Of a stretch of DNA of 64,000 nt, positions 1 to 64,000 are shown piece by piece (positions within the stretch are counted from its first letter, which is position 1; each line of letters opens with the position of its first letter). This DNA is from an uncultured Verrucomicrobia subdivision 3 bacterium (GTDB taxonomy: Bacteria > Verrucomicrobiota > Verrucomicrobiia > Limisphaerales > UBA11358). The translations under genes and the position numbers were made by a program. The stretch covers positions 947 through 64,946 of the forward strand of contig CAITTG010000079.1 of the NCBI GenBank assembly GCA_903895255.1. Direction: 5' to 3'. The notes under the pieces were generated by a model. The model made no database searches. It worked only from the letters and a program-made list of their open reading frames with translations, and was not told the DNA's origin.

Positions 1-221
1 ACACTCTGTATTTGTTGCAAATGAAACGCGCCGGGTTTTAAAAATGGTTTGGGGATGGCAAGCTCCCATTGGTTGCCCCGCAAGGCGGTTGTGTGTAACA
101 ACACAGTAACCAGATCAAGCTCCTCATCCGCGGGATTATCCGTCAGCAACAATGCCGGACGCACTTTGGCCGCCAAGCCAAAATCCACCAGCCATACCTC
201 ACCTCTTTTGACGGCGGGCAT
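1..221 (-). CDS. PemK/MazF-family toxin (partial, runs off the window start; not in the ORF track)
   Basis: Manual translation gives MPAVKRGEVWLVDFGLAAKVRPALLLTDNPADEELDLVTVLLHTTALRGNQWELAIPKPFLKPGAFHLQQIQSV. The RGEVWLVD...KxRPAL pattern is the MazF N-terminus. It overlaps the 3' end of the upstream small ORF. An alternative ATG lies at 227. Confidence 0.85.
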   Translation of the reverse strand, partial: MPAVKRGEVWLVDFGLAAKVRPALLLTDNPADEELDLVTVLLHTTALRGNQWELAIPKPFLKPGAFHLQQIQS

Positions 222-387
222 CTTCATCTTCCATGCGGTCAAGCATTAAGGCACCCTCAAGGGCCGCCTGGTCACACAGTGCAACCTCATCATTACCCGC
301 CGCGAGTTCGGACAGTTTACGTCGCACCGCCCGCCTTTCGGCATCGGTCAGCTTTGGCAATTCGCTCAGGATTTCCGTCGCGCTCAT
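199..387 (-). CDS. Putative antitoxin (addiction-module component)
   Basis: 62 aa with an acidic C-terminus, MSATEILSELPKLTDAERRAV. Lies upstream of and overlaps the MazF-like toxin. Confidence 0.7.
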   Translation of the reverse strand: MSATEILSELPKLTDAERRAVRRKLSELAAGNDEVALCDQAALEGALMLDRMEDEDARRQKR

Positions 388-484
388 AAAATGAATCTAC
401 TGTCTGGGCCAGATGCTGGCAAGTACGGTTCAGCGGTACCTAAAATTAAGGACATCGACGGGGTGGTTTTGCGACCCGTTGAGT

Positions 485-524
485 AAAAACGCGCCAGCGA
501 TGTCGCCGCATCCACTGGCGCGTT
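485..524 (-). terminator. Rho-independent terminator after the PEP-CTERM pair
   Basis: Inverted repeat AACGCGCCAG...CTGGCGCGTT followed by a T-run on the minus strand. Confidence 0.6.
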
Positions 525-544
525 CGGGCAATTTAACGCGTGAA

Positions 545-1087
545 TCAGGCTTTTTTGCTGCCTGACCGGCGGCAGAGGCCGATCATGGCCAGACTCACTC
601 CTGCGGCCATGACATAGGAAGCGGGCTCGGGGGTGACCACCACTGCGAACGTGACGATCTCGTCGGGAGTGACTGACCAGCCGACTGGATTGTAAACGGA
701 GGTGTTATATGAATAAATGATCGCACCTCCGGCGGTGTTATCAATCGGCAGTGACTGTTCGAGCCACAATGGACTGAGAAGTTGGGTTTCGTAAGCCGGC
801 AACCAAGACGCCGGTTGATTGTAAAAACCCAACCCGGCCAGACTCGGGCCTTGCGCGATCAAGTCGTAATCCAGGATGCCATTTGGAGCATCGATGAACC
901 ATGGCTGTGATTCCAAGAGAGTGCTGTACTGTTTGAAGGTTCCCGTGATGGTGCCAATTTGGTAATCGGTGCCGTTATAATTGAGCGTCACATCCGCCGT
1001 GGCCGCCAGGGTGCAGGCAAGCGATGCTCCCAAGGTTGAAACAAGTGCTTTTATCATAGGTTTTGCGTGTTTCAGTGTTGAGCTCAT
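545..1087 (-). CDS. PEP-CTERM-type sorted surface protein, copy 2
   Basis: Signal peptide ending ATA-DVT and C-terminal VVTPEPASYVMAAGVSLAMIGLCRRSGSKKA (PEP, TM helix, basic tail). Probable start is ATG 1087 (TGATG overlap with the upstream stop) or 1057, not 1207. Confidence 0.8.
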   Translation of the reverse strand: MSSTLKHAKPMIKALVSTLGASLACTLAATADVTLNYNGTDYQIGTITGTFKQYSTLLESQPWFIDAPNGILDYDLIAQGPSLAGLGFYNQPASWLPAYETQLLSPLWLEQSLPIDNTAGGAIIYSYNTSVYNPVGWSVTPDEIVTFAVVVTPEPASYVMAAGVSLAMIGLCRRSGSKKA

Positions 1088-1626
1088 CAGGCTTTTTTGC
1101 CAGCTGACCAGCGGCAGAGGCCGATCATGGCCAGACTCACTCCTGCGGCCATGACATAGGAAGCGGGCTCGGGGGTGACCACAACAGCATACGTCGCCAC
1201 TTGCCACGGAGCGGGAGCCTGACCGATGAGACTTGTTGAGTTGTAAGCGACAAAATCTGTCCCTTCAACCGCAAAGGTGTAATCCGTCCCGGGCGCATTT
1301 ACAGCCAGTCCAGCCCAAATCGGGCTGGCCAGATTGGTTTCCGAATCGGGCAAATAATACTCGGGTTGATTAAAAAAGCCCAATGGGGCCAAATCCGCCG
1401 CCTCAGTTCTCAAGTAATACTCCAAAGTATAACTATTGTACCAAGGTTGTGATTCAATAAGATTTTTGTACTGATTAAAGGTACCCGTCACGGTGCCAAC
1501 AGTGTAATTGACTCCGTTGTAGTCAAACGTCACATCCGCAGTGGCCGCCAGTGTGCAGGCAAACGATGCTCCCAAGCCAATAACAAGTGTTTTCATCATA
1601 GGTTTTGAATACTCCAATTTCCGCAC
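1087..1626 (-). CDS. PEP-CTERM-type sorted surface protein, copy 1
   Basis: Same signal peptide and PEP-TM-basic tail as 545..1087. The true start may be the ATG near 1596-1599. Confidence 0.8.
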   Translation of the reverse strand: MRKLEYSKPMMKTLVIGLGASFACTLAATADVTFDYNGVNYTVGTVTGTFNQYKNLIESQPWYNSYTLEYYLRTEAADLAPLGFFNQPEYYLPDSETNLASPIWAGLAVNAPGTDYTFAVEGTDFVAYNSTSLIGQAPAPWQVATYAVVVTPEPASYVMAAGVSLAMIGLCRWSAGKKA

Positions 1627-1803
1627 TGATATTAGTGCAGATTATAGGTATCTTATCGGCAGCCCCCAGGCTGTCAAGCGACAGTTTGGTATCCGGGTGA
1701 AAACGGGTGCACCCTGAGCGCGGGTTGCCCAAAGACAAAAAGCCTGGAAATCCGGGCCGCGGCCAAGGATGCAGCCCGACATTGGCAGGCATGTTTATAT
1801 TGC

Positions 1804-1827
1804 TGCGCCCGGGGACGGGCGCACTCC
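1804..1827. repeat. REP-like palindrome
   Basis: The minus strand reads GGAG-TGCGCCCG TCCC CGGGCGCA: a tetranucleotide followed by a perfect 8-bp stem, intergenic. Confidence 0.5.
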
Positions 1828-1883
1828 GAGGCAGTTTTACGGGGCGCAAGCCCCCCGGCTGGCTAGGTGGATCAATCCGCCCC

Positions 1884-2762
1884 TCAGTACAACCACTTGC
1901 CAATTTTCCCGGTCGCGTCCAATTCCACGCCCTGGCGGCGGTAGGCCCAGCACATGTAGCTGACGCTGACAAAGAACGACGCCGGCACGCGGTTGGCCGC
2001 GCAAATCTTCACCCCGAGCAGGGTGGTTTTGCCGCCGAAACCCATCGGGCCGATGCCCAGTTCGTTGGCGGTCTTCAAAATATTCTGCTCCAGGGCGTCC
2101 AGCTCGGCCACGGGATTGCGGTCTTGAAGCAGGCGGAGAAACTGGGTCTTGGATAATTCATAGCCCGTTGCCCGGTCGCCGCCGATGCACACGCCGAGGA
2201 TGCCCGGGCCGCAGCCCTTGCCCTGGGCTTGCAACACGGCGTCCAAAATCACTTTGCGGCAGCCATCCAGATCGCGGTTGGCGTGGAGTTTTTCGATGGG
2301 CAGGGAATATTGCGCGCCGACGTTTTCGCAGCCGCCGCCCTTGAGCACCAGGCGCACGCGCACCTCCGGGGAACGGTGCTGGTGAAAATGGAGCGCGGGC
2401 GCGCCGGGACCCACGTTGGTGCCGTCGTTTTTGCCCGTGATGGAATCCACCGAATTCTGCCGCAGGAAGCCTTTTTTGGTGGCGAGCGTCACGGCCGCCC
2501 GGGCGGTCTCGCCAAAGGCGATCTGGTCGAACCCCACGGGGCAATCCACGTAAAACAAAATGCTGCCGGTGTCCTGGCAGATGGGCTGGGATTTCTTTTT
2601 GGCCAGGGCGATGTTTTGCTCGATGATCTTGAGGGCGGACTCGGCAATCGTCCCTTTTTTTTCGTTTTCCAGCGATTGAATCAGGGCTTGATTGACGTCG
2701 TCGGGAATTTCCGCCGAGGTGCGCCGAATCAGTTCCAATAGGGATTCCGGTAAATCGTTCAT
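1884..2762 (-). CDS. Class I (Fe-S) fumarate/tartrate hydratase, alpha subunit
   Basis: Motifs PICQDTG, KGGGCEN, GCGPGILGVCIGG and LGIGPMGFGGKTT; 292 aa, the size of a split alpha subunit. Confidence 0.9.
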   Translation of the reverse strand: MNDLPESLLELIRRTSAEIPDDVNQALIQSLENEKKGTIAESALKIIEQNIALAKKKSQPICQDTGSILFYVDCPVGFDQIAFGETARAAVTLATKKGFLRQNSVDSITGKNDGTNVGPGAPALHFHQHRSPEVRVRLVLKGGGCENVGAQYSLPIEKLHANRDLDGCRKVILDAVLQAQGKGCGPGILGVCIGGDRATGYELSKTQFLRLLQDRNPVAELDALEQNILKTANELGIGPMGFGGKTTLLGVKICAANRVPASFFVSVSYMCWAYRRQGVELDATGKIGKWLY

Positions 2763-2926
2763 AAGCTGAGAGGAAAGGTAAGACCTTACCGCAGCAGCGT
2801 CAATTACGACGATGACTTACCAAGGGCCAGTCCCGCCCAATTCACCAGCAAGCAATAAAACACTGGCCGATGATCCCGAATGGGGCGGCAAACCAGATCG
2901 TTGGCACTATTCGCCCAGAGCCCGGA

Positions 2927-3107
2927 CTTAGCCGGAACAATTCATTTCAACCGCAGCTGAACGCAGATGAAACCATGAGGCAGGCAGGGGTTTGGCCCGC
3001 GATTGATCGAGAACGATTTGGTGCGCCATTTTTTCTCGTTTTCCGCCTTTGCCCATCTGCGTCTATCTGCGGTTAAAGCCTTTTGCAACTGAATTGTTCC
3101 GACTCAG
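2927..3107. mobile_element. MITE-like element with nested inverted repeats
   Basis: Outer inverted repeat CTTAGCCGGAACAATTCA (2927-2944) / TGAATTGTTCCGACTCAG (3090-3107), 16 of 18 matching. Inner imperfect inverted repeat AACCGCAGCTGAACGCAGATG / CATCTGCGTCTATCTGCGGTT. No credible ORF. Confidence 0.55.
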
Positions 3108-3217
3108 GGCTTCTGGTGAATTTTTTACCATTTCCCGCAATCGGATCAGGGGCAGGCAGCATGCTTCGCGGACCGGGGAAATTATGAAGCTTTGCCCAAC
3201 AGCTTCAATTGTAGGGA

Positions 3218-4759
3218 TCACCACGTTAGATTGAGTTGCAACTGAAAAACGACGGCGCAACCGGCATTCGGGTTGTCCACGGGATTGGCGATGACCTGGA
3301 GGTCGGGCTGGAGGGACGCCAGCGGGGTGAGTTGCAGGACATACATCGATTCAATCCCATACTCATTGGCGTGCGCGGCGGGTTCCAGAATGGCCGATGG
3401 CTGGCTCCAGATGAAGCCCACGCCTGCGTAATCATTACTCAAACTGGGCACCAGACCCGCGTATTTGAGCGGCGCCTGCAGGGCGAACCCGGTGGCAATC
3501 TGGCAGCGCGCACCCTGCACGGCCACCTGCGTGCCCCCCACCCCAAACCTCCCGAACCATGCGAACGGCGAGTCCTGGCCCAATTGCTGGCCGAGATTCA
3601 AACCCAGGCCGGTCTGGGTCTGGCCGTCCACGGTCGCGACGAAGGGTTGCAGCCGGTAGTTTCCCGGGCCCAGGCCGAACACGTCACCCGGCGTCAGCCC
3701 GAATTCCCACAGATAAGACCAGTTATTGAACCCCAGCGCGGTAAAGGGCGAACTGCCGGGCGGCTGGTTGTTGGCCCCGGTGCCGAACAGGATGTACCAG
3801 TCGTCGGTCGGCTGCCACTGCACGTTGGCCCCGAGGTTGTTGTAGGGTAACGGGAGCACCATGCTGTTCACCAGGGCGCTGTTCATGAACTGGCCCTGGC
3901 TGTTGTTCGCGTAGTTGTTGGCATCCAGATAACCGCTCTGGTTCACCAGGCCGCCCACCACCACGAGTTGGCCGTGCATCAGGGACTGCTGCCAGGCGAG
4001 TTCGGAAATCCGGCCGCCATTGGGTCCGGCCACGCTGGCGAGCGGATCGGTGAGGCTGCCCAGATTGCCTTGCGGAGTTTGGGTGCGGCTGGCGGGGGAA
4101 AGCCCCTCCTGCACGTTGACGCCCGTGCTCAGCCAGCCGGCGGTTCCTGCGTGCGTCGCCTCGGCCACGGCCCATTTGCTGTTAAAAGTGGCGGTGTAAT
4201 ATTGCAACGCACTGGAGCCGCTGGCGGCGTCCGAGAGGCTCACCAGGGTCACGCTCTGATAAAAATTATACCGCAGCCCCTGGTCGGACAGCCAATATTT
4301 GGCGGCCTGGGGATAACGGCTCAGGGGATCGTCCGGGATGACCGCGCCGGGCTGGATGGCGGTGTTGCCATATTCATCCAGGTTGGCCAGGTAGGGCATC
4401 AGCGTGGGCGGGGTGGCGGGGAACCATTCCCGATCCGGTTGCCCCACCTTGGTCTCAGCAATGCGCTGGGCCACGGCAGCGGGCATCGCCTCGCCTTTTT
4501 GTCCGGCGGGAAGCTGGCGTGCCAGTCCCGCCGCGGTCGGCGGGTGCAAGGCGTGGGCAACTGCATTGGTGGAGGTGGGAACCACCCGGCCCAGGCGATC
4601 CATCAGCAGCAGGTGACCGGGCGCGGCGTTGGTGCTGGCGCCGGCCGCGACGGCGCAAGGTGCGGGGAGGGCGGCCACCAGCAGTGTGAGGAAAAACGCC
4701 CGGCTCCGGGCGGTAGCGGCGATGGGGATGCGCGCGGGCATTACATCGAGGCGCTGCAT
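3218..4759 (-). CDS. OprB-like carbohydrate porin
   Basis: Signal peptide, ELAWQQSL, FMNSALVN, and a C-terminal EYGIESMYVLQLTPLASLQPDLQVIANP ending in an aromatic W, typical of the OprB family. Confidence 0.8.
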   Translation of the reverse strand: MQRLDVMPARIPIAATARSRAFFLTLLVAALPAPCAVAAGASTNAAPGHLLLMDRLGRVVPTSTNAVAHALHPPTAAGLARQLPAGQKGEAMPAAVAQRIAETKVGQPDREWFPATPPTLMPYLANLDEYGNTAIQPGAVIPDDPLSRYPQAAKYWLSDQGLRYNFYQSVTLVSLSDAASGSSALQYYTATFNSKWAVAEATHAGTAGWLSTGVNVQEGLSPASRTQTPQGNLGSLTDPLASVAGPNGGRISELAWQQSLMHGQLVVVGGLVNQSGYLDANNYANNSQGQFMNSALVNSMVLPLPYNNLGANVQWQPTDDWYILFGTGANNQPPGSSPFTALGFNNWSYLWEFGLTPGDVFGLGPGNYRLQPFVATVDGQTQTGLGLNLGQQLGQDSPFAWFGRFGVGGTQVAVQGARCQIATGFALQAPLKYAGLVPSLSNDYAGVGFIWSQPSAILEPAAHANEYGIESMYVLQLTPLASLQPDLQVIANPVDNPNAGCAVVFQLQLNLTW

Positions 4760-4859
4760 GGTTTCCTGGTCGGGCTGGTTAAGTCCGGTTCGTTATAAAA
4801 TGTCGCGGGCCGCCCCTGGTTCACAGAAGCGGCCCGCGTGGTTCACATGCCCAATGAAT

Positions 4860-7475
4860 TTATTGGATGCCCATGGCGGCCTGCTTCTCCGCCGCTTCAA
4901 ACTTCTGGATATCCTCGGGCGACAACTGCGGCCGGTCAATCTTGATGGTCAATTTATTGAACTTGGCCGTCAAGGGGAACGGGGGCAGGTAATCGGCGTC
5001 GTTCACGCCGGTAATGGTGTCCGAACCAATGTCGAAGCTCTCATCCCATTGCAGGGTCATGGGAATGGTCCGTTCCATTCGCTTCGTTTCAACCACGGCG
5101 CCGTCCACCTTCAAGGTGCCGGTGCCGCCTTTGCCGATGCCGGAGAAGTTGTTGAAGGCCATCGTGCCGAGGCCGAGGCCGTCGTACGTGAAGTCGAACT
5201 CAATGGTATGCTGGCCGGGGGGCAGGGCCTCCGCGGCTTCCCATTTCACCCGTTCCAAATCCAGCAGGTTCCAGCAGAACACGGGCTTGCCCTTGAGCAG
5301 GTAAAAACCCCAACCCGCAAAACGCCCGCCCGAAGTGGCAATCATGCCTTCCGCGCCGCCTTCCGGCACGGTGAGATCGGCCGTGAGGCTGTAGGAGGTG
5401 TCCAGGAGGAAGGGAGCATCCCCCTGCGGCACGCCGGTCATCGGCCGGGTGTAAACCAGCTCGTTGTGGCCGGCCGTCAGGTTCGGCCGCGGGGCCGCGA
5501 CGCGGGCGCCCACGGAGGCGTCCATGGGGAAGACTTGATACTTCCTGGCTTCCGCGATGAATTTCTTGCGCATTTCCGTGACCTTGTCCGGATATTGCGC
5601 GGCGATATCCACCGTCTGGTTCCAATTCTGGTTAAGGTTGTAGAGTTGGAAAACATGGTTGTTAAGCGGGTCCGGGTTGGCCGGGCTGAATGCGTCCCAC
5701 GGGGCGCGCTTGGATTTGGTGCTTAACAGCCAGCCGTCGTCATAGAGCGCCCATTGCCCCATCATTTCGAAATATTGGGTCTTGTGCCGGGACGGCGCCT
5801 TGGCGTTGGCCGCGTCAAAGGTATAAGCGAAGCTGGTGCCCTCGATGGGTTTCTGCTTGATGCCATCCACGGTTTCGGGCGCGGAGATGCCGGTGGCTTC
5901 GAGCAGTGTCGGCACCACGTCAATGTCGTGGATGAACTGTTCGCGAACCCCGCCCGCGTCTTTGATGCGCGCCGGCCAGGAAACCACCATGTTTTGGTTG
6001 ATGCCGCCGAGCCGGTTGGCATTCTGCTTGAACCAGTCGAAGGGCGTGTCAAACGCCCAGGACCAGCCCGCCGACATGTGGTTATAGGTGAATTCGGTGC
6101 CCCAGGCATCGTAGTACTTCATCTGCACGCCCACGGGCGGGCGGACGCCGTTAAAGAATGCCACTTCGCTATAGGTGCCATCCGGGCCGCCCTCGGCGCT
6201 CGTGCCGTTGTCGCCGTTTTGGTAAATAATCAGCGTGTTGTCGAGCTTGCCCAGATCCTTGAACCCCTGAATGACCCGGCCGATCTCGTAATCGGTGTAG
6301 GCAATATAGGCCGCGAACACCTCAACCTGCCGGATGTATAGTTTCTTTTCATCGTCCGACAAACTATCCCAAGGCTTGAGCATGTCCGAGGGCCACGGCG
6401 TGAGTTCTTCGTTCGGCGGAATCACGCCCAGGCGTTTCTGGTTGGCAAAGATGCGCTCCCGCAACTTTTCGTAACCGTCGTCAAACAGGTGCAGGGCGTG
6501 AATTTTGTCCACCCACTCCTTGGTCGGATGATGCGGCGCGTGCGCGGCACCCGGCACGTAGTAAAGAAAGAGGGGCTGGTCGGGCGAGGTTTGGTGAATC
6601 CGGTACATCCAGTCGAGGGCATCGTCGGCCATCGCGGTGATCAGGTTCCAAGAGGGTTCCTGGCCGGTGACTGGCCAGATCTTGGCGGCGGGATCCGACC
6701 GATCCAGCTTCAAAGTGCCCTCGTGACCGAGATAAGGGTAAATCTGGGTGGTGTTGCGAAAGAGGTTCGGCTCCCATTGATTGGCGTCGCCGCCCACGAA
6801 ACCATAGAAGTAATCGAATCCCAGGCCGGTCGGCCACTGGGTGAAGGGACCCGCCTGGCTGGCCTGGTAGCTGGGTGTGTTGTGGTCCTTGCCGAACCAG
6901 CTCGTGGCGTAGCCATTGTCGCGCAGAATCCGGCCTATCGTCGCGCTGTCCGCGCCAATGACGCTGTTGTAGCCCGGGAAGCCGGTCGCCTGCTCGGAAA
7001 TCACGCCGAAGCCGACCGAGTGATGGTTGCGCCCGGTAATGAGCGCGGCGCGCGTGGGGGAGCACAGCGCGGTGGAGAAGACGCGGGTGTAGCGCAAGCC
7101 GCTGGCCGCGATACTATCCATGGTGGGGGTCGGGACGACGCCGCCGAACGTGCTCGGGATGCCGAAACCGGCATCGTCGGTCATGATCAGCAGGACATTG
7201 GGCGCGCCCTTGGGCGGCACCACTCGCGGGGCCCACCAGGGTTTGGAATGGAGGGCATCGGTGGTGATTTCACCGCCAAATTTCGGGGGCGGCGGCGGCA
7301 GTTGCTTGCCGCTGATCGTGGTGGTCGCGTTGGGTGAGCCGGGTATGCCCGTGGTTTCAATGGGGGTGCCACTGTTTCCCGCAGTGCCTGGCCCCGTGGT
7401 GCAGGAGGTCATCCCCAGCACGGTGGCCATGGACACAACAGTCAGTCCGTAGCGCCATAAGTTGGTTCGCTTCAT
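4860..7475 (-). CDS. Arylsulfatase (Cys-type, formylglycine-dependent), likely lipoprotein
   Basis: PNVLLIMTDD, the CSPTR sulfatase signature and GKDH, plus a C-terminal LamG-like extension. Start MKRTNLW at 7475 with lipobox-like MTSC. Confidence 0.92.
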   Translation of the reverse strand: MKRTNLWRYGLTVVSMATVLGMTSCTTGPGTAGNSGTPIETTGIPGSPNATTTISGKQLPPPPPKFGGEITTDALHSKPWWAPRVVPPKGAPNVLLIMTDDAGFGIPSTFGGVVPTPTMDSIAASGLRYTRVFSTALCSPTRAALITGRNHHSVGFGVISEQATGFPGYNSVIGADSATIGRILRDNGYATSWFGKDHNTPSYQASQAGPFTQWPTGLGFDYFYGFVGGDANQWEPNLFRNTTQIYPYLGHEGTLKLDRSDPAAKIWPVTGQEPSWNLITAMADDALDWMYRIHQTSPDQPLFLYYVPGAAHAPHHPTKEWVDKIHALHLFDDGYEKLRERIFANQKRLGVIPPNEELTPWPSDMLKPWDSLSDDEKKLYIRQVEVFAAYIAYTDYEIGRVIQGFKDLGKLDNTLIIYQNGDNGTSAEGGPDGTYSEVAFFNGVRPPVGVQMKYYDAWGTEFTYNHMSAGWSWAFDTPFDWFKQNANRLGGINQNMVVSWPARIKDAGGVREQFIHDIDVVPTLLEATGISAPETVDGIKQKPIEGTSFAYTFDAANAKAPSRHKTQYFEMMGQWALYDDGWLLSTKSKRAPWDAFSPANPDPLNNHVFQLYNLNQNWNQTVDIAAQYPDKVTEMRKKFIAEARKYQVFPMDASVGARVAAPRPNLTAGHNELVYTRPMTGVPQGDAPFLLDTSYSLTADLTVPEGGAEGMIATSGGRFAGWGFYLLKGKPVFCWNLLDLERVKWEAAEALPPGQHTIEFDFTYDGLGLGTMAFNNFSGIGKGGTGTLKVDGAVVETKRMERTIPMTLQWDESFDIGSDTITGVNDADYLPPFPLTAKFNKLTIKIDRPQLSPEDIQKFEAAEKQAAMGIQ

Positions 7476-7994
7476 AGAGTTTGGAGGTTCTGCCCGGAGG
7501 GGCGGCTTTGGATGTTTTGGTGGATTTGTCGATGAATCAAAAGTCGATGGCAGACATGACACCGGCCGATTTTTTTCATCATTAGTTTGTTAGGAGTTCC
7601 ATGGATTACCGAACTTGGCTATTTTTGTACCCATTATTGGTCGTTTGAACAAGCCGAAATTGGCAGGAGAAATTGACGGGTGTCGAGTGAATCGGGTTTA
7701 GGCTGCGGCGGTTGATGGTAATAATTTGGTTTTCAATGGGTTGGAACCTATTTCTCCAAAGGGGGGTTGTTTGCGCCCTGGCCCGGCCCGGCAAGCGACA
7801 AAAAATAAACCAGCCTTTCCCGGCTGGGGTTTCGCTTGGGCTGGCGGTGGCTATCGATGTCGGCGCCGGGGCCCAAGCCATGGGCCAACTCTAGTTTCTC
7901 CTATAGCTGATCAAACTTTCAGCAGGCTAATTCGAGTCGCTGCCACACTGGCGAAGCGCGGGGCCGGGCAATTACCCGAGTGCGCCCGGAGGTT

Positions 7995-8381
7995 TCAATG
8001 ATATCCGCCATGATGGCCTCCGCCATCCCCGCCGCTGAAGGAGGACGAATCATGGTAATGATGGTGGGCAGGCCCGCCGGCGGCATCCGGGGTGGGGTGA
8101 TGATGATGTCCGGGGTGGTGGTGGCTGTGAGGTGGCTGCCCCGGCTGGTCACCGGGTTGGGGTGGCGCGCCGGGCGGATTCGCGTTCATCCAAAAAAACA
8201 GCCAGGACGAGGCGTCCGCCGGGGGCGGGCCGCCGGGACCTGGTGTCCGCCCCAATTGCCGGATGCGAAAGAGGCAGGTGAACACCAGCGCCAGGACGAT
8301 CATTACTGCCAGCCAGACCGAGACGGTCAGGAACAGAATCGTGGCGACGATTCCCACCAGGAAAACAATCAGGGGTGGCAT
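7995..8381 (-). CDS. Small membrane protein with a His/Pro/Gly-rich tail
   Basis: Two N-terminal hydrophobic segments, then PPHSHHHPGHHHHP...GGGHHGGYH. Confidence 0.6.
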   Translation of the reverse strand: MPPLIVFLVGIVATILFLTVSVWLAVMIVLALVFTCLFRIRQLGRTPGPGGPPPADASSWLFFWMNANPPGAPPQPGDQPGQPPHSHHHPGHHHHPTPDAAGGPAHHHYHDSSSFSGGDGGGHHGGYH

Positions 8382-8398
8382 GGTCTTATCCTCCGGGT

Positions 8399-8899
8399 TT
8401 AGGTTTCGGGCACGGGCACTTTTAACACCGCTTTGCGCACAAGCTGCGGCCCGGTGATTTGCAGCGCGCCCATGTGGGCGTCGTCCGGGAAATAAATCGC
8501 GGCGTCGCCGGCGCGCAGGTGCAGTCGGGAGGCGTGGGGGACATCCAGATAAAAGGTGGCGTCGCGCTCGGGATTGTAGGCATCCCGAATGACTAGGCTG
8601 CCGGGATGCGTGACCTCCATGGATTCTTCCCCGGCCAGGAGCACCTGCACATCCACATACTTGCGATGGGTTTCAAACACGCCCTGGGCGCGCGATTTGG
8701 TGAGGTACACCTGTTCCAGCGCAAAGGTGCCACCGCTCAGGTCGCGCTTGAAAGTTTCCCCGGCGGCGAGTGACTGCATTTTCAAATGGGCGGCGGTGCC
8801 GGGAGTGAACAATTCTTCCAGATACGCAAACGCCGGTTGCAACCAGGGCAGGTGGGCGGTTTGCTGCCGAACCGTTACGAGGGTGCCAAAGATAGCCAT
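8399..8899 (-). CDS. YhcH/YjgK/YiaL family protein
   Basis: FETHRKYVDVQ...GEE and IYFPDDAH motifs; 166 aa. Confidence 0.88.
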   Translation of the reverse strand: MAIFGTLVTVRQQTAHLPWLQPAFAYLEELFTPGTAAHLKMQSLAAGETFKRDLSGGTFALEQVYLTKSRAQGVFETHRKYVDVQVLLAGEESMEVTHPGSLVIRDAYNPERDATFYLDVPHASRLHLRAGDAAIYFPDDAHMGALQITGPQLVRKAVLKVPVPET

Positions 8900-8925
8900 G
8901 AGTCAATAAGCGATGATTTTTAGAG

Positions 8926-9615
8926 TTACGGGGTCACGTCTTTCGGCCAGCCGGCGCGCACGACTGCCGCCAGCAGTTTGTAACCCTCGGCGTTAAAATG
9001 GAGTCGGTCGGCCACATACAATTCCGGGCGCGGCGTGCCATCCCGGCCGAGCGGCATGTCATAGTCATTGATGTAATGGAGATGCGGGCGGCCCTGGTTG
9101 TACAGTTGCACGAGGGCGTTCACGGCCATTTCGTTGCCGTGCTGTTTCCAGCGGGCGATGCTGGGGGCGAGCGAGATGAAAACAATTTCCGTGTCCGGCA
9201 GGCGGGACTGCACCTTGGTGACGAAGTCCTTGTAATCCTGGACCACCTCGGTGACGGGTTTGCCCGCCCACAAATCATTGCCGCCGGCCCGCAGGAAAAT
9301 GATGCGCGGAGCGTAGGGGAAGATGATGCGGTCGGCGAAGTGGGTGGAATCCACAATCTCCGAACCGCCGAAGCCACGGTTGATCACTTTTTGATCCGGG
9401 AAATCCTGGGCGAGGGTTTTCCAGAACCGGATGCCGGAGGAGCCGATGAAGAGGCAGGCGCCCTGGGGCGGGGGATTGGTGGCGTCCGACCGCTCGAAGG
9501 CGGCAATTTCCCGCTCCCATTTGGCGAAATTGTGGTTGGTGTCCTGCGCGCGCGCGGCCGGCCCGGCCAGCAGGGCGATGACTAGTGGAAGTCCCAGTGA
9601 GAAAAAGCGTTTCAT
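8926..9615 (-). CDS. SGNH/GDSL hydrolase, secreted
   Basis: FIGSSGIRFW, NRGFGGS, GGND and DRLH blocks. Signal peptide from MKRFF (9615). Confidence 0.85.
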   Translation of the reverse strand: MKRFFSLGLPLVIALLAGPAARAQDTNHNFAKWEREIAAFERSDATNPPPQGACLFIGSSGIRFWKTLAQDFPDQKVINRGFGGSEIVDSTHFADRIIFPYAPRIIFLRAGGNDLWAGKPVTEVVQDYKDFVTKVQSRLPDTEIVFISLAPSIARWKQHGNEMAVNALVQLYNQGRPHLHYINDYDMPLGRDGTPRPELYVADRLHFNAEGYKLLAAVVRAGWPKDVTP

Positions 9616-9682
9616 AAGGTGATCGAGTGCTGTCATGCTTCGCCAAACGGGCTTGGGAGTCAAGCACGCGAGGCGGAAGCAA

Positions 9683-9718
9683 GCAGAATGAAGAAGGTAG
9701 AATGAAGAATGAAGAAAC
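9683..9718. repeat. Short heptamer tandem repeat (AGAATGA)
   Basis: gcAGAATGAAGAAGGTAGAATGAAGAATGAAGAAac in a divergent intergenic region. Confidence 0.5.
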
Positions 9719-9768
9719 GTGAGGGATTGACTTTGGCGGGGGGTGGTCGTTAATTCTTACCCATTAGT

Positions 9769-10404
9769 TTGACCGAATACATCGTGCTGGCGGCGAGTTC
9801 GCTGTTTGTGATCATTGATCCGCTGGCGACGGCCCCCGCGTTTCTGGCGATGACGCCCAATGATTCGCGGGAACAACGGCTGCGCACCGCGCGGCTGGCC
9901 TGCACCACGGCCGCGGGCATTCTGCTGTCCTTTTCCCTCACCGGCCCGCTGATTTTCAAGGTCATGGGCATCACGATGCCGGCCTTCCAGATGGCCGGGA
10001 GCATTCTGTTGCTGCAAGTGTCGCTGGACATGCTCCGGGCCCAGCGCTCGCGCGTGAAAGAAACCAACGAGGAAATGCGGGCCGGCGCGGATAAGACGGA
10101 AATTGCGATCACCCCGCTGGCCATTCCCATGCTGGCCGGGCCGGGGGCCATCTCCACCACGGTGTTACTTCAGAATGAGGCCACCACCTGGGCCCAGCAT
10201 TGCGCGCTCTATCTGTGCATCGTGGCCGTGTGTTTCGCCAGCTACCTGATTTTACGACTTTCAGCGAGGGGTGTGCAATGGCTGGGGCCGATTGCCATGA
10301 GCCTGGCCATCCGCATCATGGGGCTGCTGCTGGCGTCGGTGGCGGTCCAATTTATGCTGAATGCCATCAAGGCGTTCCGGTTGGAACTTCTCGCCCCCGG
10401 TTGA
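9769..10404 (+). CDS. MarC family inner-membrane protein
   Basis: FVIIDPL and IAITPLAIPMLAGPGAIST motifs; about six TM segments. Confidence 0.9.
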   Translation: MTEYIVLAASSLFVIIDPLATAPAFLAMTPNDSREQRLRTARLACTTAAGILLSFSLTGPLIFKVMGITMPAFQMAGSILLLQVSLDMLRAQRSRVKETNEEMRAGADKTEIAITPLAIPMLAGPGAISTTVLLQNEATTWAQHCALYLCIVAVCFASYLILRLSARGVQWLGPIAMSLAIRIMGLLLASVAVQFMLNAIKAFRLELLAPG

Positions 10405-10427
10405 TTTGATTTTTCCCTGTTGTTTGC

Positions 10428-11657
10428 ATGCAGACCAATGCCGCCGTTTCCCCCACCATTGACCGGAAGTTCCTAAACCTTACTGTCGACAGCCTGCCGC
10501 TCCGGCCGGCGTGGACGGAGATTGATCTTGGCCGGCTGCGGCGCAATGTGCAGCTCATCCGGCGGGAACTGGCCCCGGGCGTCCGGTTGCTGGCCGTGGT
10601 GAAAGACGAGGCCTATGGCCACGGTGCGCTGGACGTGGCCCGGATCGCCCTGGAGGAAGGGGCGTGGGGCTGCGCTCTGAGCAACCTCGAGGAGGCCATG
10701 GCCCTGCGCGCGGCGGGCATTACCGCGCCCTTGTTGCTGCTGGGCGAGCGGCAGGAGGCGGAACTGGCCTGGTGCGTGGCCCACGACCTCACGGTCTGTG
10801 TAAACACTCCGCATACGGTGCGCGCCCTGGCGCGGCTGGCGCGGGAGTTTGAGAAATGCGTGCCCGTGCATGTGAAGATCAACACCGGCATGAGCCGTTA
10901 CGGCGTGCGGTGGGATGAGGCGCTGCCGTTGCTGGAACAGGTGGAGGCGGAGAAATGCCTGCGGTTGGAGGGGGTGCTGACTCATTTTGCCCAGTCGGAG
11001 GAGCCGGACAAAGCGTTTGCCGAACTCCAGTTCGCGCGGTTCCAAGCGGTGCTGCATGCCCGGGCGGCCCGTAACCTGGCCATCCCCCTGCGGCACGTTT
11101 GCAACAGCGGCGCCGTGCTGGAACTGCCCCATACCCACCTGGACATGGTCCGTCCCGGGCTCTTGCTCTACGGCGTGCTGCCTTCGGCCACTTGCCGGCC
11201 CTTGCCGGGGCTGGAGCCAGTGATGTCGGTGAAGGCCAAAATTGCGGCCATCCAAAGCTTAAAACCTGGGGAAATCGCCGGCTATGGCATGCGGTTTACC
11301 GCCGTCACGCCGCGCCGCCTGGCGGTGCTGCCAGTGGGCTATGGCGACGGTTATCCCCGGGTGAGCAACACGGGGGTGGTGCTCATCCATGGCCGGCGCG
11401 CCCCATTGGTTGGCAGTGTGGCGATGGATGCCCTGATGGTGGACATCACGGACATTCCCCAAGCCCAAATGTGGGACGAAGCGGTGCTGATGGGCCGGCA
11501 GGGGACGGAGGCGATCACCGTGCGGGAGATCGCGACCTTGAAAAACTCCGTGAGCTACGATGTGCTGACCAACTGGCGGTTGCGGTTGCGGCGGCAGGCG
11601 GTGAATGGGGAGGCTTTGTTGAAGCATCCTCAAGCCCTCGGTGCCAGTGAGCTATAA
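10428..11657 (+). CDS. alr: Alanine racemase
   Basis: AVVKDEAYGHG (PLP-binding Lys), HVKINTGMSRYG, VRPG, GYGDGY and VAMD. Confidence 0.92.
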   Translation: MQTNAAVSPTIDRKFLNLTVDSLPLRPAWTEIDLGRLRRNVQLIRRELAPGVRLLAVVKDEAYGHGALDVARIALEEGAWGCALSNLEEAMALRAAGITAPLLLLGERQEAELAWCVAHDLTVCVNTPHTVRALARLAREFEKCVPVHVKINTGMSRYGVRWDEALPLLEQVEAEKCLRLEGVLTHFAQSEEPDKAFAELQFARFQAVLHARAARNLAIPLRHVCNSGAVLELPHTHLDMVRPGLLLYGVLPSATCRPLPGLEPVMSVKAKIAAIQSLKPGEIAGYGMRFTAVTPRRLAVLPVGYGDGYPRVSNTGVVLIHGRRAPLVGSVAMDALMVDITDIPQAQMWDEAVLMGRQGTEAITVREIATLKNSVSYDVLTNWRLRLRRQAVNGEALLKHPQALGASEL

Positions 11658-11707
11658 ACCTGCTTAAACAGAGTAACCGTCCGCTTGGGATGGTGAATTG
11701 GGTCGAT

Positions 11708-11974
11708 TTATTTCAATCGCTTGACCAATTCATCATACTCCCGGTGCGAACCGACCCAAAACCAGACGATCATATTTCCCTGGCGGCGGCCGAGTGCCCG
11801 ATAATTTTGATTGATACGAACGGACCAGACGTCACCAACCAGTTCCTTAAAATGCAGCGATGCGTTGAACGGTTCCTCTTGCCACAGCCGAAATTTGTTT
11901 TTCGACAGTTTTTGAATGGTCTCAGGAAGGGTGGCAAATCAGCGCCAGAAATTATCGTGCGTTTTGGAAATCAC
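11708..11974 (-). pseudogene. RelE/ParE-like toxin interrupted by an in-frame TGA
   Basis: GTG start overlaps the antitoxin stop (GTGA). Translation: MISKTHDNFWR*FATLPETIQKLSKNKFRLWQEEPFNASLHFKELVGDVWSVRINQNYRALGRRQGNMIVWFWVGSHREYDELVKRLK. The TGA is at 11939-11941. Confidence 0.8.
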
Positions 11975-12174
11975 GGCAGGTCGTGCAGCTTGCCTTGCGC
12001 AATGTCGGCGTCCACTGCTGACAGCAATCCGGCCAATTTTCCGGCTGCCAAGTCGCGCTTCATTTGCTCATCCCAAGCGTCGTCCTGCCATTGATTCAAG
12101 CAACTAGCCACCTCCGCGCGCTCTGCGAGCGTTAGCGAAGGAATCGCTGCCTTGATTTCCGCAACCGTACTCAT
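11971..12174 (-). CDS. Putative antitoxin (addiction-module component)
   Basis: 67 aa, MSTVAEIKAAIPSLTLAERAEVA...DAWDEQMKRDLAAGKL, translationally coupled to the toxin remnant. Confidence 0.75.
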   Translation of the reverse strand: MSTVAEIKAAIPSLTLAERAEVASCLNQWQDDAWDEQMKRDLAAGKLAGLLSAVDADIAQGKLHDLP

Positions 12175-12257
12175 GAGAATAAATTAGGCCTTATGCCCAA
12201 GGCCGTCAATAGCCCCTTGTCATTTGGCTAAAACCGCGCCAGATTACCCGCGGTTCC

Positions 12258-13004
12258 ATGAAATACCTTTGCTTATTCTTGCTGCTGGTCGGGCTGTCCG
12301 CGACGGCCCAGACCAATGCGCCGTCGACCAACGCGCCGCCGCCGTTTTGCTGCCGGCATCCGTACCGGGTGTTGGGCGCGGGCAAGGTGGTGGACCTCAG
12401 TCCCCTGATTACATGGTGGATGCACCAGGGGCCGCAAGTGGTGGCGCTGCCCCTAAATGCCGCGCGCCCGGTGCGTCCGCTAACCGCGTGGAAGCGCATT
12501 CAGGGCATCAAGACCGGCGAGGTGGAGTCCGCCTGGGTGGTGCAGGCCGAGATCGCGATCAGCCCCACGGAAAAAACCAATGAATGGATCATTCTAAAAA
12601 ACCCGCCTGTGGCCGAGGCAGCACAGTTTTACAATCTTCAATACCTGATCCCTCAGTACGAGCGGCAGATTGCCACTGACCGCCAGAAGCAGGCTGAATA
12701 CACAAAAGCCGCCGCCCGCAACACGGCTCAGGCCAAGCAACTCGCCCAGAACTATAGCAAGTCCATCCGCTGGGACGCACCCTATTACACCCAGCAGGCG
12801 AATCAAAACAAAGCCGCCGCCGCCGCCGCCCTGGCCGACCAGCAAGCCACGCAAGCGGCGCTCGACCAGGCGCGGCAGCAACTCAAAACCATTCCGAATA
12901 GCAACGGGCAGTATCAAATCGATGTGTTTGCCCTCGAACTCGGTCGCAACGCCAAAGGCCGGCTCATTTTTGATCCCGGCACGGTGTATGGCAGTGCGTG
13001 GTAG
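12258..13004 (+). CDS. Secreted hypothetical protein with a coiled-coil segment
   Basis: Signal peptide MKYLCLFLLLVGLSATA-Q and an Ala/Gln-rich helical region. Confidence 0.7.
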   Translation: MKYLCLFLLLVGLSATAQTNAPSTNAPPPFCCRHPYRVLGAGKVVDLSPLITWWMHQGPQVVALPLNAARPVRPLTAWKRIQGIKTGEVESAWVVQAEIAISPTEKTNEWIILKNPPVAEAAQFYNLQYLIPQYERQIATDRQKQAEYTKAAARNTAQAKQLAQNYSKSIRWDAPYYTQQANQNKAAAAAALADQQATQAALDQARQQLKTIPNSNGQYQIDVFALELGRNAKGRLIFDPGTVYGSAW

Positions 13005-13072
13005 CGGGCAGGCCGGCGGCAAAGAGGGCGGGCGGCGGTTATCCCCCCAAAAGGCCTGTCGCAAAACATTAG

Positions 13073-13101
13073 TTGACCGACCAGTCAATTTGCGCTAGAT
13101 T
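13073..13101 (+). promoter_or_regulatory. Sigma70-like promoter overlapped by a palindromic TetR operator
   Basis: TTGACC (13073) -17 bp- TAGATT (13096). The palindrome TTGACCGACCAGTCAA spans 13073-13088. Confidence 0.65.
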
Positions 13102-13230
13102 GTTTTTGCCAAAGCAATTAACGCATATGATTCACGGGAAACAAATCGTCGATGAAGGAACCACCGGGGTGGACGGGGTCATGTCGGGCCGCTGCCCGGG
13201 GTTGTTTTGCGCGTTGAGCCACTAGATAAT

Positions 13231-13833
13231 ATGGCCCGGACAAGTGATACCAAGGAACGGTTGCTGGAGGTGGCCTTTGATCTCATTTGGGAGCAGAGCT
13301 ATGGCTCGGTGAGCGTGGATCAAATTTGCGCGCGGGCGGACGTCAACAAGGGCAGTTTTTATCATTATTTTCCCTCCAAATCCGAACTGGCGGTGGCGGC
13401 CTACGAGGAACATTGGCGGGAGAAGCAGCCGGAATTGGACCGGATTTTTTCGCCCCTGGTGCCGCCGCTAACCCGTTTGCAATTATGGTGCAAGAACATT
13501 TTTGAGCGTCAGAAAGCCAAGGCGGAGCAGTATGGTCATGTCGGCGGCTGCCCGTATGCGAGCCTGGGGGCGGAACTGGCGACGCAAGACGAGAAAATCC
13601 GGGGCAAAACCGGGGAACTGGTGGATCACACATTGTTTTATTTGGAGAACGCCCTGCGCGATGCCCAGCAGCAAGGCTTGGTGGCGATTGAGGATCCCCG
13701 GGTGATGGCCAAGCGGGTGCATTTTCTGGTGCTGGGCAATTTGTTGCACGCCAAAATCCGCAATCAGCTGGCGGAACTGGTGGATTTGGAAGCGGCCATC
13801 TTTGATATGATCCGGGCGGCCCGGCCAAACTGA
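13231..13833 (+). CDS. TetR/AcrR family regulator (NemR-like)
   Basis: N-terminal HTH (SVDQICARADVNKGSFYHYFPSK) and C-terminal GCPYASLG. Confidence 0.9.
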   Translation: MARTSDTKERLLEVAFDLIWEQSYGSVSVDQICARADVNKGSFYHYFPSKSELAVAAYEEHWREKQPELDRIFSPLVPPLTRLQLWCKNIFERQKAKAEQYGHVGGCPYASLGAELATQDEKIRGKTGELVDHTLFYLENALRDAQQQGLVAIEDPRVMAKRVHFLVLGNLLHAKIRNQLAELVDLEAAIFDMIRAARPN

Positions 13834-13890
13834 TGCATTGATGTTAAACCACTTTAACCGGGCATGATTGATAACCAAACGACCTCGTTT

Positions 13891-13906
13891 TTGACCAACC
13901 GGTCAG
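13891..13906 (+). promoter_or_regulatory. Second TetR operator, upstream of the RND gene
   Basis: TTGACCAACCGGTCAG, a near copy of 13073-13088. Confidence 0.6.
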
Positions 13907-13927
13907 TTAACCGCTGGGACTGATTTT

Positions 13928-16900
13928 ATGTGGATTGTCCAATTAGCCTTGCGGCGGCCTTACACCTTCGTGGTGATGGCGTTGCTGCTGGTCTTGATGA
14001 CGCCGCTCATTCTGCTGCGCACGCCCACGGATATTTTTCCGGCGATCAACATCCCGGTGGTGAGCATCATCTGGCAGTATGGCGGCCTGGATGCCCAGCA
14101 AATGGAGCAGCGCTTCATTTACACCCATGAACGGGTGCTGACCACCACGGTTAATGACATCGAGCACACGGAATCCACCTCGTACAACGGCATTGGGGTG
14201 ATCAAGGTATTCCTGCAACCAGGGGCCTCGGTGCCGGCGGCGGTGGCGCAGGTGACGGCCGTTTCGCAGACCATTTTACGGCAATTGCCCCCGGGCACCA
14301 CCCCGCCGCTGGTGATTCAGTACAATGCCGCCTCCGTGCCCATTCTGCAATACAGCATCAGCAGTCCCCAGCGGTCAGAGGCGGAGTTGTTTGATTTCTC
14401 AGCCAATCAAATCCGCGTGGGGTTGACCACGGTGCCCGGGACGGTGATTCCGTATCCTTATGGCGGCAAAACCCGGCTGGTATCGGTGGATCTGGATCTG
14501 GCCGCGCTGAAATCGAAAAACCTGAAGGCGCAGGATGTGGTGGACGCGGTGAACGCGCAAAATCTGGTGCTGCCCAGTGGCACCGCGAAGATTGGGCCCA
14601 CCGAGTACGCGGTGGCGGTGGATACCAATGCCCGGCTGATAGACGATTTAAATCACCTGCCCATCAAGGTGGTCAACGGGGCCACGCTGTATCTCAGTGA
14701 TGTGGCGCAGGTGCACGATGGTTTTAACCCCCAGCAAAACGCGGTGCGGCTGGACGGGGTGCGCGGCACGTTGCTGACCATTATGAAGGCGGGATCGGCT
14801 TCCACCCTGGATGTGGTCAAGGGCGTCAAGGCGGCGCTGGCGCGGGTCATGCTGACCATGCCGCCGGATTTGCAAGTGGCGGAATTCGCCGACCAGTCGC
14901 TGTTCGTGCGGTCGGCCATCAGCGGGGTGGCGCGGGAAGGGATCACGGCGGGAGCCCTGACGGCCCTGATGATTCTCCTGTTCCTGGGTTCCTGGCGCAG
15001 CACGGTGATTATTGCCCTGTCCATTCCTTTATCCGTGCTGGCCTCGCTGGCGATTCTGAGCGCCCTGGGCGAGACGATTAATCTGATGACGCTGGGCGGG
15101 TTGGCGCTGGCGGTGGGCATTTTGGTGGATGACGCCACCGTGGCGATTGAAAACATTCACCGCCACATGGCGGCGGGGGAGCCATTGGAAAATGCCATTC
15201 TGGTGGGCGCGCAGGAGATCACAATGCCGGCGTTTGTGTCCACGCTGTGCATCTGCATTGTGTTTGTGCCCATGTTTTTTCTTACTGGTGTGGCCCGGTA
15301 TTTGTTCGTGCCGCTGGCCGAGGCAGTGGTGTTCGCGATGCTGGCGAGTTATGTGATTTCGCGGACCCTGGTGCCGACGCTGGTGATGTGGTTCTACCGG
15401 AATGTGCAGCATTATGGCCACGAGGTGGACGGGGAATCCGGCCCGGCCTGGCTGCGGCCTTTCAGCCGGATTCAGGGCGGTTTTGAGCGTGGTTTTGAGC
15501 GTTTTCGCCTGGGTTATCGGGGGCTGCTCGCCGCGTGTTTTGCCCACCGCAAATGGTTTGCCGGGTTGTTTCTAATTTTTTGCCTGGGCTCCTGGTTGCT
15601 GACCCGAATGCTGGGAGAGAATTTCTTTCCGGCGGTGGACACCGGGCATTTTCTGCTGCATTTCCGGGCGCGCACCGGCACGCGGATTGAGGAAACCGAG
15701 CGGCTGGCGGACCAGGTGAACCACGCCATCCGTCGCGAGATACCGGCGGCGGAACTGGAGGGCATTCTGGACAACATCGGCATTCCCAATTCCTCGATCA
15801 ATCTCAGTTACAACATCAGCGGGGTGATCGGCGCCGGGGACGCGGATGTGCTGGTTTCACTCAAAGCCGGGCATGCGCCCACGGAGGATTATGTGCGCCG
15901 CCTGCGGTCCCGGCTGCACCAGGAATTTCCCGGCACGCTCTTTTATTTCCTGCCGGCGGACATCGTCAGCCAGACCTTGAATTTTGGTTTGCCCGCGCCG
16001 TTTGACGTGCAATTTGTGGGGCGCAACCAGGAGACCAATCGCGCGCTGGCCATGCAACTGGCGGAGGAAATCAAACGCATCCCGGGCGCGACGGACATCC
16101 GGGTGAACCAGCCCGACAACCTGCCCGAGCTGCGGGTCACCGTGGACCGCTCCAAAGCCGCCGACCTGGGGCTGACGGACAAGGATGTGGCCAATTCCGT
16201 GCTGCTCTCGCTGAGCGGCAGCAGCCAGGTGCAGCCGGCTTACTGGCTGAATCCGGCCGTGGGGGTCCAATACCTGATCAACGTGCGGGCGCCGGAATAC
16301 GTGATGAATTCGGTGCAGGAATTGCGGGCCATGCCGATTAGCGTCAGCCAGCCCGGCATGAACAACGCGCAAATATTGGAAAATCTGGCGCGGGTGGACC
16401 GGGTGAAAATCCCGCCGGTGGTTTCCCATTATAACATCATGCCGGTGATTGATGTTTACGGGAATGTGGACGGGCGCGACCTGGGCGGTGTGCTGTCGGA
16501 CCTGCAACCGCTGCTGGCGGGCATTAAAAAAGAACTGCCGCGCGGCAGCAGTGTGGTCGTGCGCGGGCAGGCGGAGACGATGTATACCAGTTACGTGGGC
16601 CTGGGGGCGGGCCTCGCGGGGGCAATTGTGCTGATTTATTTCCTGCTGGTGATTAATTTTCAGAGCTGGCTGGATCCGTTCATCATTATCACCGCGCTGC
16701 CGGGCGCGCTGGCGGGGGTGGTGTGGGGCTTGTGGCTGTCGCAGACCACCCTGAGCGTGCCGGCCCTGATGGGGGCCATCATGAGCATGGGCGTGGCCAC
16801 GGCCAACTCGGTGCTGGTGGTCACGTTTGCCCGGGAGAATTTGCAGCGCGGACAGGACCCGGTCCAGGCGGCCCTCGAGGCGGGCGCGGGTCGCATCCGG

Positions 16901-17116
16901 CCCATTTTAATGACCGCGATGGCCATGATCATCGGCATGCTACCTTTGAGCCTGGGCCTCGGCGAGGGCGGCGAACAGAACGCGCCGCTGGGCCGCGCGG
17001 TGATTGGCGGCTTGATTTTTGCCACGGTGGCCACTTTGTTTTTTGTCCCGATTGTCTTTAGCTTTATGCACCGTCGAACCAAGCCTGTTGCGACTCCACC
17101 CTTTGTCCAGCCATGA
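13928..17116 (+). CDS. RND efflux permease (AcrB/CusA superfamily)
   Basis: 1062 aa; GILVDDATVAIENI and RIRPILMTA motifs. Confidence 0.95.
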   Translation: MWIVQLALRRPYTFVVMALLLVLMTPLILLRTPTDIFPAINIPVVSIIWQYGGLDAQQMEQRFIYTHERVLTTTVNDIEHTESTSYNGIGVIKVFLQPGASVPAAVAQVTAVSQTILRQLPPGTTPPLVIQYNAASVPILQYSISSPQRSEAELFDFSANQIRVGLTTVPGTVIPYPYGGKTRLVSVDLDLAALKSKNLKAQDVVDAVNAQNLVLPSGTAKIGPTEYAVAVDTNARLIDDLNHLPIKVVNGATLYLSDVAQVHDGFNPQQNAVRLDGVRGTLLTIMKAGSASTLDVVKGVKAALARVMLTMPPDLQVAEFADQSLFVRSAISGVAREGITAGALTALMILLFLGSWRSTVIIALSIPLSVLASLAILSALGETINLMTLGGLALAVGILVDDATVAIENIHRHMAAGEPLENAILVGAQEITMPAFVSTLCICIVFVPMFFLTGVARYLFVPLAEAVVFAMLASYVISRTLVPTLVMWFYRNVQHYGHEVDGESGPAWLRPFSRIQGGFERGFERFRLGYRGLLAACFAHRKWFAGLFLIFCLGSWLLTRMLGENFFPAVDTGHFLLHFRARTGTRIEETERLADQVNHAIRREIPAAELEGILDNIGIPNSSINLSYNISGVIGAGDADVLVSLKAGHAPTEDYVRRLRSRLHQEFPGTLFYFLPADIVSQTLNFGLPAPFDVQFVGRNQETNRALAMQLAEEIKRIPGATDIRVNQPDNLPELRVTVDRSKAADLGLTDKDVANSVLLSLSGSSQVQPAYWLNPAVGVQYLINVRAPEYVMNSVQELRAMPISVSQPGMNNAQILENLARVDRVKIPPVVSHYNIMPVIDVYGNVDGRDLGGVLSDLQPLLAGIKKELPRGSSVVVRGQAETMYTSYVGLGAGLAGAIVLIYFLLVINFQSWLDPFIIITALPGALAGVVWGLWLSQTTLSVPALMGAIMSMGVATANSVLVVTFARENLQRGQDPVQAALEAGAGRIRPILMTAMAMIIGMLPLSLGLGEGGEQNAPLGRAVIGGLIFATVATLFFVPIVFSFMHRRTKPVATPPFVQP

Positions 17117-18294
17117 ACCCTTTACCGAATCATCCCGAAGCCGCCACCCCGCCGGTGCCGCCGGTTAATCTGCGCCGGCCGGTCTGGATTATCCTGGTCC
17201 TGGTCTTGATCGGCCTGGCGATTGGTTTTGTGCCGCGCTGGCTGGCCCGCCGGCACTTGGTCCAGGAGACCCAAGCCGACGGGGTGACGCTGGTCACCGT
17301 GGTTTCGCCGGTTCCCACCCGGGCGGACCTTGGTGCCGCCATTCCCGCCGAAGTGCAGGCCTTTGTGGAGGCACCCATTTACGCGCGGGCCAGCGGCTAT
17401 TTGAAAAACTGGTTTGTGGATCTCGGTGACCAGGTGACCAACGGCCAGACCCTCGCCGAAATTGTGACGCCGGAATTGGATCAGCAACTGGACCAGGCCC
17501 GCGCCGAAGTGGCGCAGAACCAAGCAGCCCTCAATCTCGCCCAGGTCACCGCCGACCGTTGGGCAGAGTTGTTGAAAACGGCCAGTGTCAGCGAGCAGGA
17601 GGCGGCGGAGAAGTCGGCCGATCTCGCCCTGAAAAAGGCCGTGGTGGACGCGGCGCGGGCCAATCTCAACCGTTTGGAGGCCCTGAAGGGATATGACCTC
17701 GTAACCGCGCCATTTGCCGGCGTGATTACCGAACGCAACACGGACATCGGCCAGTTAATCACTGCGGATGCCGGGCGCGAACTCTTCCGGCTGGCGCAAA
17801 CGGACCCCTTGCGGGTTTATGTCCGCGTGCCGCAAACCCTGGTGCATACCGTGATCCCCGGCCAGACGGCCGAGGTGGTGTTCCAAGACTTGCCCGGCCG
17901 CAAATTCACCGCCGTGGTGACGCGCACTGCCGGGGCGGTGGACGCGACCTCCCGCACCCTGCAGGTGGAATTGCTGTTGAAAAATGCCCAAGGGGAAATT
18001 TTTGCCGGCAGTTACGCCCAGGTTCGGTTCAATGACACGGCCGCGTCGTCCGTCCTCCGGGTTTCGGACAATGTGTTGATCACCCGGGCACAGGGTGTGC
18101 AAGTGGCCGTGGTGGACAGCGATAATCTGGTTCATTTGCGAAGCATTGAACTAGGTCGTGATTTTGGCAACTACGTGGAGGTCTTGTCCGGCCTGAAGGT
18201 CACCGACCGGGTCATTGCCAATCCGCCGGATGCCATCGCGGACGGCATGGCCGTGCAGGTGGCGGCGGCCACGGAAAGCAACCCGGGCAAATGA
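17113..18294 (+). CDS. RND periplasmic adaptor (membrane fusion protein)
   Basis: N-terminal TM, IYARASGYL and APFAGVIT; ATGA overlap with the RND gene. Confidence 0.93.
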   Translation: MNPLPNHPEAATPPVPPVNLRRPVWIILVLVLIGLAIGFVPRWLARRHLVQETQADGVTLVTVVSPVPTRADLGAAIPAEVQAFVEAPIYARASGYLKNWFVDLGDQVTNGQTLAEIVTPELDQQLDQARAEVAQNQAALNLAQVTADRWAELLKTASVSEQEAAEKSADLALKKAVVDAARANLNRLEALKGYDLVTAPFAGVITERNTDIGQLITADAGRELFRLAQTDPLRVYVRVPQTLVHTVIPGQTAEVVFQDLPGRKFTAVVTRTAGAVDATSRTLQVELLLKNAQGEIFAGSYAQVRFNDTAASSVLRVSDNVLITRAQGVQVAVVDSDNLVHLRSIELGRDFGNYVEVLSGLKVTDRVIANPPDAIADGMAVQVAAATESNPGK

Positions 18295-19757
18295 AACCAA
18301 CGCCGTTATTCCTCGTGGGCTTGCTGGTGGTGGCTTTGGCCGGTTGCACGGTGGGGCCGGAGTATCACCGTCCCCCGGTGGCAAGCGGGCAGGCCGCTCC
18401 GGCGCCTTTTGCGGACGTCCCCCGAACCAACCAAAATGAGGTGGTCTGGAAAATCGCCACGCCGGCCGCCGACCAGCCCCGGGGCGAATGGTGGAAATTG
18501 TTTCAAGATCCGGAGCTGAACGCGCTTGAAGCCCTGGCCGCCACGAACAATCAAAATATTGCCGCCGCCGCCGCCCGGTTTGAGCAGGCGCGCTACCAGG
18601 CCGCCGCCGCGCGGGCCGCGTATTACCCCACGCTGACCGCCGGGGGCACCCCCACCGGCGACTTTCAGCGCACCCGCACGAGTGTGAACGCGCCCAAGTC
18701 CGGCCAGGCGGCCGGGCAGTCTTATTTGTATAACACCTACACCGCGCCGCTGTACCTGGGCTGGGAGCCGGATCTCTGGGGCCGCGTGCGGAACCAGTCC
18801 ACGGCCGCCAGCGCGGAATTCGCCGCCGCCGGGGATGACCTGGCCTCCGCGCGGCTGGACCTGGCCGCCGAGACGGCCGCCGATTATTTCACGCTCCGCG
18901 CGCTGGACAACCAGCACACCGTGCTGGTGGACACCATTGCCACCTACCGGCAGGCGCTGGTGCTGGTGCAAAACCGCCGGAAGGGCGGGGTGGTGACGGA
19001 CCTGGACGTGGCGCAGGCCGCCACGCAACTGCACACCGCCGAGGCGCAACTGCCCTTTGTGGACCTGCAACGCGCCCAGCTCCAGGACGCCCTGGCACTG
19101 TTGTGCGGCGAGCCGGCCATGAACTTTGCCCTGGCCACCAACGGCTTCATCCCCGCTGTGTTTCCCGTGGTGCCGGCGAGTTTGCCGGCCGATTTGATTG
19201 AGCACCGGCCGGACATCGCCGCGGCGGAGCGCCGCATGGCCGCCGCCAACGCCAATGTGGGCGTGGCGAAAAGCGCGTTTTTTCCCAGCGTCAAGATCAA
19301 TGGCCTGGCGGGCTTCCAGTCTGTGGACGCCAGTTCCTGGTTTGACTGGCCGAGCCGGTTCTGGTCGGTGGGCCCCTCGGTGTCGCTGCCCCTTTTCACT
19401 GGCGGTTTGAACCGGGCGAACCTGGCGGTGGCCCGGGCCGCCTACGACGAAACGGTGGCCAATTACCGGGAGACCGTGCTGAACGCCTTCACCGAGGTGC
19501 AGGACGCCCTCTACGCGGAGCATCTGCTGGCGGAGGAATGGGCGGCGGAAAACGCCGCGCTGCAATCCTCGCAACAGGCCCTGACCATCGCCAACAACCG
19601 CTACCATTATGGTTTGGACATCTATCTGAATGTGGCCACCGCGCAAAACGACACGCTGAATCATGAAAGTGCCATCGCCCTCATCAGCGGCCAACGCCTG
19701 GTGGCGACCATTAATTTGGTGAAAGCCCTGGGATCCGGGTGGCAAGCCCCCCAATAA
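18291..19757 (+). CDS. Outer-membrane efflux lipoprotein (NodT/OprM family)
   Basis: Lipobox LAGC, WEPDLWG, RPDIAAAER and LVKALGSGW. Confidence 0.93.
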   Translation: MKPTPLFLVGLLVVALAGCTVGPEYHRPPVASGQAAPAPFADVPRTNQNEVVWKIATPAADQPRGEWWKLFQDPELNALEALAATNNQNIAAAAARFEQARYQAAAARAAYYPTLTAGGTPTGDFQRTRTSVNAPKSGQAAGQSYLYNTYTAPLYLGWEPDLWGRVRNQSTAASAEFAAAGDDLASARLDLAAETAADYFTLRALDNQHTVLVDTIATYRQALVLVQNRRKGGVVTDLDVAQAATQLHTAEAQLPFVDLQRAQLQDALALLCGEPAMNFALATNGFIPAVFPVVPASLPADLIEHRPDIAAAERRMAAANANVGVAKSAFFPSVKINGLAGFQSVDASSWFDWPSRFWSVGPSVSLPLFTGGLNRANLAVARAAYDETVANYRETVLNAFTEVQDALYAEHLLAEEWAAENAALQSSQQALTIANNRYHYGLDIYLNVATAQNDTLNHESAIALISGQRLVATINLVKALGSGWQAPQ

Positions 19758-19912
19758 CCTTTTTCCGCTGGTGACCGGCACGGCAGCAGGGAAGACCGGG
19801 CTCGTCCGCTCCCACGGAACTTTTCCCAAAGTCGGCGTCTGGTTGCCCATCGCTTGCCGCAATAATGATTGACCAAACTGCCGCTTTGGCTGTCAATATC
19901 AGCTAGAAACTG

Positions 19913-21274
19913 ATGCAACCAATTCGCAAATTCCTGCTGGCGCTGGTGGTGGTCATGGTTTTGCTGGCCCGTCCGGCGGGCGCGGTCAATTCCCTGGTCT
20001 GGAACACCACCACCGACCGGGTGGATGCCGACCTGCGTGGCCAGCCCTTGTGGCCCTTCCTTGAGGATCTGGCCCATAAAACCGGCTGGCACATTTTCGT
20101 GGAGCCGGGCACGGACAAGATCGTCTCCACCAAATTCAAGAACCTGCCCGGGGGCGAGGCCTTGAAGATGGTCTTTGGCGATTTGAACTACGCCCTCGTC
20201 CCGCAGACCAATGGACCAACCTGTCTGTATGTATTTCTCACCGACATGCAAAACGCCACCAAACCCGTCGTGGTGCGCAAGCCCGCCACGCATGTGCCCA
20301 ATGAATTGATGGTGAAGCTCAAACCGGGAGCCAATATTGATGCCATCGCCAAATCCGTCGGGGCCAAAGTGCTGGAGCGCAATGACAAACTGGGCATTTA
20401 CCTCCTGGGATTTCCCGACGCCTCCGCCACGGATGCGGCGTTGACCCAGTTGCAGAACAATCCGGATGTGCAGTCGGTGGACTACAATTATAATTTCGAC
20501 CCGCCCCCGTCCGCGCAGGCCCTGCCGCCCGGGGCAACCACTGCTGGATCGGTGAATTTAAAGCTCGACGCGCCCTCGGACAACAACCCGTGCAACGTGC
20601 TGGTGGGATTGATTGACACGCCCATTCAAGCCGTCCCGGCGAATCTGTCCCAATTTGTGCAGCCGCAGATTTCCGTGGCGGGTAATGCCGGCACACTGCC
20701 ATCCACCCCCACCCACGCCACCGGCATGGCGCAATTCATTCTGGGGGCGATCGCGCAGGCTTCGGGTGGTCATTCCTCCGCGCAAATTTTGCCGGTGGAT
20801 GTTTATGGCAGCAACCCGACCACGACGAGTTGGGATGTGGCCCTGGGCATTCAGGCGGCGGTGGACAAGGGGGCTAATGTGCTGAATTTGAGCTTGGGCA
20901 GTCCGGCGGACAGTGCGGTGCTGGACAGCGTGATTCAACAAGCGCAAGCTTCCGGCGTGCTGATCTTTGCCGCCGCCGGCAACCAGCCGGTAAACACCCC
21001 CACCTATCCGGCAGCGATCCCCGGGGTTAATGCCGTGACGGCGGTCCAGGCGGGCCAACTCGCTTCCTATGCGAATTACGGGAGTTTTATTGACCTGGCA
21101 TTGCCCGGCAGTGGCGTCATGCTATTGGGATCCCAGGCTTATGGGATGGAGGGAACCTCGGTTTCCACGGCTTATGCTTCCGGCGTGGCGGCGGGTACGA
21201 AAACCTCCAACTGTGATGGCTGGCCGCAAATTCAATCCGCAATGCAGCAGAAATTTGTCGTTCCCGCCAAGTAG
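19913..21274 (+). CDS. S8 subtilase with an N-terminal STN/secretin-N0-like domain
   Basis: Triad-like GLIDT, THATGMA and GTSVST, oxyanion AAAGN, NLSLG. N-terminal LRGQPLWPFLEDLAHKTGWHIFV...EALKMVFGDLNY. Confidence 0.8.
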   Translation: MQPIRKFLLALVVVMVLLARPAGAVNSLVWNTTTDRVDADLRGQPLWPFLEDLAHKTGWHIFVEPGTDKIVSTKFKNLPGGEALKMVFGDLNYALVPQTNGPTCLYVFLTDMQNATKPVVVRKPATHVPNELMVKLKPGANIDAIAKSVGAKVLERNDKLGIYLLGFPDASATDAALTQLQNNPDVQSVDYNYNFDPPPSAQALPPGATTAGSVNLKLDAPSDNNPCNVLVGLIDTPIQAVPANLSQFVQPQISVAGNAGTLPSTPTHATGMAQFILGAIAQASGGHSSAQILPVDVYGSNPTTTSWDVALGIQAAVDKGANVLNLSLGSPADSAVLDSVIQQAQASGVLIFAAAGNQPVNTPTYPAAIPGVNAVTAVQAGQLASYANYGSFIDLALPGSGVMLLGSQAYGMEGTSVSTAYASGVAAGTKTSNCDGWPQIQSAMQQKFVVPAK

Positions 21275-21290
21275 GCGGGGCAGCGGGGGA

Positions 21291-21446
21291 CTACTGCGAG
21301 AGGCAGCCGAACTTGGCAAAGGCACCGACGAACACGAGCAGGGCAACGATAAACAACCAGGGCGTCCCGGTCATGAGCAGCACAATGCCCCAGCCTAGAA
21401 AAAAGGCAAATACCACGAACAACAAGAATGCCAAAGCAAAGTTCAT
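21291..21446 (-). CDS. 51-aa two-TM small membrane protein (below the ORF-track cutoff)
   Basis: MNFALAFLLFVVFAFFLGWGIVLLMTGTPWLFIVALLVFVGAFAKFGCLSQ; fills the intergenic gap cleanly. Confidence 0.65.
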   Translation of the reverse strand: MNFALAFLLFVVFAFFLGWGIVLLMTGTPWLFIVALLVFVGAFAKFGCLSQ

Positions 21447-21495
21447 CGCGAATTCATATTAATAACTTTCGCGCTGGGCGCAAACACAAAACACC

Positions 21496-22614
21496 ATGCC
21501 CCGAACCATCTATTTTTCGGCTCTGCTTCTGCTGACGGCCCTCGCTGTCGCCGCGCAACCTGTCCGGTTTTACCTCGGCACCTATACCGACCCCACGTTA
21601 AGCCATGGGATTTATACGGGAACGCTCGATTCCCGAACTGGCCAGCTCAGTCCGCTCGTGCTGGTGGCGACGGTCACCAGCCCCAGCTTTCTGGCCTTAT
21701 CCCCCAAGCAGCCGGTGCTCTATGCTCTCACCGCCAATGGCCACGGAACGGTGGCTGCGTTTAGCCAGGCGTCGGACGGTGGATTGACCCCGCTGAATGA
21801 GGTGCCCTCGGGCAGCGTGGACTGTCATGTTTCGTTGGATGCGACGGGGCACACGGTTTTTCTAGCCAGCTACGGGGCGGGGACGGTGTCGGCCTTTGCG
21901 CTGAAGCCGGATGGCTCCGTGGGCCGGCGCACGGCATTCATTCAGGAGACCGGCACAGGGCCGAATCACGTCCGGCAGACCCAGCCGCACGTCCATTCCC
22001 TGTATCACGACCCCGAAAACCGCCATGTCTATGCCTGCGATTTGGGCACGGACCACATTTATATTTTCGATTATAATCCCTCCACTGGTGGGCTCACGCC
22101 GGCCAACCCGCCATTTGCCACCGTTCCGCCCGGCAGCGGGCCGCGGCATCTGGCGTGGTCGCTGGACGGCCGGTTTGCCTATGTGAACGGCGAAATGGGG
22201 CTGAATGTAACGGTCTTTGGCCGCGACCCGGCCTCGGGGGCGTTGACGGCCATCCAAACCGTCCCCACCCTTCCGCCGGGGGCGGACACCAAGGGCGTGA
22301 CCACTGCTGAAATCGTGGTTCATCCCTCGGGTCGCTGGCTGTATGTCTCCAATCGAGGTTGCGGGACGATTGCGGTTTTCGCCCTTGGCGGGGATGGCAA
22401 ATTGACCTGGGTGCAGAATGCCCCAGCGCAGGTGAAGGTGCCGCGCGGCTTTGCCGTGGACCCGGCAGGACATTGGCTGCTGGTGGGCGGCCAGATGGAT
22501 AACATAATTGCCGTCCTCCAAATTGACCCTGACACCGGCAAGCTGGCCGCCACCGATCAAACCGCCACAGTCGGGGCGCCGGTGTGCGTGATTTTTGACA
22601 CGCCGGCCCGATAA
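21496..22614 (+). CDS. Lactonase family beta-propeller (6-phosphogluconolactonase-like), secreted
   Basis: YLGTYT, RQTQPHVHS, DLGTD, GSGPRH and LYVSNRG. Confidence 0.9.
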   Translation: MPRTIYFSALLLLTALAVAAQPVRFYLGTYTDPTLSHGIYTGTLDSRTGQLSPLVLVATVTSPSFLALSPKQPVLYALTANGHGTVAAFSQASDGGLTPLNEVPSGSVDCHVSLDATGHTVFLASYGAGTVSAFALKPDGSVGRRTAFIQETGTGPNHVRQTQPHVHSLYHDPENRHVYACDLGTDHIYIFDYNPSTGGLTPANPPFATVPPGSGPRHLAWSLDGRFAYVNGEMGLNVTVFGRDPASGALTAIQTVPTLPPGADTKGVTTAEIVVHPSGRWLYVSNRGCGTIAVFALGGDGKLTWVQNAPAQVKVPRGFAVDPAGHWLLVGGQMDNIIAVLQIDPDTGKLAATDQTATVGAPVCVIFDTPAR

Positions 22615-22640
22615 GGTTGCTGTTCACCCATTTAAACTCG

Positions 22641-22668
22641 TTGACAATGTTTGGGAAAAAGGTAGTTT
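22641..22668 (+). promoter_or_regulatory. Sigma70-like promoter of rpsU
   Basis: TTGACA -16 bp- TAGTTT. Confidence 0.55.
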
Positions 22669-22734
22669 AGCCGCTCGTTTTGCGAGCCCCGTTCGTGAGG
22701 GGACCATCTCGCCCAAGAAAGGAAGTGAGTTGCG

Positions 22735-22932
22735 ATGACTGAAATTAGACTGAAAAAAGGTGAACCTGTGGATCGTGCATTGCGCCGGCTTAAGAAAAAA
22801 GTCGACCGCGAAGGCACGCTGAAGATTGTTCGCAATCACCGGCATTTTGAAAAGCCGAGTGAAAAGCGTCGGCGCAAGGAAAAAGTCGCCCGCTTTTCCG
22901 CCATGTTGACCGCCCGTTACGCCGATTTGTAA
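22735..22932 (+). CDS. rpsU: 30S ribosomal protein S21
   Basis: GEPVDRALRRLKKK...HFEKPSEKRRRK. Confidence 0.95.
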   Translation: MTEIRLKKGEPVDRALRRLKKKVDREGTLKIVRNHRHFEKPSEKRRRKEKVARFSAMLTARYADL

Positions 22933-22992
22933 TTTGCAAATTTGCCGCGCCGGGTGTATGCCTTGTCGTGCACCCGGCTTTTTGACGCCCCT

Positions 22993-23904
22993 ATGTATTC
23001 GTTCTCGACCTGTTGGAACTCCAACCGCCACACCGACGGGCGCGAAATGCTGCTCGAAATCCGGGATTTGGGTTTTGAGTACGCCGAATTAAGCCATGGA
23101 ATCCGGTTGAGCCTGGTGCCCGGGATCCTCGAGGCGGTGGACGCGGGCGAGATCAAGATTTCCACCCTCCACAATTTCTGCCCCCTGCCCATGGGCATCA
23201 CCCATGCGGCACCCAATATCTACGAATTCAGCGCCGACCGGGAGCGCGACCAGGAGCTGGCCGTGCGGCATACCCTCAAGACGCTCGACTTTGCCGCGCG
23301 CGTGAAGGCCCAGCTCGTCGTGCTGCATTTTGGCAGCATGGACCTCAAGGATTACATGGGCAAGCTGGAGGACATGCTGGCGCGCGGGGAAAAAAACTCG
23401 CCGAAATACCTCAAGCTGTGCGCGGAGGCGGCCAAAAAACGCGAGACGCAAAAAGTCAAACCTTTCGCCCGCGCCATTGCCAATCTCAAACGGTTTCTGC
23501 CCGAGGCGGAGAAACGCAATTTGCGGCTGGGCATTGAATGCCGCGAGGCGCTCCAGGAACTGCCCGTGGAAAGCGACTTCCCCTATTTGTTTTACGAGGC
23601 CGGCAGTCCCGCCGTGGGTTACTGGCACGACACCGGCCACGCCCAGATCAAGGAAAACCTGGGCTTCCTCAATCACACCGCGCACCTGGCCTCCCTGGCC
23701 GACCACCTGGCCGGATTCCACATTCACGATGTGCAATTCCCCACGCGCGACCATTGCGCGCCCGGCACGGGCATGATCAATTTCAAGGCTCTGGCCCCGT
23801 ACGTCAAACCACATCACCTCAAAGTCTTCGAATTCAGCCCCTCCATGACCGGGGAGTTCGTCAAGCCCGGCATTGAGCATATTAAAAATCTTTGGGGCGA
23901 ATAA
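22993..23904 (+). CDS. Sugar-phosphate isomerase/epimerase family TIM barrel (AP endonuclease 2-like)
   Basis: LGFEYAELSH, LHNFCP, WHDTGHA, FHIHD and DHCAPGTG. Confidence 0.8.
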   Translation: MYSFSTCWNSNRHTDGREMLLEIRDLGFEYAELSHGIRLSLVPGILEAVDAGEIKISTLHNFCPLPMGITHAAPNIYEFSADRERDQELAVRHTLKTLDFAARVKAQLVVLHFGSMDLKDYMGKLEDMLARGEKNSPKYLKLCAEAAKKRETQKVKPFARAIANLKRFLPEAEKRNLRLGIECREALQELPVESDFPYLFYEAGSPAVGYWHDTGHAQIKENLGFLNHTAHLASLADHLAGFHIHDVQFPTRDHCAPGTGMINFKALAPYVKPHHLKVFEFSPSMTGEFVKPGIEHIKNLWGE

Positions 23905-24018
23905 CTGGCCTTCCATTCCCACCGCCCACCCAAACGCGTCATTGCCATTATCCCCCGGCAAGCGCAGTCTGAGGGGGTGGCGCGCGTCAAATCCGCCGCC
24001 ACTGCAATTGTTGCCGCT

Positions 24019-26538
24019 ATGAATGACATCAAACCGGGAGTGGTTGGGGTTCTGGGAAGCAAGGATTACGTGCCGGCCAATGTGCCGGAATTGCTGGCCT
24101 TGCTGGGGCTCCCCCGCGAGCGCCAGCAGGACTTGCAGGCGGTGTTGCGCGAACTGGAACATTCCGGCGAGATCGCCCGCATCAAGGGCAATCGCTACAT
24201 TCAATCCGCGGAGGCGGATCTCATTCCCGGGCGGATTCGCATGAACCGCCAGGGCAAGGGCTTTTTACAGCCGGATGACACCAGCCTCAAGGAAATCGCC
24301 ATTGCGGAAAGCGCCACCGGCACGGCCTTGCATGAGGACCGCGTCCTCGTGCGTCGCGAGGTGCGGGCCAAGGGCTTGCGCCCGGACGTGGGCCAGCCCG
24401 CCACCGGCTCAGTAGTGCGCATTCTGGAGCGCCACCGCACCCAGGTGGTTGGCACCCTGCAGCGCGGCCGCCAGTTTCTCTATGTCATCCCAGATGACCC
24501 GCGCATTCCGCATGACATCTACGTGCCGGAACCGCGCGATGTCGGCCGGCCGGCGCACATCGGCGACAAGGTGGTCGTCGAGCTGCGGGAGTGGGAATCA
24601 CGCCACACGAACCCCGAGGGCGAGGTTGTCGAGGTGCTCGGCGCGCCGGATGAGGAAGGCGTGGACATGCTCTCGGTGTTGCGCCAGTACAATTTGCCCC
24701 TGCATTTCCCCAAGGCCGTCCTGCACGAGGCCAGCGTGATCGGCAACACCGTGAGCCCCCACGATCTGACGGACCGGGTGGACTGCCGGGCACACCAGGT
24801 GATCACGATTGATCCGGATGATGCCAAGGACTTTGACGATGCCATCTGCCTGCAACGCGCCGGCGCCGGCGAATGGAAGTTGTGGGTCCACATTGCCGAT
24901 GTTTCCCATTATGTAAAGCCCGGCACCGCGCTGGATGTGGAGGCCCGCAAGCGTGGCAATTCCACCTACCTGGTGGACCGGGTGATTCCCATGCTCCCGG
25001 AGGCGCTGAGCAATGAACTGTGCTCGCTCAAGCCGCACGTGGACCGCCTGACCAAATGCGTGGAGTTTTTGGTGTCCGACGACGGGCGCGTGCTGGACGC
25101 CCAGTTTTACCCTGCCGTGATCCACTCCCAGCGCCGGTTCGCCTACGGGGACGTGCTGGCGATTTTGGAACGCCCCCCGACTGCCGACCCCATCGAGCAA
25201 ATGCTCCATCAGGCGCACGCGCTGGCCCAGCACATCCGGCGGCGGCGGTTCAAGGCGGGTTCGCTGGACCTGGATTTTCCCGAGACGAAAATCCGGCTGG
25301 ACGATCACGGACGCATCCTGCGCATCGAACGCAATGCAAACGATGTGTCGCACCAGTTGATCGAGGAATACATGCTGCTGGCCAATGAGGCCGTGGCGAC
25401 GCGGCTGATGAGTCTGGCCAAACCGGCGATTTATCGCGTGCATGAATCGCCGGACGAGCGGCGGTTGCAGGAGTATCGCCAGGAAGTGCTGGGCCAGAAT
25501 GTGCCTTGTGGCAACCTGCGCTCCCCGGGCGAGGTGCAAAAGCTCCTGCATCACCTCAATGAATTGCCCACCGGGCCGGCCTTGAAAATCGGTTTTCTCA
25601 AATCCCTCATGCGGGCGCGCTATGACATTGAGCCTCTGGGCCATTATGGTCTGGCCAAGAAAAAATACACGCACTTCACCTCGCCCATCCGGCGTTATGC
25701 GGACTTGGTGGTGCACCGCGCTTTGTTTGAAAAAAATCCCGCCCCGGGGGTTAAGCTCAAGGAGATTGCCGAGCACATTTCCGTGACCGAGCGCAACTCG
25801 GCCGATGCTGAGCGCGACAGCAAGGACGTGAAGCTGTTTGCCTTCCTCAAAGCGCAACTCAAGTCCGGCCGCCCGGAAAAATATCCCGCGCTGGTGACCG
25901 ATGTGCGCAATTTCGGTTTCTTCGTGGATGTCCCCGGTCTGGCCATGAGCGGCCTGGTGCCGTTGTCCACCGTGGAGGATGATTTCTTTGTGTTCGACGA
26001 GGCGCGCAATCATCTGGTGGGCCGTCGCACCCGCCGGATTATCCGGCTGGGCGATTCGGTGACCGTGCAGGTGGCGAAAGTGGACACTTTCAAGAAGCAG
26101 GTGGATTTCCGGCTGGCGGTGGTGGTGCCCAAGCTCTCCGCGCTACGCCCCACGGTGCCCAAGCCGAGTCCCAAGCGTCCACCCCAAGGTCGCGCTGGCG
26201 GCCGGCCACCGGCTCAGCCCGATCGCCGCCCTGACCGCCGGCCGGGCAAACATCCTGGCCGACGTTCTGGCCTTCGGCCAGACAGCCGTCCGGACAACCG
26301 CCAGGATAACCGTCCAGAAAGGCACCCGGGTCAATCTCAGGCGCAGCGCCCAAATCAACGGCCCAACCAGCGTCAGGATAACCGGCCAAACCCCAACCGT
26401 CCGGGCACCTCCAGCCCGGCGAAAGGTAATCGTCCGGTGGACCGCCGTCCCGATGCGCGCAAAAGCGGCCCGGCCTTGGGCACCACCCAGCGGCCTTTGT
26501 TGCGATCCAGTAATTCGTTTGGGCGCGGGCGCCGGTGA
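24019..26538 (+). CDS. rnr: Ribonuclease R
   Basis: CSD domains, ITIDPDDAKDFDDA, YTHFTSPIRRYADL, S1 domain and a basic tail. Confidence 0.93.
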   Translation: MNDIKPGVVGVLGSKDYVPANVPELLALLGLPRERQQDLQAVLRELEHSGEIARIKGNRYIQSAEADLIPGRIRMNRQGKGFLQPDDTSLKEIAIAESATGTALHEDRVLVRREVRAKGLRPDVGQPATGSVVRILERHRTQVVGTLQRGRQFLYVIPDDPRIPHDIYVPEPRDVGRPAHIGDKVVVELREWESRHTNPEGEVVEVLGAPDEEGVDMLSVLRQYNLPLHFPKAVLHEASVIGNTVSPHDLTDRVDCRAHQVITIDPDDAKDFDDAICLQRAGAGEWKLWVHIADVSHYVKPGTALDVEARKRGNSTYLVDRVIPMLPEALSNELCSLKPHVDRLTKCVEFLVSDDGRVLDAQFYPAVIHSQRRFAYGDVLAILERPPTADPIEQMLHQAHALAQHIRRRRFKAGSLDLDFPETKIRLDDHGRILRIERNANDVSHQLIEEYMLLANEAVATRLMSLAKPAIYRVHESPDERRLQEYRQEVLGQNVPCGNLRSPGEVQKLLHHLNELPTGPALKIGFLKSLMRARYDIEPLGHYGLAKKKYTHFTSPIRRYADLVVHRALFEKNPAPGVKLKEIAEHISVTERNSADAERDSKDVKLFAFLKAQLKSGRPEKYPALVTDVRNFGFFVDVPGLAMSGLVPLSTVEDDFFVFDEARNHLVGRRTRRIIRLGDSVTVQVAKVDTFKKQVDFRLAVVVPKLSALRPTVPKPSPKRPPQGRAGGRPPAQPDRRPDRRPGKHPGRRSGLRPDSRPDNRQDNRPERHPGQSQAQRPNQRPNQRQDNRPNPNRPGTSSPAKGNRPVDRRPDARKSGPALGTTQRPLLRSSNSFGRGRR

Positions 26539-26797
26539 TCGGCTTGTAAAACCGGCGGCCGCAGCTTGCGGCATGGTTCCTCGGTGGCGCATACCGCCCC
26601 CCAGGATGCGCCTAGACCGGCGTTGGATGGGAAAATGGCTTGCGACTCTAGCCAGCGAGCCAAAAATGTGTTAAGTAGGCTATTGGCAGTCAATCGGGTC
26701 ATTGGCTGGCGCGAGTGACAAAGCCTCAGATTATGCCCGGGTGACTTTAGCAACCAACTCTGAATAAAAACCTTTTGTTTAACCAAAGGAAGCGCCT

Positions 26798-28054
26798 ATG
26801 AAACCAGGTAAAGTGGGATTCTTAACATGGTTGGTGCTGTTGGCTGGCATTTACGTGGCCGCGGCCCAAGGGACGACAGCCTTCACTTATCAAGGCCAGT
26901 TGCACGACAGTGGCACCAATGCCAATGGCACTTACACGCTTAGTTTTTCGCTCTATAATGCGCCAGTCGGCGGAGCCCAAATCGGAACCAGCGTGACCAC
27001 CAGCACAACGCTAGCCAACGGACTCTTCTCGGTGAACCTTGATTTTGGGGCCGCCGCTTTCAATGGCAGCGCCCGATGGCTGGATATCGCCGTGCAAGCG
27101 GGAACGAATGCCGCCGAAACGCTCGCTCCGCGCGTCCAGATTTTACCCGCGCCTTATGCGCTGTATGCGGTCAACGCTGCCTCGGCCGCGGCCTTGAACC
27201 AGGGCGGCTGGTCGCAAACCGTCGGCAACTACCAAACCTACAGCAACGTCTTTCTGGTCTCCAACCAGGGTAATCTGGTGCTTGGCTTGGGCAGCGGCGG
27301 CGGCCTCCTCAATGGGAATCTGCAAGTGAGCAGTCTGCAGATTAACTCCGCGGGGCTCGGTGATGATGGCCAGGGACAGTTAGTCACCAGTGGCGGCCTC
27401 ATTACTTCCAATCTGGTTTTGAATGGCAACAGCATTCAGTTCCCGGCGAATCAGGGGGCCAGCCTGGCTGTGAACGCGGGCGGGGATTTTATCTTTGACG
27501 GTAATATCCAGTTGACCGCGCTGGGCGTCATTGCCTTTCCGGGCAACAGCGCGGCCACCATTTCGGGGGCCAACAACGGAGTTCATATCAACGGTGGCCT
27601 TCAGGAAAACGGTTCGACGAGCATTGTGGGCGATGCCGGCGTGTCCGGCAACCTGCATGTGGGCAACCTTATTTATGGCACGCTCTACCAGCCCAGCGAC
27701 CGGAATTTAAAAGCCGGTTTTGCCAGCGTGGATCCGGTGCGCATTTTGGATCAGGTGGCCAAACTGCCCATTTCGAGCTGGAATTACAAAACCGAGGAGG
27801 CCACCCGCCATATCGGTCCAATGGCGCAGGACTTTTACGCCGCTTTCCAAGTGGGCGCGGATGACCGGCATATTGCGACGGTGGACGAAGGTGGCATCGC
27901 GCTGGCGGCGATTCAGGGGCTAAATGAGCGCTTGCAGGCCGACTTGAAACGTCAGGCTCTGGAAAATGCGCAGTTGCGCCAGCAAAACGAGATGCTCGTC
28001 CAACGGTTGGACAGTTTGGAAGCCGCCTTGAAAGCCCTGGCCGGAAAGAAATGA
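26798..28054 (+). CDS. Secreted tail-fibre-like protein with a C-terminal peptidase S74 intramolecular chaperone
   Basis: Signal peptide, AFTYQGQL N-domain, beta-rich stalk, PSDRNLK cleavage motif, HIGPMAQDF and a terminal coiled coil. Confidence 0.82.
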   Translation: MKPGKVGFLTWLVLLAGIYVAAAQGTTAFTYQGQLHDSGTNANGTYTLSFSLYNAPVGGAQIGTSVTTSTTLANGLFSVNLDFGAAAFNGSARWLDIAVQAGTNAAETLAPRVQILPAPYALYAVNAASAAALNQGGWSQTVGNYQTYSNVFLVSNQGNLVLGLGSGGGLLNGNLQVSSLQINSAGLGDDGQGQLVTSGGLITSNLVLNGNSIQFPANQGASLAVNAGGDFIFDGNIQLTALGVIAFPGNSAATISGANNGVHINGGLQENGSTSIVGDAGVSGNLHVGNLIYGTLYQPSDRNLKAGFASVDPVRILDQVAKLPISSWNYKTEEATRHIGPMAQDFYAAFQVGADDRHIATVDEGGIALAAIQGLNERLQADLKRQALENAQLRQQNEMLVQRLDSLEAALKALAGKK

Positions 28055-28061
28055 GGCGGCC

Positions 28062-28484
28062 ATGAAAACCCTGTTAATCCTGCTGCTCCTGTCCGGCACC
28101 GCCCTGGCTCAAAGCAGTGCCCGCTTCACCATCACCCGTAATAGTGTGGCCGGGGGTGGCGCGACCGCCAGCAGCGGGCATTATCAGCTGGCGGGCACGG
28201 TGGCCCAACCGCTGGCGGCTGTGCCGGGCAGCGCCCATTACTCCATTCAAGGCGGCTTTTGGATTGTGCCCGCCCCCATCCTCTTTGGACCACAGGCGGT
28301 TGGCACCAATTTTTTCATTTCCATTCAGAGCGAATTGGGCAAGACCTACACCCTGCAGTATCTTGATGCTTTGGGCACCGGCTGGCAAAGCCTGCCACCG
28401 CTGGCCGGCACCGGCGGCATTATCACGGTTACCAACGGCGGCGCGGGAGTGGCCCAGCGATTTTACCGGCTGTTGGAACCTTAA
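28062..28484 (+). CDS. Small secreted companion protein with an FYRL C-terminal domain
   Basis: Signal peptide, VAGGG...YQLAGTVAQP...YSIQGGFW, ending AQRFYRLLEP. Confidence 0.75.
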   Translation: MKTLLILLLLSGTALAQSSARFTITRNSVAGGGATASSGHYQLAGTVAQPLAAVPGSAHYSIQGGFWIVPAPILFGPQAVGTNFFISIQSELGKTYTLQYLDALGTGWQSLPPLAGTGGIITVTNGGAGVAQRFYRLLEP

Positions 28485-28745
28485 TGCGGCAAAACCAAAT
28501 TCGGCCTCGCCGGCTTCCGGGCCGGGTGCTCCTCAAAACGGCTTTGCTGAAGCAACGCATCGTCCCTGGCAAAGTTGCGGGCGCCTTGGTAACCGTGACC
28601 ACCGTAAAAACTCCCCTGCCTGCCTGTTAAACCGTGCGTCGCGGAGCAGCTCACTGACAGGATCGGATTGACATTTTTCGCCAGTAAAGGCATTAGCTGT
28701 TCGGTTCCCGCGTCTCAGAATTTAAATTTGCGGTCACGACTCAAA

Positions 28746-30863
28746 ATGCCCTTGCCCCCGTCAACCTCGTTTTTGCCCGCTGCCATCGTCTGGCGGGCTG
28801 GCCAGTGGGTGCCGTTGGTCATGGTCCTGGCCTTCAGCGCACACCCCGTCCGCGCGCAAACCACAAACACGGAACTACACACCGTGGCCGAGGTGCGGAG
28901 CCTGTCGGCGGCGGCGGCACAGCAGCATTTGAATGTCCGGTTGCGCGGGGTGGTCACCTTTTTCGATGAGGGCCTGTTCTCGCGTTTTATGCAAGACGAC
29001 ACCTCCGGGGTTTACTTGTATGACGCCGGATTGCCGGTGCATTTGATCCCGGGCCAGTTGGTGGAGGTGGCCGGCACCACCAGTTCGGGCGAATATGCCC
29101 CCATCGTGGTGCCCAAGGAAATTCACGTCGTGGGCCAGGGGCCGCTGCCGTCGCCCCGGCGGGTGGGTTACGACGAAATGGCCAGCGGCCAGGAGGACAG
29201 CCAGTTTGTGGAAATCAGCGGGGTGGTGCGGTCGGTGGAATTGCTGACCAACCAATATTATGAAATTGAAATTGCCACCGGTGGGGGCCGGCTCTCCGTT
29301 TATGCCCGCACCCTGCCAGTGGACCGGGTGGAAGCGCTGCCGGACAGCACCGTACGGGTGCGGGGTGTTTGCTCCACCCAGTTTAATCGTCGCCGGCAAT
29401 TATTTGCCATCCGCTTGATGGTGCCGCGGCCGGAAGATTTGGTGACGGAATCACCGGCTCCCAGTGATCCTTTTGCCATCGCCGCCCGGCCGATCGGCAG
29501 CCTCCTGCAATTCACCCCGCAGGAATCGTTTGGCCGCCGCGTGAAGGTGGCGGGGCAGGTGATCTATTACGAGCCGGGCAAGGAGGTTTTTTTGCAGGAG
29601 GGTGATCAGGGCGTCGAAGTGCAAACCCGCGGGCAGGAACCGCTGGCGCTGGGCGATCAAGTGGAGGCGCTGGGATTTGTCAGCCAGGGGGATTACACCC
29701 CGCTGCTGCAGGATGGCATCTACCGCAAGCTGACGGCGGGACCGCCCCTGGCACCCGCGCGGGTGACGCCGGATGAGGCGCTCAATGGCAAATATGACTG
29801 CCAGCTCATTCAGGTCACCGCCAGGGTCCTGGACCGGGCATTACTGGGGACGGAACGTTATCTGGTGTTGCAGGAGGGTGACATTATCTTTCAAGCCTTC
29901 TTGGGCGAACTGGATGGTGACGATCCCCTGGCGCAATTGGAAAACGGGAGTCGTGTGGCCGTTACCGGCGTTTGCCGGATTGAGCCGGGCGTGTGGCTGG
30001 CGGGGGACACCTGGCGCGCCAAGGCTTTTCGGTTGCAAATGCGTTCCATCGCAGACGTTACGCTGGTCGAGGCCCCCTCATGGTGGACCCTCCGCCGGGT
30101 GCTGGGGGCGGCCATCGCGGTGAGTGTGGCGGCGCTGGCAGCGTTTGCGTGGGTTGTGGTCTTGCGGCGGCAGGTGGCGGAGCGGGGGCGTGAGTTGGAA
30201 ATCCAAATCCAGGAACGGCAACTGGCCGAGCGCCGGCGTGAGATTGAGCAGGAGCGCACCCGCGTGGCGCAGGATTTGCACGATGAGTTGGGGTCCACCC
30301 TGACGGAGGTCAGCATGCTCGGCTCCTTGCTCCAAACCCCGTCCATCCCGCTGGAGACCCGGGCGACTCACTTGGAGAAGCTGGTGCAGGTGTCGCGCGC
30401 GGTGGTGGCCACGCTGGATGAAATCGTCTGGGCCGTTAATCCCACTTATGACTCGGTCGCCTCGCTGGCCAGTTATTATTCGCTGTTCGCGCAGCGGTTT
30501 TTAAACCTCGCGGGCATGGCGTGCCGCCTCACGGTCGCGGAAACCTTCCCGGCGGCCCCGCTGGACTCCCGGTTGCGGCACGGAGTTTTTCTTGCATTCA
30601 AAGAAGCGCTCAACAATGCTGTCCGCCATTCCGGCGCCTCCCAAGTGCACATTGAAATGAGTGTCGCCGCGCACGTTTTGCGCATTGTCATTGCCGACAA
30701 TGGCTGCGGCTTTGATGCCCGCCGGCGCCAGCCGGGCTGTGACGGCCTCGCTGGCATGCAGGAGCGCATGACCCGGCTGGGCGGCCATTGTGAAATCACC
30801 AGCCAGCCTCATCAGGGAACAACCGTAATCTTTACTTTGCCGCTGGGAACCCCTGTGTCATGA
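28746..30863 (+). CDS. Sensor histidine kinase (HisKA_3/NarX type) with a large periplasmic region
   Basis: ERTRVAQDLHDELG, KEALNNAVRHS, DNGCG and GLAGMQER. Repeated VRxRGV-like modules precede the TM. Start uncertain. Confidence 0.9.
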   Translation: MPLPPSTSFLPAAIVWRAGQWVPLVMVLAFSAHPVRAQTTNTELHTVAEVRSLSAAAAQQHLNVRLRGVVTFFDEGLFSRFMQDDTSGVYLYDAGLPVHLIPGQLVEVAGTTSSGEYAPIVVPKEIHVVGQGPLPSPRRVGYDEMASGQEDSQFVEISGVVRSVELLTNQYYEIEIATGGGRLSVYARTLPVDRVEALPDSTVRVRGVCSTQFNRRRQLFAIRLMVPRPEDLVTESPAPSDPFAIAARPIGSLLQFTPQESFGRRVKVAGQVIYYEPGKEVFLQEGDQGVEVQTRGQEPLALGDQVEALGFVSQGDYTPLLQDGIYRKLTAGPPLAPARVTPDEALNGKYDCQLIQVTARVLDRALLGTERYLVLQEGDIIFQAFLGELDGDDPLAQLENGSRVAVTGVCRIEPGVWLAGDTWRAKAFRLQMRSIADVTLVEAPSWWTLRRVLGAAIAVSVAALAAFAWVVVLRRQVAERGRELEIQIQERQLAERRREIEQERTRVAQDLHDELGSTLTEVSMLGSLLQTPSIPLETRATHLEKLVQVSRAVVATLDEIVWAVNPTYDSVASLASYYSLFAQRFLNLAGMACRLTVAETFPAAPLDSRLRHGVFLAFKEALNNAVRHSGASQVHIEMSVAAHVLRIVIADNGCGFDARRRQPGCDGLAGMQERMTRLGGHCEITSQPHQGTTVIFTLPLGTPVS

Positions 30864-31486
30864 CCAAAGTTGCCATTGTTGAAGATAATAAAACCACCCG
30901 CGAGGGCCTGGAGACCATCGTCAATTTATCCGCCGACTTCCGTTGCGTGGGCACCTGCGCCACGGCGGAGGAGGCGCTCAAGGTGCTGCCCAAGCTGGAA
31001 CCCGAATTGGTGTTGATGGACATCCAGTTGCCGAACATGTCCGGCGTGGACTGTGTGGCGCGGCTGAAGGAGCTGCTGCCGGGCGTCAAAGCCATCATGG
31101 TGACGGTGTACGAGGATCCGGACCGGATTTTTCGCGCCTTGCGGGCGGGGGCCTCGGGCTATCTATTAAAACGATCCACACCCGAGGAGGTGCTGCACGC
31201 CATGAGCGAGGTGCAACTGGGGGGCGGGGCCATGAGCGGGGAGATTGCCCGGAAGGTGATTGGCTATTTTCGCGAACAGACCACTGCCTCTACAGAAGTA
31301 GACGAGCTGACGCCGCGCGAGCGCGAGGTGCTGGAACTGGTGGTGCATGGCCTTTCCAACAAGGAAATCTGCGAGCGCCTCTCGGTCACCGTGGCGGCCG
31401 TGCGGTTTCACCTCAAACACATCTACCAAAAGCTCCACGTCCATTCCCGGACCGAGGCCGCTCTTAAATTCCGCCCCGCCAAATAA
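30860..31486 (+). CDS. NarL/LuxR-family response regulator
   Basis: REC domain (VEDN, LMDI, GYLLK) and LTPREREVL HTH; overlaps the kinase stop. Confidence 0.93.
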   Translation: MTKVAIVEDNKTTREGLETIVNLSADFRCVGTCATAEEALKVLPKLEPELVLMDIQLPNMSGVDCVARLKELLPGVKAIMVTVYEDPDRIFRALRAGASGYLLKRSTPEEVLHAMSEVQLGGGAMSGEIARKVIGYFREQTTASTEVDELTPREREVLELVVHGLSNKEICERLSVTVAAVRFHLKHIYQKLHVHSRTEAALKFRPAK

Positions 31487-31525
31487 AGAGGGAAGGCTAA
31501 ACTCCATGGGTGGGGCCGCGCAAAA

Positions 31526-31572
31526 AACTATCTACTTGGGGAGCTATCCCTTTCCCAGCCCTTCGCTATAGT
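31526..31572 (+). promoter_or_regulatory. Candidate activator site and -10 box
   Basis: CTATC-N11-CTATC direct repeat upstream of TATAGT, with no good -35. Confidence 0.3.
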
Positions 31573-31673
31573 AGCTATGAATTCACCAACTGCCGCCAAT
31601 TCCAATTGTGGAACTGTCGGCGGCGGTGCCGATAAAAAACAACGCAAACGACAACGCAACCCGACGTCAGCCA

Positions 31674-34600
31674 ATGAATAAAAACCTGTCAAACAATCAA
31701 AGTCGCCCCCGGCTGGCCCGCTGGGCGTCAGCCGCCCTCCTGCCAGCAGCCTTGGGCACGCTCCTGCTGGTCACCGCCCCGGCCCAGGCCCAACCCACCA
31801 CCGCCGCCCCCACCCCCCCGGCACACGCGAATGTGGTTTCCATGTACAACAGCAGCGGCACCTACTCGGACCAGTCCGGGATTGGCTGGTACGCTGGTTG
31901 GGGCAGTGTCGCCAGCCAGGGCGATTATGTCATTGGCGGCAGCTCCACGGTCAAAAGCTATCTCGGCCTCAATTATGCCGGCGTGGAATTTTACAGTCCC
32001 GCGATCAATGTCTCGTCGGATAACATGATGCATGTGGATGTCTGGACGACCGCCAACCAACTGGCCATCAAACTGGTCAGCACTGGCAACGGCGCGGCTG
32101 CCGAGTTGATCTATCCCGCCAGCAGCGGAGTCATTACCAGCAACCATTGGGTGGGCCTGGACATTCCGCTCACCGCCTTCACTGCCCTCGCCCCGTCATT
32201 GGATCTCGCCAACCTTACCCAGTTGCTCTGGGTGGATAACGGCGACATTCCCGGCTCCGGGGTCAAACTGGGAAATTTCTATTTTGATAATATTTACTTT
32301 TACACCGCCACCGTCCCGCTGAACGTGGCCATCACCAGCCCTTCGGCCGGCGCCTCCGTCCTCACCAATTTTACCATCACCGCCTCCTCATCCGTGAGCC
32401 CGGGCACCGTTACCAGTGTGAGTTTTTATGACAATGGCAGCTTGCTCGGCAATGCGACCACGGCGCCCTACACGTACGATGTAACCGGCGCGGCTGTGGG
32501 GGCGCACGCCCTCACCGCCGTGACCCATGCCAGCACCGGGGCCAGTGTAACCTCCTCCGTGGTCAACGTTACCGTGAGCGTGCCCACGCTGGTGTTGTTT
32601 CCCGATGGCAATTTTGAAAATCCGGCGGGTGACCAGGCCAGCAATTACTGGGTGCCCTCCTTCTCCGCGCCCGTAACCTTTGATTATCCCACCACTGGCG
32701 GGAATCCCAACGGTTATGCGGTCATTGATGACACCGGAGGCGGTTCCTTCGGCGTGATCGTAAGTGGCAACACCACCCCGCTGCCGCTTTCGACCCTGGC
32801 TTTGCTTGCCGGTAATACTTACACCTTCGTACAGGACATGATTATCCTGGATGGTTCCAGCATCGGTGGCTTGAAGGTGGAATCTTGGGGGCCCAACGGT
32901 TATATCAGTGACAGCGGTAACATGTATCCCGCCTCCGGTTCTTCCTCATGGGCGACTTATTCCTTCTCTTACACCATCAATCCAGCCGCCACCGGCATCA
33001 AAGTGGTGCCTTTGTGGGGACCCAATTCCTCGGTCGGTTACGACAACATCGGCGTGATCGTGCCCGCCACGCCGCTCTCCGTCGCCATTACCAGTCCTTC
33101 GGCTGGCGCCACCGTGAATACCAATTTCACCATCACCGCGACCACGCTCGTCAACCCGGGGGCGGTGACCAACACATATTTTTATGTGGATAACGCGCTC
33201 GTCGGCACCAGCTCCGCCTATCCTTACACCTATACCAGCGGTAACCCTGCGTTGAGCGGATCGCATGCGTTGCGAGTGGTCGCGAAGGATAACACCGGAC
33301 ATACGGCCACCTCCTCGGTGGTGAACGTGACCATCGTGGCCGCCGCCCAGCCCGTGCCGAATTATCCCATCACCGATGCCCCCACGCCCACCCGGGCGGC
33401 TTCCAGTGTCATGGCCTTGTATAACAGCAGCGGCGTTTATGCCGACCAGCCTGTCACCACCTGGGCGACATCCTGGAGCAGCCCGGGCAGCGGTATCGGG
33501 GTTAATTACACCAACACGGTCACCCGCAAGGTGGTCAAGTATTACCCGGCCCTGCAGTATGCCGGCGTGGATTTTCCCGCGCTCAACCTGTCCGGAAACA
33601 TGATGATGCATGTGGACGTGTGGTCCCCGAATGCCGCGCAGTTTGCCATTAAGTACGCCAACACCGTCGTGCCTTTCACTGCCGTTTCCAGCGCCACTCA
33701 GTTGACCAACAAAACATGGGTCAGCCTTGATTTCCCGATCAATGACTTCCCGACCATCGCTGATCCAACCAGCGTGGGCGAGTTCCTCTTTGTGGACAAC
33801 ACGCCGATCGCTGAAAACGCCACATTCTATGTGGACAACATTTATTTCTGGACCACCAACCAGGTGAATTCCTCCATCGCCCTCGGCAACCAGGTTTCCT
33901 GGACGAGTGTCGTGGGGAACAGTTATCAACCCCAGAAATCCGCCAACAACACCACTTGGGTGAATCTCGGTGGCCTGGTCACCGACGCCGCCGTGACCAA
34001 TGTGTTCGATGCCGCGCCCGCCCCTTATTACCAGGTGCTGCAATACAATCCCGGCGCGGTGGACGCGCTCTTGAACAGTGGATTTGAAACGGATAATGGC
34101 TCCGGCGCCCCGGCCAGCTGGAACTCCGTTGGCACACAAACCCCGGGCTGGATTACCACCAATGCCCACACTGGCACCTACTCCATGGACTTCAATGTTC
34201 AGGGGGATGGCATTGGCTCGCCCAATTCCGTCATCCTTCAGCAAGGCTTTGTGCCCGTTACCAGCGGGGCGACCTACACCTTTAGCGCCTGGTCGCAACT
34301 CGTTAAAACCGCCGGCATCAGCTTCGGTGACTTTTGCCTCGTGCAATGGTTCGATGCCAGCTCGGGCTTTGTCAGTCAGTCCCAAATCACGCTGACCAAT
34401 TCCATGGGGGTTTGGCAGCAAAGCGCCGCGCGGCTGACGGTTCCGGCCAATGCCACCCAGGCGCAGGTGCAGATCGTGGCCAACATTGGCGCGGTGGCCA
34501 ATGACTACGGCGAGGTGCTGGTGGATGACGTTTCCCTCGCCACCGGTGGCTCACCCTCCACCAATGCCATCCCGGCGCAGGTGCAGCCCGCGGTCGGCAT

Positions 34601-34772
34601 CTCCTGGCAATCCGGTGCGGGCCGCACCTATCAGGTCCAGTCCACGCCGGCGCTCACCCCCTCCGTCTGGTCACCGTTGGGAGCCAACGTGACTGGTAAC
34701 GGCGGCATTCCCACGGTGACGGACCAGCCCGCCGCAGCCCAGATGTTCTATCGCGTGCTGGAACTCTATTGA
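31674..34772 (+). CDS. Large secreted multi-domain glycan-binding protein (CBM-like and Ig-like repeats, FYRV C-terminus)
   Basis: Signal peptide; duplicated AP(T)P...YNSSG.Y.DQ...YAGV...MHVDVW...FY.DNIYF module; two [10 protein letters not shown] Ig-like domains; two (D/N)x(N/G)FE CBM4-like domains; ends [11 protein letters not shown]. No catalytic motif recognised. Confidence 0.8.
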
Positions 34773-34783
34773 TGGATGTTCAC

Positions 34784-34820
34784 GCGGGCCGGCCGGTTGG
34801 CGGCTGGCCCGCTTTTTATT
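34784..34820 (+). terminator. Intra-cluster hairpin with U-tract
   Basis: GCGGGCCGGCCG...CGGCTGGCCCGC-TTTTT between the large gene and the prepilin gene. Confidence 0.65.
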
Positions 34821-34828
34821 ACTTGTTT

Positions 34829-35590
34829 ATGAAAACCATCAATCGGCCGACTCCGGCGGCGTTTACCCTTATCGAGCTGCTCGTGGTCATCGCCATCATC
34901 GCCATCCTGGCGGCCATGCTCCTGCCCGCGCTGGCCAAGGCCAAGGACAAGGCCAAGGCGATCGCCTGTAGCAGCAACAACAAACAAATCGGCCTGGCCA
35001 TGATCATGTATGTGGGCGATAACGGTGACTTTTTGACGCCCCTGAACGATCGTAACTTTGCCTCCCACACCACCAACTGGTGGTTCCGCTACCTGGGCAA
35101 TGGCAATTACATTACCAGCAGCTCCACTTCCAACAACGTCTGGCGTTGCACCGCGGTGCAGGACCAGGACATTCAGCCCGGCACGGTGACCTTCTACGAT
35201 TCTCCATGCGAGGGCTATGGTCCGATGGAGGATACCACCAACTCGGCCTTTGGCATCATTCGTTATGCCCTGGACCTGGGGAACAATTATCAGGGAGCCC
35301 GCAAAATGACTTCCCTGAAGCGCACGAGTCAGCTCTGGCTGGCCGGGGATGTGGGCACGCCCAAAACGGGTGGCAGCGCCAACCAACAGCCCGCCAGCTA
35401 TTACACGGACATCACCGTCATCAAACCCATGTATGGCTCGGGTTGGACGGCCGTGCCCTCTTACAAACAAGCCGCTTGCCGCCACAATGGCCGCGCCGTT
35501 TTTTCCGCTTGTGACGGTCACGTGGAGAGCTGGAATTGGAAGGATTTGAGCACGGACGTTAACGACGTTTTTGCCGTCTACTCATTCTAG
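34829..35590 (+). CDS. Prepilin-type N-terminal cleavage/methylation protein with H-X9-DG motif
   Basis: [26 protein letters not shown] and C-terminal [15 protein letters not shown]. Confidence 0.9.
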
Positions 35591-35648
35591 GAGCCGTTTT
35601 CCCTTACTGGGGCGGCCCGGATTTAGTTTGTAGTAATCTCATAACATT

Positions 35649-36263
35649 ATGATCAAAATCTCTTGCCGGTTTCGTCAATTTTTGGCCGCGGGACTGCTGG
35701 GCGGACTGCTGGCCGCCACGCCTGCTCTCCGGGCCGATGACACCTCCCCGGCCAACGGGGTCAAATTCCCCTTTGTCATTTACGAGGATCAAGGCAGTAC
35801 GAACAATCATTTTGCCCCGTCCGGCTGGATGGGTAATACCGGGGGCATTCAGGCGGATGACGGCTGCACCAATAATCCCCATGGGGGCACCACCTGCCTG
35901 CGGTTTGCCTACACCGCCCCCGCGCAGTGGGGCGGCGTGGTCTGGCAGGACCCCGTCAATGACTGGGGCGATGTTCCCGGTGGCTGGAACCTGACCGGGG
36001 CAGCCAGATTATCCTTCTGGGCCCGGGGGGAGAAGGGCGGGGAAATCGTCAGTTTCAAATTTGGGATTCTGGGCGCCGATAAAAAATATTCGGACAGCGC
36101 CACTGGCGAATCCACCGACTTGAAACTGTCGCCCGAATGGAAGCGTTATACGATAGATCTTGCCGGCAAGGATCTGACCCGCGTCAAAACCGGTTTTGTC
36201 TGGACGCTCAGCGGCCAGGGGCATCCGGTGGTCTTTTTTCTGGATGATATCCGTTTTGAATGA
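35649..36263 (+). CDS. Secreted stand-alone CBM-like (galactose-binding fold) protein
   Basis: Signal peptide; FAPSGWMG, WGGVVWQ, LSFWARGEKGGE, EWKRYTIDL and FFLDDIRFE. Confidence 0.65.
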   Translation: MIKISCRFRQFLAAGLLGGLLAATPALRADDTSPANGVKFPFVIYEDQGSTNNHFAPSGWMGNTGGIQADDGCTNNPHGGTTCLRFAYTAPAQWGGVVWQDPVNDWGDVPGGWNLTGAARLSFWARGEKGGEIVSFKFGILGADKKYSDSATGESTDLKLSPEWKRYTIDLAGKDLTRVKTGFVWTLSGQGHPVVFFLDDIRFE

Positions 36264-36312
36264 AATGCGGCGGGGCAGCGGGAGCTCCCCGTCCCTGAAT
36301 TTTTAATGACGA

Positions 36313-37167
36313 ATGAAAAAGCAATTTTTGAAAATGACAGTGTTGGTGGCCTGGCTCGCGGCCGTAGCACCGCCCGTGCACGCGGACAATGGTGCGAACG
36401 GCGACTGGAAACTGGTGTGGAGCGACGAGTTCAACCAGCCGGATGGCAGCCTGCCCGACCCTGCCAAGTGGAGTTTTGAAACCGGTGGCAACGGCTGGGG
36501 CAATAACGAAATGGAATACTACACCGCGCGTACCAACAATGCCCGGATTGAAGACGGCAAACTGGTGATTGAAGCCAAAAAAGAAAGCTACGGCGGCAAG
36601 ACCATCACCTCCGCCCGCCTGTTGACCAAAGGCAAATATTCCTGCACCTATGGCCGGATCGAGGCCCGTATCCAGATTCCCCGCGGCCAGGGGATCTGGC
36701 CGGCGTTTTGGATGATGGGTACGAATATCGATAGTGTCGCCTGGCCGGCCTGCGGGGAGATTGACATCATGGAAAACATCGGCAAGGAACCGGGCACGGT
36801 GCATGGGACGGTGCACGGTCCCGGCTACAGTGGTGCGCATGGCATTGGCGGCCCTTTCACCCTGCCGGGGGGCGCGGCGCTGGCCAGTGATTTTCATGTG
36901 TACGGCATTGAATGGAGCACCAACCGCATCGACTGGTACCTTGACGGGCAAACCTACTTCTCCATCACCCCCGCCCGGCTCCCGCAGGGGGCTGCCTGGG
37001 CCTTCGACCAGTCCAAATTCGTCCTTTTTAATTTGGCGGTGGGCGGTGGCTGGCCCGGTTATCCCGATGCCACCACCACCTTTCCGCAGCGGATGGTGGT
37101 GGACTATGTGCGGGTCTATCAAAAAGTGCCCGCCGGCGCAACGGCGCAAGCGCGCCTGGGCAATTAG
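36313..37167 (+). CDS. GH16 endo-beta-1,3-glucanase (laminarinase-type)
   Basis: LVWSDEF, GWGNNE, WPAFW, catalytic EIDIME and VDYVRVYQ. Confidence 0.93.
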   Translation: MKKQFLKMTVLVAWLAAVAPPVHADNGANGDWKLVWSDEFNQPDGSLPDPAKWSFETGGNGWGNNEMEYYTARTNNARIEDGKLVIEAKKESYGGKTITSARLLTKGKYSCTYGRIEARIQIPRGQGIWPAFWMMGTNIDSVAWPACGEIDIMENIGKEPGTVHGTVHGPGYSGAHGIGGPFTLPGGAALASDFHVYGIEWSTNRIDWYLDGQTYFSITPARLPQGAAWAFDQSKFVLFNLAVGGGWPGYPDATTTFPQRMVVDYVRVYQKVPAGATAQARLGN

Positions 37168-37544
37168 TGAGCAGGCAGAAAAGAGTTGGCCTTGCGTGGG
37201 CATTAATCCCCCAAGTGTGGCCGAGAATCCAAAATTCCGGCTCCTTCCCCTTTTGGCGGCCCGCACTATCCGATGCTGGAGCGCCGTGCCGCACGGTGTG
37301 GATCGCCGCAAGCCTCGACTAGCGCCAGCGCTGGCACCTGACTCGCTTTTGGCAAGCCAGACTCTACTGCTGGCACCCCGTATTACGAGCCTCAATCAAC
37401 CTCCTTCAACCGCACGTTTTTCGGGGAGAAGCCGGCCGGGCGGCGTTACTCCTTGCTGGAAGACCGTAACGGGTAGTTTCGCTCTTTCCGCGCCTTGCCA
37501 TGCCGGCTTCTTCCCGAAAATTCATTGGGTTATGCCCGGTTTGA

Positions 37545-40500
37545 TTAATAACTATTGATTTGAAAATTCCGCAGGGCGCCGTTGATTTGACCCAGGCTTA
37601 GCGTTACCGGATATTTTGCCCCCCACAGTTTGAAGTCGGTCGAGGGCAGGCTCGCAATGGGACTGCCGTCCACGTAAATCACATAACCCCAGCCATCCAG
37701 TTGCATCGCAAAATCGTGCCATTGGTTGGGCGTGATGTATTTGGCGAGGACCGTGTTGGCGGCCACCGAGTCTTGGTAACAGCCGCGCACGATCGGGGTC
37801 GTGGACCATTTGTCCTGATAAAACTCCAGATAACAATACCAGTTTTGGTAACAGCTCAGGATGAAGGCATTGCCCACGCTGTAGCTGTCAAAGGAGGTGA
37901 CATAAACGCTGGCTTTGAAAATGATCCCATGCCAATTGGTGTTGTGCGTCAGGGTGCACACGTTGGTGGCGGTCGAGGTGGCGTTGAAGCTGACCAGGTA
38001 GCCGTTGCCGGTGATCATGTTGGTCAACTGGAGTGCCGCCAAATTGGTGTTGATCGGCTGGGCCGTCAGGCTGTTGGTCGGATCATTGAAGAGCCAGGCG
38101 TCAATATTGGTGGCGTTGTTGAACGCGGTCAGCACAGTGGTGGGAATGCTCAGTATCGGGGCGTTGGTCAGTGTTGCCGGGGTGGAGTACAAAGGTATGG
38201 TGGTGCCGGGGATGCAGGCGGCGGTGTTGGTGGCGGTCGGGCTGGCGGGCGGGGTGATCGTCACGGTGTTGGTCGCCGCCGCGTTGGTTCGGATGATGGT
38301 CACTGCCGCGTAACCCGGATAGCTGATGTTATAATTGCCCGGGACCAGGGACAGTTGCAGAATCTTGGTGGAGTAATCCCCTGGCGGTTGTTCGGCTCCA
38401 ATGGGGATGTCCACGTGGTTGGTGCCGGGCGGCAGGGTGAGCGTGCCCTGATATTGACCATAATTATTGCCGGTCAGCCAGGCGAAATCGGTGCCGTTAT
38501 TGGCGCCGCTGATGTTGAAGTTGACGGTGAGGGTGTCACTCGCGCTGCTGCGGCTGATGCGAATCAGGCCGCTCTGCACGTTTAAAATGCTGGGATTGTC
38601 AATGGTGGTGATGCTAACGGTTTCCCAATTGGTGACCACCGGGGCCGTGGCGGGGAAGGTGTTGGTGGCAAACAGCCGCCGGCCATCCGGCAGCAGAAAT
38701 TCCGTCTCCACCCATTGGTCCCCGGTCTGTAGCACCTGGTGCTGGTAGGTGCTGTTGGTCCCCAGTGGGTTGCCCAAACTTTCCCACAGTGGCTCCGCGG
38801 TGCTGTAGTCGATACTGCTTTGCAGGGTGCACTGCATGCCGTTGGCGGCGGGGGTCAGCGTGATGACGTTGTTCGTGGGCACCCAGGGCTGGCCGGCCAG
38901 CGAACCCTGACCCATCAGGAAGGCGCCCACCGCCAGCGCCCGAGCCTCGTCCATGCCGGTGTTTTCCGTCAGGTAATTGGGGGCGTCGCCACCCCGGTCA
39001 TACATCGGACAGCCGGTGATGTCGCTGCTGTCCCACGGCAGGCTCAAATGTTCCAGCGAGGGATAGCTCGCCACGGGCACGAAACCGCTGATGACGTTGC
39101 CCATCATCAAGCCCGTGGGCGCCACCTGGTGTTTGTCATTTTCCGCGTACTGGCTTTCAATGTTTTTGTAGCGCCGGTCACCCAGTCCGTTGACATAGGA
39201 AAGGTTCAAGGGATTGCAACCGGCCTCATAGGCCAGGTTGCTCACCAGCGCCGCCCACCAGTTGGGGTTATTTTGCAGCAACAGACCGGTGGCAATGTCA
39301 AAAGCCTGGCCGCTGGAAAAGAACCAGCCCGAGGCGTTCATGTGTTTGGATTCCCAGGGAAAGCTCGTGCCGTAGGCGGACTGGCTGGCGTAACTGGTTT
39401 CGCTCGCGGCCCAGTTCGTGATTTCGCCGTTGCATAGCGCCAGCCAGGCGGGGTTCAACGTGCCGGCCGGCACCCGCCCGGTTTTCTCGGCAAAGGCGTA
39501 GCTACGGATCGCCCGCCCGTATCCCTCGTCCATATGCTCCCACGTCCAGTGCGCGTCCGCCGATGACCCGGGGGTGAAGGAACTCATCAACAGGGTGTGG
39601 AATCCCTGGTTGGTGGTGGCCAGGTAGAGCTCGCAATAAGCCCAGGCCACATTGTCCTCCTGGCCATAATAAGATTGCCCCATGTGCTGGCTGGCCCCGG
39701 CATGGCCGTAGGTTGCATAGGCATTGGTCAGGAAGGCATAGCCGCTGAGCGCCTCCGCCAGGTAATGCGCTGTGGCCGCCGGATAATACTGCCGCATGGC
39801 GGGTGATGAGGCCGCTTGTGCCAGGATGGCCACGGCGGCGGCGGTGGCGGTGGTGGTCTTGGGATACACGACTTGGTTGTCGCCGTCCTGCGGCAGGCAG
39901 TTCACCTCGTACTGCCGGTTTTCCGGATACACAATGCTGTAGAACCCGCCGTCCGCATCCTGTAATTTGGCGATGTAATCAATCTCCCATTTGGCCTCTT
40001 GCAGCACGTCGGGGATGCCGTCGCCGCTCTCCGGAATGCCCAGGTTGTCCAGGGTGGCGACGCCGGGAAAGGTGTCCACGGCAAACAGCAGGGTGTTGGC
40101 CAGGGTGGCGCAGTCCGGCGTGTATTTGCTGTAATCGCCCGCGTCGTGGTGGCCGCCGGAGGTGTCCACCGGCCCCGGATTGATGTATGGATAAAGCGCC
40201 GTGCTCAGGTTGGTCATGCGCACTTCGTTGGTGGGAATGCCCAGGGTGCCATTCAGGTAGTTCAGAATCGCCGCCACCGCGGTCATGTTCGTGGTGGGGA
40301 CGGCGGCCGGCCGGTCGTGGCAGATGTCATGGCCGAACCGGGTGTAGGGCAGCCCCACCGCCATGCCGCAGCGCTGGTTCAGCAGCCCGAGCTCGTAGGT
40401 GCGCGTGAGCAGCGCGCCAAATTCATCCCCGATCCGAAAGGGCTCGCTCAGTCCCATGCCGGGAACTTGGACCTGATAAACCCCGCGGTTGGTCAGCGTC

Positions 40501-41159
40501 GTCAAATCCGCCTGCCAGACCTCCTGGTAAACCGCGGCCGCAAAGCCCGCGTCTGGTCGCCAGGTGAGCGGGCCGGTATAGACGGCGTTGCCGTTGGTAT
40601 CCAGCACGGTGAAATTGGTCGCCGTCACCGGCATTTCCCCCAGCGTGCCCAGCAGGCAGCCCACCATGGCCGCCTTGGGCAGGGTGGCGGGATAGCCGGC
40701 CGCGCTCACATGGATCGCCGGGTTGAGCCGGCTGGGACTGAACTGCGCGGCCAGATTGGTCTGCCAGTAACCGGGCACGTTGACGGACACCGCCACGGCG
40801 CCCGTTTCCGGAATGGCCGTGCCGGTGATCAAATAGAAGCTCTCGCGGATCCGCAGGTCCCAGTGGGTTTCTGCCGCATAATCCGGCCGGCGCTGGTAAC
40901 CTGCCGCCACGCAGTTCACCGGCTGGCCGTTGACCGTGATCTGGTAGGAGCTGCCGTTGGTGATGGCGGCGATATAATTGGTCAGCCCGTCAACACTGCC
41001 CGCCGTCCAGGCGCTGGTTGCGTCCACCTCCAGTACCTGCGGGGCCAGTAGTTGAAGCGTCGTTGCTCCCGGGGCCGGGGCCGTGACGGGGCTTGCCGGC
41101 GCGCCGCTTGTGAGCACGGTCAGGCCAAGGAGGAGGGAAAAAAGTTTGGAGTGGTTCAT
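37545..41159 (-). CDS. GH9 glycoside hydrolase with Ig-like N-domain and extra C-terminal domains
   Basis: Signal peptide; DTSGGHHDAGDYSKY, DVLQEAKWEIDY, LQDADGGFY, GCNPLNLSYVNGLG and NYLTE. Confidence 0.88.
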   Translation of the reverse strand: MNHSKLFSLLLGLTVLTSGAPASPVTAPAPGATTLQLLAPQVLEVDATSAWTAGSVDGLTNYIAAITNGSSYQITVNGQPVNCVAAGYQRRPDYAAETHWDLRIRESFYLITGTAIPETGAVAVSVNVPGYWQTNLAAQFSPSRLNPAIHVSAAGYPATLPKAAMVGCLLGTLGEMPVTATNFTVLDTNGNAVYTGPLTWRPDAGFAAAVYQEVWQADLTTLTNRGVYQVQVPGMGLSEPFRIGDEFGALLTRTYELGLLNQRCGMAVGLPYTRFGHDICHDRPAAVPTTNMTAVAAILNYLNGTLGIPTNEVRMTNLSTALYPYINPGPVDTSGGHHDAGDYSKYTPDCATLANTLLFAVDTFPGVATLDNLGIPESGDGIPDVLQEAKWEIDYIAKLQDADGGFYSIVYPENRQYEVNCLPQDGDNQVVYPKTTTATAAAVAILAQAASSPAMRQYYPAATAHYLAEALSGYAFLTNAYATYGHAGASQHMGQSYYGQEDNVAWAYCELYLATTNQGFHTLLMSSFTPGSSADAHWTWEHMDEGYGRAIRSYAFAEKTGRVPAGTLNPAWLALCNGEITNWAASETSYASQSAYGTSFPWESKHMNASGWFFSSGQAFDIATGLLLQNNPNWWAALVSNLAYEAGCNPLNLSYVNGLGDRRYKNIESQYAENDKHQVAPTGLMMGNVISGFVPVASYPSLEHLSLPWDSSDITGCPMYDRGGDAPNYLTENTGMDEARALAVGAFLMGQGSLAGQPWVPTNNVITLTPAANGMQCTLQSSIDYSTAEPLWESLGNPLGTNSTYQHQVLQTGDQWVETEFLLPDGRRLFATNTFPATAPVVTNWETVSITTIDNPSILNVQSGLIRISRSSASDTLTVNFNISGANNGTDFAWLTGNNYGQYQGTLTLPPGTNHVDIPIGAEQPPGDYSTKILQLSLVPGNYNISYPGYAAVTIIRTNAAATNTVTITPPASPTATNTAACIPGTTIPLYSTPATLTNAPILSIPTTVLTAFNNATNIDAWLFNDPTNSLTAQPINTNLAALQLTNMITGNGYLVSFNATSTATNVCTLTHNTNWHGIIFKASVYVTSFDSYSVGNAFILSCYQNWYCYLEFYQDKWSTTPIVRGCYQDSVAANTVLAKYITPNQWHDFAMQLDGWGYVIYVDGSPIASLPSTDFKLWGAKYPVTLSLGQINGALRNFQINSY

Positions 41160-41587
41160 AAATATTACATGGGCGCGGCCGGCCGCGGTGTTTTCTGAAC
41201 TGGCACCGGTGGAATCACCGGGCGGGCTTTCCCCTCCGGCTTTCCCATCTGCTAAGACCCTGCGCCAATTACCTGCGGAGGGTCAAACCCAAATCTCTCA
41301 TTGCCCTAAAATGACCGTCTTTAGGCAGTGTATATTTGGCTGGTGGGCAGGTTTTTACCCTATGCTGGGCAAGGTGCGCCTGGGGTGCGGGCGGCACCTC
41401 CAATCGGTTGCGGCTGGCGGTCGGGTTGAGGGTGGGTTGTGCTTAACCTGCCAGTGGAGAACTGGTGGCTGATTTTTTACAGAAATTACTGAGGTTTGCC
41501 AGGCGGCGGGGCCTGCCGCTTGCTCCGGCAATTTTGGATTGCGGAATTATTCGGCCAGCCAATCAATCCTCGCCGCTGGCTCGGCAG

Positions 41588-41623
41588 AAAAAAACCGCGC
41601 CTGGCTGGCTGCCGGACGCGGTT
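41588..41623 (-). terminator. Rho-independent terminator after the FG-GAP gene
   Basis: Minus strand AACCGCGTCCGG...CCAGGCGCGGTT followed by a T-run. Confidence 0.6.
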
Positions 41624-41674
41624 AACATGCAACCGAGTTGCCTGTGGGGAATGCCGGCGGACGCCGAGGCGCGG

Positions 41675-44002
41675 CTACTCTTGCGGATAAACCAGTATCC
41701 GGTCGTGCACCAGCACGATCAAATCGTTCTTTTTGTCGCCGGTCACGTCGGAGACCAAGGCTTCGCGCGGTTCGGGAATGGCGTTCTCCCGGTTGCGGAA
41801 GGTGTGCTGCTCAAATACTGGCCAGCGGTCACCCGGCACGAATTTGTGGTGCGCGTCAAACAGCACCACATCCAGATAATTCTTGGCTGTCTCCATGAAG
41901 ATTAATTCCTTGCGCCCGTCGCCGTTGATATCCCCGGACACCACGTCATTGAGGAAGCCATCCTTGATGGGCGTGTCATATCCGTCCAGTTCCTTCAACT
42001 GCCACTGGTCGCCGGCCAGCGGCAGCCAGGCCACGGCGTTCTGCCCCAGGAAGGCCACGCTTTGCGTGTTGGTGCCGCCCAGTTTTATGGTGGTGATGCC
42101 GCCAAAATCCGCCACGGGCAGTTCCACGTTTTTCACCACCTGCCAGACGCCGGCGTTGTCCCGCTCGCAGAGGGTTAGTTGTTTGTGCTCGGCATCCAGC
42201 AAAAAGATGGCGGCCACCGCGTTGGTGCCGTTTACGACCGTGGTCGCCCCGGAAATGCGTGAGTCCCGGGCCGCGCCATTGATCTGGTCCTTCACGCGAA
42301 AACCCCAGCCCGGGGTGTTGGTGGTGGTGTCGGTCTTGGGTTGTTGCTCCAGGACCACCGCGCGCACAAAGTTCTTTTGCGGCAGCAGCAGTTCGGCCTT
42401 GCCATCGCCATCCACGTCCAGTGAGGAAATCCAGGGTTGTTCCATCGCCCCGCCCGGTGCGTCGGCATCCACCTCGTCAAAGTCCCCGCCGCTTTTTTGC
42501 AGCAGGACTTTGATTTTTTCGTAGGGTATGAGAATCACCACGTCCGGGCGGCCGTCCTGGTTCGCGTCCAGAATCGTCATGCTGGCAGGGGTGGATTTAA
42601 AACTGTCACTCAACCGCTTGGTGCGGGTTTTGCCGTCGGGGTTGCGTGTGACCAGCGAGCGCACGCCGTCCTTGTCCACGAGCACTGCCAGCACCGGCTT
42701 GGCACCCGGTTTCAGCACGCCTGTGGTCATCACCAGCGGTTTGCCGTCCAGGGGAATGATCGTGGGGAAAGGCAGTTTGCCATTCGCGTCGAAGCGGGTC
42801 ATGCCGACGGCATTTTCATCCCGGCTCAGTAGAAAAATTTCGGGATGACCGTCGCCGTTCCAGTCCGAGGCCACGATCTGGCTGACGCCCGCGAGGGTGG
42901 GAAATGTTTTGGCGGGGGCCAGCGTGCCATCCGCCTGTTGCAAATACACCGAAACCTGGCCGCTTTCCGGCTCGGCCACGAGCAGATCCGCCCGGCCATC
43001 CCCGTTCACATCCGCCCACAACAACCCGCGCTGGCCTGAATCTGACTTGGTCAGTGGAAAGATTTGAAACTGTCCCTGCCGCAGGTCGCCGGACAACACC
43101 TCGCCGGGTCGCCGGACGAATTGCGAAACCCCGGCCCGGCCGGAGCTTTGAGCGATGGTCACCACAAAGTTCCGCCCATTTTCTTCCAGATCGTCGGCGA
43201 TATAGGAGCGGATGGGCTGCGTCTTGAAATAGGTTTCCGGTCCGAGCTGGCCGGCGGCGTTTTGCAGGCGAAACCGGAACGGCGTGGGACTGTCAAAGTC
43301 CACCAGCACCAGATCGCTCCGCCCGTCGCCATCCACATCCACGATTTGCACCGATTTGGGGGTGCCGGAATAGGGGATTTTCTGGGGATCGCCCAGCGTG
43401 CCGTCGGCTAGCTGCGGCAGGAAATAAATCGCGCCCCCGTCACCCAACAGCACCACGTCGGTCCGGCCATCCCCGTTCAGGTCGCCCGTCACCAAGGCAT
43501 TGGCATCCATTTGGCCGTCCTCAATGTGCCACTTTTTAGGCTCGCTCCAGCCGTTGGTGCCTTGATTGTAGAGCACAATCAGATCATGCGCGTCCCCGTA
43601 ATAAACGATGTCAGGCCGGCCGTCGCCGTTCAAATCCGTCACCGCCATGGCGGCAATCCGCTCATCCGTGGGCAGGCTGTCGATCCGGAAGCGGGAACCG
43701 GCGGGTAGTTCATTCAGCTCCAGTTTGCGCGGGGGATTGGCCGCCGCTTGGTTGGTTTTGCCTGTCAGATTATAAAGGAGATCAATTTTGGCCCGCAGGT
43801 TGTTGGCCACGATCAGGTCGTTCAAGCCGTCGCCGTCCAAATCCGCCGCGTGCACCAGGCTGATGCCCTCGTCCACGGGGAAAATCTCCGGGCCACTGAA
43901 ACCAAAGAGATTCGTTACCGTTTCTGACCGCGAGGCCGGGGCTGCCCCGAGCATGAGGGCCAAAGATAGAATTCCACACAGCTGGCTGTTGGTCATACGC
44001 AT
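41675..44002 (-). CDS. FG-GAP/VCBS repeat secreted protein
   Basis: Many DxNGDGxxD calcium-blade repeats; signal peptide. Confidence 0.88.
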   Translation of the reverse strand: MRMTNSQLCGILSLALMLGAAPASRSETVTNLFGFSGPEIFPVDEGISLVHAADLDGDGLNDLIVANNLRAKIDLLYNLTGKTNQAAANPPRKLELNELPAGSRFRIDSLPTDERIAAMAVTDLNGDGRPDIVYYGDAHDLIVLYNQGTNGWSEPKKWHIEDGQMDANALVTGDLNGDGRTDVVLLGDGGAIYFLPQLADGTLGDPQKIPYSGTPKSVQIVDVDGDGRSDLVLVDFDSPTPFRFRLQNAAGQLGPETYFKTQPIRSYIADDLEENGRNFVVTIAQSSGRAGVSQFVRRPGEVLSGDLRQGQFQIFPLTKSDSGQRGLLWADVNGDGRADLLVAEPESGQVSVYLQQADGTLAPAKTFPTLAGVSQIVASDWNGDGHPEIFLLSRDENAVGMTRFDANGKLPFPTIIPLDGKPLVMTTGVLKPGAKPVLAVLVDKDGVRSLVTRNPDGKTRTKRLSDSFKSTPASMTILDANQDGRPDVVILIPYEKIKVLLQKSGGDFDEVDADAPGGAMEQPWISSLDVDGDGKAELLLPQKNFVRAVVLEQQPKTDTTTNTPGWGFRVKDQINGAARDSRISGATTVVNGTNAVAAIFLLDAEHKQLTLCERDNAGVWQVVKNVELPVADFGGITTIKLGGTNTQSVAFLGQNAVAWLPLAGDQWQLKELDGYDTPIKDGFLNDVVSGDINGDGRKELIFMETAKNYLDVVLFDAHHKFVPGDRWPVFEQHTFRNRENAIPEPREALVSDVTGDKKNDLIVLVHDRILVYPQE

Positions 44003-44226
44003 AACTGGGGAAAACCTGCCATTCAGGGCCCGGATTGGCGAGTTTATTCGGGTATGAACTGTGGCCCGGCCGGCCGGGCATTTGTTGCCATTTAGTCACA
44101 AAATCGCCACCCAATTGAAATTTGGGGCAGGGATAGTGGGTTTGTCCCAAACACCGAAACGGCCACCGGACCCTTACGGTGGCCAATCCGGTCAGAAAAC
44201 CAACACTACCAACCAAAAGGCAGCGT

Positions 44227-45588
44227 ATGACCAAAAAAAATCCCCCCATCCGTTCCAAAAAGCCCGGCAAGACCACTGGTCTGGCACTGGCGGGCAACAC
44301 CCAGACCGTGGCCACAAGCGGTCCGCAATTCGCCCAGCCCGTGCCCACGCCCGACCCCACGGGCTACCAGGTAAAGCATGTTTCTGACAAGGCGGCTTAC
44401 GCCATTTTAGACAGCGAAAAAGGCAGCCTCCTGCCCCGGGCCTTCCCGGCGGGACCGGCGGCGGAGCCCGCGCTGGCCCTGGCGGATGCCATCGGATCGA
44501 ATGGTCCGGCCACGGAGGCGGCCATCACCAGTGCCGGGCAGATCGTGTTTCACGCCCTGGGCGACACCGGCAACACCACCAGCGCCACGGCGGAAAACAC
44601 TGTCACGGACAAGCTCGTGTCGGATTTCGCCGAGGAGCAACCCGGTTCGGTGCCGGCCTTTTGCTACAATCTGGGCGACGTCGTTTACAGTTTCGGCGAG
44701 GCGGCCTACTACTACGACCAGTTCTACGATCCCTACCGGAATTATCCCGCGCCCATTTTTGCCATTCCCGGCAATCACGACGGCATGGTGGCGCCGAATT
44801 CCACCACGCCCAGCTTGCAGGCCTTCCTCGCCAATTTTTGCGACTACGCGGACCATGACTTTCACCGCACCCCGGAGGCGGGCAGCCTGGCGCGCACCGC
44901 CGGCAAGCAACCCGGCGTCTATTTCACCCTGGAAGCGCCCTTTGTCCGCATTCTGGGACTGTATAGCAATTGCCTGGAAGACCCCGGCGTCATTTCCTCC
45001 CAGAAAAATTCCAACCGCCCTTATCCGGGCCTGAGCGACGTGCAGCTCGATTATTTGCAGGCGGCGCTCAAACGCATTAAAACCGAGGCCTTTGCCGGCG
45101 CGGTGCTGATCGCGGTGCACCACCCGCCTTATGTGGCGGTGACGGACACGTCCGCCGGGGCGAACACCGCCGGCAAACATTATGGCAGCCCGCTCATGCT
45201 CGCGGACATCGATGCCGCGTGCGCGGCCACGGGCGTCTGGCCGCACGCGGTGCTGTCCGGCCACGCGCACAATTACCAGCGCTTCACCCGCCATTGGGAC
45301 GGGCGCGAAACGCCCTATGTGATCTGCGGCAACGGCGGTCACGCCCATGCGCGCCTCACCAAAAAAGGCGCGCCAGCCCTGCGCACCCCCGCGGTGCAGG
45401 ACCCGCTTTCCAACGGCGAGGACCAGGTGGTGTTTGAAAACTACGACGACCAGGATTATGGCTACCTGCGCATCATCGTCAACGCCACCCAGCTCCGCAT
45501 TGAATACCACCCGGCTTCCGATGGCGAGGCCGCCAAAACCCCGGATGACGTGGTGACGGTGGATCTGGCCTCCCGGACTCTCGCGTAA
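44227..45588 (+). CDS. Calcineurin-like metallophosphoesterase
   Basis: GDTG, LGDVVY, PGNHD, HHPPY and GHAHNYQR. Confidence 0.88.
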   Translation: MTKKNPPIRSKKPGKTTGLALAGNTQTVATSGPQFAQPVPTPDPTGYQVKHVSDKAAYAILDSEKGSLLPRAFPAGPAAEPALALADAIGSNGPATEAAITSAGQIVFHALGDTGNTTSATAENTVTDKLVSDFAEEQPGSVPAFCYNLGDVVYSFGEAAYYYDQFYDPYRNYPAPIFAIPGNHDGMVAPNSTTPSLQAFLANFCDYADHDFHRTPEAGSLARTAGKQPGVYFTLEAPFVRILGLYSNCLEDPGVISSQKNSNRPYPGLSDVQLDYLQAALKRIKTEAFAGAVLIAVHHPPYVAVTDTSAGANTAGKHYGSPLMLADIDAACAATGVWPHAVLSGHAHNYQRFTRHWDGRETPYVICGNGGHAHARLTKKGAPALRTPAVQDPLSNGEDQVVFENYDDQDYGYLRIIVNATQLRIEYHPASDGEAAKTPDDVVTVDLASRTLA

Positions 45589-45622
45589 GCAACCCCCGGC
45601 GGGCGGGGGGGCGCCTGGCGCG

Positions 45623-46051
45623 TCACCCCGCCTCGCCGATAAAGTGCAACGCTATGTGGCGCGCATGGGGCTGGGTGCGGTGTTCCCAGAGATAAATCCC
45701 CTGCCATGTGCCCAGCGTCATCCGGCCTTCCCGCACGGGCAGGCTGAGGTTTACCGCTGTCAGCGCGGTTCGTACATGCGCCGGCATGTCGTCGTCGCCT
45801 TCCATTGTATGCACAAAGAGCCGGTCGCCATCGGGCACCAGGCGTTTAAAAAAGGCCTCCAAATCCCGGCGCACATCGGGATCGGCATTTTCTTGGATCA
45901 ATAGCGAGGCCGAGGTGTGCTGCAAATGCAGGGTGATCAGGCCGTGCCGGCAGTGCTGGCGGTCCAGCCACTGGGCGACGGCGGTGGTAAATTCGTACAG
46001 TCCCCGCCCGCGCGTGGGAATGGTCAGGTCCTGAAACGCCTGGGTGATCAT
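45623..46051 (-). CDS. yjbQ: YjbQ/UPF0047 family protein
   Basis: HTSASL, ENADPDV, DMPAH and LGTWQGIYLWE. Confidence 0.9.
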   Translation of the reverse strand: MITQAFQDLTIPTRGRGLYEFTTAVAQWLDRQHCRHGLITLHLQHTSASLLIQENADPDVRRDLEAFFKRLVPDGDRLFVHTMEGDDDMPAHVRTALTAVNLSLPVREGRMTLGTWQGIYLWEHRTQPHARHIALHFIGEAG

Positions 46052-46058
46052 GTTGCGT

Positions 46059-47948
46059 TCAGGGGTTGGGGATGGCCGCGCCGCTGGCGGCCAGCAATTT
46101 TTCCAGGCCGGGGTTGCGCGGCTGGCCGGTGGCCAGCGCCTTCAAATAATGCCAGCGCGCCAGCTCCGCCCGGGGCGGTTGCTCACTAATGTAAATGACC
46201 GCCAGATTGTTATGGGCCTCGGTATTGTCCGGGGCCAGCACCAACGCCTGCCGCAGTGCCGTTTCCGCCGGCAGTCGCAGACCCAGATGCCCGAGTGTTA
46301 TGCCCAGCCACACCTCGATGTCCGCATTCTGCGGATCTAGTTTCGCCGCCCGGCCCAGGGTGTCCAGCGCGGCGTCATAATTCTCCTGTTGCAAGCGCAG
46401 GTGACCCAGCACCGACAGGTTGTAGGCATCGTTGGGGCTGCGGGCCAATGCTGCCTGGATATGCTTTTCCGCCTCAGGCAAGTGGCCCTGGGACAATTCC
46501 ACCGCCGCCAGATTCGCCAGGGCCAGGCCGTTGTTTTCGTCATGTTGCAAAATACTTTGATACCCGCCCGCCGCCTGGGTGTATTCGTGCGCGGCGAAAT
46601 AACCGTTGGCGGTGGCCATCAGTGCGGTGGGTTCGGCAGGGCCGGCGGCATTGGCGGGCGGCACTGGATTCGGCTCCGGGGCGGGCTGGCGGAAGAGGGC
46701 GAGTTCTTCGGTGGTGTAGGGCACCCTTTGCGCCTCCACCACGGCGAGGCGGGTTTGCAGGGTATGCAACTGCTCGCTCAAGTGGGCCACCAGGGCGTTG
46801 GTCGCGGCGCGGCTCGCGCTGCCCCCCCACAACTGGCGCGCCGCCATCAATTGCACCTTTAACAAATCCCGTTCCTGCTCCAGATCGTGGATGCGCACGG
46901 CGTCCTCGGCCACGGTTGCCGCGAGCGGATTCACCGCGTCGGCGGGCGGCGGCGCGGTGGGCGGCGCTGGTTTGGCCACCGGCGGCCCCGGGGCAGGCAG
47001 CCGGGCCAGCAGTGCGGCGCGTTCGGCTTCGTTCTGGCGGGCGGCGGCTTTCAATGCGGCAATCTCCGCCCGGGCCTGGGCGAGCTCGGACTGCAATTCG
47101 TCGGCCGTCAACTCGGGTTTGGCGGTGGCCAGTTGCTTTTTTAACAGTTCATTTTCGTCACGCAAGGCCAGGACACCAGCCTGGCTGGCGAGCAGGGTTT
47201 TGGTTTGTGCCTGGAGGCCCTGGTTTTCCACTGCGAGCGCGCTGGCCTGCGCCATGGCCGTGGCCAGTTGTTTGCCCTCCTCCGCCAGCGACCGCTGGGC
47301 TTGGACCAGCGCGTTGGATTCAACCAGCACACTGGCGGAGGGGGAGGTGCCACCCGGGGCGGCCAGACGCACCCGTAACAAGTCATTCTCCTTCATCAAG
47401 GACCGCACCTGTTCCTGCGCTGCCGCGAGAGCGCGCGGGTCAATCGCGGCGGGTTGGGCGGCCAGGGCTTCCCGGAGTTTGAGCTCCAAGCTGGCATTGC
47501 CCGCCTGTAAATTTTGCACTTGGGCCTGCAAGTCCGCAAGTTGCTGCGTCAGCCGGGCATCCGGGGCCGGGGTGGGGGCAGGGAGGGGCGCTGGGGGCGA
47601 GTTGGCCAGGGAGCCGGTCGCCAGCGTGGGGCGGTTCGTGACCGCTGCCAAGGGGGCAGGGGATATCAAGGTGGCCATGGCGGCGATTTTATCCGCCAGA
47701 TATTGTTCGCGGAAGGTGACGATGTTGGAGCTCCAGGCGGGGTAGATGCCCGCGAACTTTTGCAGATCCACCAAGGCGGATTGATACTCGGCCCGGGCTT
47801 GCAACGGCTGGCCGCCATCGGCCAGGGCATCGGCCTGCTCGATCTGGCTGAAGATGGCCACGTATTGCTCATCCGGACCGGACTGGGCGCGGGCAGCGGC
47901 CAGCCCGAGGGCCAGCACTGCCAGGGTGAGCAGGACGCATTGCTTCAT
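46059..47948 (-). CDS. Secreted coiled-coil and TPR protein
   Basis: Signal peptide from MKQCVLL (47948), long coiled coil, and C-terminal TPRs (EAHNNLAVIY). Confidence 0.8.
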   Translation of the reverse strand: MKQCVLLTLAVLALGLAAARAQSGPDEQYVAIFSQIEQADALADGGQPLQARAEYQSALVDLQKFAGIYPAWSSNIVTFREQYLADKIAAMATLISPAPLAAVTNRPTLATGSLANSPPAPLPAPTPAPDARLTQQLADLQAQVQNLQAGNASLELKLREALAAQPAAIDPRALAAAQEQVRSLMKENDLLRVRLAAPGGTSPSASVLVESNALVQAQRSLAEEGKQLATAMAQASALAVENQGLQAQTKTLLASQAGVLALRDENELLKKQLATAKPELTADELQSELAQARAEIAALKAAARQNEAERAALLARLPAPGPPVAKPAPPTAPPPADAVNPLAATVAEDAVRIHDLEQERDLLKVQLMAARQLWGGSASRAATNALVAHLSEQLHTLQTRLAVVEAQRVPYTTEELALFRQPAPEPNPVPPANAAGPAEPTALMATANGYFAAHEYTQAAGGYQSILQHDENNGLALANLAAVELSQGHLPEAEKHIQAALARSPNDAYNLSVLGHLRLQQENYDAALDTLGRAAKLDPQNADIEVWLGITLGHLGLRLPAETALRQALVLAPDNTEAHNNLAVIYISEQPPRAELARWHYLKALATGQPRNPGLEKLLAASGAAIPNP

Positions 47949-48090
47949 GCGGGCACGATAGCGCAAGGGCCGGCTGCTTGGCAACCACCCCGGTGCGGGG
48001 ACGGCTGTGCCACGCCGGTTGACACTCACATGTAACAAGAGCTTATTTGACATGCACAGGGCAATTTGCTAACAGTTCAACTCAGGAGTC

Positions 48091-48708
48091 ATGAATAAAG
48101 TGCTTAATCAACACGTTCTGGTCCTGAATCGGTTGTGGCAGGCAGTCAATGTTTGCACCGCCCGGCGCGCCCTCACCCTCTTGTTTCAAGGCCAGGCGCA
48201 AGTCGTGCTGAATGACACGGACGGCTCGTTCCGGACCTTCAGCTTTGTCCAATGGCGCGACCTCTCGGAAACCGCCCCCCAAGAGGAGTCGGTCCACGCC
48301 ATTTCCTTCCGCATCCGCGTGCCGCGCATCATCCTGCTGCTGGCCTACGACCGTCTGCCCAAGAAAGAGGTGAAATTCACCCGGCATAATATTTTCGAGC
48401 GCGACAAGAACAAGTGCCAGTACTGCGGCGAAGTGTTCGAGCGCAAGGATTTAAACCTCGACCACGTCATCCCGCGCGACCGCGGCGGCCCGACCACCTG
48501 GGAAAACATCGTGTGCTCGTGCATCGAATGCAACACCCACAAGGCCAACCGCACGCCCTCCGAGGCAGGCATGAATTTGATTCGCAAGCCCAAGCGGCCG
48601 AAATGGCGGCCGTTCGTGCAAATCAGCTTCAGCCTCAACCAGCACGATAGCTGGCGGCACTTCATCGACCTGGCCTACTGGAACGTGGAATTGGGCGAGG
48701 AGTTGTAA
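48091..48708 (+). CDS. HNH endonuclease (McrA-like, stand-alone)
   Basis: VLVLN, IFERDKNKCQYCG, LDHVIPRDRGG and CSCIECNTHK. Confidence 0.9.
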   Translation: MNKVLNQHVLVLNRLWQAVNVCTARRALTLLFQGQAQVVLNDTDGSFRTFSFVQWRDLSETAPQEESVHAISFRIRVPRIILLLAYDRLPKKEVKFTRHNIFERDKNKCQYCGEVFERKDLNLDHVIPRDRGGPTTWENIVCSCIECNTHKANRTPSEAGMNLIRKPKRPKWRPFVQISFSLNQHDSWRHFIDLAYWNVELGEEL

Positions 48709-48745
48709 AACTTCCTGCCGCCCCGTCCCGGGCATCTAATTTCCC

Positions 48746-48771
48746 GTGGCGACGTCTCGGCCGAACGCCGC
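48746..48771. repeat. REP-like palindrome
   Basis: GTGG-CGACGT...ACGCCG-C imperfect hairpin, intergenic. A degenerate heptamer repeat (TTTAGCC/TTCAGCC) follows near 48815-48842. Confidence 0.4.
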
Positions 48772-48906
48772 ATTTCTCGCCCCGCTCTTGATTCGCGCGC
48801 TGACCTAATCGTCATTTAGCCTTTAGCTTCAGCCTTCATCCCTCGCAACCCTCCGCCAACTTTTGTTCGACTTGGCATGCCCACTGTATAGTTTATCCGC
48901 CATCCC

Positions 48907-50073
48907 ATGGCGCGAACGCCCAAAGTTGTGTTGCTGATTGAATCCTCGCGCGGCGCGGGGCGGGCGCTCCTCTGCGGCATCGCCCAATACGCGCATGACC
49001 ACGGGCCTTGGTCCTTTTACTGGGAGCCGCGCGGGCTGGACACCGCCTGGCCGGTTGTGGAATCGCTCGAGGCGGATGGCATCATCCTGCGCGGCGTGGC
49101 CAACCTCGAAAAGTTACTGGCCCTGGGGGTGCCCACCGTGGTGGCGGGGCACCGCAGCGATGTGGCGAGCGGCTTTGTCAACCTTGTCACGGATTCCGCC
49201 ACTATCGCCCGGCTGGCGGCCGAACACCTCCTGGAATGCGGCTTCAAGCACTTTGCCTATTGCGGTTTTCAGGACACCCGCTTGGAGCATACCAACTGGT
49301 CACGGCAACGGCAGGCGTCCTTTGCGGAGCGCATCCTGGCCGCCGGCCTGGACTCCCCCCCCAGTTACACGCTGGCCCCGCTGAATCAAAACTGGAGCCG
49401 GGAGCGCTCCGAGCTCGCCCGCTGGCTGTCCCGGCTCCCCAAACCCGTTGGTATTATGGCCTGCAACGACGACTGCGGCGTGCAGGTGATGGAAGCCTGC
49501 AAACTGGCCGGTTTGAAAGTGCCGGAGGTCGTGGGCGTGGTGGGGGTGGACAATGACGAGGTTGTCTGCGGGCTGGCCGATCCCCCCATGTCCAGCGTGG
49601 TGGTGCAGTTTGAAAACGCCGGCTACCTGGCTGCCCAGGCACTGGACCGTTTGATGAAACGGCGTAAAGCCATCCCCGGCCAGATTTTGGTGTCCGCCTC
49701 CCATGTGTGCACGCGCCGGTCCACGGACACCCTGGCCATCGAGGATCCGCATCTCGCCCGGGCCTTGCGCCACATTCGCAGCCAGGTGGCCACCAATCTG
49801 GGCGTGGACGACGTCGCGCAGGTCACCGGCATTTCCCGGCGGGGGTTGGAGCGGCTGTTCCGTCGGCACACGGGCGGCTCCATCCTGGACGCCATTCGGC
49901 GGGAGCGCACCGGTCAGATCGCCCGGATGCTGGTGGAGACGGAATTATCCATCCGCCAGATTGCCGATGCCATGGGCTTTCCGGACACCCAGCATTTTGC
50001 GCGCTATTTTCGGACCGTCAAAAAAATCAGTCCGCTGCTCTGGCGCCGCAAGTTTGCCCGGCCACAGTCGTAA
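48907..50073 (+). CDS. XylR-family regulator (periplasmic-binding-like sensor plus AraC HTH)
   Basis: LLIESSR, HFAYCG, LPKPVGIMACND, GVDND and a C-terminal AraC domain. Confidence 0.9.
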   Translation: MARTPKVVLLIESSRGAGRALLCGIAQYAHDHGPWSFYWEPRGLDTAWPVVESLEADGIILRGVANLEKLLALGVPTVVAGHRSDVASGFVNLVTDSATIARLAAEHLLECGFKHFAYCGFQDTRLEHTNWSRQRQASFAERILAAGLDSPPSYTLAPLNQNWSRERSELARWLSRLPKPVGIMACNDDCGVQVMEACKLAGLKVPEVVGVVGVDNDEVVCGLADPPMSSVVVQFENAGYLAAQALDRLMKRRKAIPGQILVSASHVCTRRSTDTLAIEDPHLARALRHIRSQVATNLGVDDVAQVTGISRRGLERLFRRHTGGSILDAIRRERTGQIARMLVETELSIRQIADAMGFPDTQHFARYFRTVKKISPLLWRRKFARPQS

Positions 50074-50101
50074 AATGGTGGTTAATTTGCGCAAATTGGT
50101 G
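50069..50101 (+). promoter_or_regulatory. Candidate XylR/AraC direct-repeat operator
   Basis: CGTAAAATGGTG (50069) and CGCAAATTGGTG (50090): 10 of 12 identical with a 21-bp period. Confidence 0.55.
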
Positions 50102-50265
50102 TTGTTTGGCGCCCGCATCCGCCGTAAGTTTAGCTCACAAACCCAATTAGTCTGAAGCGGAAGAGCCGTCAACTGGCCCTTGACCTCATCCCTTTTATTA
50201 TAACCAGTGATATATCAGTAGTTTGACCGTCCTAAACAAACCTTGGTTGCATCAACCCCATCCCT

Positions 50266-53200
50266 ATGAACACCCTTATGACACCCAAATCATCCTTCTT
50301 AACCGCCCCGCCCTGGCGGACTTTGGCGGCTTTGCTCGCCGCGCTGGCCCTGGCCGACACCACCCAGGCTTCCCAGAAATCCTGGCTCGGTGGCGCCACC
50401 GACAACAATTGGGCCTCCGGTGGCAACTGGGTCGGTGCCGTGGCCCCGGTGAACAATGACAGCGTTTTGTTCAGTGGCACCCAGCGCACCCTCAATACCA
50501 ACAACATTACCGGGCTGACCCTGGGGGGCTTTGCGTTCAACAATTCGCTCTTTACCATTGCGGGCAATCTGGTCACCAACACCGGGGGGATTTACGACAA
50601 TGCCGGCAATAACACGAACAACCTGCCGATTTACTGGCAAGGCAGTCAGGGCATCACCAATGCCGTGTCTGGCACCGTCCTGCAACTGGGCGGCACCCAG
50701 GTAAGCCTGGGCACCGCGAATGTGCTCACCTTTGGCGGTCCGGGTAACATTTATATGACGGGCCTCCTGAGCAGCAATGCCGCCGTGAATATTAATGGCG
50801 ACGGCGCGGGCAACGGGTTCGTCCGCTGGTCGGCGGCCAACACCTTTGTGGGGTCCCTGACCATCAATTCCGGCACCCTGCAACTGGCCAATGCGGCGGC
50901 CATTCCCAGCGGCAACGGTTTTGGTGACGTGACCAACAACGCCATCCTGGATTTGAACGGCAACAGTGAGACTATCAATGGTTTGTTCGGCAGCGGTACG
51001 GTGGACAACGTCACCAGCGCCGCCTCCATCATCCTTACCGTGGGCAACAATCCCACCAACACCGGCGGCAATTTCTTCTTTAACGGGAACCTGCAAAATA
51101 CCAGCGGCAAAATTGGTCTCACCAAGGTGAACACCAACATCTTTTTCCTGGGCGGCTCGCCGACTTACGCCGGCGTGACCACGGTCAGCGCGGGGACGCT
51201 GGCGCTGACCAATGGAGCGGGACTCCCCAACTCCTCCGCCATCACGGTGGCACCCGGGGCTGTGCTGGACCTGACGGCCGGTGGCTTCTCCCTGGCCTCG
51301 GGCCAGACGCTGACGGCGGGGCGCGCCACCAATAATGGTCCGGTGGACATTTTTGGCGATCCGCAAAGCAGCGGGGCCATCAACATTTACAAGGCGGGGG
51401 CGGCGGGCACCCTTACCTTGAGCAGTGGCCTGACCCTCAACGGTGGCATCATTAATTATGATCTGGCGAACAGCACGGCCATCGGCGGCGGCACCAACGA
51501 CTTGATCATGCTCAACGGCTCCTTGAATTTGAATAGTGCGACCACCATCCGCCTCAACCCGGTTTCCGGGTCGTTCGCCGTGGGCAGCTATACCTTGATC
51601 TCCAACCGCACGGCCACGGTTTCCGGTTCGGTGGCCAACTTGACCGTGGAGACCCCCCGGGGTATTACCGCCACCTTGGACGGCACAACGCATCCAGGCA
51701 GCCTGCTGGTGGGCATCACCGGTTCCTCCAGCCCGGTGGCCCTCCTGTGGTCCGGCTCCATCAGTGGTGACTGGGATGTCAATCTGACGAAAAACTGGAC
51801 CAGTAACAACGTGCCCGATTATTTCTACAACCTCGACAACGTGGTGTTCGACGATTCCTCGAGCAACGCCACCATCAACCTGCCTTCCGGCGTTTCCCCC
51901 TTCAACACGCTGATCAGCAATTCCTCGAGCAACTATATCTTTGCCGGGGTGGGCTCCATCACCGGTTCGGGCGGTTTGACCAAGACTGGCACCGCGCAAG
52001 CGACCTTCCGCAATGCCAACAGCTACCTGGGCAACACCACCGTGAATGGCGGCTTGCTCTTCCTGGATATCCTCAACTCCGGCAGCGTGGTTAATCAGAT
52101 CCTTTACAGCGGGGTCACGCCCGGCACGCTCGTGATGGGCGGCGGCACTTTCCAAACCGGTAACCGGGGTAACACTACCTCCTATCAGCAGTTTGGGTCG
52201 ACCACGTTGAATCCGGGGGCTTCCATCATTAACCAGAACACCCGTATTTCGGGCGGTGCCCCAGCCATCTATCTGGGGGCCATCACCCGTAATCCCGGGG
52301 CCACGACCGACTTTGGTCCCAACGTGGGCAGCGGCGGCTCGCAGACCGTCAATACCGTCGGTATCTTTACCACGACGGCTAATAATAACACCACCGCCTC
52401 TGGTATTCTGGGCGGCTATGCCACCTACAACGCCGGTGAGTTTGCCCGCGTGAATACCTCCGCCGGCGCGCAGGGCGGCTTCCACATTTATGGGGGTGCA
52501 ACGTATGTAAATCTGTTTGGGGCCAATACCAACACCGATATGACGGCCGATCTCACGGCCGCCATCAACACCAACACGATGTCGGTGCGTTTCGCCGCGG
52601 CTTCCGCCCGCACGCTGACCCTGGCCGGTACCAACACCATCACTTCCGGTGCCGTGCTGGTGACCAGCGCGGTGGGGGCGAACCAGTCCACCATCACCGG
52701 GGGCGTGGCGTTGACCTCCGGGAATGGCCAGGATTTGATCGTGCATCAGTACGACGTGACCGGCAACCTGCTGATTAATTCCACCATCACCGACAACGGC
52801 AGCACCAGCCTGGGCTTCACCAAAGCCGGCAACGGCACGGCCATTCTGGCGGGCAACAACACCTACTCCGGCGTGACTTACATCAACGCCGGCACGCTGC
52901 AGGTGGGCAACGGGGGCACGGTCGGCAGCATTTCCACCTCCACCGGCGTGACCAATCGCGGCACCCTGGTGTTCAAGCACTCGGACAACATCAGCTTCGG
53001 CCTTCCCATCGCCGGTTCCGGCGGCTTGAGCCAGCTGGGCACGGGCAGCCTCACCCTCACAGCGAACAATGGTTTCTCCGGTGCCACCTACATCAATGCC
53101 GGCAGCACCCTGCAACTGGGCACGGGCGGCACGGCCGGCACCCTGGGCACCACCGCGAGCATCGCGGACAATGGCAGCCTGATTTATAATCACTCGGACA

Positions 53201-56200
53201 ACCTCAGCTATCCGGGCGCGATCAGCGGGGCGGGTTCGCTCACCTTGCAGGGCACCGGCAAAGTCACCCTGGGTGGCACAAATCTATACTCCGGTGGCAC
53301 CTTTATTAACTCCGGCACCCTGGCCTTGGGGGCTAATGCCTCCATCTCCAACACCATCGCCATTGTGGTGGCGGGCGGCAGTTCGTTGGATGTCTCCGCT
53401 CCGGGCTCCCTGACCCTCTCCGGCGGCACGGTCAACCAGGTGCTGGCGGGCTCGGGCACCGTCATTGGCAGTCTCGTCACCTCCGCCGGCACCGGCGCGG
53501 GCACCCGTATCACTCCCGGCACCAATGGGGTTTACGGCACCCTGACCATCAACAACGCCCTGACCTTGAACGGCGGCACTCTCAACTTGGACGTCTCCAC
53601 CGGTTCCAAGGACTTGATAGTGGTGGGCGGCAACCTGGCCATTAACGCGGGCACCGTCGCTTTAAACGTCAGCGGCACGCTCCCCGTCGGCAGCTACAAG
53701 CTCATTCAATATGCCGGTGCCCTGAGCGGTTCCGCGGGCAACCTGGTGGTGAGTGGCTTTGCGCAGAGTGGTTCCGTGGCCTCCCTGAGCAGCGCGACTC
53801 CGGGTGAAATTGACCTCGTCATCAGCAGCTATGTCCCGGTGAATCTCACCTGGCAGGGCGATGGCGGCAACAATTACTGGGATGTGCTGACCAGTGCGGA
53901 CTGGCTGAGCGGCAGCACCCCCGCCACGTACCATCAGTATGACAACACCACCTTTAACGATTCCTCGGCGAATACGACCGTGAACCTGCAGACGGTCGTG
54001 ACGCCGAGCCAGATCACGATCAATGGCACGGCCAACAGCTACACTTTTCAGGGCTCCGGCTCGATTGGCGCGGGCAACCTCACGGTGAACAATCCCAATA
54101 CCACGACCATCCTCACGGCGAACAGTTCCAGCGGCCTGACCACGATCAACGCCGGCACGTTGCAACTTGGCAACGGCACCACTGCGGGTTTGCTGGGCGC
54201 CGGGGTGGTGAGCAACAATGCTGCGCTGGTCTTCAATGAACCGGCCAACGAAGTGGTGGGCAATGTGCTCAGCGGCGCTGGCTCGGTGACCCACTCGGAT
54301 GCCAACACCTTGAGCCTCGTCGGTAACAATCCCATGACGGGACCGGTCACCATCAGCGCCGGCATTCTGCAGGTGGGGGTGGGTGGCGGCTCGGGCACCC
54401 TGGGCAGCGGGCCGGTCAGCGACAACAGCACCCTGGAAATTTCCCGCGCCGGCACGGTGACGGTGGCCAATGCCATCAGCGGCTCGGGCGATGTTATTGT
54501 GGATGGTCCCGGCACCGTCACGCTCAGTGGCGCCAACTCCTACGTTAACAATACCTACATCAGCAACGGCGTGGTAAAACTCGGCAGCTCCTCGGCCATT
54601 CCCTTCGGCGGGGCGACCACCGGCTGGCTGGTTCTGGATGGCGGGGCCACCGCGGCGGGCACCCTGGACTTGAATGGCTTTAACGCCGAAGTCAACGCTC
54701 TCTCTGGTTTGACGGCCACGACGGTCGGGCAGATCCTCAACAATGGCGGCACCGGCACCAACACCCTGACGGTGGATGAAATCGCCGCGACCACCTTCGC
54801 CGGTGACATTCTGGACAATAACGGTTCCGGCGGCAAAGTGGCCTTGGTCATGAATGGCGCGAATGTCCTGACCCTCACTCCCGGCGGCAACGGCAGCAGC
54901 TACAGCGGCGGCACCTGGCTCAACAACGGCACCATCAGTGGTGGCTCGAGCACCACGGCCAACAATAACATGCTCGGCACCGGGCCGCTCACGTTCGGGA
55001 CCAACGGCACCCTGCAAATGGCGGGTTGGACCGGCAGCACCTCGCCGGACTATGGCACGCTGGCCAATCCCATCATCGTCCCAAGCAACGTGGTCGCCAC
55101 GGTTCTCGGTTCCTGCCGCGCCGGCGGCGGGTTAAGCCCGGCGTATGCGACGGGTGCCACCAACAGTGTTCTGGTTTACATCACCCGCTATGTGCGCGGG
55201 AATGTTGGCGGTAACTGGAACGGTTTCTTTGGCACGTTCATGGCCAGCAACAACGCGAGTTCCGCAGGCAATGACTTCCGGTTGAACACCGGCACGGGCT
55301 TCCCGAATGCCCGCCTCTTGCTCGCTCCGAACGCCTACATGTACAACATCTTTGGTGGCACGCCCAATATCCCCATCGGCGAGCTCGATGGCGACTCCAC
55401 GACGACCATCGCGCTGAATTCCGGCGGTGGCGGTTTGGTGGCCCGGTTTGTCGTGGGCGGCTTGAACACCAGTTCGGAGTTTGATGGCAATATCACGGAT
55501 ACCCACGGGATCATCAAGGTTGGCACCGGCACCCTGACCCTCGGCGGCGCCACCCTGAGTTACACCGGTCCCACCACCGTGAGCAATGGTGTGATCGCCC
55601 TCACGGCCTCGGCCACACTTTCCGCCAGCACGCCGATTACCGTGGCCGCTCCCGGCGTTCTGGATGTCTCCGCTGGCGGTACCCTGACATTGGGCGCGCA
55701 AACCTTCCAGGGCGACAGCATTCTCCGCGGCAGTCTCGCCACCGCAGCCGGCAGCACGGTCTCGCCGGGCGGGGCCAATGCCCTGGCCACCCTTACCGTC
55801 ACCAACGACCTGAACCTCGCGGGTACGGCAGTGATGGAACTCAACCGGACCAATACTCCGGGTAATTGCGACAAGCTGGTGGCCCACACGATTGAGGCGG
55901 GCGGCACCCTTCAGGTCAACAACCTGGGACCGGACCTGCACACCGGCGACCGTTTCCAATTGTTTAGTACCAACATCACCGGCGCCTTTGCGGTCACCAA
56001 CCTGCCCATCACCACCAGCAGCGGCAGCATCACTTATGTTTGGCAAAACCACCTCGCCGTGGACGGCTCCATCTCCGTCCTGGTCGGGGTGCCGAATGTG
56101 AACACCACGCCCACCAACATTACCTCCAGCGTCTCGGGCAACGTCCTGACCCTCTCCTGGCCCGCCGACCATACCGGATGGCGCTTGCAAGAGCAGACCA

Positions 56201-56334
56201 ACAGTCTGGCCGTCGGTTTGAGCACCAGCACCAATGCCTGGATCACGGTGCCTGACTCATCCTCGGTCAATACCATCAACCTGCCCATCGACCCGAACTT
56301 GCCGACCGTGTTTTATCGCTTGGTTTATCCGTAA
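50266..56334 (+). CDS. 2022-aa secreted beta-strand-repeat (autotransporter passenger-like) protein without a beta-barrel; FYRL C-terminus
   Basis: Many G.LTK.G.GT..L...N.YSG.T.(I/V)..GTL repeats, G/T/N/S-rich, signal peptide; ends LSWP...W...PTVFYRLVYP. Confidence 0.88.
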   Translation: MNTLMTPKSSFLTAPPWRTLAALLAALALADTTQASQKSWLGGATDNNWASGGNWVGAVAPVNNDSVLFSGTQRTLNTNNITGLTLGGFAFNNSLFTIAGNLVTNTGGIYDNAGNNTNNLPIYWQGSQGITNAVSGTVLQLGGTQVSLGTANVLTFGGPGNIYMTGLLSSNAAVNINGDGAGNGFVRWSAANTFVGSLTINSGTLQLANAAAIPSGNGFGDVTNNAILDLNGNSETINGLFGSGTVDNVTSAASIILTVGNNPTNTGGNFFFNGNLQNTSGKIGLTKVNTNIFFLGGSPTYAGVTTVSAGTLALTNGAGLPNSSAITVAPGAVLDLTAGGFSLASGQTLTAGRATNNGPVDIFGDPQSSGAINIYKAGAAGTLTLSSGLTLNGGIINYDLANSTAIGGGTNDLIMLNGSLNLNSATTIRLNPVSGSFAVGSYTLISNRTATVSGSVANLTVETPRGITATLDGTTHPGSLLVGITGSSSPVALLWSGSISGDWDVNLTKNWTSNNVPDYFYNLDNVVFDDSSSNATINLPSGVSPFNTLISNSSSNYIFAGVGSITGSGGLTKTGTAQATFRNANSYLGNTTVNGGLLFLDILNSGSVVNQILYSGVTPGTLVMGGGTFQTGNRGNTTSYQQFGSTTLNPGASIINQNTRISGGAPAIYLGAITRNPGATTDFGPNVGSGGSQTVNTVGIFTTTANNNTTASGILGGYATYNAGEFARVNTSAGAQGGFHIYGGATYVNLFGANTNTDMTADLTAAINTNTMSVRFAAASARTLTLAGTNTITSGAVLVTSAVGANQSTITGGVALTSGNGQDLIVHQYDVTGNLLINSTITDNGSTSLGFTKAGNGTAILAGNNTYSGVTYINAGTLQVGNGGTVGSISTSTGVTNRGTLVFKHSDNISFGLPIAGSGGLSQLGTGSLTLTANNGFSGATYINAGSTLQLGTGGTAGTLGTTASIADNGSLIYNHSDNLSYPGAISGAGSLTLQGTGKVTLGGTNLYSGGTFINSGTLALGANASISNTIAIVVAGGSSLDVSAPGSLTLSGGTVNQVLAGSGTVIGSLVTSAGTGAGTRITPGTNGVYGTLTINNALTLNGGTLNLDVSTGSKDLIVVGGNLAINAGTVALNVSGTLPVGSYKLIQYAGALSGSAGNLVVSGFAQSGSVASLSSATPGEIDLVISSYVPVNLTWQGDGGNNYWDVLTSADWLSGSTPATYHQYDNTTFNDSSANTTVNLQTVVTPSQITINGTANSYTFQGSGSIGAGNLTVNNPNTTTILTANSSSGLTTINAGTLQLGNGTTAGLLGAGVVSNNAALVFNEPANEVVGNVLSGAGSVTHSDANTLSLVGNNPMTGPVTISAGILQVGVGGGSGTLGSGPVSDNSTLEISRAGTVTVANAISGSGDVIVDGPGTVTLSGANSYVNNTYISNGVVKLGSSSAIPFGGATTGWLVLDGGATAAGTLDLNGFNAEVNALSGLTATTVGQILNNGGTGTNTLTVDEIAATTFAGDILDNNGSGGKVALVMNGANVLTLTPGGNGSSYSGGTWLNNGTISGGSSTTANNNMLGTGPLTFGTNGTLQMAGWTGSTSPDYGTLANPIIVPSNVVATVLGSCRAGGGLSPAYATGATNSVLVYITRYVRGNVGGNWNGFFGTFMASNNASSAGNDFRLNTGTGFPNARLLLAPNAYMYNIFGGTPNIPIGELDGDSTTTIALNSGGGGLVARFVVGGLNTSSEFDGNITDTHGIIKVGTGTLTLGGATLSYTGPTTVSNGVIALTASATLSASTPITVAAPGVLDVSAGGTLTLGAQTFQGDSILRGSLATAAGSTVSPGGANALATLTVTNDLNLAGTAVMELNRTNTPGNCDKLVAHTIEAGGTLQVNNLGPDLHTGDRFQLFSTNITGAFAVTNLPITTSSGSITYVWQNHLAVDGSISVLVGVPNVNTTPTNITSSVSGNVLTLSWPADHTGWRLQEQTNSLAVGLSTSTNAWITVPDSSSVNTINLPIDPNLPTVFYRLVYP

Positions 56335-56350
56335 ACCACGCTGTCTCCCA

Positions 56351-56383
56351 GGCCTGCCGGCGGCAACGCCGGCAGGCCTTTTT
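56351..56383 (+). terminator. Strong rho-independent terminator
   Basis: GGCCTGCCGGCG GCAA CGCCGGCAGGCC TTTTT. Confidence 0.85.
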
Positions 56384-56398
56384 CATTCCCCGGCCGCT

Positions 56399-56533
56399 CG
56401 TCGCGGTGCGACGTTCCGACCGTAGTCGTGTGGCTTCAGCCCACGGAAGGATTTCCCCGGTGGCGCACGTTTCTAAACCTGCCGTGGTCGCCGCACGCTG
56501 ATGGCCAGGGTGGGACAGGCTTCCAGCCTGTCC
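56399..56533. repeat. Cluster of different REP-like palindromes
   Basis: CGTCGCGGTGCGACG; GTAG-TCGTGTGGCTTCAGCCCACGG; GTGG-CGCACGTTTCTAAACCTGC; GTGG-GACAGGCTTCCAGCCTGTCC. Confidence 0.55.
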
Positions 56534-56710
56534 GGCGAGCTCCCCAGCCCGAGCCAAACACCCCTGTTATTCCGCACCGTCCAACTTTTCCCGTCATTGG
56601 TCGGGGGCAGTGCCCCAAGCTGCGCTCACCGGGCGGGTCGGATGAACATCCGATAGGAAATTCTTCCCCAGCGGTTTAAGGTATTTATTACACATCGCCC
56701 AAATTATTGT

Positions 56711-57556
56711 ATGTTGAACCCAAAGTTTAAGCCCGTTTCCCCGACCCGCCGCCAGGGTTTCACCCTGATCGAACTCTTGGTGGTGATCGCCATCATTGCC
56801 ATCCTGGCCGCCATGTTGCTTCCGGCTCTGGCCGCAGCCAAGGAGAAGGCCAAGCGCATCCAGTGTGTCAACGGTTTGAAGCAAATGTATTTGGGTTGCA
56901 CCATTTATGCCGGCGACAGCGATGACTGGTATCCCACTTGGGGCGGCGATGCCCTCAACACGCGCACCAAAAACGTCATCGATCTTTCGAATTATATCCG
57001 TTGGGTGGTCTTTGGTGGCCCTATTAATGGCGGTCATGTCGCCCAGTCAGAATCGGTCATTAACGCCCAAGGCGCCCAGTTTGAAAACTTGGGGTACCTT
57101 TACCCGGCCAAACTCGTTGGTGATGGTCGGCTGTTCTTTTGCCCTAGTTACCCGGTCGGTTCACCCCTGGCTGGTGACGATTATTCTTCCGCCGGTTATC
57201 TAAGCTATGGCAATGTCAATGGCTCCGGCGGCATCCGCTGCAGTTACACCTACAACCCGTTGGTGGTCACGGATGGCTCCGGCACCGCCACCACGGCCTT
57301 GCGGCAGTATCAAAAAGCCAACAGTGTCAAAGGTCGTCATACCTTTATGTTGGATTACATCGACACGCAAATGACCAATCCCAGCTATTTTGCCCATTAT
57401 AAGTCCCGGGGCTGGAATATGGCTTTCACCGATGGGTCCGTTGCCTTCAGCAAGCCCGATCCGATTACTTTTAGCAAGGTCTATGCCGGCAACCCCACCT
57501 CGATCGGGGCTTTGACCGATATTTACCTGCCCATTTTGGAACAGTCGGCCAATTAA
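56711..57556 (+). CDS. Prepilin-type N-terminal cleavage/methylation protein (H-Xn-DG variant)
   Basis: [31 protein letters not shown] and [16 protein letters not shown]. Confidence 0.9.
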
Positions 57557-57598
57557 CTGATGCCAGGCAGAATTTGATGGGGATCGTCTTACCATGCA

Positions 57599-57643
57599 AA
57601 TCCCCGGCCGCCTGCATCCGGCGGCCGGGGATTGTGCTTTTTT
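57599..57643. terminator. Probable bidirectional terminator
   Basis: AATCCCCGGCCGCC...GGCGGCCGGGGATT between convergent genes. Confidence 0.7.
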
Positions 57644-57648
57644 AATGC

Positions 57649-58083
57649 TTACTGATTGCCCATGGGCGGATGCGTGTCTCCTCCCGGGCCGGCGGGCGCT
57701 CCGTCCGGCCCGCCTTGCGGCCCGTCACCGGGCCCGCCGCCAGGGCCTCCCGGGCCACCCTGGCCCTCGGGACCACCGCCACCCCGGCGGCCGGGGGGAT
57801 GCATTTTCTTGAGCTGCGCCATCTGTTCGGGCGTCAGGATTTTTTCCAATTTGCCTCGCACTTCGGTTTCCAGCGCCGCCAGTTGCGTCTTCTGGTCGTC
57901 CGTCAGGTTCAATTTCTGCTCGGCCCCGGGCGGCAGCAGATGAAAGCCGCCGCGCGGTCCGCGGGGACCATGTTCGCCGGCGGGCGGCTGCTGGCTGTCC
58001 GTCGGGGGAGTGGCGTCTTGGGCCAGGAGGAGACTGGTGGAGGCGCTGAGGGCCAGGGCCAGGAGGATTATCTTATTTTTCAT
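57649..58083 (-). CDS. Spy/CpxP-like (LTXXQ) periplasmic protein with Gly/Pro tail
   Basis: Signal peptide MKNKIILL; two LTxxQ motifs (LNLTDDQ, ILTPEQ). Confidence 0.75.
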   Translation of the reverse strand: MKNKIILLALALSASTSLLLAQDATPPTDSQQPPAGEHGPRGPRGGFHLLPPGAEQKLNLTDDQKTQLAALETEVRGKLEKILTPEQMAQLKKMHPPGRRGGGGPEGQGGPGGPGGGPGDGPQGGPDGAPAGPGGDTHPPMGNQ

Positions 58084-58150
58084 AATATGTTTTGTTGTTG
58101 GTTTGCTATTGATCATAACGTTGATCATGCCGCCACTCTACACTCAGCCA

Positions 58151-58169
58151 GCTTAAGGGAACATTAAAC
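58151..58169 (-). promoter_or_regulatory. Candidate OmpR-family box upstream of the Spy-like gene
   Basis: TTAA-N7-TTAA direct repeat (11-bp period) upstream of a TAGAGT -10-like box. Confidence 0.35.
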
Positions 58170-58363
58170 CCCTAAAAGTTGCCGGATAATTTTTCAACTT
58201 GGACCAATTGAGGGCGGGAGCCTCAGGATGCGCCGGACTGGGATATTCTTTGGTTAAAAATTTGACCTTCCCTTTAGGGCAGGTATGCTTGGGCACGTTT
58301 TTTGCCAACCCACTGCAAAGACCTCGTGGTCAGCCGGGGTTGGTGGCTTTTTAAATCAATGCC

Positions 58364-58888
58364 ATGTGCAAAGTCTTCTGGCTCTTCGGTCGCTCCGGCG
58401 CCGGCAAAACCACCCTGGCCCTCCGTCTGCGCGACGGACTGCTGGCCCGTGGCATCCCGGTGGCACACCTTGACGGGGATGAAATGCGTTCGACACTCTG
58501 CTCGGACTTGGGCTTCGACGCCGGGGCGCGCTTGGAGAATCACCGGCGAATTGCGGAAGTTTCCCGCGTGCTGGTCCGTCAGAATTTATATGTGGTTGTT
58601 TCCACGATGGCCCCCGAATACCGGCATCGCGACCTGCTTGCTCAAATTGTCGGGGACCATTTGGTCTGGTTTTATATCGATGCGCCGCTGGCAGTGTGCA
58701 TGGAGCGCGACCCGAAGGGGATCTACAAACGCGCCCAGGCAGGACAAGTCAAGCAATTGCTGGATTATCCCTTTGATGAACCCCGGCCCCAAGAGGCTGG
58801 TAACCGCATCAACACGGTCACGGAAAATGTGGCGGTATGCGAACAACGGATCCTGGAGCTGGCTCAGCGTCACCTGCGTCGGGTTTAG
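58364..58888 (+). CDS. cysC: Adenylyl-sulfate kinase
   Basis: GRSGAGKTT, LDGDEMR..L..DLGF and RDPKGIY. Confidence 0.9.
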   Translation: MCKVFWLFGRSGAGKTTLALRLRDGLLARGIPVAHLDGDEMRSTLCSDLGFDAGARLENHRRIAEVSRVLVRQNLYVVVSTMAPEYRHRDLLAQIVGDHLVWFYIDAPLAVCMERDPKGIYKRAQAGQVKQLLDYPFDEPRPQEAGNRINTVTENVAVCEQRILELAQRHLRRV

Positions 58889-58907
58889 CGACGTCGGTCC
58901 AATCTGG

Positions 58908-60266
58908 TCAATCCACTTGATCGCCGTTTTTGGAAAATTCCAGCCGAATGCGGCCGAGGGTTAGCACCAGCAATTGCAGCACAATGAGGCGAGTCACCAG
59001 GTTCCAGCCGAATACCAGGCTGGAATGATAATCCGGGGCGTCCTCGTAACGGATTAACTGGGAAAAAACCGAGCTGGCCACCACAAACAAGGTGGCCCAG
59101 CGGGTGTTCACCACCAGGGCGAGCAGGGCGCAGGGCAGCCCGTAAAACAGGATGAACTGCAGGTGTGGGTTGGCATTCATTTGGATCACTGCCACCAGCC
59201 CGAGCATGGCCGTCGCGATCAGGATCGTTCGCCAATTGGTCTGCCAGTCTTTTACCAGGGAAGTTTTTTCATCACTTGCACCCGATGGGGGATTGACCAC
59301 CCAATGTTTGAATAAGCGATAAACTCGCAACCAGCGTAGCGGGAAAAATTCAAAACCAGTCCGGATCAGGGAATCGTAAAGAGTGAGCGTTCGCCCAGTC
59401 AATTGGTCGCGAAACATTTCCCGGGACCCGGGTTCGTCGCCGGGATTTGTGGTTGCGGGTTGCAGCCATTTGGCTTGCAGACGCTCCCAGCGCTGCCGGT
59501 AGCGCTCCAGTTTGCGGGCAGCGGTCGGGGGGACCAGTTCCCGGGCATAATGCTGCCGCGCGATGATGCCGCTGCGGAGGTGGGCGTGATGCGGGGCCTG
59601 GTAAATGGCGGACATATCCGCCTCTTTGAGGGCGGTCATCCGCGGCGAAAAGGGAACGTCCAAAAATCCGCTCAGGTCGCGGCAGACCTCTTCGGTATGA
59701 TCCACGAGTTTCGCATAATCCACGCGGAAAACGCGCGCGCCTCGCCCTTCAATCCGTTCGAGCTGGTGCAAGGCCTGTTCTTGGGAATAAATCAACCGGC
59801 TGAGCATCCCGGCACGCCCAAAAAAACGGGAAGTTTGCCCGGCTTTCAGCACGCTGCGGTAAACTTCCACCGGATTGCGCCAGATGAAAATGAAGGCGGC
59901 GCGGGGATACTCCCGGTGCAGCTGTTCCAGCCGGGTGCAATAGAAGGGTGATTTTTCCCCGCAGACGGTCGCCCCCTTCTTGGTGGCAAAGGCGCGGTAC
60001 AAATCCAGCGGGGTGCGGATTTGGTAGAGCCTCCGATACACATTCGGAGGGGTCAACCCGTGGCGCGAGAGCGCCTGGTTGTAAAATTCCATGCGCGCCG
60101 CCCAATTCCGCTTGAAGCGCCGCTGAAGCAAGGGTGCCGGAAAATTCCAGACATCGCACTCATACATCAGCGCGATTTCCGGGTTTTGATTCAGCAGCGA
60201 GCAGAGCAGGGAGGTGCCGGAACGAAAGATCCCGACGATAAACACTGGGTTTTCGTTCAATGGCAT
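58908..60266 (-). CDS. Sulfotransferase fused to a C-terminal membrane domain
   Basis: FIVGIFRSGTSLL (5'-PSB), GEKSP and IWRNPVEVYRS (3'-PB); the last ~100 aa contain about four TM helices. Confidence 0.85.
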   Translation of the reverse strand: MPLNENPVFIVGIFRSGTSLLCSLLNQNPEIALMYECDVWNFPAPLLQRRFKRNWAARMEFYNQALSRHGLTPPNVYRRLYQIRTPLDLYRAFATKKGATVCGEKSPFYCTRLEQLHREYPRAAFIFIWRNPVEVYRSVLKAGQTSRFFGRAGMLSRLIYSQEQALHQLERIEGRGARVFRVDYAKLVDHTEEVCRDLSGFLDVPFSPRMTALKEADMSAIYQAPHHAHLRSGIIARQHYARELVPPTAARKLERYRQRWERLQAKWLQPATTNPGDEPGSREMFRDQLTGRTLTLYDSLIRTGFEFFPLRWLRVYRLFKHWVVNPPSGASDEKTSLVKDWQTNWRTILIATAMLGLVAVIQMNANPHLQFILFYGLPCALLALVVNTRWATLFVVASSVFSQLIRYEDAPDYHSSLVFGWNLVTRLIVLQLLVLTLGRIRLEFSKNGDQVD

Positions 60267-60364
60267 ATATCAAAACAAACAATAGCAAGAGCCACCAAAC
60301 GGTCGCAATCCCGAATGCCCCAAATTAAATGGTGCCGGTGGAAATTGGCGGCGACTTGCGCCAA

Positions 60365-61495
60365 TCAAACCAGTTTTTTCCATTTTTTATCGGCGCCCAA
60401 TCGCTTGACGAGGTCCTTGATTTTCTGCGCCTCGGCCTTGGTGGCGATCAGCACGGCATCATCGGTCTGCACCACGATGGTGTCCTGCAAGCCCACCAGG
60501 GTGATGGGAGTGCGGTTTTTCGTGCGGGCGTCGAACACAATGTTGCGGGCGGCGTCCACGTGGAGGAATTCACCCACGCCGCAGTTGCCGGCGGCATCCG
60601 GGGCCAGATGCCGCGCCAGTGCCGGCCAGGCGCCCAGGTCATCCCAGACAAACTTTCCATCCGCGCAAACCACATTGGTGGCGGGTTCGAGCAGGGCAAA
60701 ATCAATGGAGATTTTTTTGATGTCCGGATATTCCTTCGCCAGCAGGCGGGCGAGTTTGGCGGGTTGGGCGGCCACTTTCACCCAGCGCTGGCTGGCGGCA
60801 TACATTTCGGGCTGGTGCGCTTTCAACCCCGCCACCACGGTGGCGTAACTCCAGACAAACATGCCGGCATTCCAGCGGTATTTGCCGCTGGCCAGATAGC
60901 TCTCAGCGGTCGCGAGGTTGGGTTTTTCCACAAATTGTTCCGCCCGGTAAAAAGTGGTGGCGTAGGGCATGCCGCCGGGCGGTGGTGGGAGCTGGGCGCC
61001 GGTGCGAATGTAACCGTAGCCGGTCGCGGGTTCGGTGGGTTTGATGCCAATGGTCACGATCACCTCGGCACGGCTGGCCACCGTCAGCGCATCTGTCAGG
61101 ACCTGCTGGAATTCCTTTTCACTAGGAATGACATGGTCGGCGGGCAGCACAGCCATGACTCCCCTGGTGGAGCGGGCACCCACCAGCGCGGCCCCGAGGG
61201 CCACGGCGGCGCAAGTGTCCCGGCCCATGGGCTCGGCCACGACATTGTCCTTGGGCAGTTTGGGCAGTTGTTTACGCACCGCGGCCGCCTGGGTCTGATT
61301 CGTGATGATGAAAATGTTTTTGAGCGGGACCAGCGGCAGCACCCGGTCCACGGCCTGTTGCAGGAAGGAGCGCTTGCCGATCAGCGTGAGCAGTTGCTTG
61401 GGGGTTTTCTCCCGGCTCAAAGGCCAGAAACGCTCGCCGCGACCGCCGGCCATGATGACGACAAAGTGATCCTGATTTTGGATGCTGGATTTCAT
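60365..61495 (-). CDS. manC: Mannose-1-phosphate guanylyltransferase
   Basis: IMAGGRGERFWPLSR..PKQ, LPADH, TGYGYI, FVEKP, WNAGMF and WDDLG. No PMI domain. Confidence 0.9.
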   Translation of the reverse strand: MKSSIQNQDHFVVIMAGGRGERFWPLSREKTPKQLLTLIGKRSFLQQAVDRVLPLVPLKNIFIITNQTQAAAVRKQLPKLPKDNVVAEPMGRDTCAAVALGAALVGARSTRGVMAVLPADHVIPSEKEFQQVLTDALTVASRAEVIVTIGIKPTEPATGYGYIRTGAQLPPPPGGMPYATTFYRAEQFVEKPNLATAESYLASGKYRWNAGMFVWSYATVVAGLKAHQPEMYAASQRWVKVAAQPAKLARLLAKEYPDIKKISIDFALLEPATNVVCADGKFVWDDLGAWPALARHLAPDAAGNCGVGEFLHVDAARNIVFDARTKNRTPITLVGLQDTIVVQTDDAVLIATKAEAQKIKDLVKRLGADKKWKKLV

Positions 61496-61614
61496 AATGT
61501 TTTCCCCGCGCAAGCTAACATCTCCCGGGGGATGGGGGGAAGTCCAAAGTCCGGCGGCCGCAGTGGTGACAATTAGGCTTTCGCCGCCCCCCCGCCTTCG
61601 GCTAAAGTGCCGTC

Positions 61615-63194
<1,580 letters not shown>

Positions 63195-63298
63195 AAGTCC
63201 GTCAGCGTTTCAGTAATTGGTTTTAATGTCGGCTCCCTGCGGTTGCGAGAACGCACTCGTCACTTGTCACCGGCCATTGCCCTCTGGCATCCTGAGCT

Positions 63299-64000
63299 GT
63301 GCCGATTCAATCGCCGTCCAACTACCGTCTCGTCCAACTGGCCTCCGGGGCGCACAGCATTCATTCGCTGGCGCATCGCGAAACCTTTCATCCCGTGATC
63401 GGGCCGGTGCTGGAGGCGGAGGCACTGTATGTGAATCAGCTCCGGCTGCGCGAGCGGATGGCTGGTCATGCGGGGGAGTTTGTGATTTGGGATGTGGGTT
63501 TGGGCGCGGCGGCGAACGCCGTCACCGTATTAAAGGCCACGGCCGGGATTCCCGCGACGGTCCGGATGGTGAGTTTTGACTGCACCCCGGAGCCGCTGGA
63601 ATTCTCCCTGCAAAACGCCGCCGCCCTCGGATACTTTGGTGGTTTTGAGGAGCATCTCCAAACCTTGCTCCGGGAACATCGCGTCCGCTTTGCCAATGCT
63701 CAGCAAACGGTGGACTGGGAACTGCACCTCGCGGATTTTCCCACCCTGTTGCACCAGCCCGTGGCGGAGCAACTGCCCAAGCCGCACGCCATTCTTTTCG
63801 ATGCCTTTTCCCCGGCCAAGAACCCGCACATGTGGACACCGCAATTGTTCACCCGGCTCTTCCAGTTGCTGGACCCGTCGCGGCCCTGTGCGCTGCCCAC
63901 CTACTCCCGCGCCACGATGCTGCGGGTGACCCTGCTGCTGGCGGGCTTTTATGTGGGGGTCGGCCATGCCACGGGCGAGAAGGAGGAAACCACCCTGGCG
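63299..64000 (+). CDS. MnmD/MnmC-like SAM-dependent tRNA methyltransferase (partial; not in the ORF track)
   Basis: Frame open from GTG 63299 to the window end: ETFHP...EAEALYV, WDVGLGAAAN, FDAFSPAKNPHMW and TYS. Confidence 0.82.
   Translation, partial: MPIQSPSNYRLVQLASGAHSIHSLAHRETFHPVIGPVLEAEALYVNQLRLRERMAGHAGEFVIWDVGLGAAANAVTVLKATAGIPATVRMVSFDCTPEPLEFSLQNAAALGYFGGFEEHLQTLLREHRVRFANAQQTVDWELHLADFPTLLHQPVAEQLPKPHAILFDAFSPAKNPHMWTPQLFTRLFQLLDPSRPCALPTYSRATMLRVTLLLAGFYVGVGHATGEKEETTLA

Follow-up and report, generated by a model that had tools for sequence, protein, structure and literature searches.

Proteins of the DUF1559 or H-X9-DG type occur in Planctomycetota, Verrucomicrobiota and Lentisphaerota, are matched by the Pfam models PF07596 (SBP_bac_10) and PF07963 (N_methyl), and make up a very large set of paralogs with no assigned function; TIGR04294 is presumably the model named 'prepilin-type processing-associated H-X9-DG'. 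Type IV minor pilins work with a large non-pilin adhesin of the PilY1/PilC type, and T9SS C-terminal domains are beta-sandwiches of roughly 80 aa. One report gives 68 DUF1559 paralogs in Planctopirus limnophila (PMC10632474). In Planctomycetes, pili-like fibres at crateriform structures bind dextran, according to a second report (PMC5394234). Here we describe two loci from a window of 64,000 nt, the whole stretch of DNA analysed, in which the gene for a DUF1559-type prepilin follows the gene for a large secreted protein with an 'FYR' tail. The host is a member of the Verrucomicrobia with a Limisphaerales/Pedosphaera-like genome.

Two loci with a common gene order

The initial annotation described two loci sharing one gene order, and Pfam matches and translations confirmed this: in locus A (28668–37167) and locus B (48907–57633), both on the plus strand, a regulator is followed by a large FYR-tailed secreted protein, a hairpin and a prepilin. 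Upstream of locus A lies a 140-aa ORF (28062–28484) that matched no Pfam family and ends in an FYR tail domain (...RFYRLLEP; tail HMM E 4.6e-15). Next come a sensor histidine kinase (28668–30863; Pfam HisKA_3 and HATPase_c) and a NarL/LuxR-type response regulator (30860–31486; Response_reg 88 bits, GerE 67 bits). The large, secreted, non-catalytic protein is encoded by a 1054-aa ORF (31608–34772; Pfam Big_7 twice, CBM_4_9) whose probable start is the ATG at 31674; its translation has a Sec-type leader (...APAQAQ) and ends in ...MFYRVLELY, with the tail domain identified by HMM at 34512–34769. A terminator-like hairpin (34784–34812; 12 bp, 11 of them GC, with a T-tract) occupies the gap between the surface-protein and pilin genes, and TTTTTATTAC lies directly 3′ of its stem. 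Since the pilin ATG is 17 nt from the hairpin end, there is no room for a separate promoter.

The locus A prepilin (34829–35590; N_methyl 27.0 bits, over the cut-off) has Ala at −1, F+1, E+5 and, by eye, H-X9-DG near the C-terminus. SBP_bac_10 scored 22.6 bits, just under its cut-off of 23.3; the 30 Atlas feature matches all belonged to a single family set, and N_methyl and SBP_bac_10 are carried by the clusters shown for this protein, three in number. The following 204-aa ORF (35649–36263) matched no Pfam family, and its earlier description as CBM-like was not confirmed, the single lead being a weak choice-of-anchor-J (choice_anch_J) match (E 0.0045, below the cut-off). The locus ends with a GH16 glycoside hydrolase of the beta-glucanase type (36313–37167; Glyco_hydro_16 95 bits), for which NCBIfam beta-glycanase models score below their equivalog cut-offs.

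Locus B opens with a XylR-like regulator (48907–50073; Peripla_BP_3 123 bits, HTH_18 69 bits), in which Pfam recognises a periplasmic-binding-protein-like sugar sensor and an AraC HTH. What had been taken for a direct-repeat operator amounts to two copies of an 11-nt match with 72 nt between them, together with short imperfect inverted repeats. The giant secreted protein of 2022 aa (50266–56334) consists of beta-strand repeats (eight PATR matches in Pfam) and ends in ...VFYRLVYP, with its tail domain at 56074–56331 (tail HMM E 1.2e-15); no autotransporter barrel was found in it. A terminator-like hairpin (56350–56379; 13 bp, 11 of them GC, with a T-tract) follows the gene, with TTTTCATT directly 3′, and a spacer of about 330 nt separates it from the ATG of the prepilin (56711–57556; N_methyl 39.5 and SBP_bac_10 31.1 bits, both over the cut-off). 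A second terminator-like hairpin (57599–57633; 14 bp) closes the locus. Strong terminators between the genes and the locus B spacer could mean that surface protein and pilin belong to separate transcription units.

As annotated, a stretch of 24 residues is exactly identical in the two pilins, whose signature H-X9-DG applies to locus A; the locus B protein, with Gly at −1 and E+5, has H-X11-DG instead. No H-X9-DG model of NCBIfam matched either pilin at E 0.01 or better. The window ORFs scanned gave no match of the SusC or SusD type, again as annotated.

Adjacency of tail-domain and prepilin genes

With gene calls and a prepilin set defined by our own ORF and motif rules, the source genome contains 58 prepilin ORFs, and a tail HMM detected the FYR tail in 122 ORFs, about 3% of the total. 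We counted as a pair any prepilin within 600 nt downstream of a tail ORF on the same strand. Sixteen of the 122 tail ORFs (13%) were paired, where chance predicts 0.44 (Poisson P about 6e-20). Among non-tail genes, the corresponding counts were 7/1837 for those of at least 300 aa (Fisher P 3e-15 versus tails) and 2/367 for those of at least 700 aa, that is, 0.4–0.5%; the enrichment is about 30-fold, whether the reference is chance or non-tail genes of matched size. Shuffling gene order, with crude gene calls, gave means of 0.58–0.70 pairs and a maximum of 5, compared with 10–11 observed, and in this count the pairs shared a strand, were separated by short gaps and never lay on opposite strands. 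Pairing was seen again in two relatives: G011, of the same genus (4/92 tails, 0.33 expected), and G016, of another family of the order (8/131 tails, 0.91 expected). Elsewhere, 2 of 24 tail loci with an HMM-called C-terminal tail, among 28 listed, were paired, as were 4 of 88 evaluable prepilins on public PVC contigs. We conclude that in this genome a prepilin gene follows tail-domain surface proteins far more often than expected by chance; the adjacency test proposed in the initial annotation was strongly positive here and positive in the two relatives.

A hairpin of −25 kcal/mol or stronger, no more than 100 nt from the stop, is also specifically enriched in the pairs: the fraction of genes with one was 0.75 for the 16 paired tail genes, 0.25 for the 105 other tail genes and 0.03 for 150 random genes. 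These observations bear on one alternative, that there is no functional link and that two abundant paralogous envelope families pile up in the same variable islands. Both families are indeed large, with up to 144 tail and 125 pilin matches per relative genome, and paired status is scattered on both family trees. However, the enrichment already argues against such a reading, as do the same-strand arrangement, the recurrence in two further genomes and the hairpins, and we regard it as very improbable.

The tail domain and the test of cognate pairing

The FYR tail is about 80 aa long and in the source genome is C-terminal in 119 copies and internal in 7. It matched none of the Pfam and NCBIfam models searched, T9SS tail models included. 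An AF2 model of the locus A tail (pLDDT 79.9, and over 90 from about residue 31) gave mostly Fn3 domains as its matches in VIA-align, with a best Z of 7.0, and on this basis the tail models as an Fn3-like beta-sandwich. We read it as an uncatalogued Fn3-like domain.

In its strict form, the initial annotation made each pilin the cognate adaptor of the neighbouring cargo. Joined to the proposal that the pilin would recognise the FYR tail as a secretion or display tag, this would amount to a pilin-based counterpart of the C-terminal domains of the T9SS. The near-exclusive C-terminal position of the tail, its presence on so many ORFs, its size and sandwich fold, and the excess of tail-then-pilin over pilin-then-tail order in the source genome (16 versus 4) are all consistent with this joint reading. 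Against it, heads and tails do not co-vary: across the 16 pairs, pilin-head identity showed no correlation with tail identity (Spearman −0.03, Mantel p 0.61). Paired status required 14 changes on the pilin tree versus 14.9 in shuffles, and 19 versus 18.7 on the tail tree; paired pilins and paired tails form no clades on these trees, and paired tails are no subtype. Moreover, 106 of the 122 tail proteins lack a pilin downstream, about half of the pairs in G016 run the other way round (about 9 pilin-then-tail, as common as the 8 tail-then-pilin), and in other organisms this domain occurs internally in tandem arrays, with as many as 41 stretches in a single protein, which would be unusual for a secretion tag. 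The results do not support cognate pairing, and we consider the joint reading improbable.

A proposed envelope module and its relation to known systems

The surroundings of the 16 pairs agree with the earlier suggestion of substrate-regulated, glycan-related loci. A sensor or regulator lies within 4 kb of nine (NarL-type kinase and response regulator, XylR-like, GntR-PBP, Y_Y_Y kinase, or Ser/Thr kinase with ECF sigma), six adjoin a glycoside hydrolase (GH16, GH95, GH43, GH29, GH78 or NamZ) and four are accompanied by MFS or ABC transporters. Parts of a T2SS/T4P-type machine, which had been postulated, are present in the genome: three secretin matches, T2SSF genes, seven T2SSE-family matches (four in frames of 571–655 aa, three of 371–384 aa) and one prepilin-peptidase gene. 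SusC/D genes as the uptake route are essentially missing: across the genome, which is 94.9% complete, nothing matched SusD and a single weak match was to a TonB receptor.

The reading we prefer, at about an even chance, is that loci A and B are two examples of a substrate-regulated envelope module that recurs in the genome and whose pilin-like protein supplies a shared machine of the T2SS/T4P type. A sensor or regulator would control a large Sec-exported, non-catalytic protein of the binding or adhesin type (lectin, CBM, Ig or PATR beta-helix), a strong hairpin would close or attenuate its transcript, and a DUF1559/H-Xn-DG pilin-like gene follows, often beside a glycoside hydrolase or sugar transporter. 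A glycan would induce its locus through the regulator, and the large protein would reach the cell surface and bind the polymer. The single prepilin peptidase would cut the pilin-like protein, and the invariant N-terminal helix and Glu5 would let it enter one of the shared machines as a minor (pseudo)pilin, present in few copies and specific to its locus. There it may tailor a common fibre to the substrate, whether it aids export or retention of the neighbouring protein or binds the glycan itself; such a fibre may serve display, secretion or uptake. Of this scheme, the gene order, the enrichment, the hairpins, the machine parts and the lack of SusC/D are observed, whereas induction, processing, assembly and any contact between the two proteins are inferred. 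The initial interpretation is partly supported.

Several observations weigh against the shared-machine reading: pairing involves just 13% of the tail proteins and, counting either order, 18 of the 58 prepilin ORFs; heads and tails are uncorrelated and pairs unclustered on the trees; the order of the two genes varies in G016; the strong terminator between the genes, and the spacer in locus B, could separate the two transcripts; and many of the unpaired pilins in the first 19 of 33 regions adjoin housekeeping genes. In addition, 10 of the 16 paired pilins have Ala rather than Gly at −1, so that processing is not assured.

Some of these points would fit co-regulation only, in which the two proteins share a glycan regulon and never touch, DUF1559 proteins being anchored in the inner membrane with periplasmic heads that bind or act on oligosaccharides rather than forming fibre subunits. 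Heads of about 200 aa are highly variable with no co-variation in the tails, the family's Pfam name is SBP_bac_10, and the Ala residues, the free order in G016 and the adjoining transporters are compatible. Pilins without tail proteins also occur directly after regulators or beside glycoside hydrolases (in the same 19 regions), for example after a Y_Y_Y kinase and response regulator, divergent from an AraC gene, or next to GH2/GH27, GH106 and GH141. However, all 16 paired pilins score over the N_methyl cut-off with E+5 invariant and the first 24 residues nearly identical, and E+5 with a pilin-type helix is needed for type IV pilin assembly, not for mere anchoring. The enrichment is specific to immediate same-strand tail neighbours, and the head model, at pLDDT 50, does not establish an SBP-like fold. 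We consider co-regulation alone possible but rather unlikely.

Relative to T2SS pseudopilins (GspG–K) and type IV minor pilins, the shared-machine reading draws on a like class III leader, F+1, E+5 and hydrophobic helix, on secretins, GspE/F-type genes and a prepilin peptidase in the genome, and on a small pilin gene beside a large surface-protein gene, as for PilY1. Over their first 60 residues the pilins match solved pilins as well as the GspG, PilA and ComGC models, whereas the heads are unrelated to solved pilins by sequence, the GspG scores (36.5 and 32.8 bits) are far under the equivalog cut-off of 88.85, Pfam showed no PilY1-like domain in the tail-protein partners, and the genes are scattered over dozens of glycan loci rather than placed in a machine operon. 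In Bacteroidota PULs, too, surface glycan-binding proteins, glycoside hydrolases and transporters lie next to a sensor or regulator, an arrangement repeated with different cargo, but here SusC/D is lacking as above, the surface proteins are not SusE/F-type lipoproteins, and a pilin-like gene fills a recurrent slot. T9SS sorting domains resemble the tail in size, predicted fold, extreme C-terminal position and presence on about a hundred large secreted proteins, and differ in sequence, in the Fn3 character of the best fold matches and in the internal arrays. The dextran-binding fibres of Planctomycetes, pili-like and on a PVC bacterium, are the nearest experimental precedent, although they come from a different phylum and the accessible part of that report leaves the subunits unnamed and draws no link to DUF1559 or tail proteins (PMC5394234). 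Finally, both pilins share with DUF1559 proteins the leader, the N..Q.GLA..MY..D block and a C-terminal H-Xn-DG, the copies here being divergent. To that family our analysis adds context, a preferential place right after tail-domain surface proteins, and this adjacency gives a huge pilin-like family a testable role in the capture of sugar polymers.

Gene order and hairpins at loci A and B

Pfam matches, translations and hairpin positions bear out the gene order that the initial annotation had claimed for the two loci, each of which runs from a regulator through a large, FYR-tailed secreted protein and a hairpin to a prepilin. In locus A, Pfam recognises a histidine kinase (28668-30863) and a NarL/GerE response regulator (30860-31486), followed by a 1054-aa ORF (31608-34772) that carries two Big_7 domains and a CBM_4_9 domain and ends ...MFYRVLELY. 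A hairpin of 12 bp, 11 of them GC, with a T-tract (34784-34812) precedes the prepilin gene (34829-35590, with its ATG at 34829), and a 204-aa ORF separates the prepilin gene from a GH16 gene (36313-37167, Pfam). The 204-aa protein had been described as CBM-like; it has no recognised family, and we could not recognise it as a CBM. Locus B comprises a XylR-like regulator gene (48907-50073, Pfam), a gene for a 2022-aa PATR-repeat protein (50266-56334, Pfam) ending ...VFYRLVYP, a 13-bp hairpin with a T-tract (56350-56379), a spacer of ~330 nt and a prepilin gene (56711-57556). The direct-repeat operator proposed for this locus is unconvincing, its repeats being short and at chance level. The two pilins do share, as had been noted, an identical stretch of 24 residues.

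We scored the strongest 44-nt hairpin located no more than 100 nt past each stop codon. Hairpins of -25 kcal/mol or lower follow 0.75 of the 16 paired tail genes (those with a pilin gene downstream); the fraction falls to 0.25 for the 105 unpaired tail genes and to 0.03 for 150 genes of at least 300 aa taken at random. Fisher tests on these fractions used counts back-calculated from them. The hairpin sequences differ among pairs, indicating that no single repeat element has been copied to all of them. The pilin gene of locus A, like those of several other pairs, starts immediately after the hairpin, which implies that the pilin would be transcribed by read-through at a reduced level. The spacer of locus B leaves room for a separate pilin promoter.

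Several other genes surround the two loci. Upstream of locus A (26798-28484 region), a 418-aa ORF, in which residues 300-350 form a Peptidase_S74 'chaperone of endosialidase' domain, is followed after 8 nt by a 140-aa ORF consisting of little beyond the FYR tail domain; the two could be a split gene, or the tail domain could be encoded alone. Between the loci, the minus strand (37545-44002) encodes a 1204-aa GH9 and CelD_N protein and a 775-aa FG-GAP repeat protein, genes that suggest that the wider region is an island related to beta-glucan or cellulose. A 205-aa HNH endonuclease gene (48091-48708) lies immediately upstream of the locus B regulator, and a 452-aa sulfotransferase-family gene (58908-60266) lies shortly past the locus on the opposite strand. 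Further to the left are an OprB-family carbohydrate porin and a 900-aa sulfatase (3218-7562), and a TetR regulator followed by an RND efflux operon with an AcrB-type pump, an HlyD-type adaptor and an outer-membrane factor (13207-19757).

Adjacency of tail and pilin genes

From the C-terminal 80 residues of the tail proteins we derived an HMM and searched it against all ORFs of the source genome. The domain lies no more than 12 residues from the C-terminus in 122 ORFs, and a full-length search found 119 C-terminal copies compared with 7 internal ones. The same genome has 58 ORFs of at least 100 aa with a prepilin N-terminal motif. We counted as adjacent any prepilin motif no more than 600 nt downstream of a tail ORF on the same strand; this count is based on distance, and the prepilin set, tail set and gene calls all derive from our own ORF, motif and HMM rules. 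The initial annotation had proposed testing whether the two gene types adjoin more often than by chance, and we found such an enrichment, with a prepilin downstream of 16 of the 122 tail ORFs against 0.44 expected (Poisson P ~6e-20). Among non-tail controls, the corresponding counts were 7 of 1837 ORFs of at least 300 aa (Fisher P 3e-15) and 2 of 367 ORFs of at least 700 aa (Fisher P 1e-8). The reverse order, pilin then tail, occurs in 4 cases. With crude gene calls, which missed several true pairs owing to spurious small antisense ORFs, 10-11 pairs were observed, and shuffling the gene order gave a mean of 0.6-0.7 and a maximum of 5. Some pilins have tail proteins on both sides: at L005 (C46:260-15239) and L011 (C92:48612-59708), a tail protein and a pilin are followed by one or two further tail proteins.

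The association extends to relatives, which are kin rather than independent samples. In a genome of the same genus (9 contigs), a pilin match lies no more than 700 nt after 4 of 92 tail matches (0.33 expected), one of the four pairs depending on a weak partial tail match. A genome from another family of the order (G016), with 131 tail matches and ~125 pilin matches, has the tail-then-pilin order at 8 of the 131 (0.91 expected) and the pilin-then-tail order as commonly (~9); it also has tandem runs of pilin genes (for example C8:22491-25690, C57:2315-5202 and C67:47347-53105). Among 28 tail loci other than our own, the HMM called a C-terminal tail in 24, with a prepilin following in 2 of these 24, and on public PVC contigs a tail ORF ends no more than 600 nt upstream of 4 of 88 evaluable prepilins. 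The enrichment within the source genome leads us to regard pure coincidence as highly improbable.

We examined the surroundings of the 16 pairs through 65 neighbouring ORFs within 4 kb, 10 in the window and 55 elsewhere. The Pfam scan covered 45 of the 55, the remaining ten being short ORFs of 110-167 aa; in the window it covered eight listed ORFs and the GH16 gene, which replaced an antisense ORF at 36208-37395. The ORF at 58302-58964 had no family match. A sensor or regulator accompanies 9 of the 16 pairs: a NarL-type histidine kinase and/or response regulator in four, a XylR-like protein in two, and in one pair each a GntR-PBP protein, a Y_Y_Y kinase, and a Ser/Thr kinase with an ECF sigma factor. 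Glycoside hydrolases occur in six pairs (GH16, GH95, GH43, GH29, GH78 and NamZ) and MFS or ABC transporters in four. The 16 partner proteins carry PATR repeats (seven), LamG, CBM, PA14 or Ig domains, or no recognisable domain, and Pfam found a catalytic domain in none of them. For unpaired pilins, the neighbour scan took in 88 ORFs of 177, those of the first 19 among 33 regions. Two of the unpaired pilins in these 19 regions lie within T2SS/T4P machine clusters and about six beside glycoside hydrolases, sugar-type regulators or tail proteins, the rest being beside unrelated genes.

The proposal that each pilin is cognate to its neighbour was not supported. Over the 16 pairs, identity between pilin heads is uncorrelated with identity between tails (Spearman -0.03, Mantel p 0.61): the pairs whose heads resemble each other most (44% identity) have tails that are 11% identical, and those with the closest tails (60%) have heads no more alike than background (20%). 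On the pilin tree, paired status is scattered (14 changes vs 14.9 +/- 1.6 in shuffles), as it is on the tail tree (19 changes vs 18.7). These Mantel and clade-clustering tests are based on short, strongly diverged sequences. The evidence speaks against cognate pairing, or at least against cognate pairing via the tail. Since heads and tails do not co-vary and paired status is scattered, no single ancestral module gave rise to the pairs by duplication. The adjacency was either assembled repeatedly or kept by selection while the partners diverged freely, and both options fit better with a general functional link between the two families than with a lock-and-key pair. A strict adaptor/tag model of the link, which could draw on the C-terminal position of the tail, seems to us improbable in view of the missing co-variation between heads and tails.

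The FYR tail domain and the pilin-like proteins

No family model in Pfam and NCBIfam matched the 19 tails that we compared, apart from a weak match of one tail to Pfam fn3 (E 0.027), and none of the 19 matched any T9SS sorting-domain model in either collection at E <= 5. An AF2 model of the tail (43-row alignment; mean pLDDT 79.9, and >90 from about residue 31) is an all-beta sandwich. Foldseek returned no PDB match to this model at E <= 0.001. In VIA-align, the top rows were mostly Fn3, most with an rmsd of 2.2-3.4 over 63-83 residues, and with Z scores of 5.6-7.0, which, being below 8, may reflect merely a common arrangement and leave families not listed possible. The modelled resemblance to Fn3 is therefore at the level of fold only. 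An idea that the tail is an incomplete Ig fold completed by the pilin, as in donor-strand exchange, is unsupported, since no strand is missing from the modelled fold, which closes with the FYRV strand.

The domain occurs in 20 of 21 genomes of the order, with 7-144 matches per genome, and matches 56,175 cluster representatives at E <= 0.001 in a library representing 1.84 billion proteins. The best 150 of these 56,175 matches (P0005-P0154) all hold 2-41 copies, with the best copy C-terminal in 47, and the examples printed (P0013, P0032, P0102 and P0113) are tandem arrays in which each unit ends RFYR[VL]. Pfam found no family at all in three of eight top library matches, and in none of the eight a family over the repeat units. 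In the source genome, the domain is almost always present as a single copy per protein, at the extreme C-terminus. We conclude that the FYR tail is a widespread, uncatalogued and probably Fn3-like module, and a candidate for a new domain family entry. We rejected the possibility that it replaces PEP-CTERM: a loose PEP-CTERM-like pattern marks 40 ORFs, only some of the 15 printed looking genuine, and these are small proteins forming a separate set. A crude signal-peptide rule was non-discriminating (109 of 122 tail proteins vs 977 of 1837 controls) and was not used as evidence. Among the papers that a search on C-terminal sorting signals in Verrucomicrobia listed, none concerned an FYR-type tail.

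Both window pilins have the N-terminal methylation motif of the type IV pilin/T2SS pseudopilin superfamily, that is, a short basic leader, F at +1, E at +5 and ~20 hydrophobic residues. For the pilins of loci A and B, respectively, scores were 27.0 and 39.5 bits against N_methyl PF07963 (cut-off 21.2) and 27.1 and 34.3 bits against TIGR02532 (cut-off 16.3). In an alignment of the 16 paired pilins, F+1 and E+5 are invariant, and residue -1 of the predicted prepilin cleavage site is Ala in ten (including locus A) and Gly in six (including locus B); Ala at -1 is partly tolerated by prepilin peptidases. Neither protein is a GspG major pseudopilin by the TIGR01710 equivalog model, since their 36.5 and 32.8 bits fall short of its cut-off of 88.85 and the alignments are confined to model positions 1-60 of 134, and PDB profile matches to PilA and GspG cover the helix only. 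The locus B pilin belongs to DUF1559 (PF07596, SBP_bac_10) with 31.1 bits against a gathering cut-off of 23.3. The locus A pilin falls slightly below with 22.6 bits; an Atlas feature search gave it 30 matches from one family set, in which the clusters shown carry N_methyl and SBP_bac_10, and it can be aligned with the other paired pilins over its full length.

The initial annotation had assigned H-X9-DG to the locus A pilin, which by eye is correct; the locus B motif is H-X11-DG rather than H-X9-DG. No NCBIfam model named for H-X9-DG matched either window pilin at E <= 0.01; the NCBIfam H-X9-DG prepilin-associated domain has the accession TIGR04294. Across the 16 pilins, the H and G of the motif are invariant and the D is almost so. 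Conservation is complete or almost complete at Cys47, Tyr61, Asp64, Cys107-Pro108, His219 and Asp229-Gly230 (numbered as in locus A), a pattern that may point to a disulfide and perhaps to a site for a metal or ligand. An AlphaFold2 model of the locus A pilin (16-row alignment) had a mean pLDDT of 50 and was poor beyond the N-terminal helix. A complex prediction for the locus A tail domain and pilin head (residues 30-253), made without controls, scored 0.00 and gives no verdict either way.

Possible role of the pilins and comparison with known systems

The source genome has three secretin matches, T2SSF genes, one prepilin-peptidase gene and seven T2SSE-family matches; the frames of these seven measure 571-655 aa in four cases and 371-384 aa in three. 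We consider that there is about an even chance that the pairs are substrate-regulated envelope modules, in which the pilin-like protein, present in few copies and specific to its locus, would serve a shared T2SS/T4P-type machine as a subunit, and in which it and the surface protein beside it would take part in one and the same step of glycan capture. The main rival keeps the co-regulation and makes DUF1559 a membrane-anchored periplasmic binder that never enters a fibre. The SBP_bac_10 name would suit such a binder, and the pilin-type N-termini would suit a fibre; we judge the rival possible but rather unlikely.

A bolder version of the subunit reading makes DUF1559 proteins minor subunits, each specific to its locus, of a T2SS/T4P-type fibre that is shared and possibly retractile, and the FYR Fn3-like domain a generic handle that exports ~100 glycan-binding surface proteins or docks them to the fibre, so that Verrucomicrobia and their PVC relatives would capture polysaccharides by a pilin-based stand-in for SusC/D loci and T9SS-type sorting. 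We think this improbable as a whole; if true, it would assign a function to the superphylum's largest uncharacterised protein family. In Planctomycetes, Verrucomicrobia and Lentisphaerae, DUF1559/H-X9-DG proteins rank with the largest paralogous families, and they are not known to have a function. Our full-text literature searches found no link between these proteins and partner proteins or glycan loci. Where DUF1559 is mentioned by name, in a small number of papers, it is described as unknown (PMC10632474). The reproducible ~30-fold association with tail-tagged surface proteins in regulated glycan loci provides concrete, testable genetic pairs. SusC/D-free PVC bacteria are important degraders of algal and plant polysaccharides, and the association points to a way in which they organise glycan capture.

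The loci differ from two established arrangements. A Bacteroidota-type PUL has adjacent genes for SusC, which is TonB-dependent, and SusD; the absence of both from these loci, as initially annotated, was upheld among the window ORFs scanned, and in the source genome (94.9% completeness) SusD (PF07980) had no match and the TonB receptor model (PF00593) had one weak match, on another contig. A classical autotransporter ends in a beta-barrel translocator; in the locus B giant, Pfam and NCBIfam found PATR repeats only and no barrel family, and the C-terminus is the FYR domain. Dextran is reported to bind pili-like fibres in Planctomycetes (PMC5394234), which is the nearest experimental precedent for the arrangement considered here.
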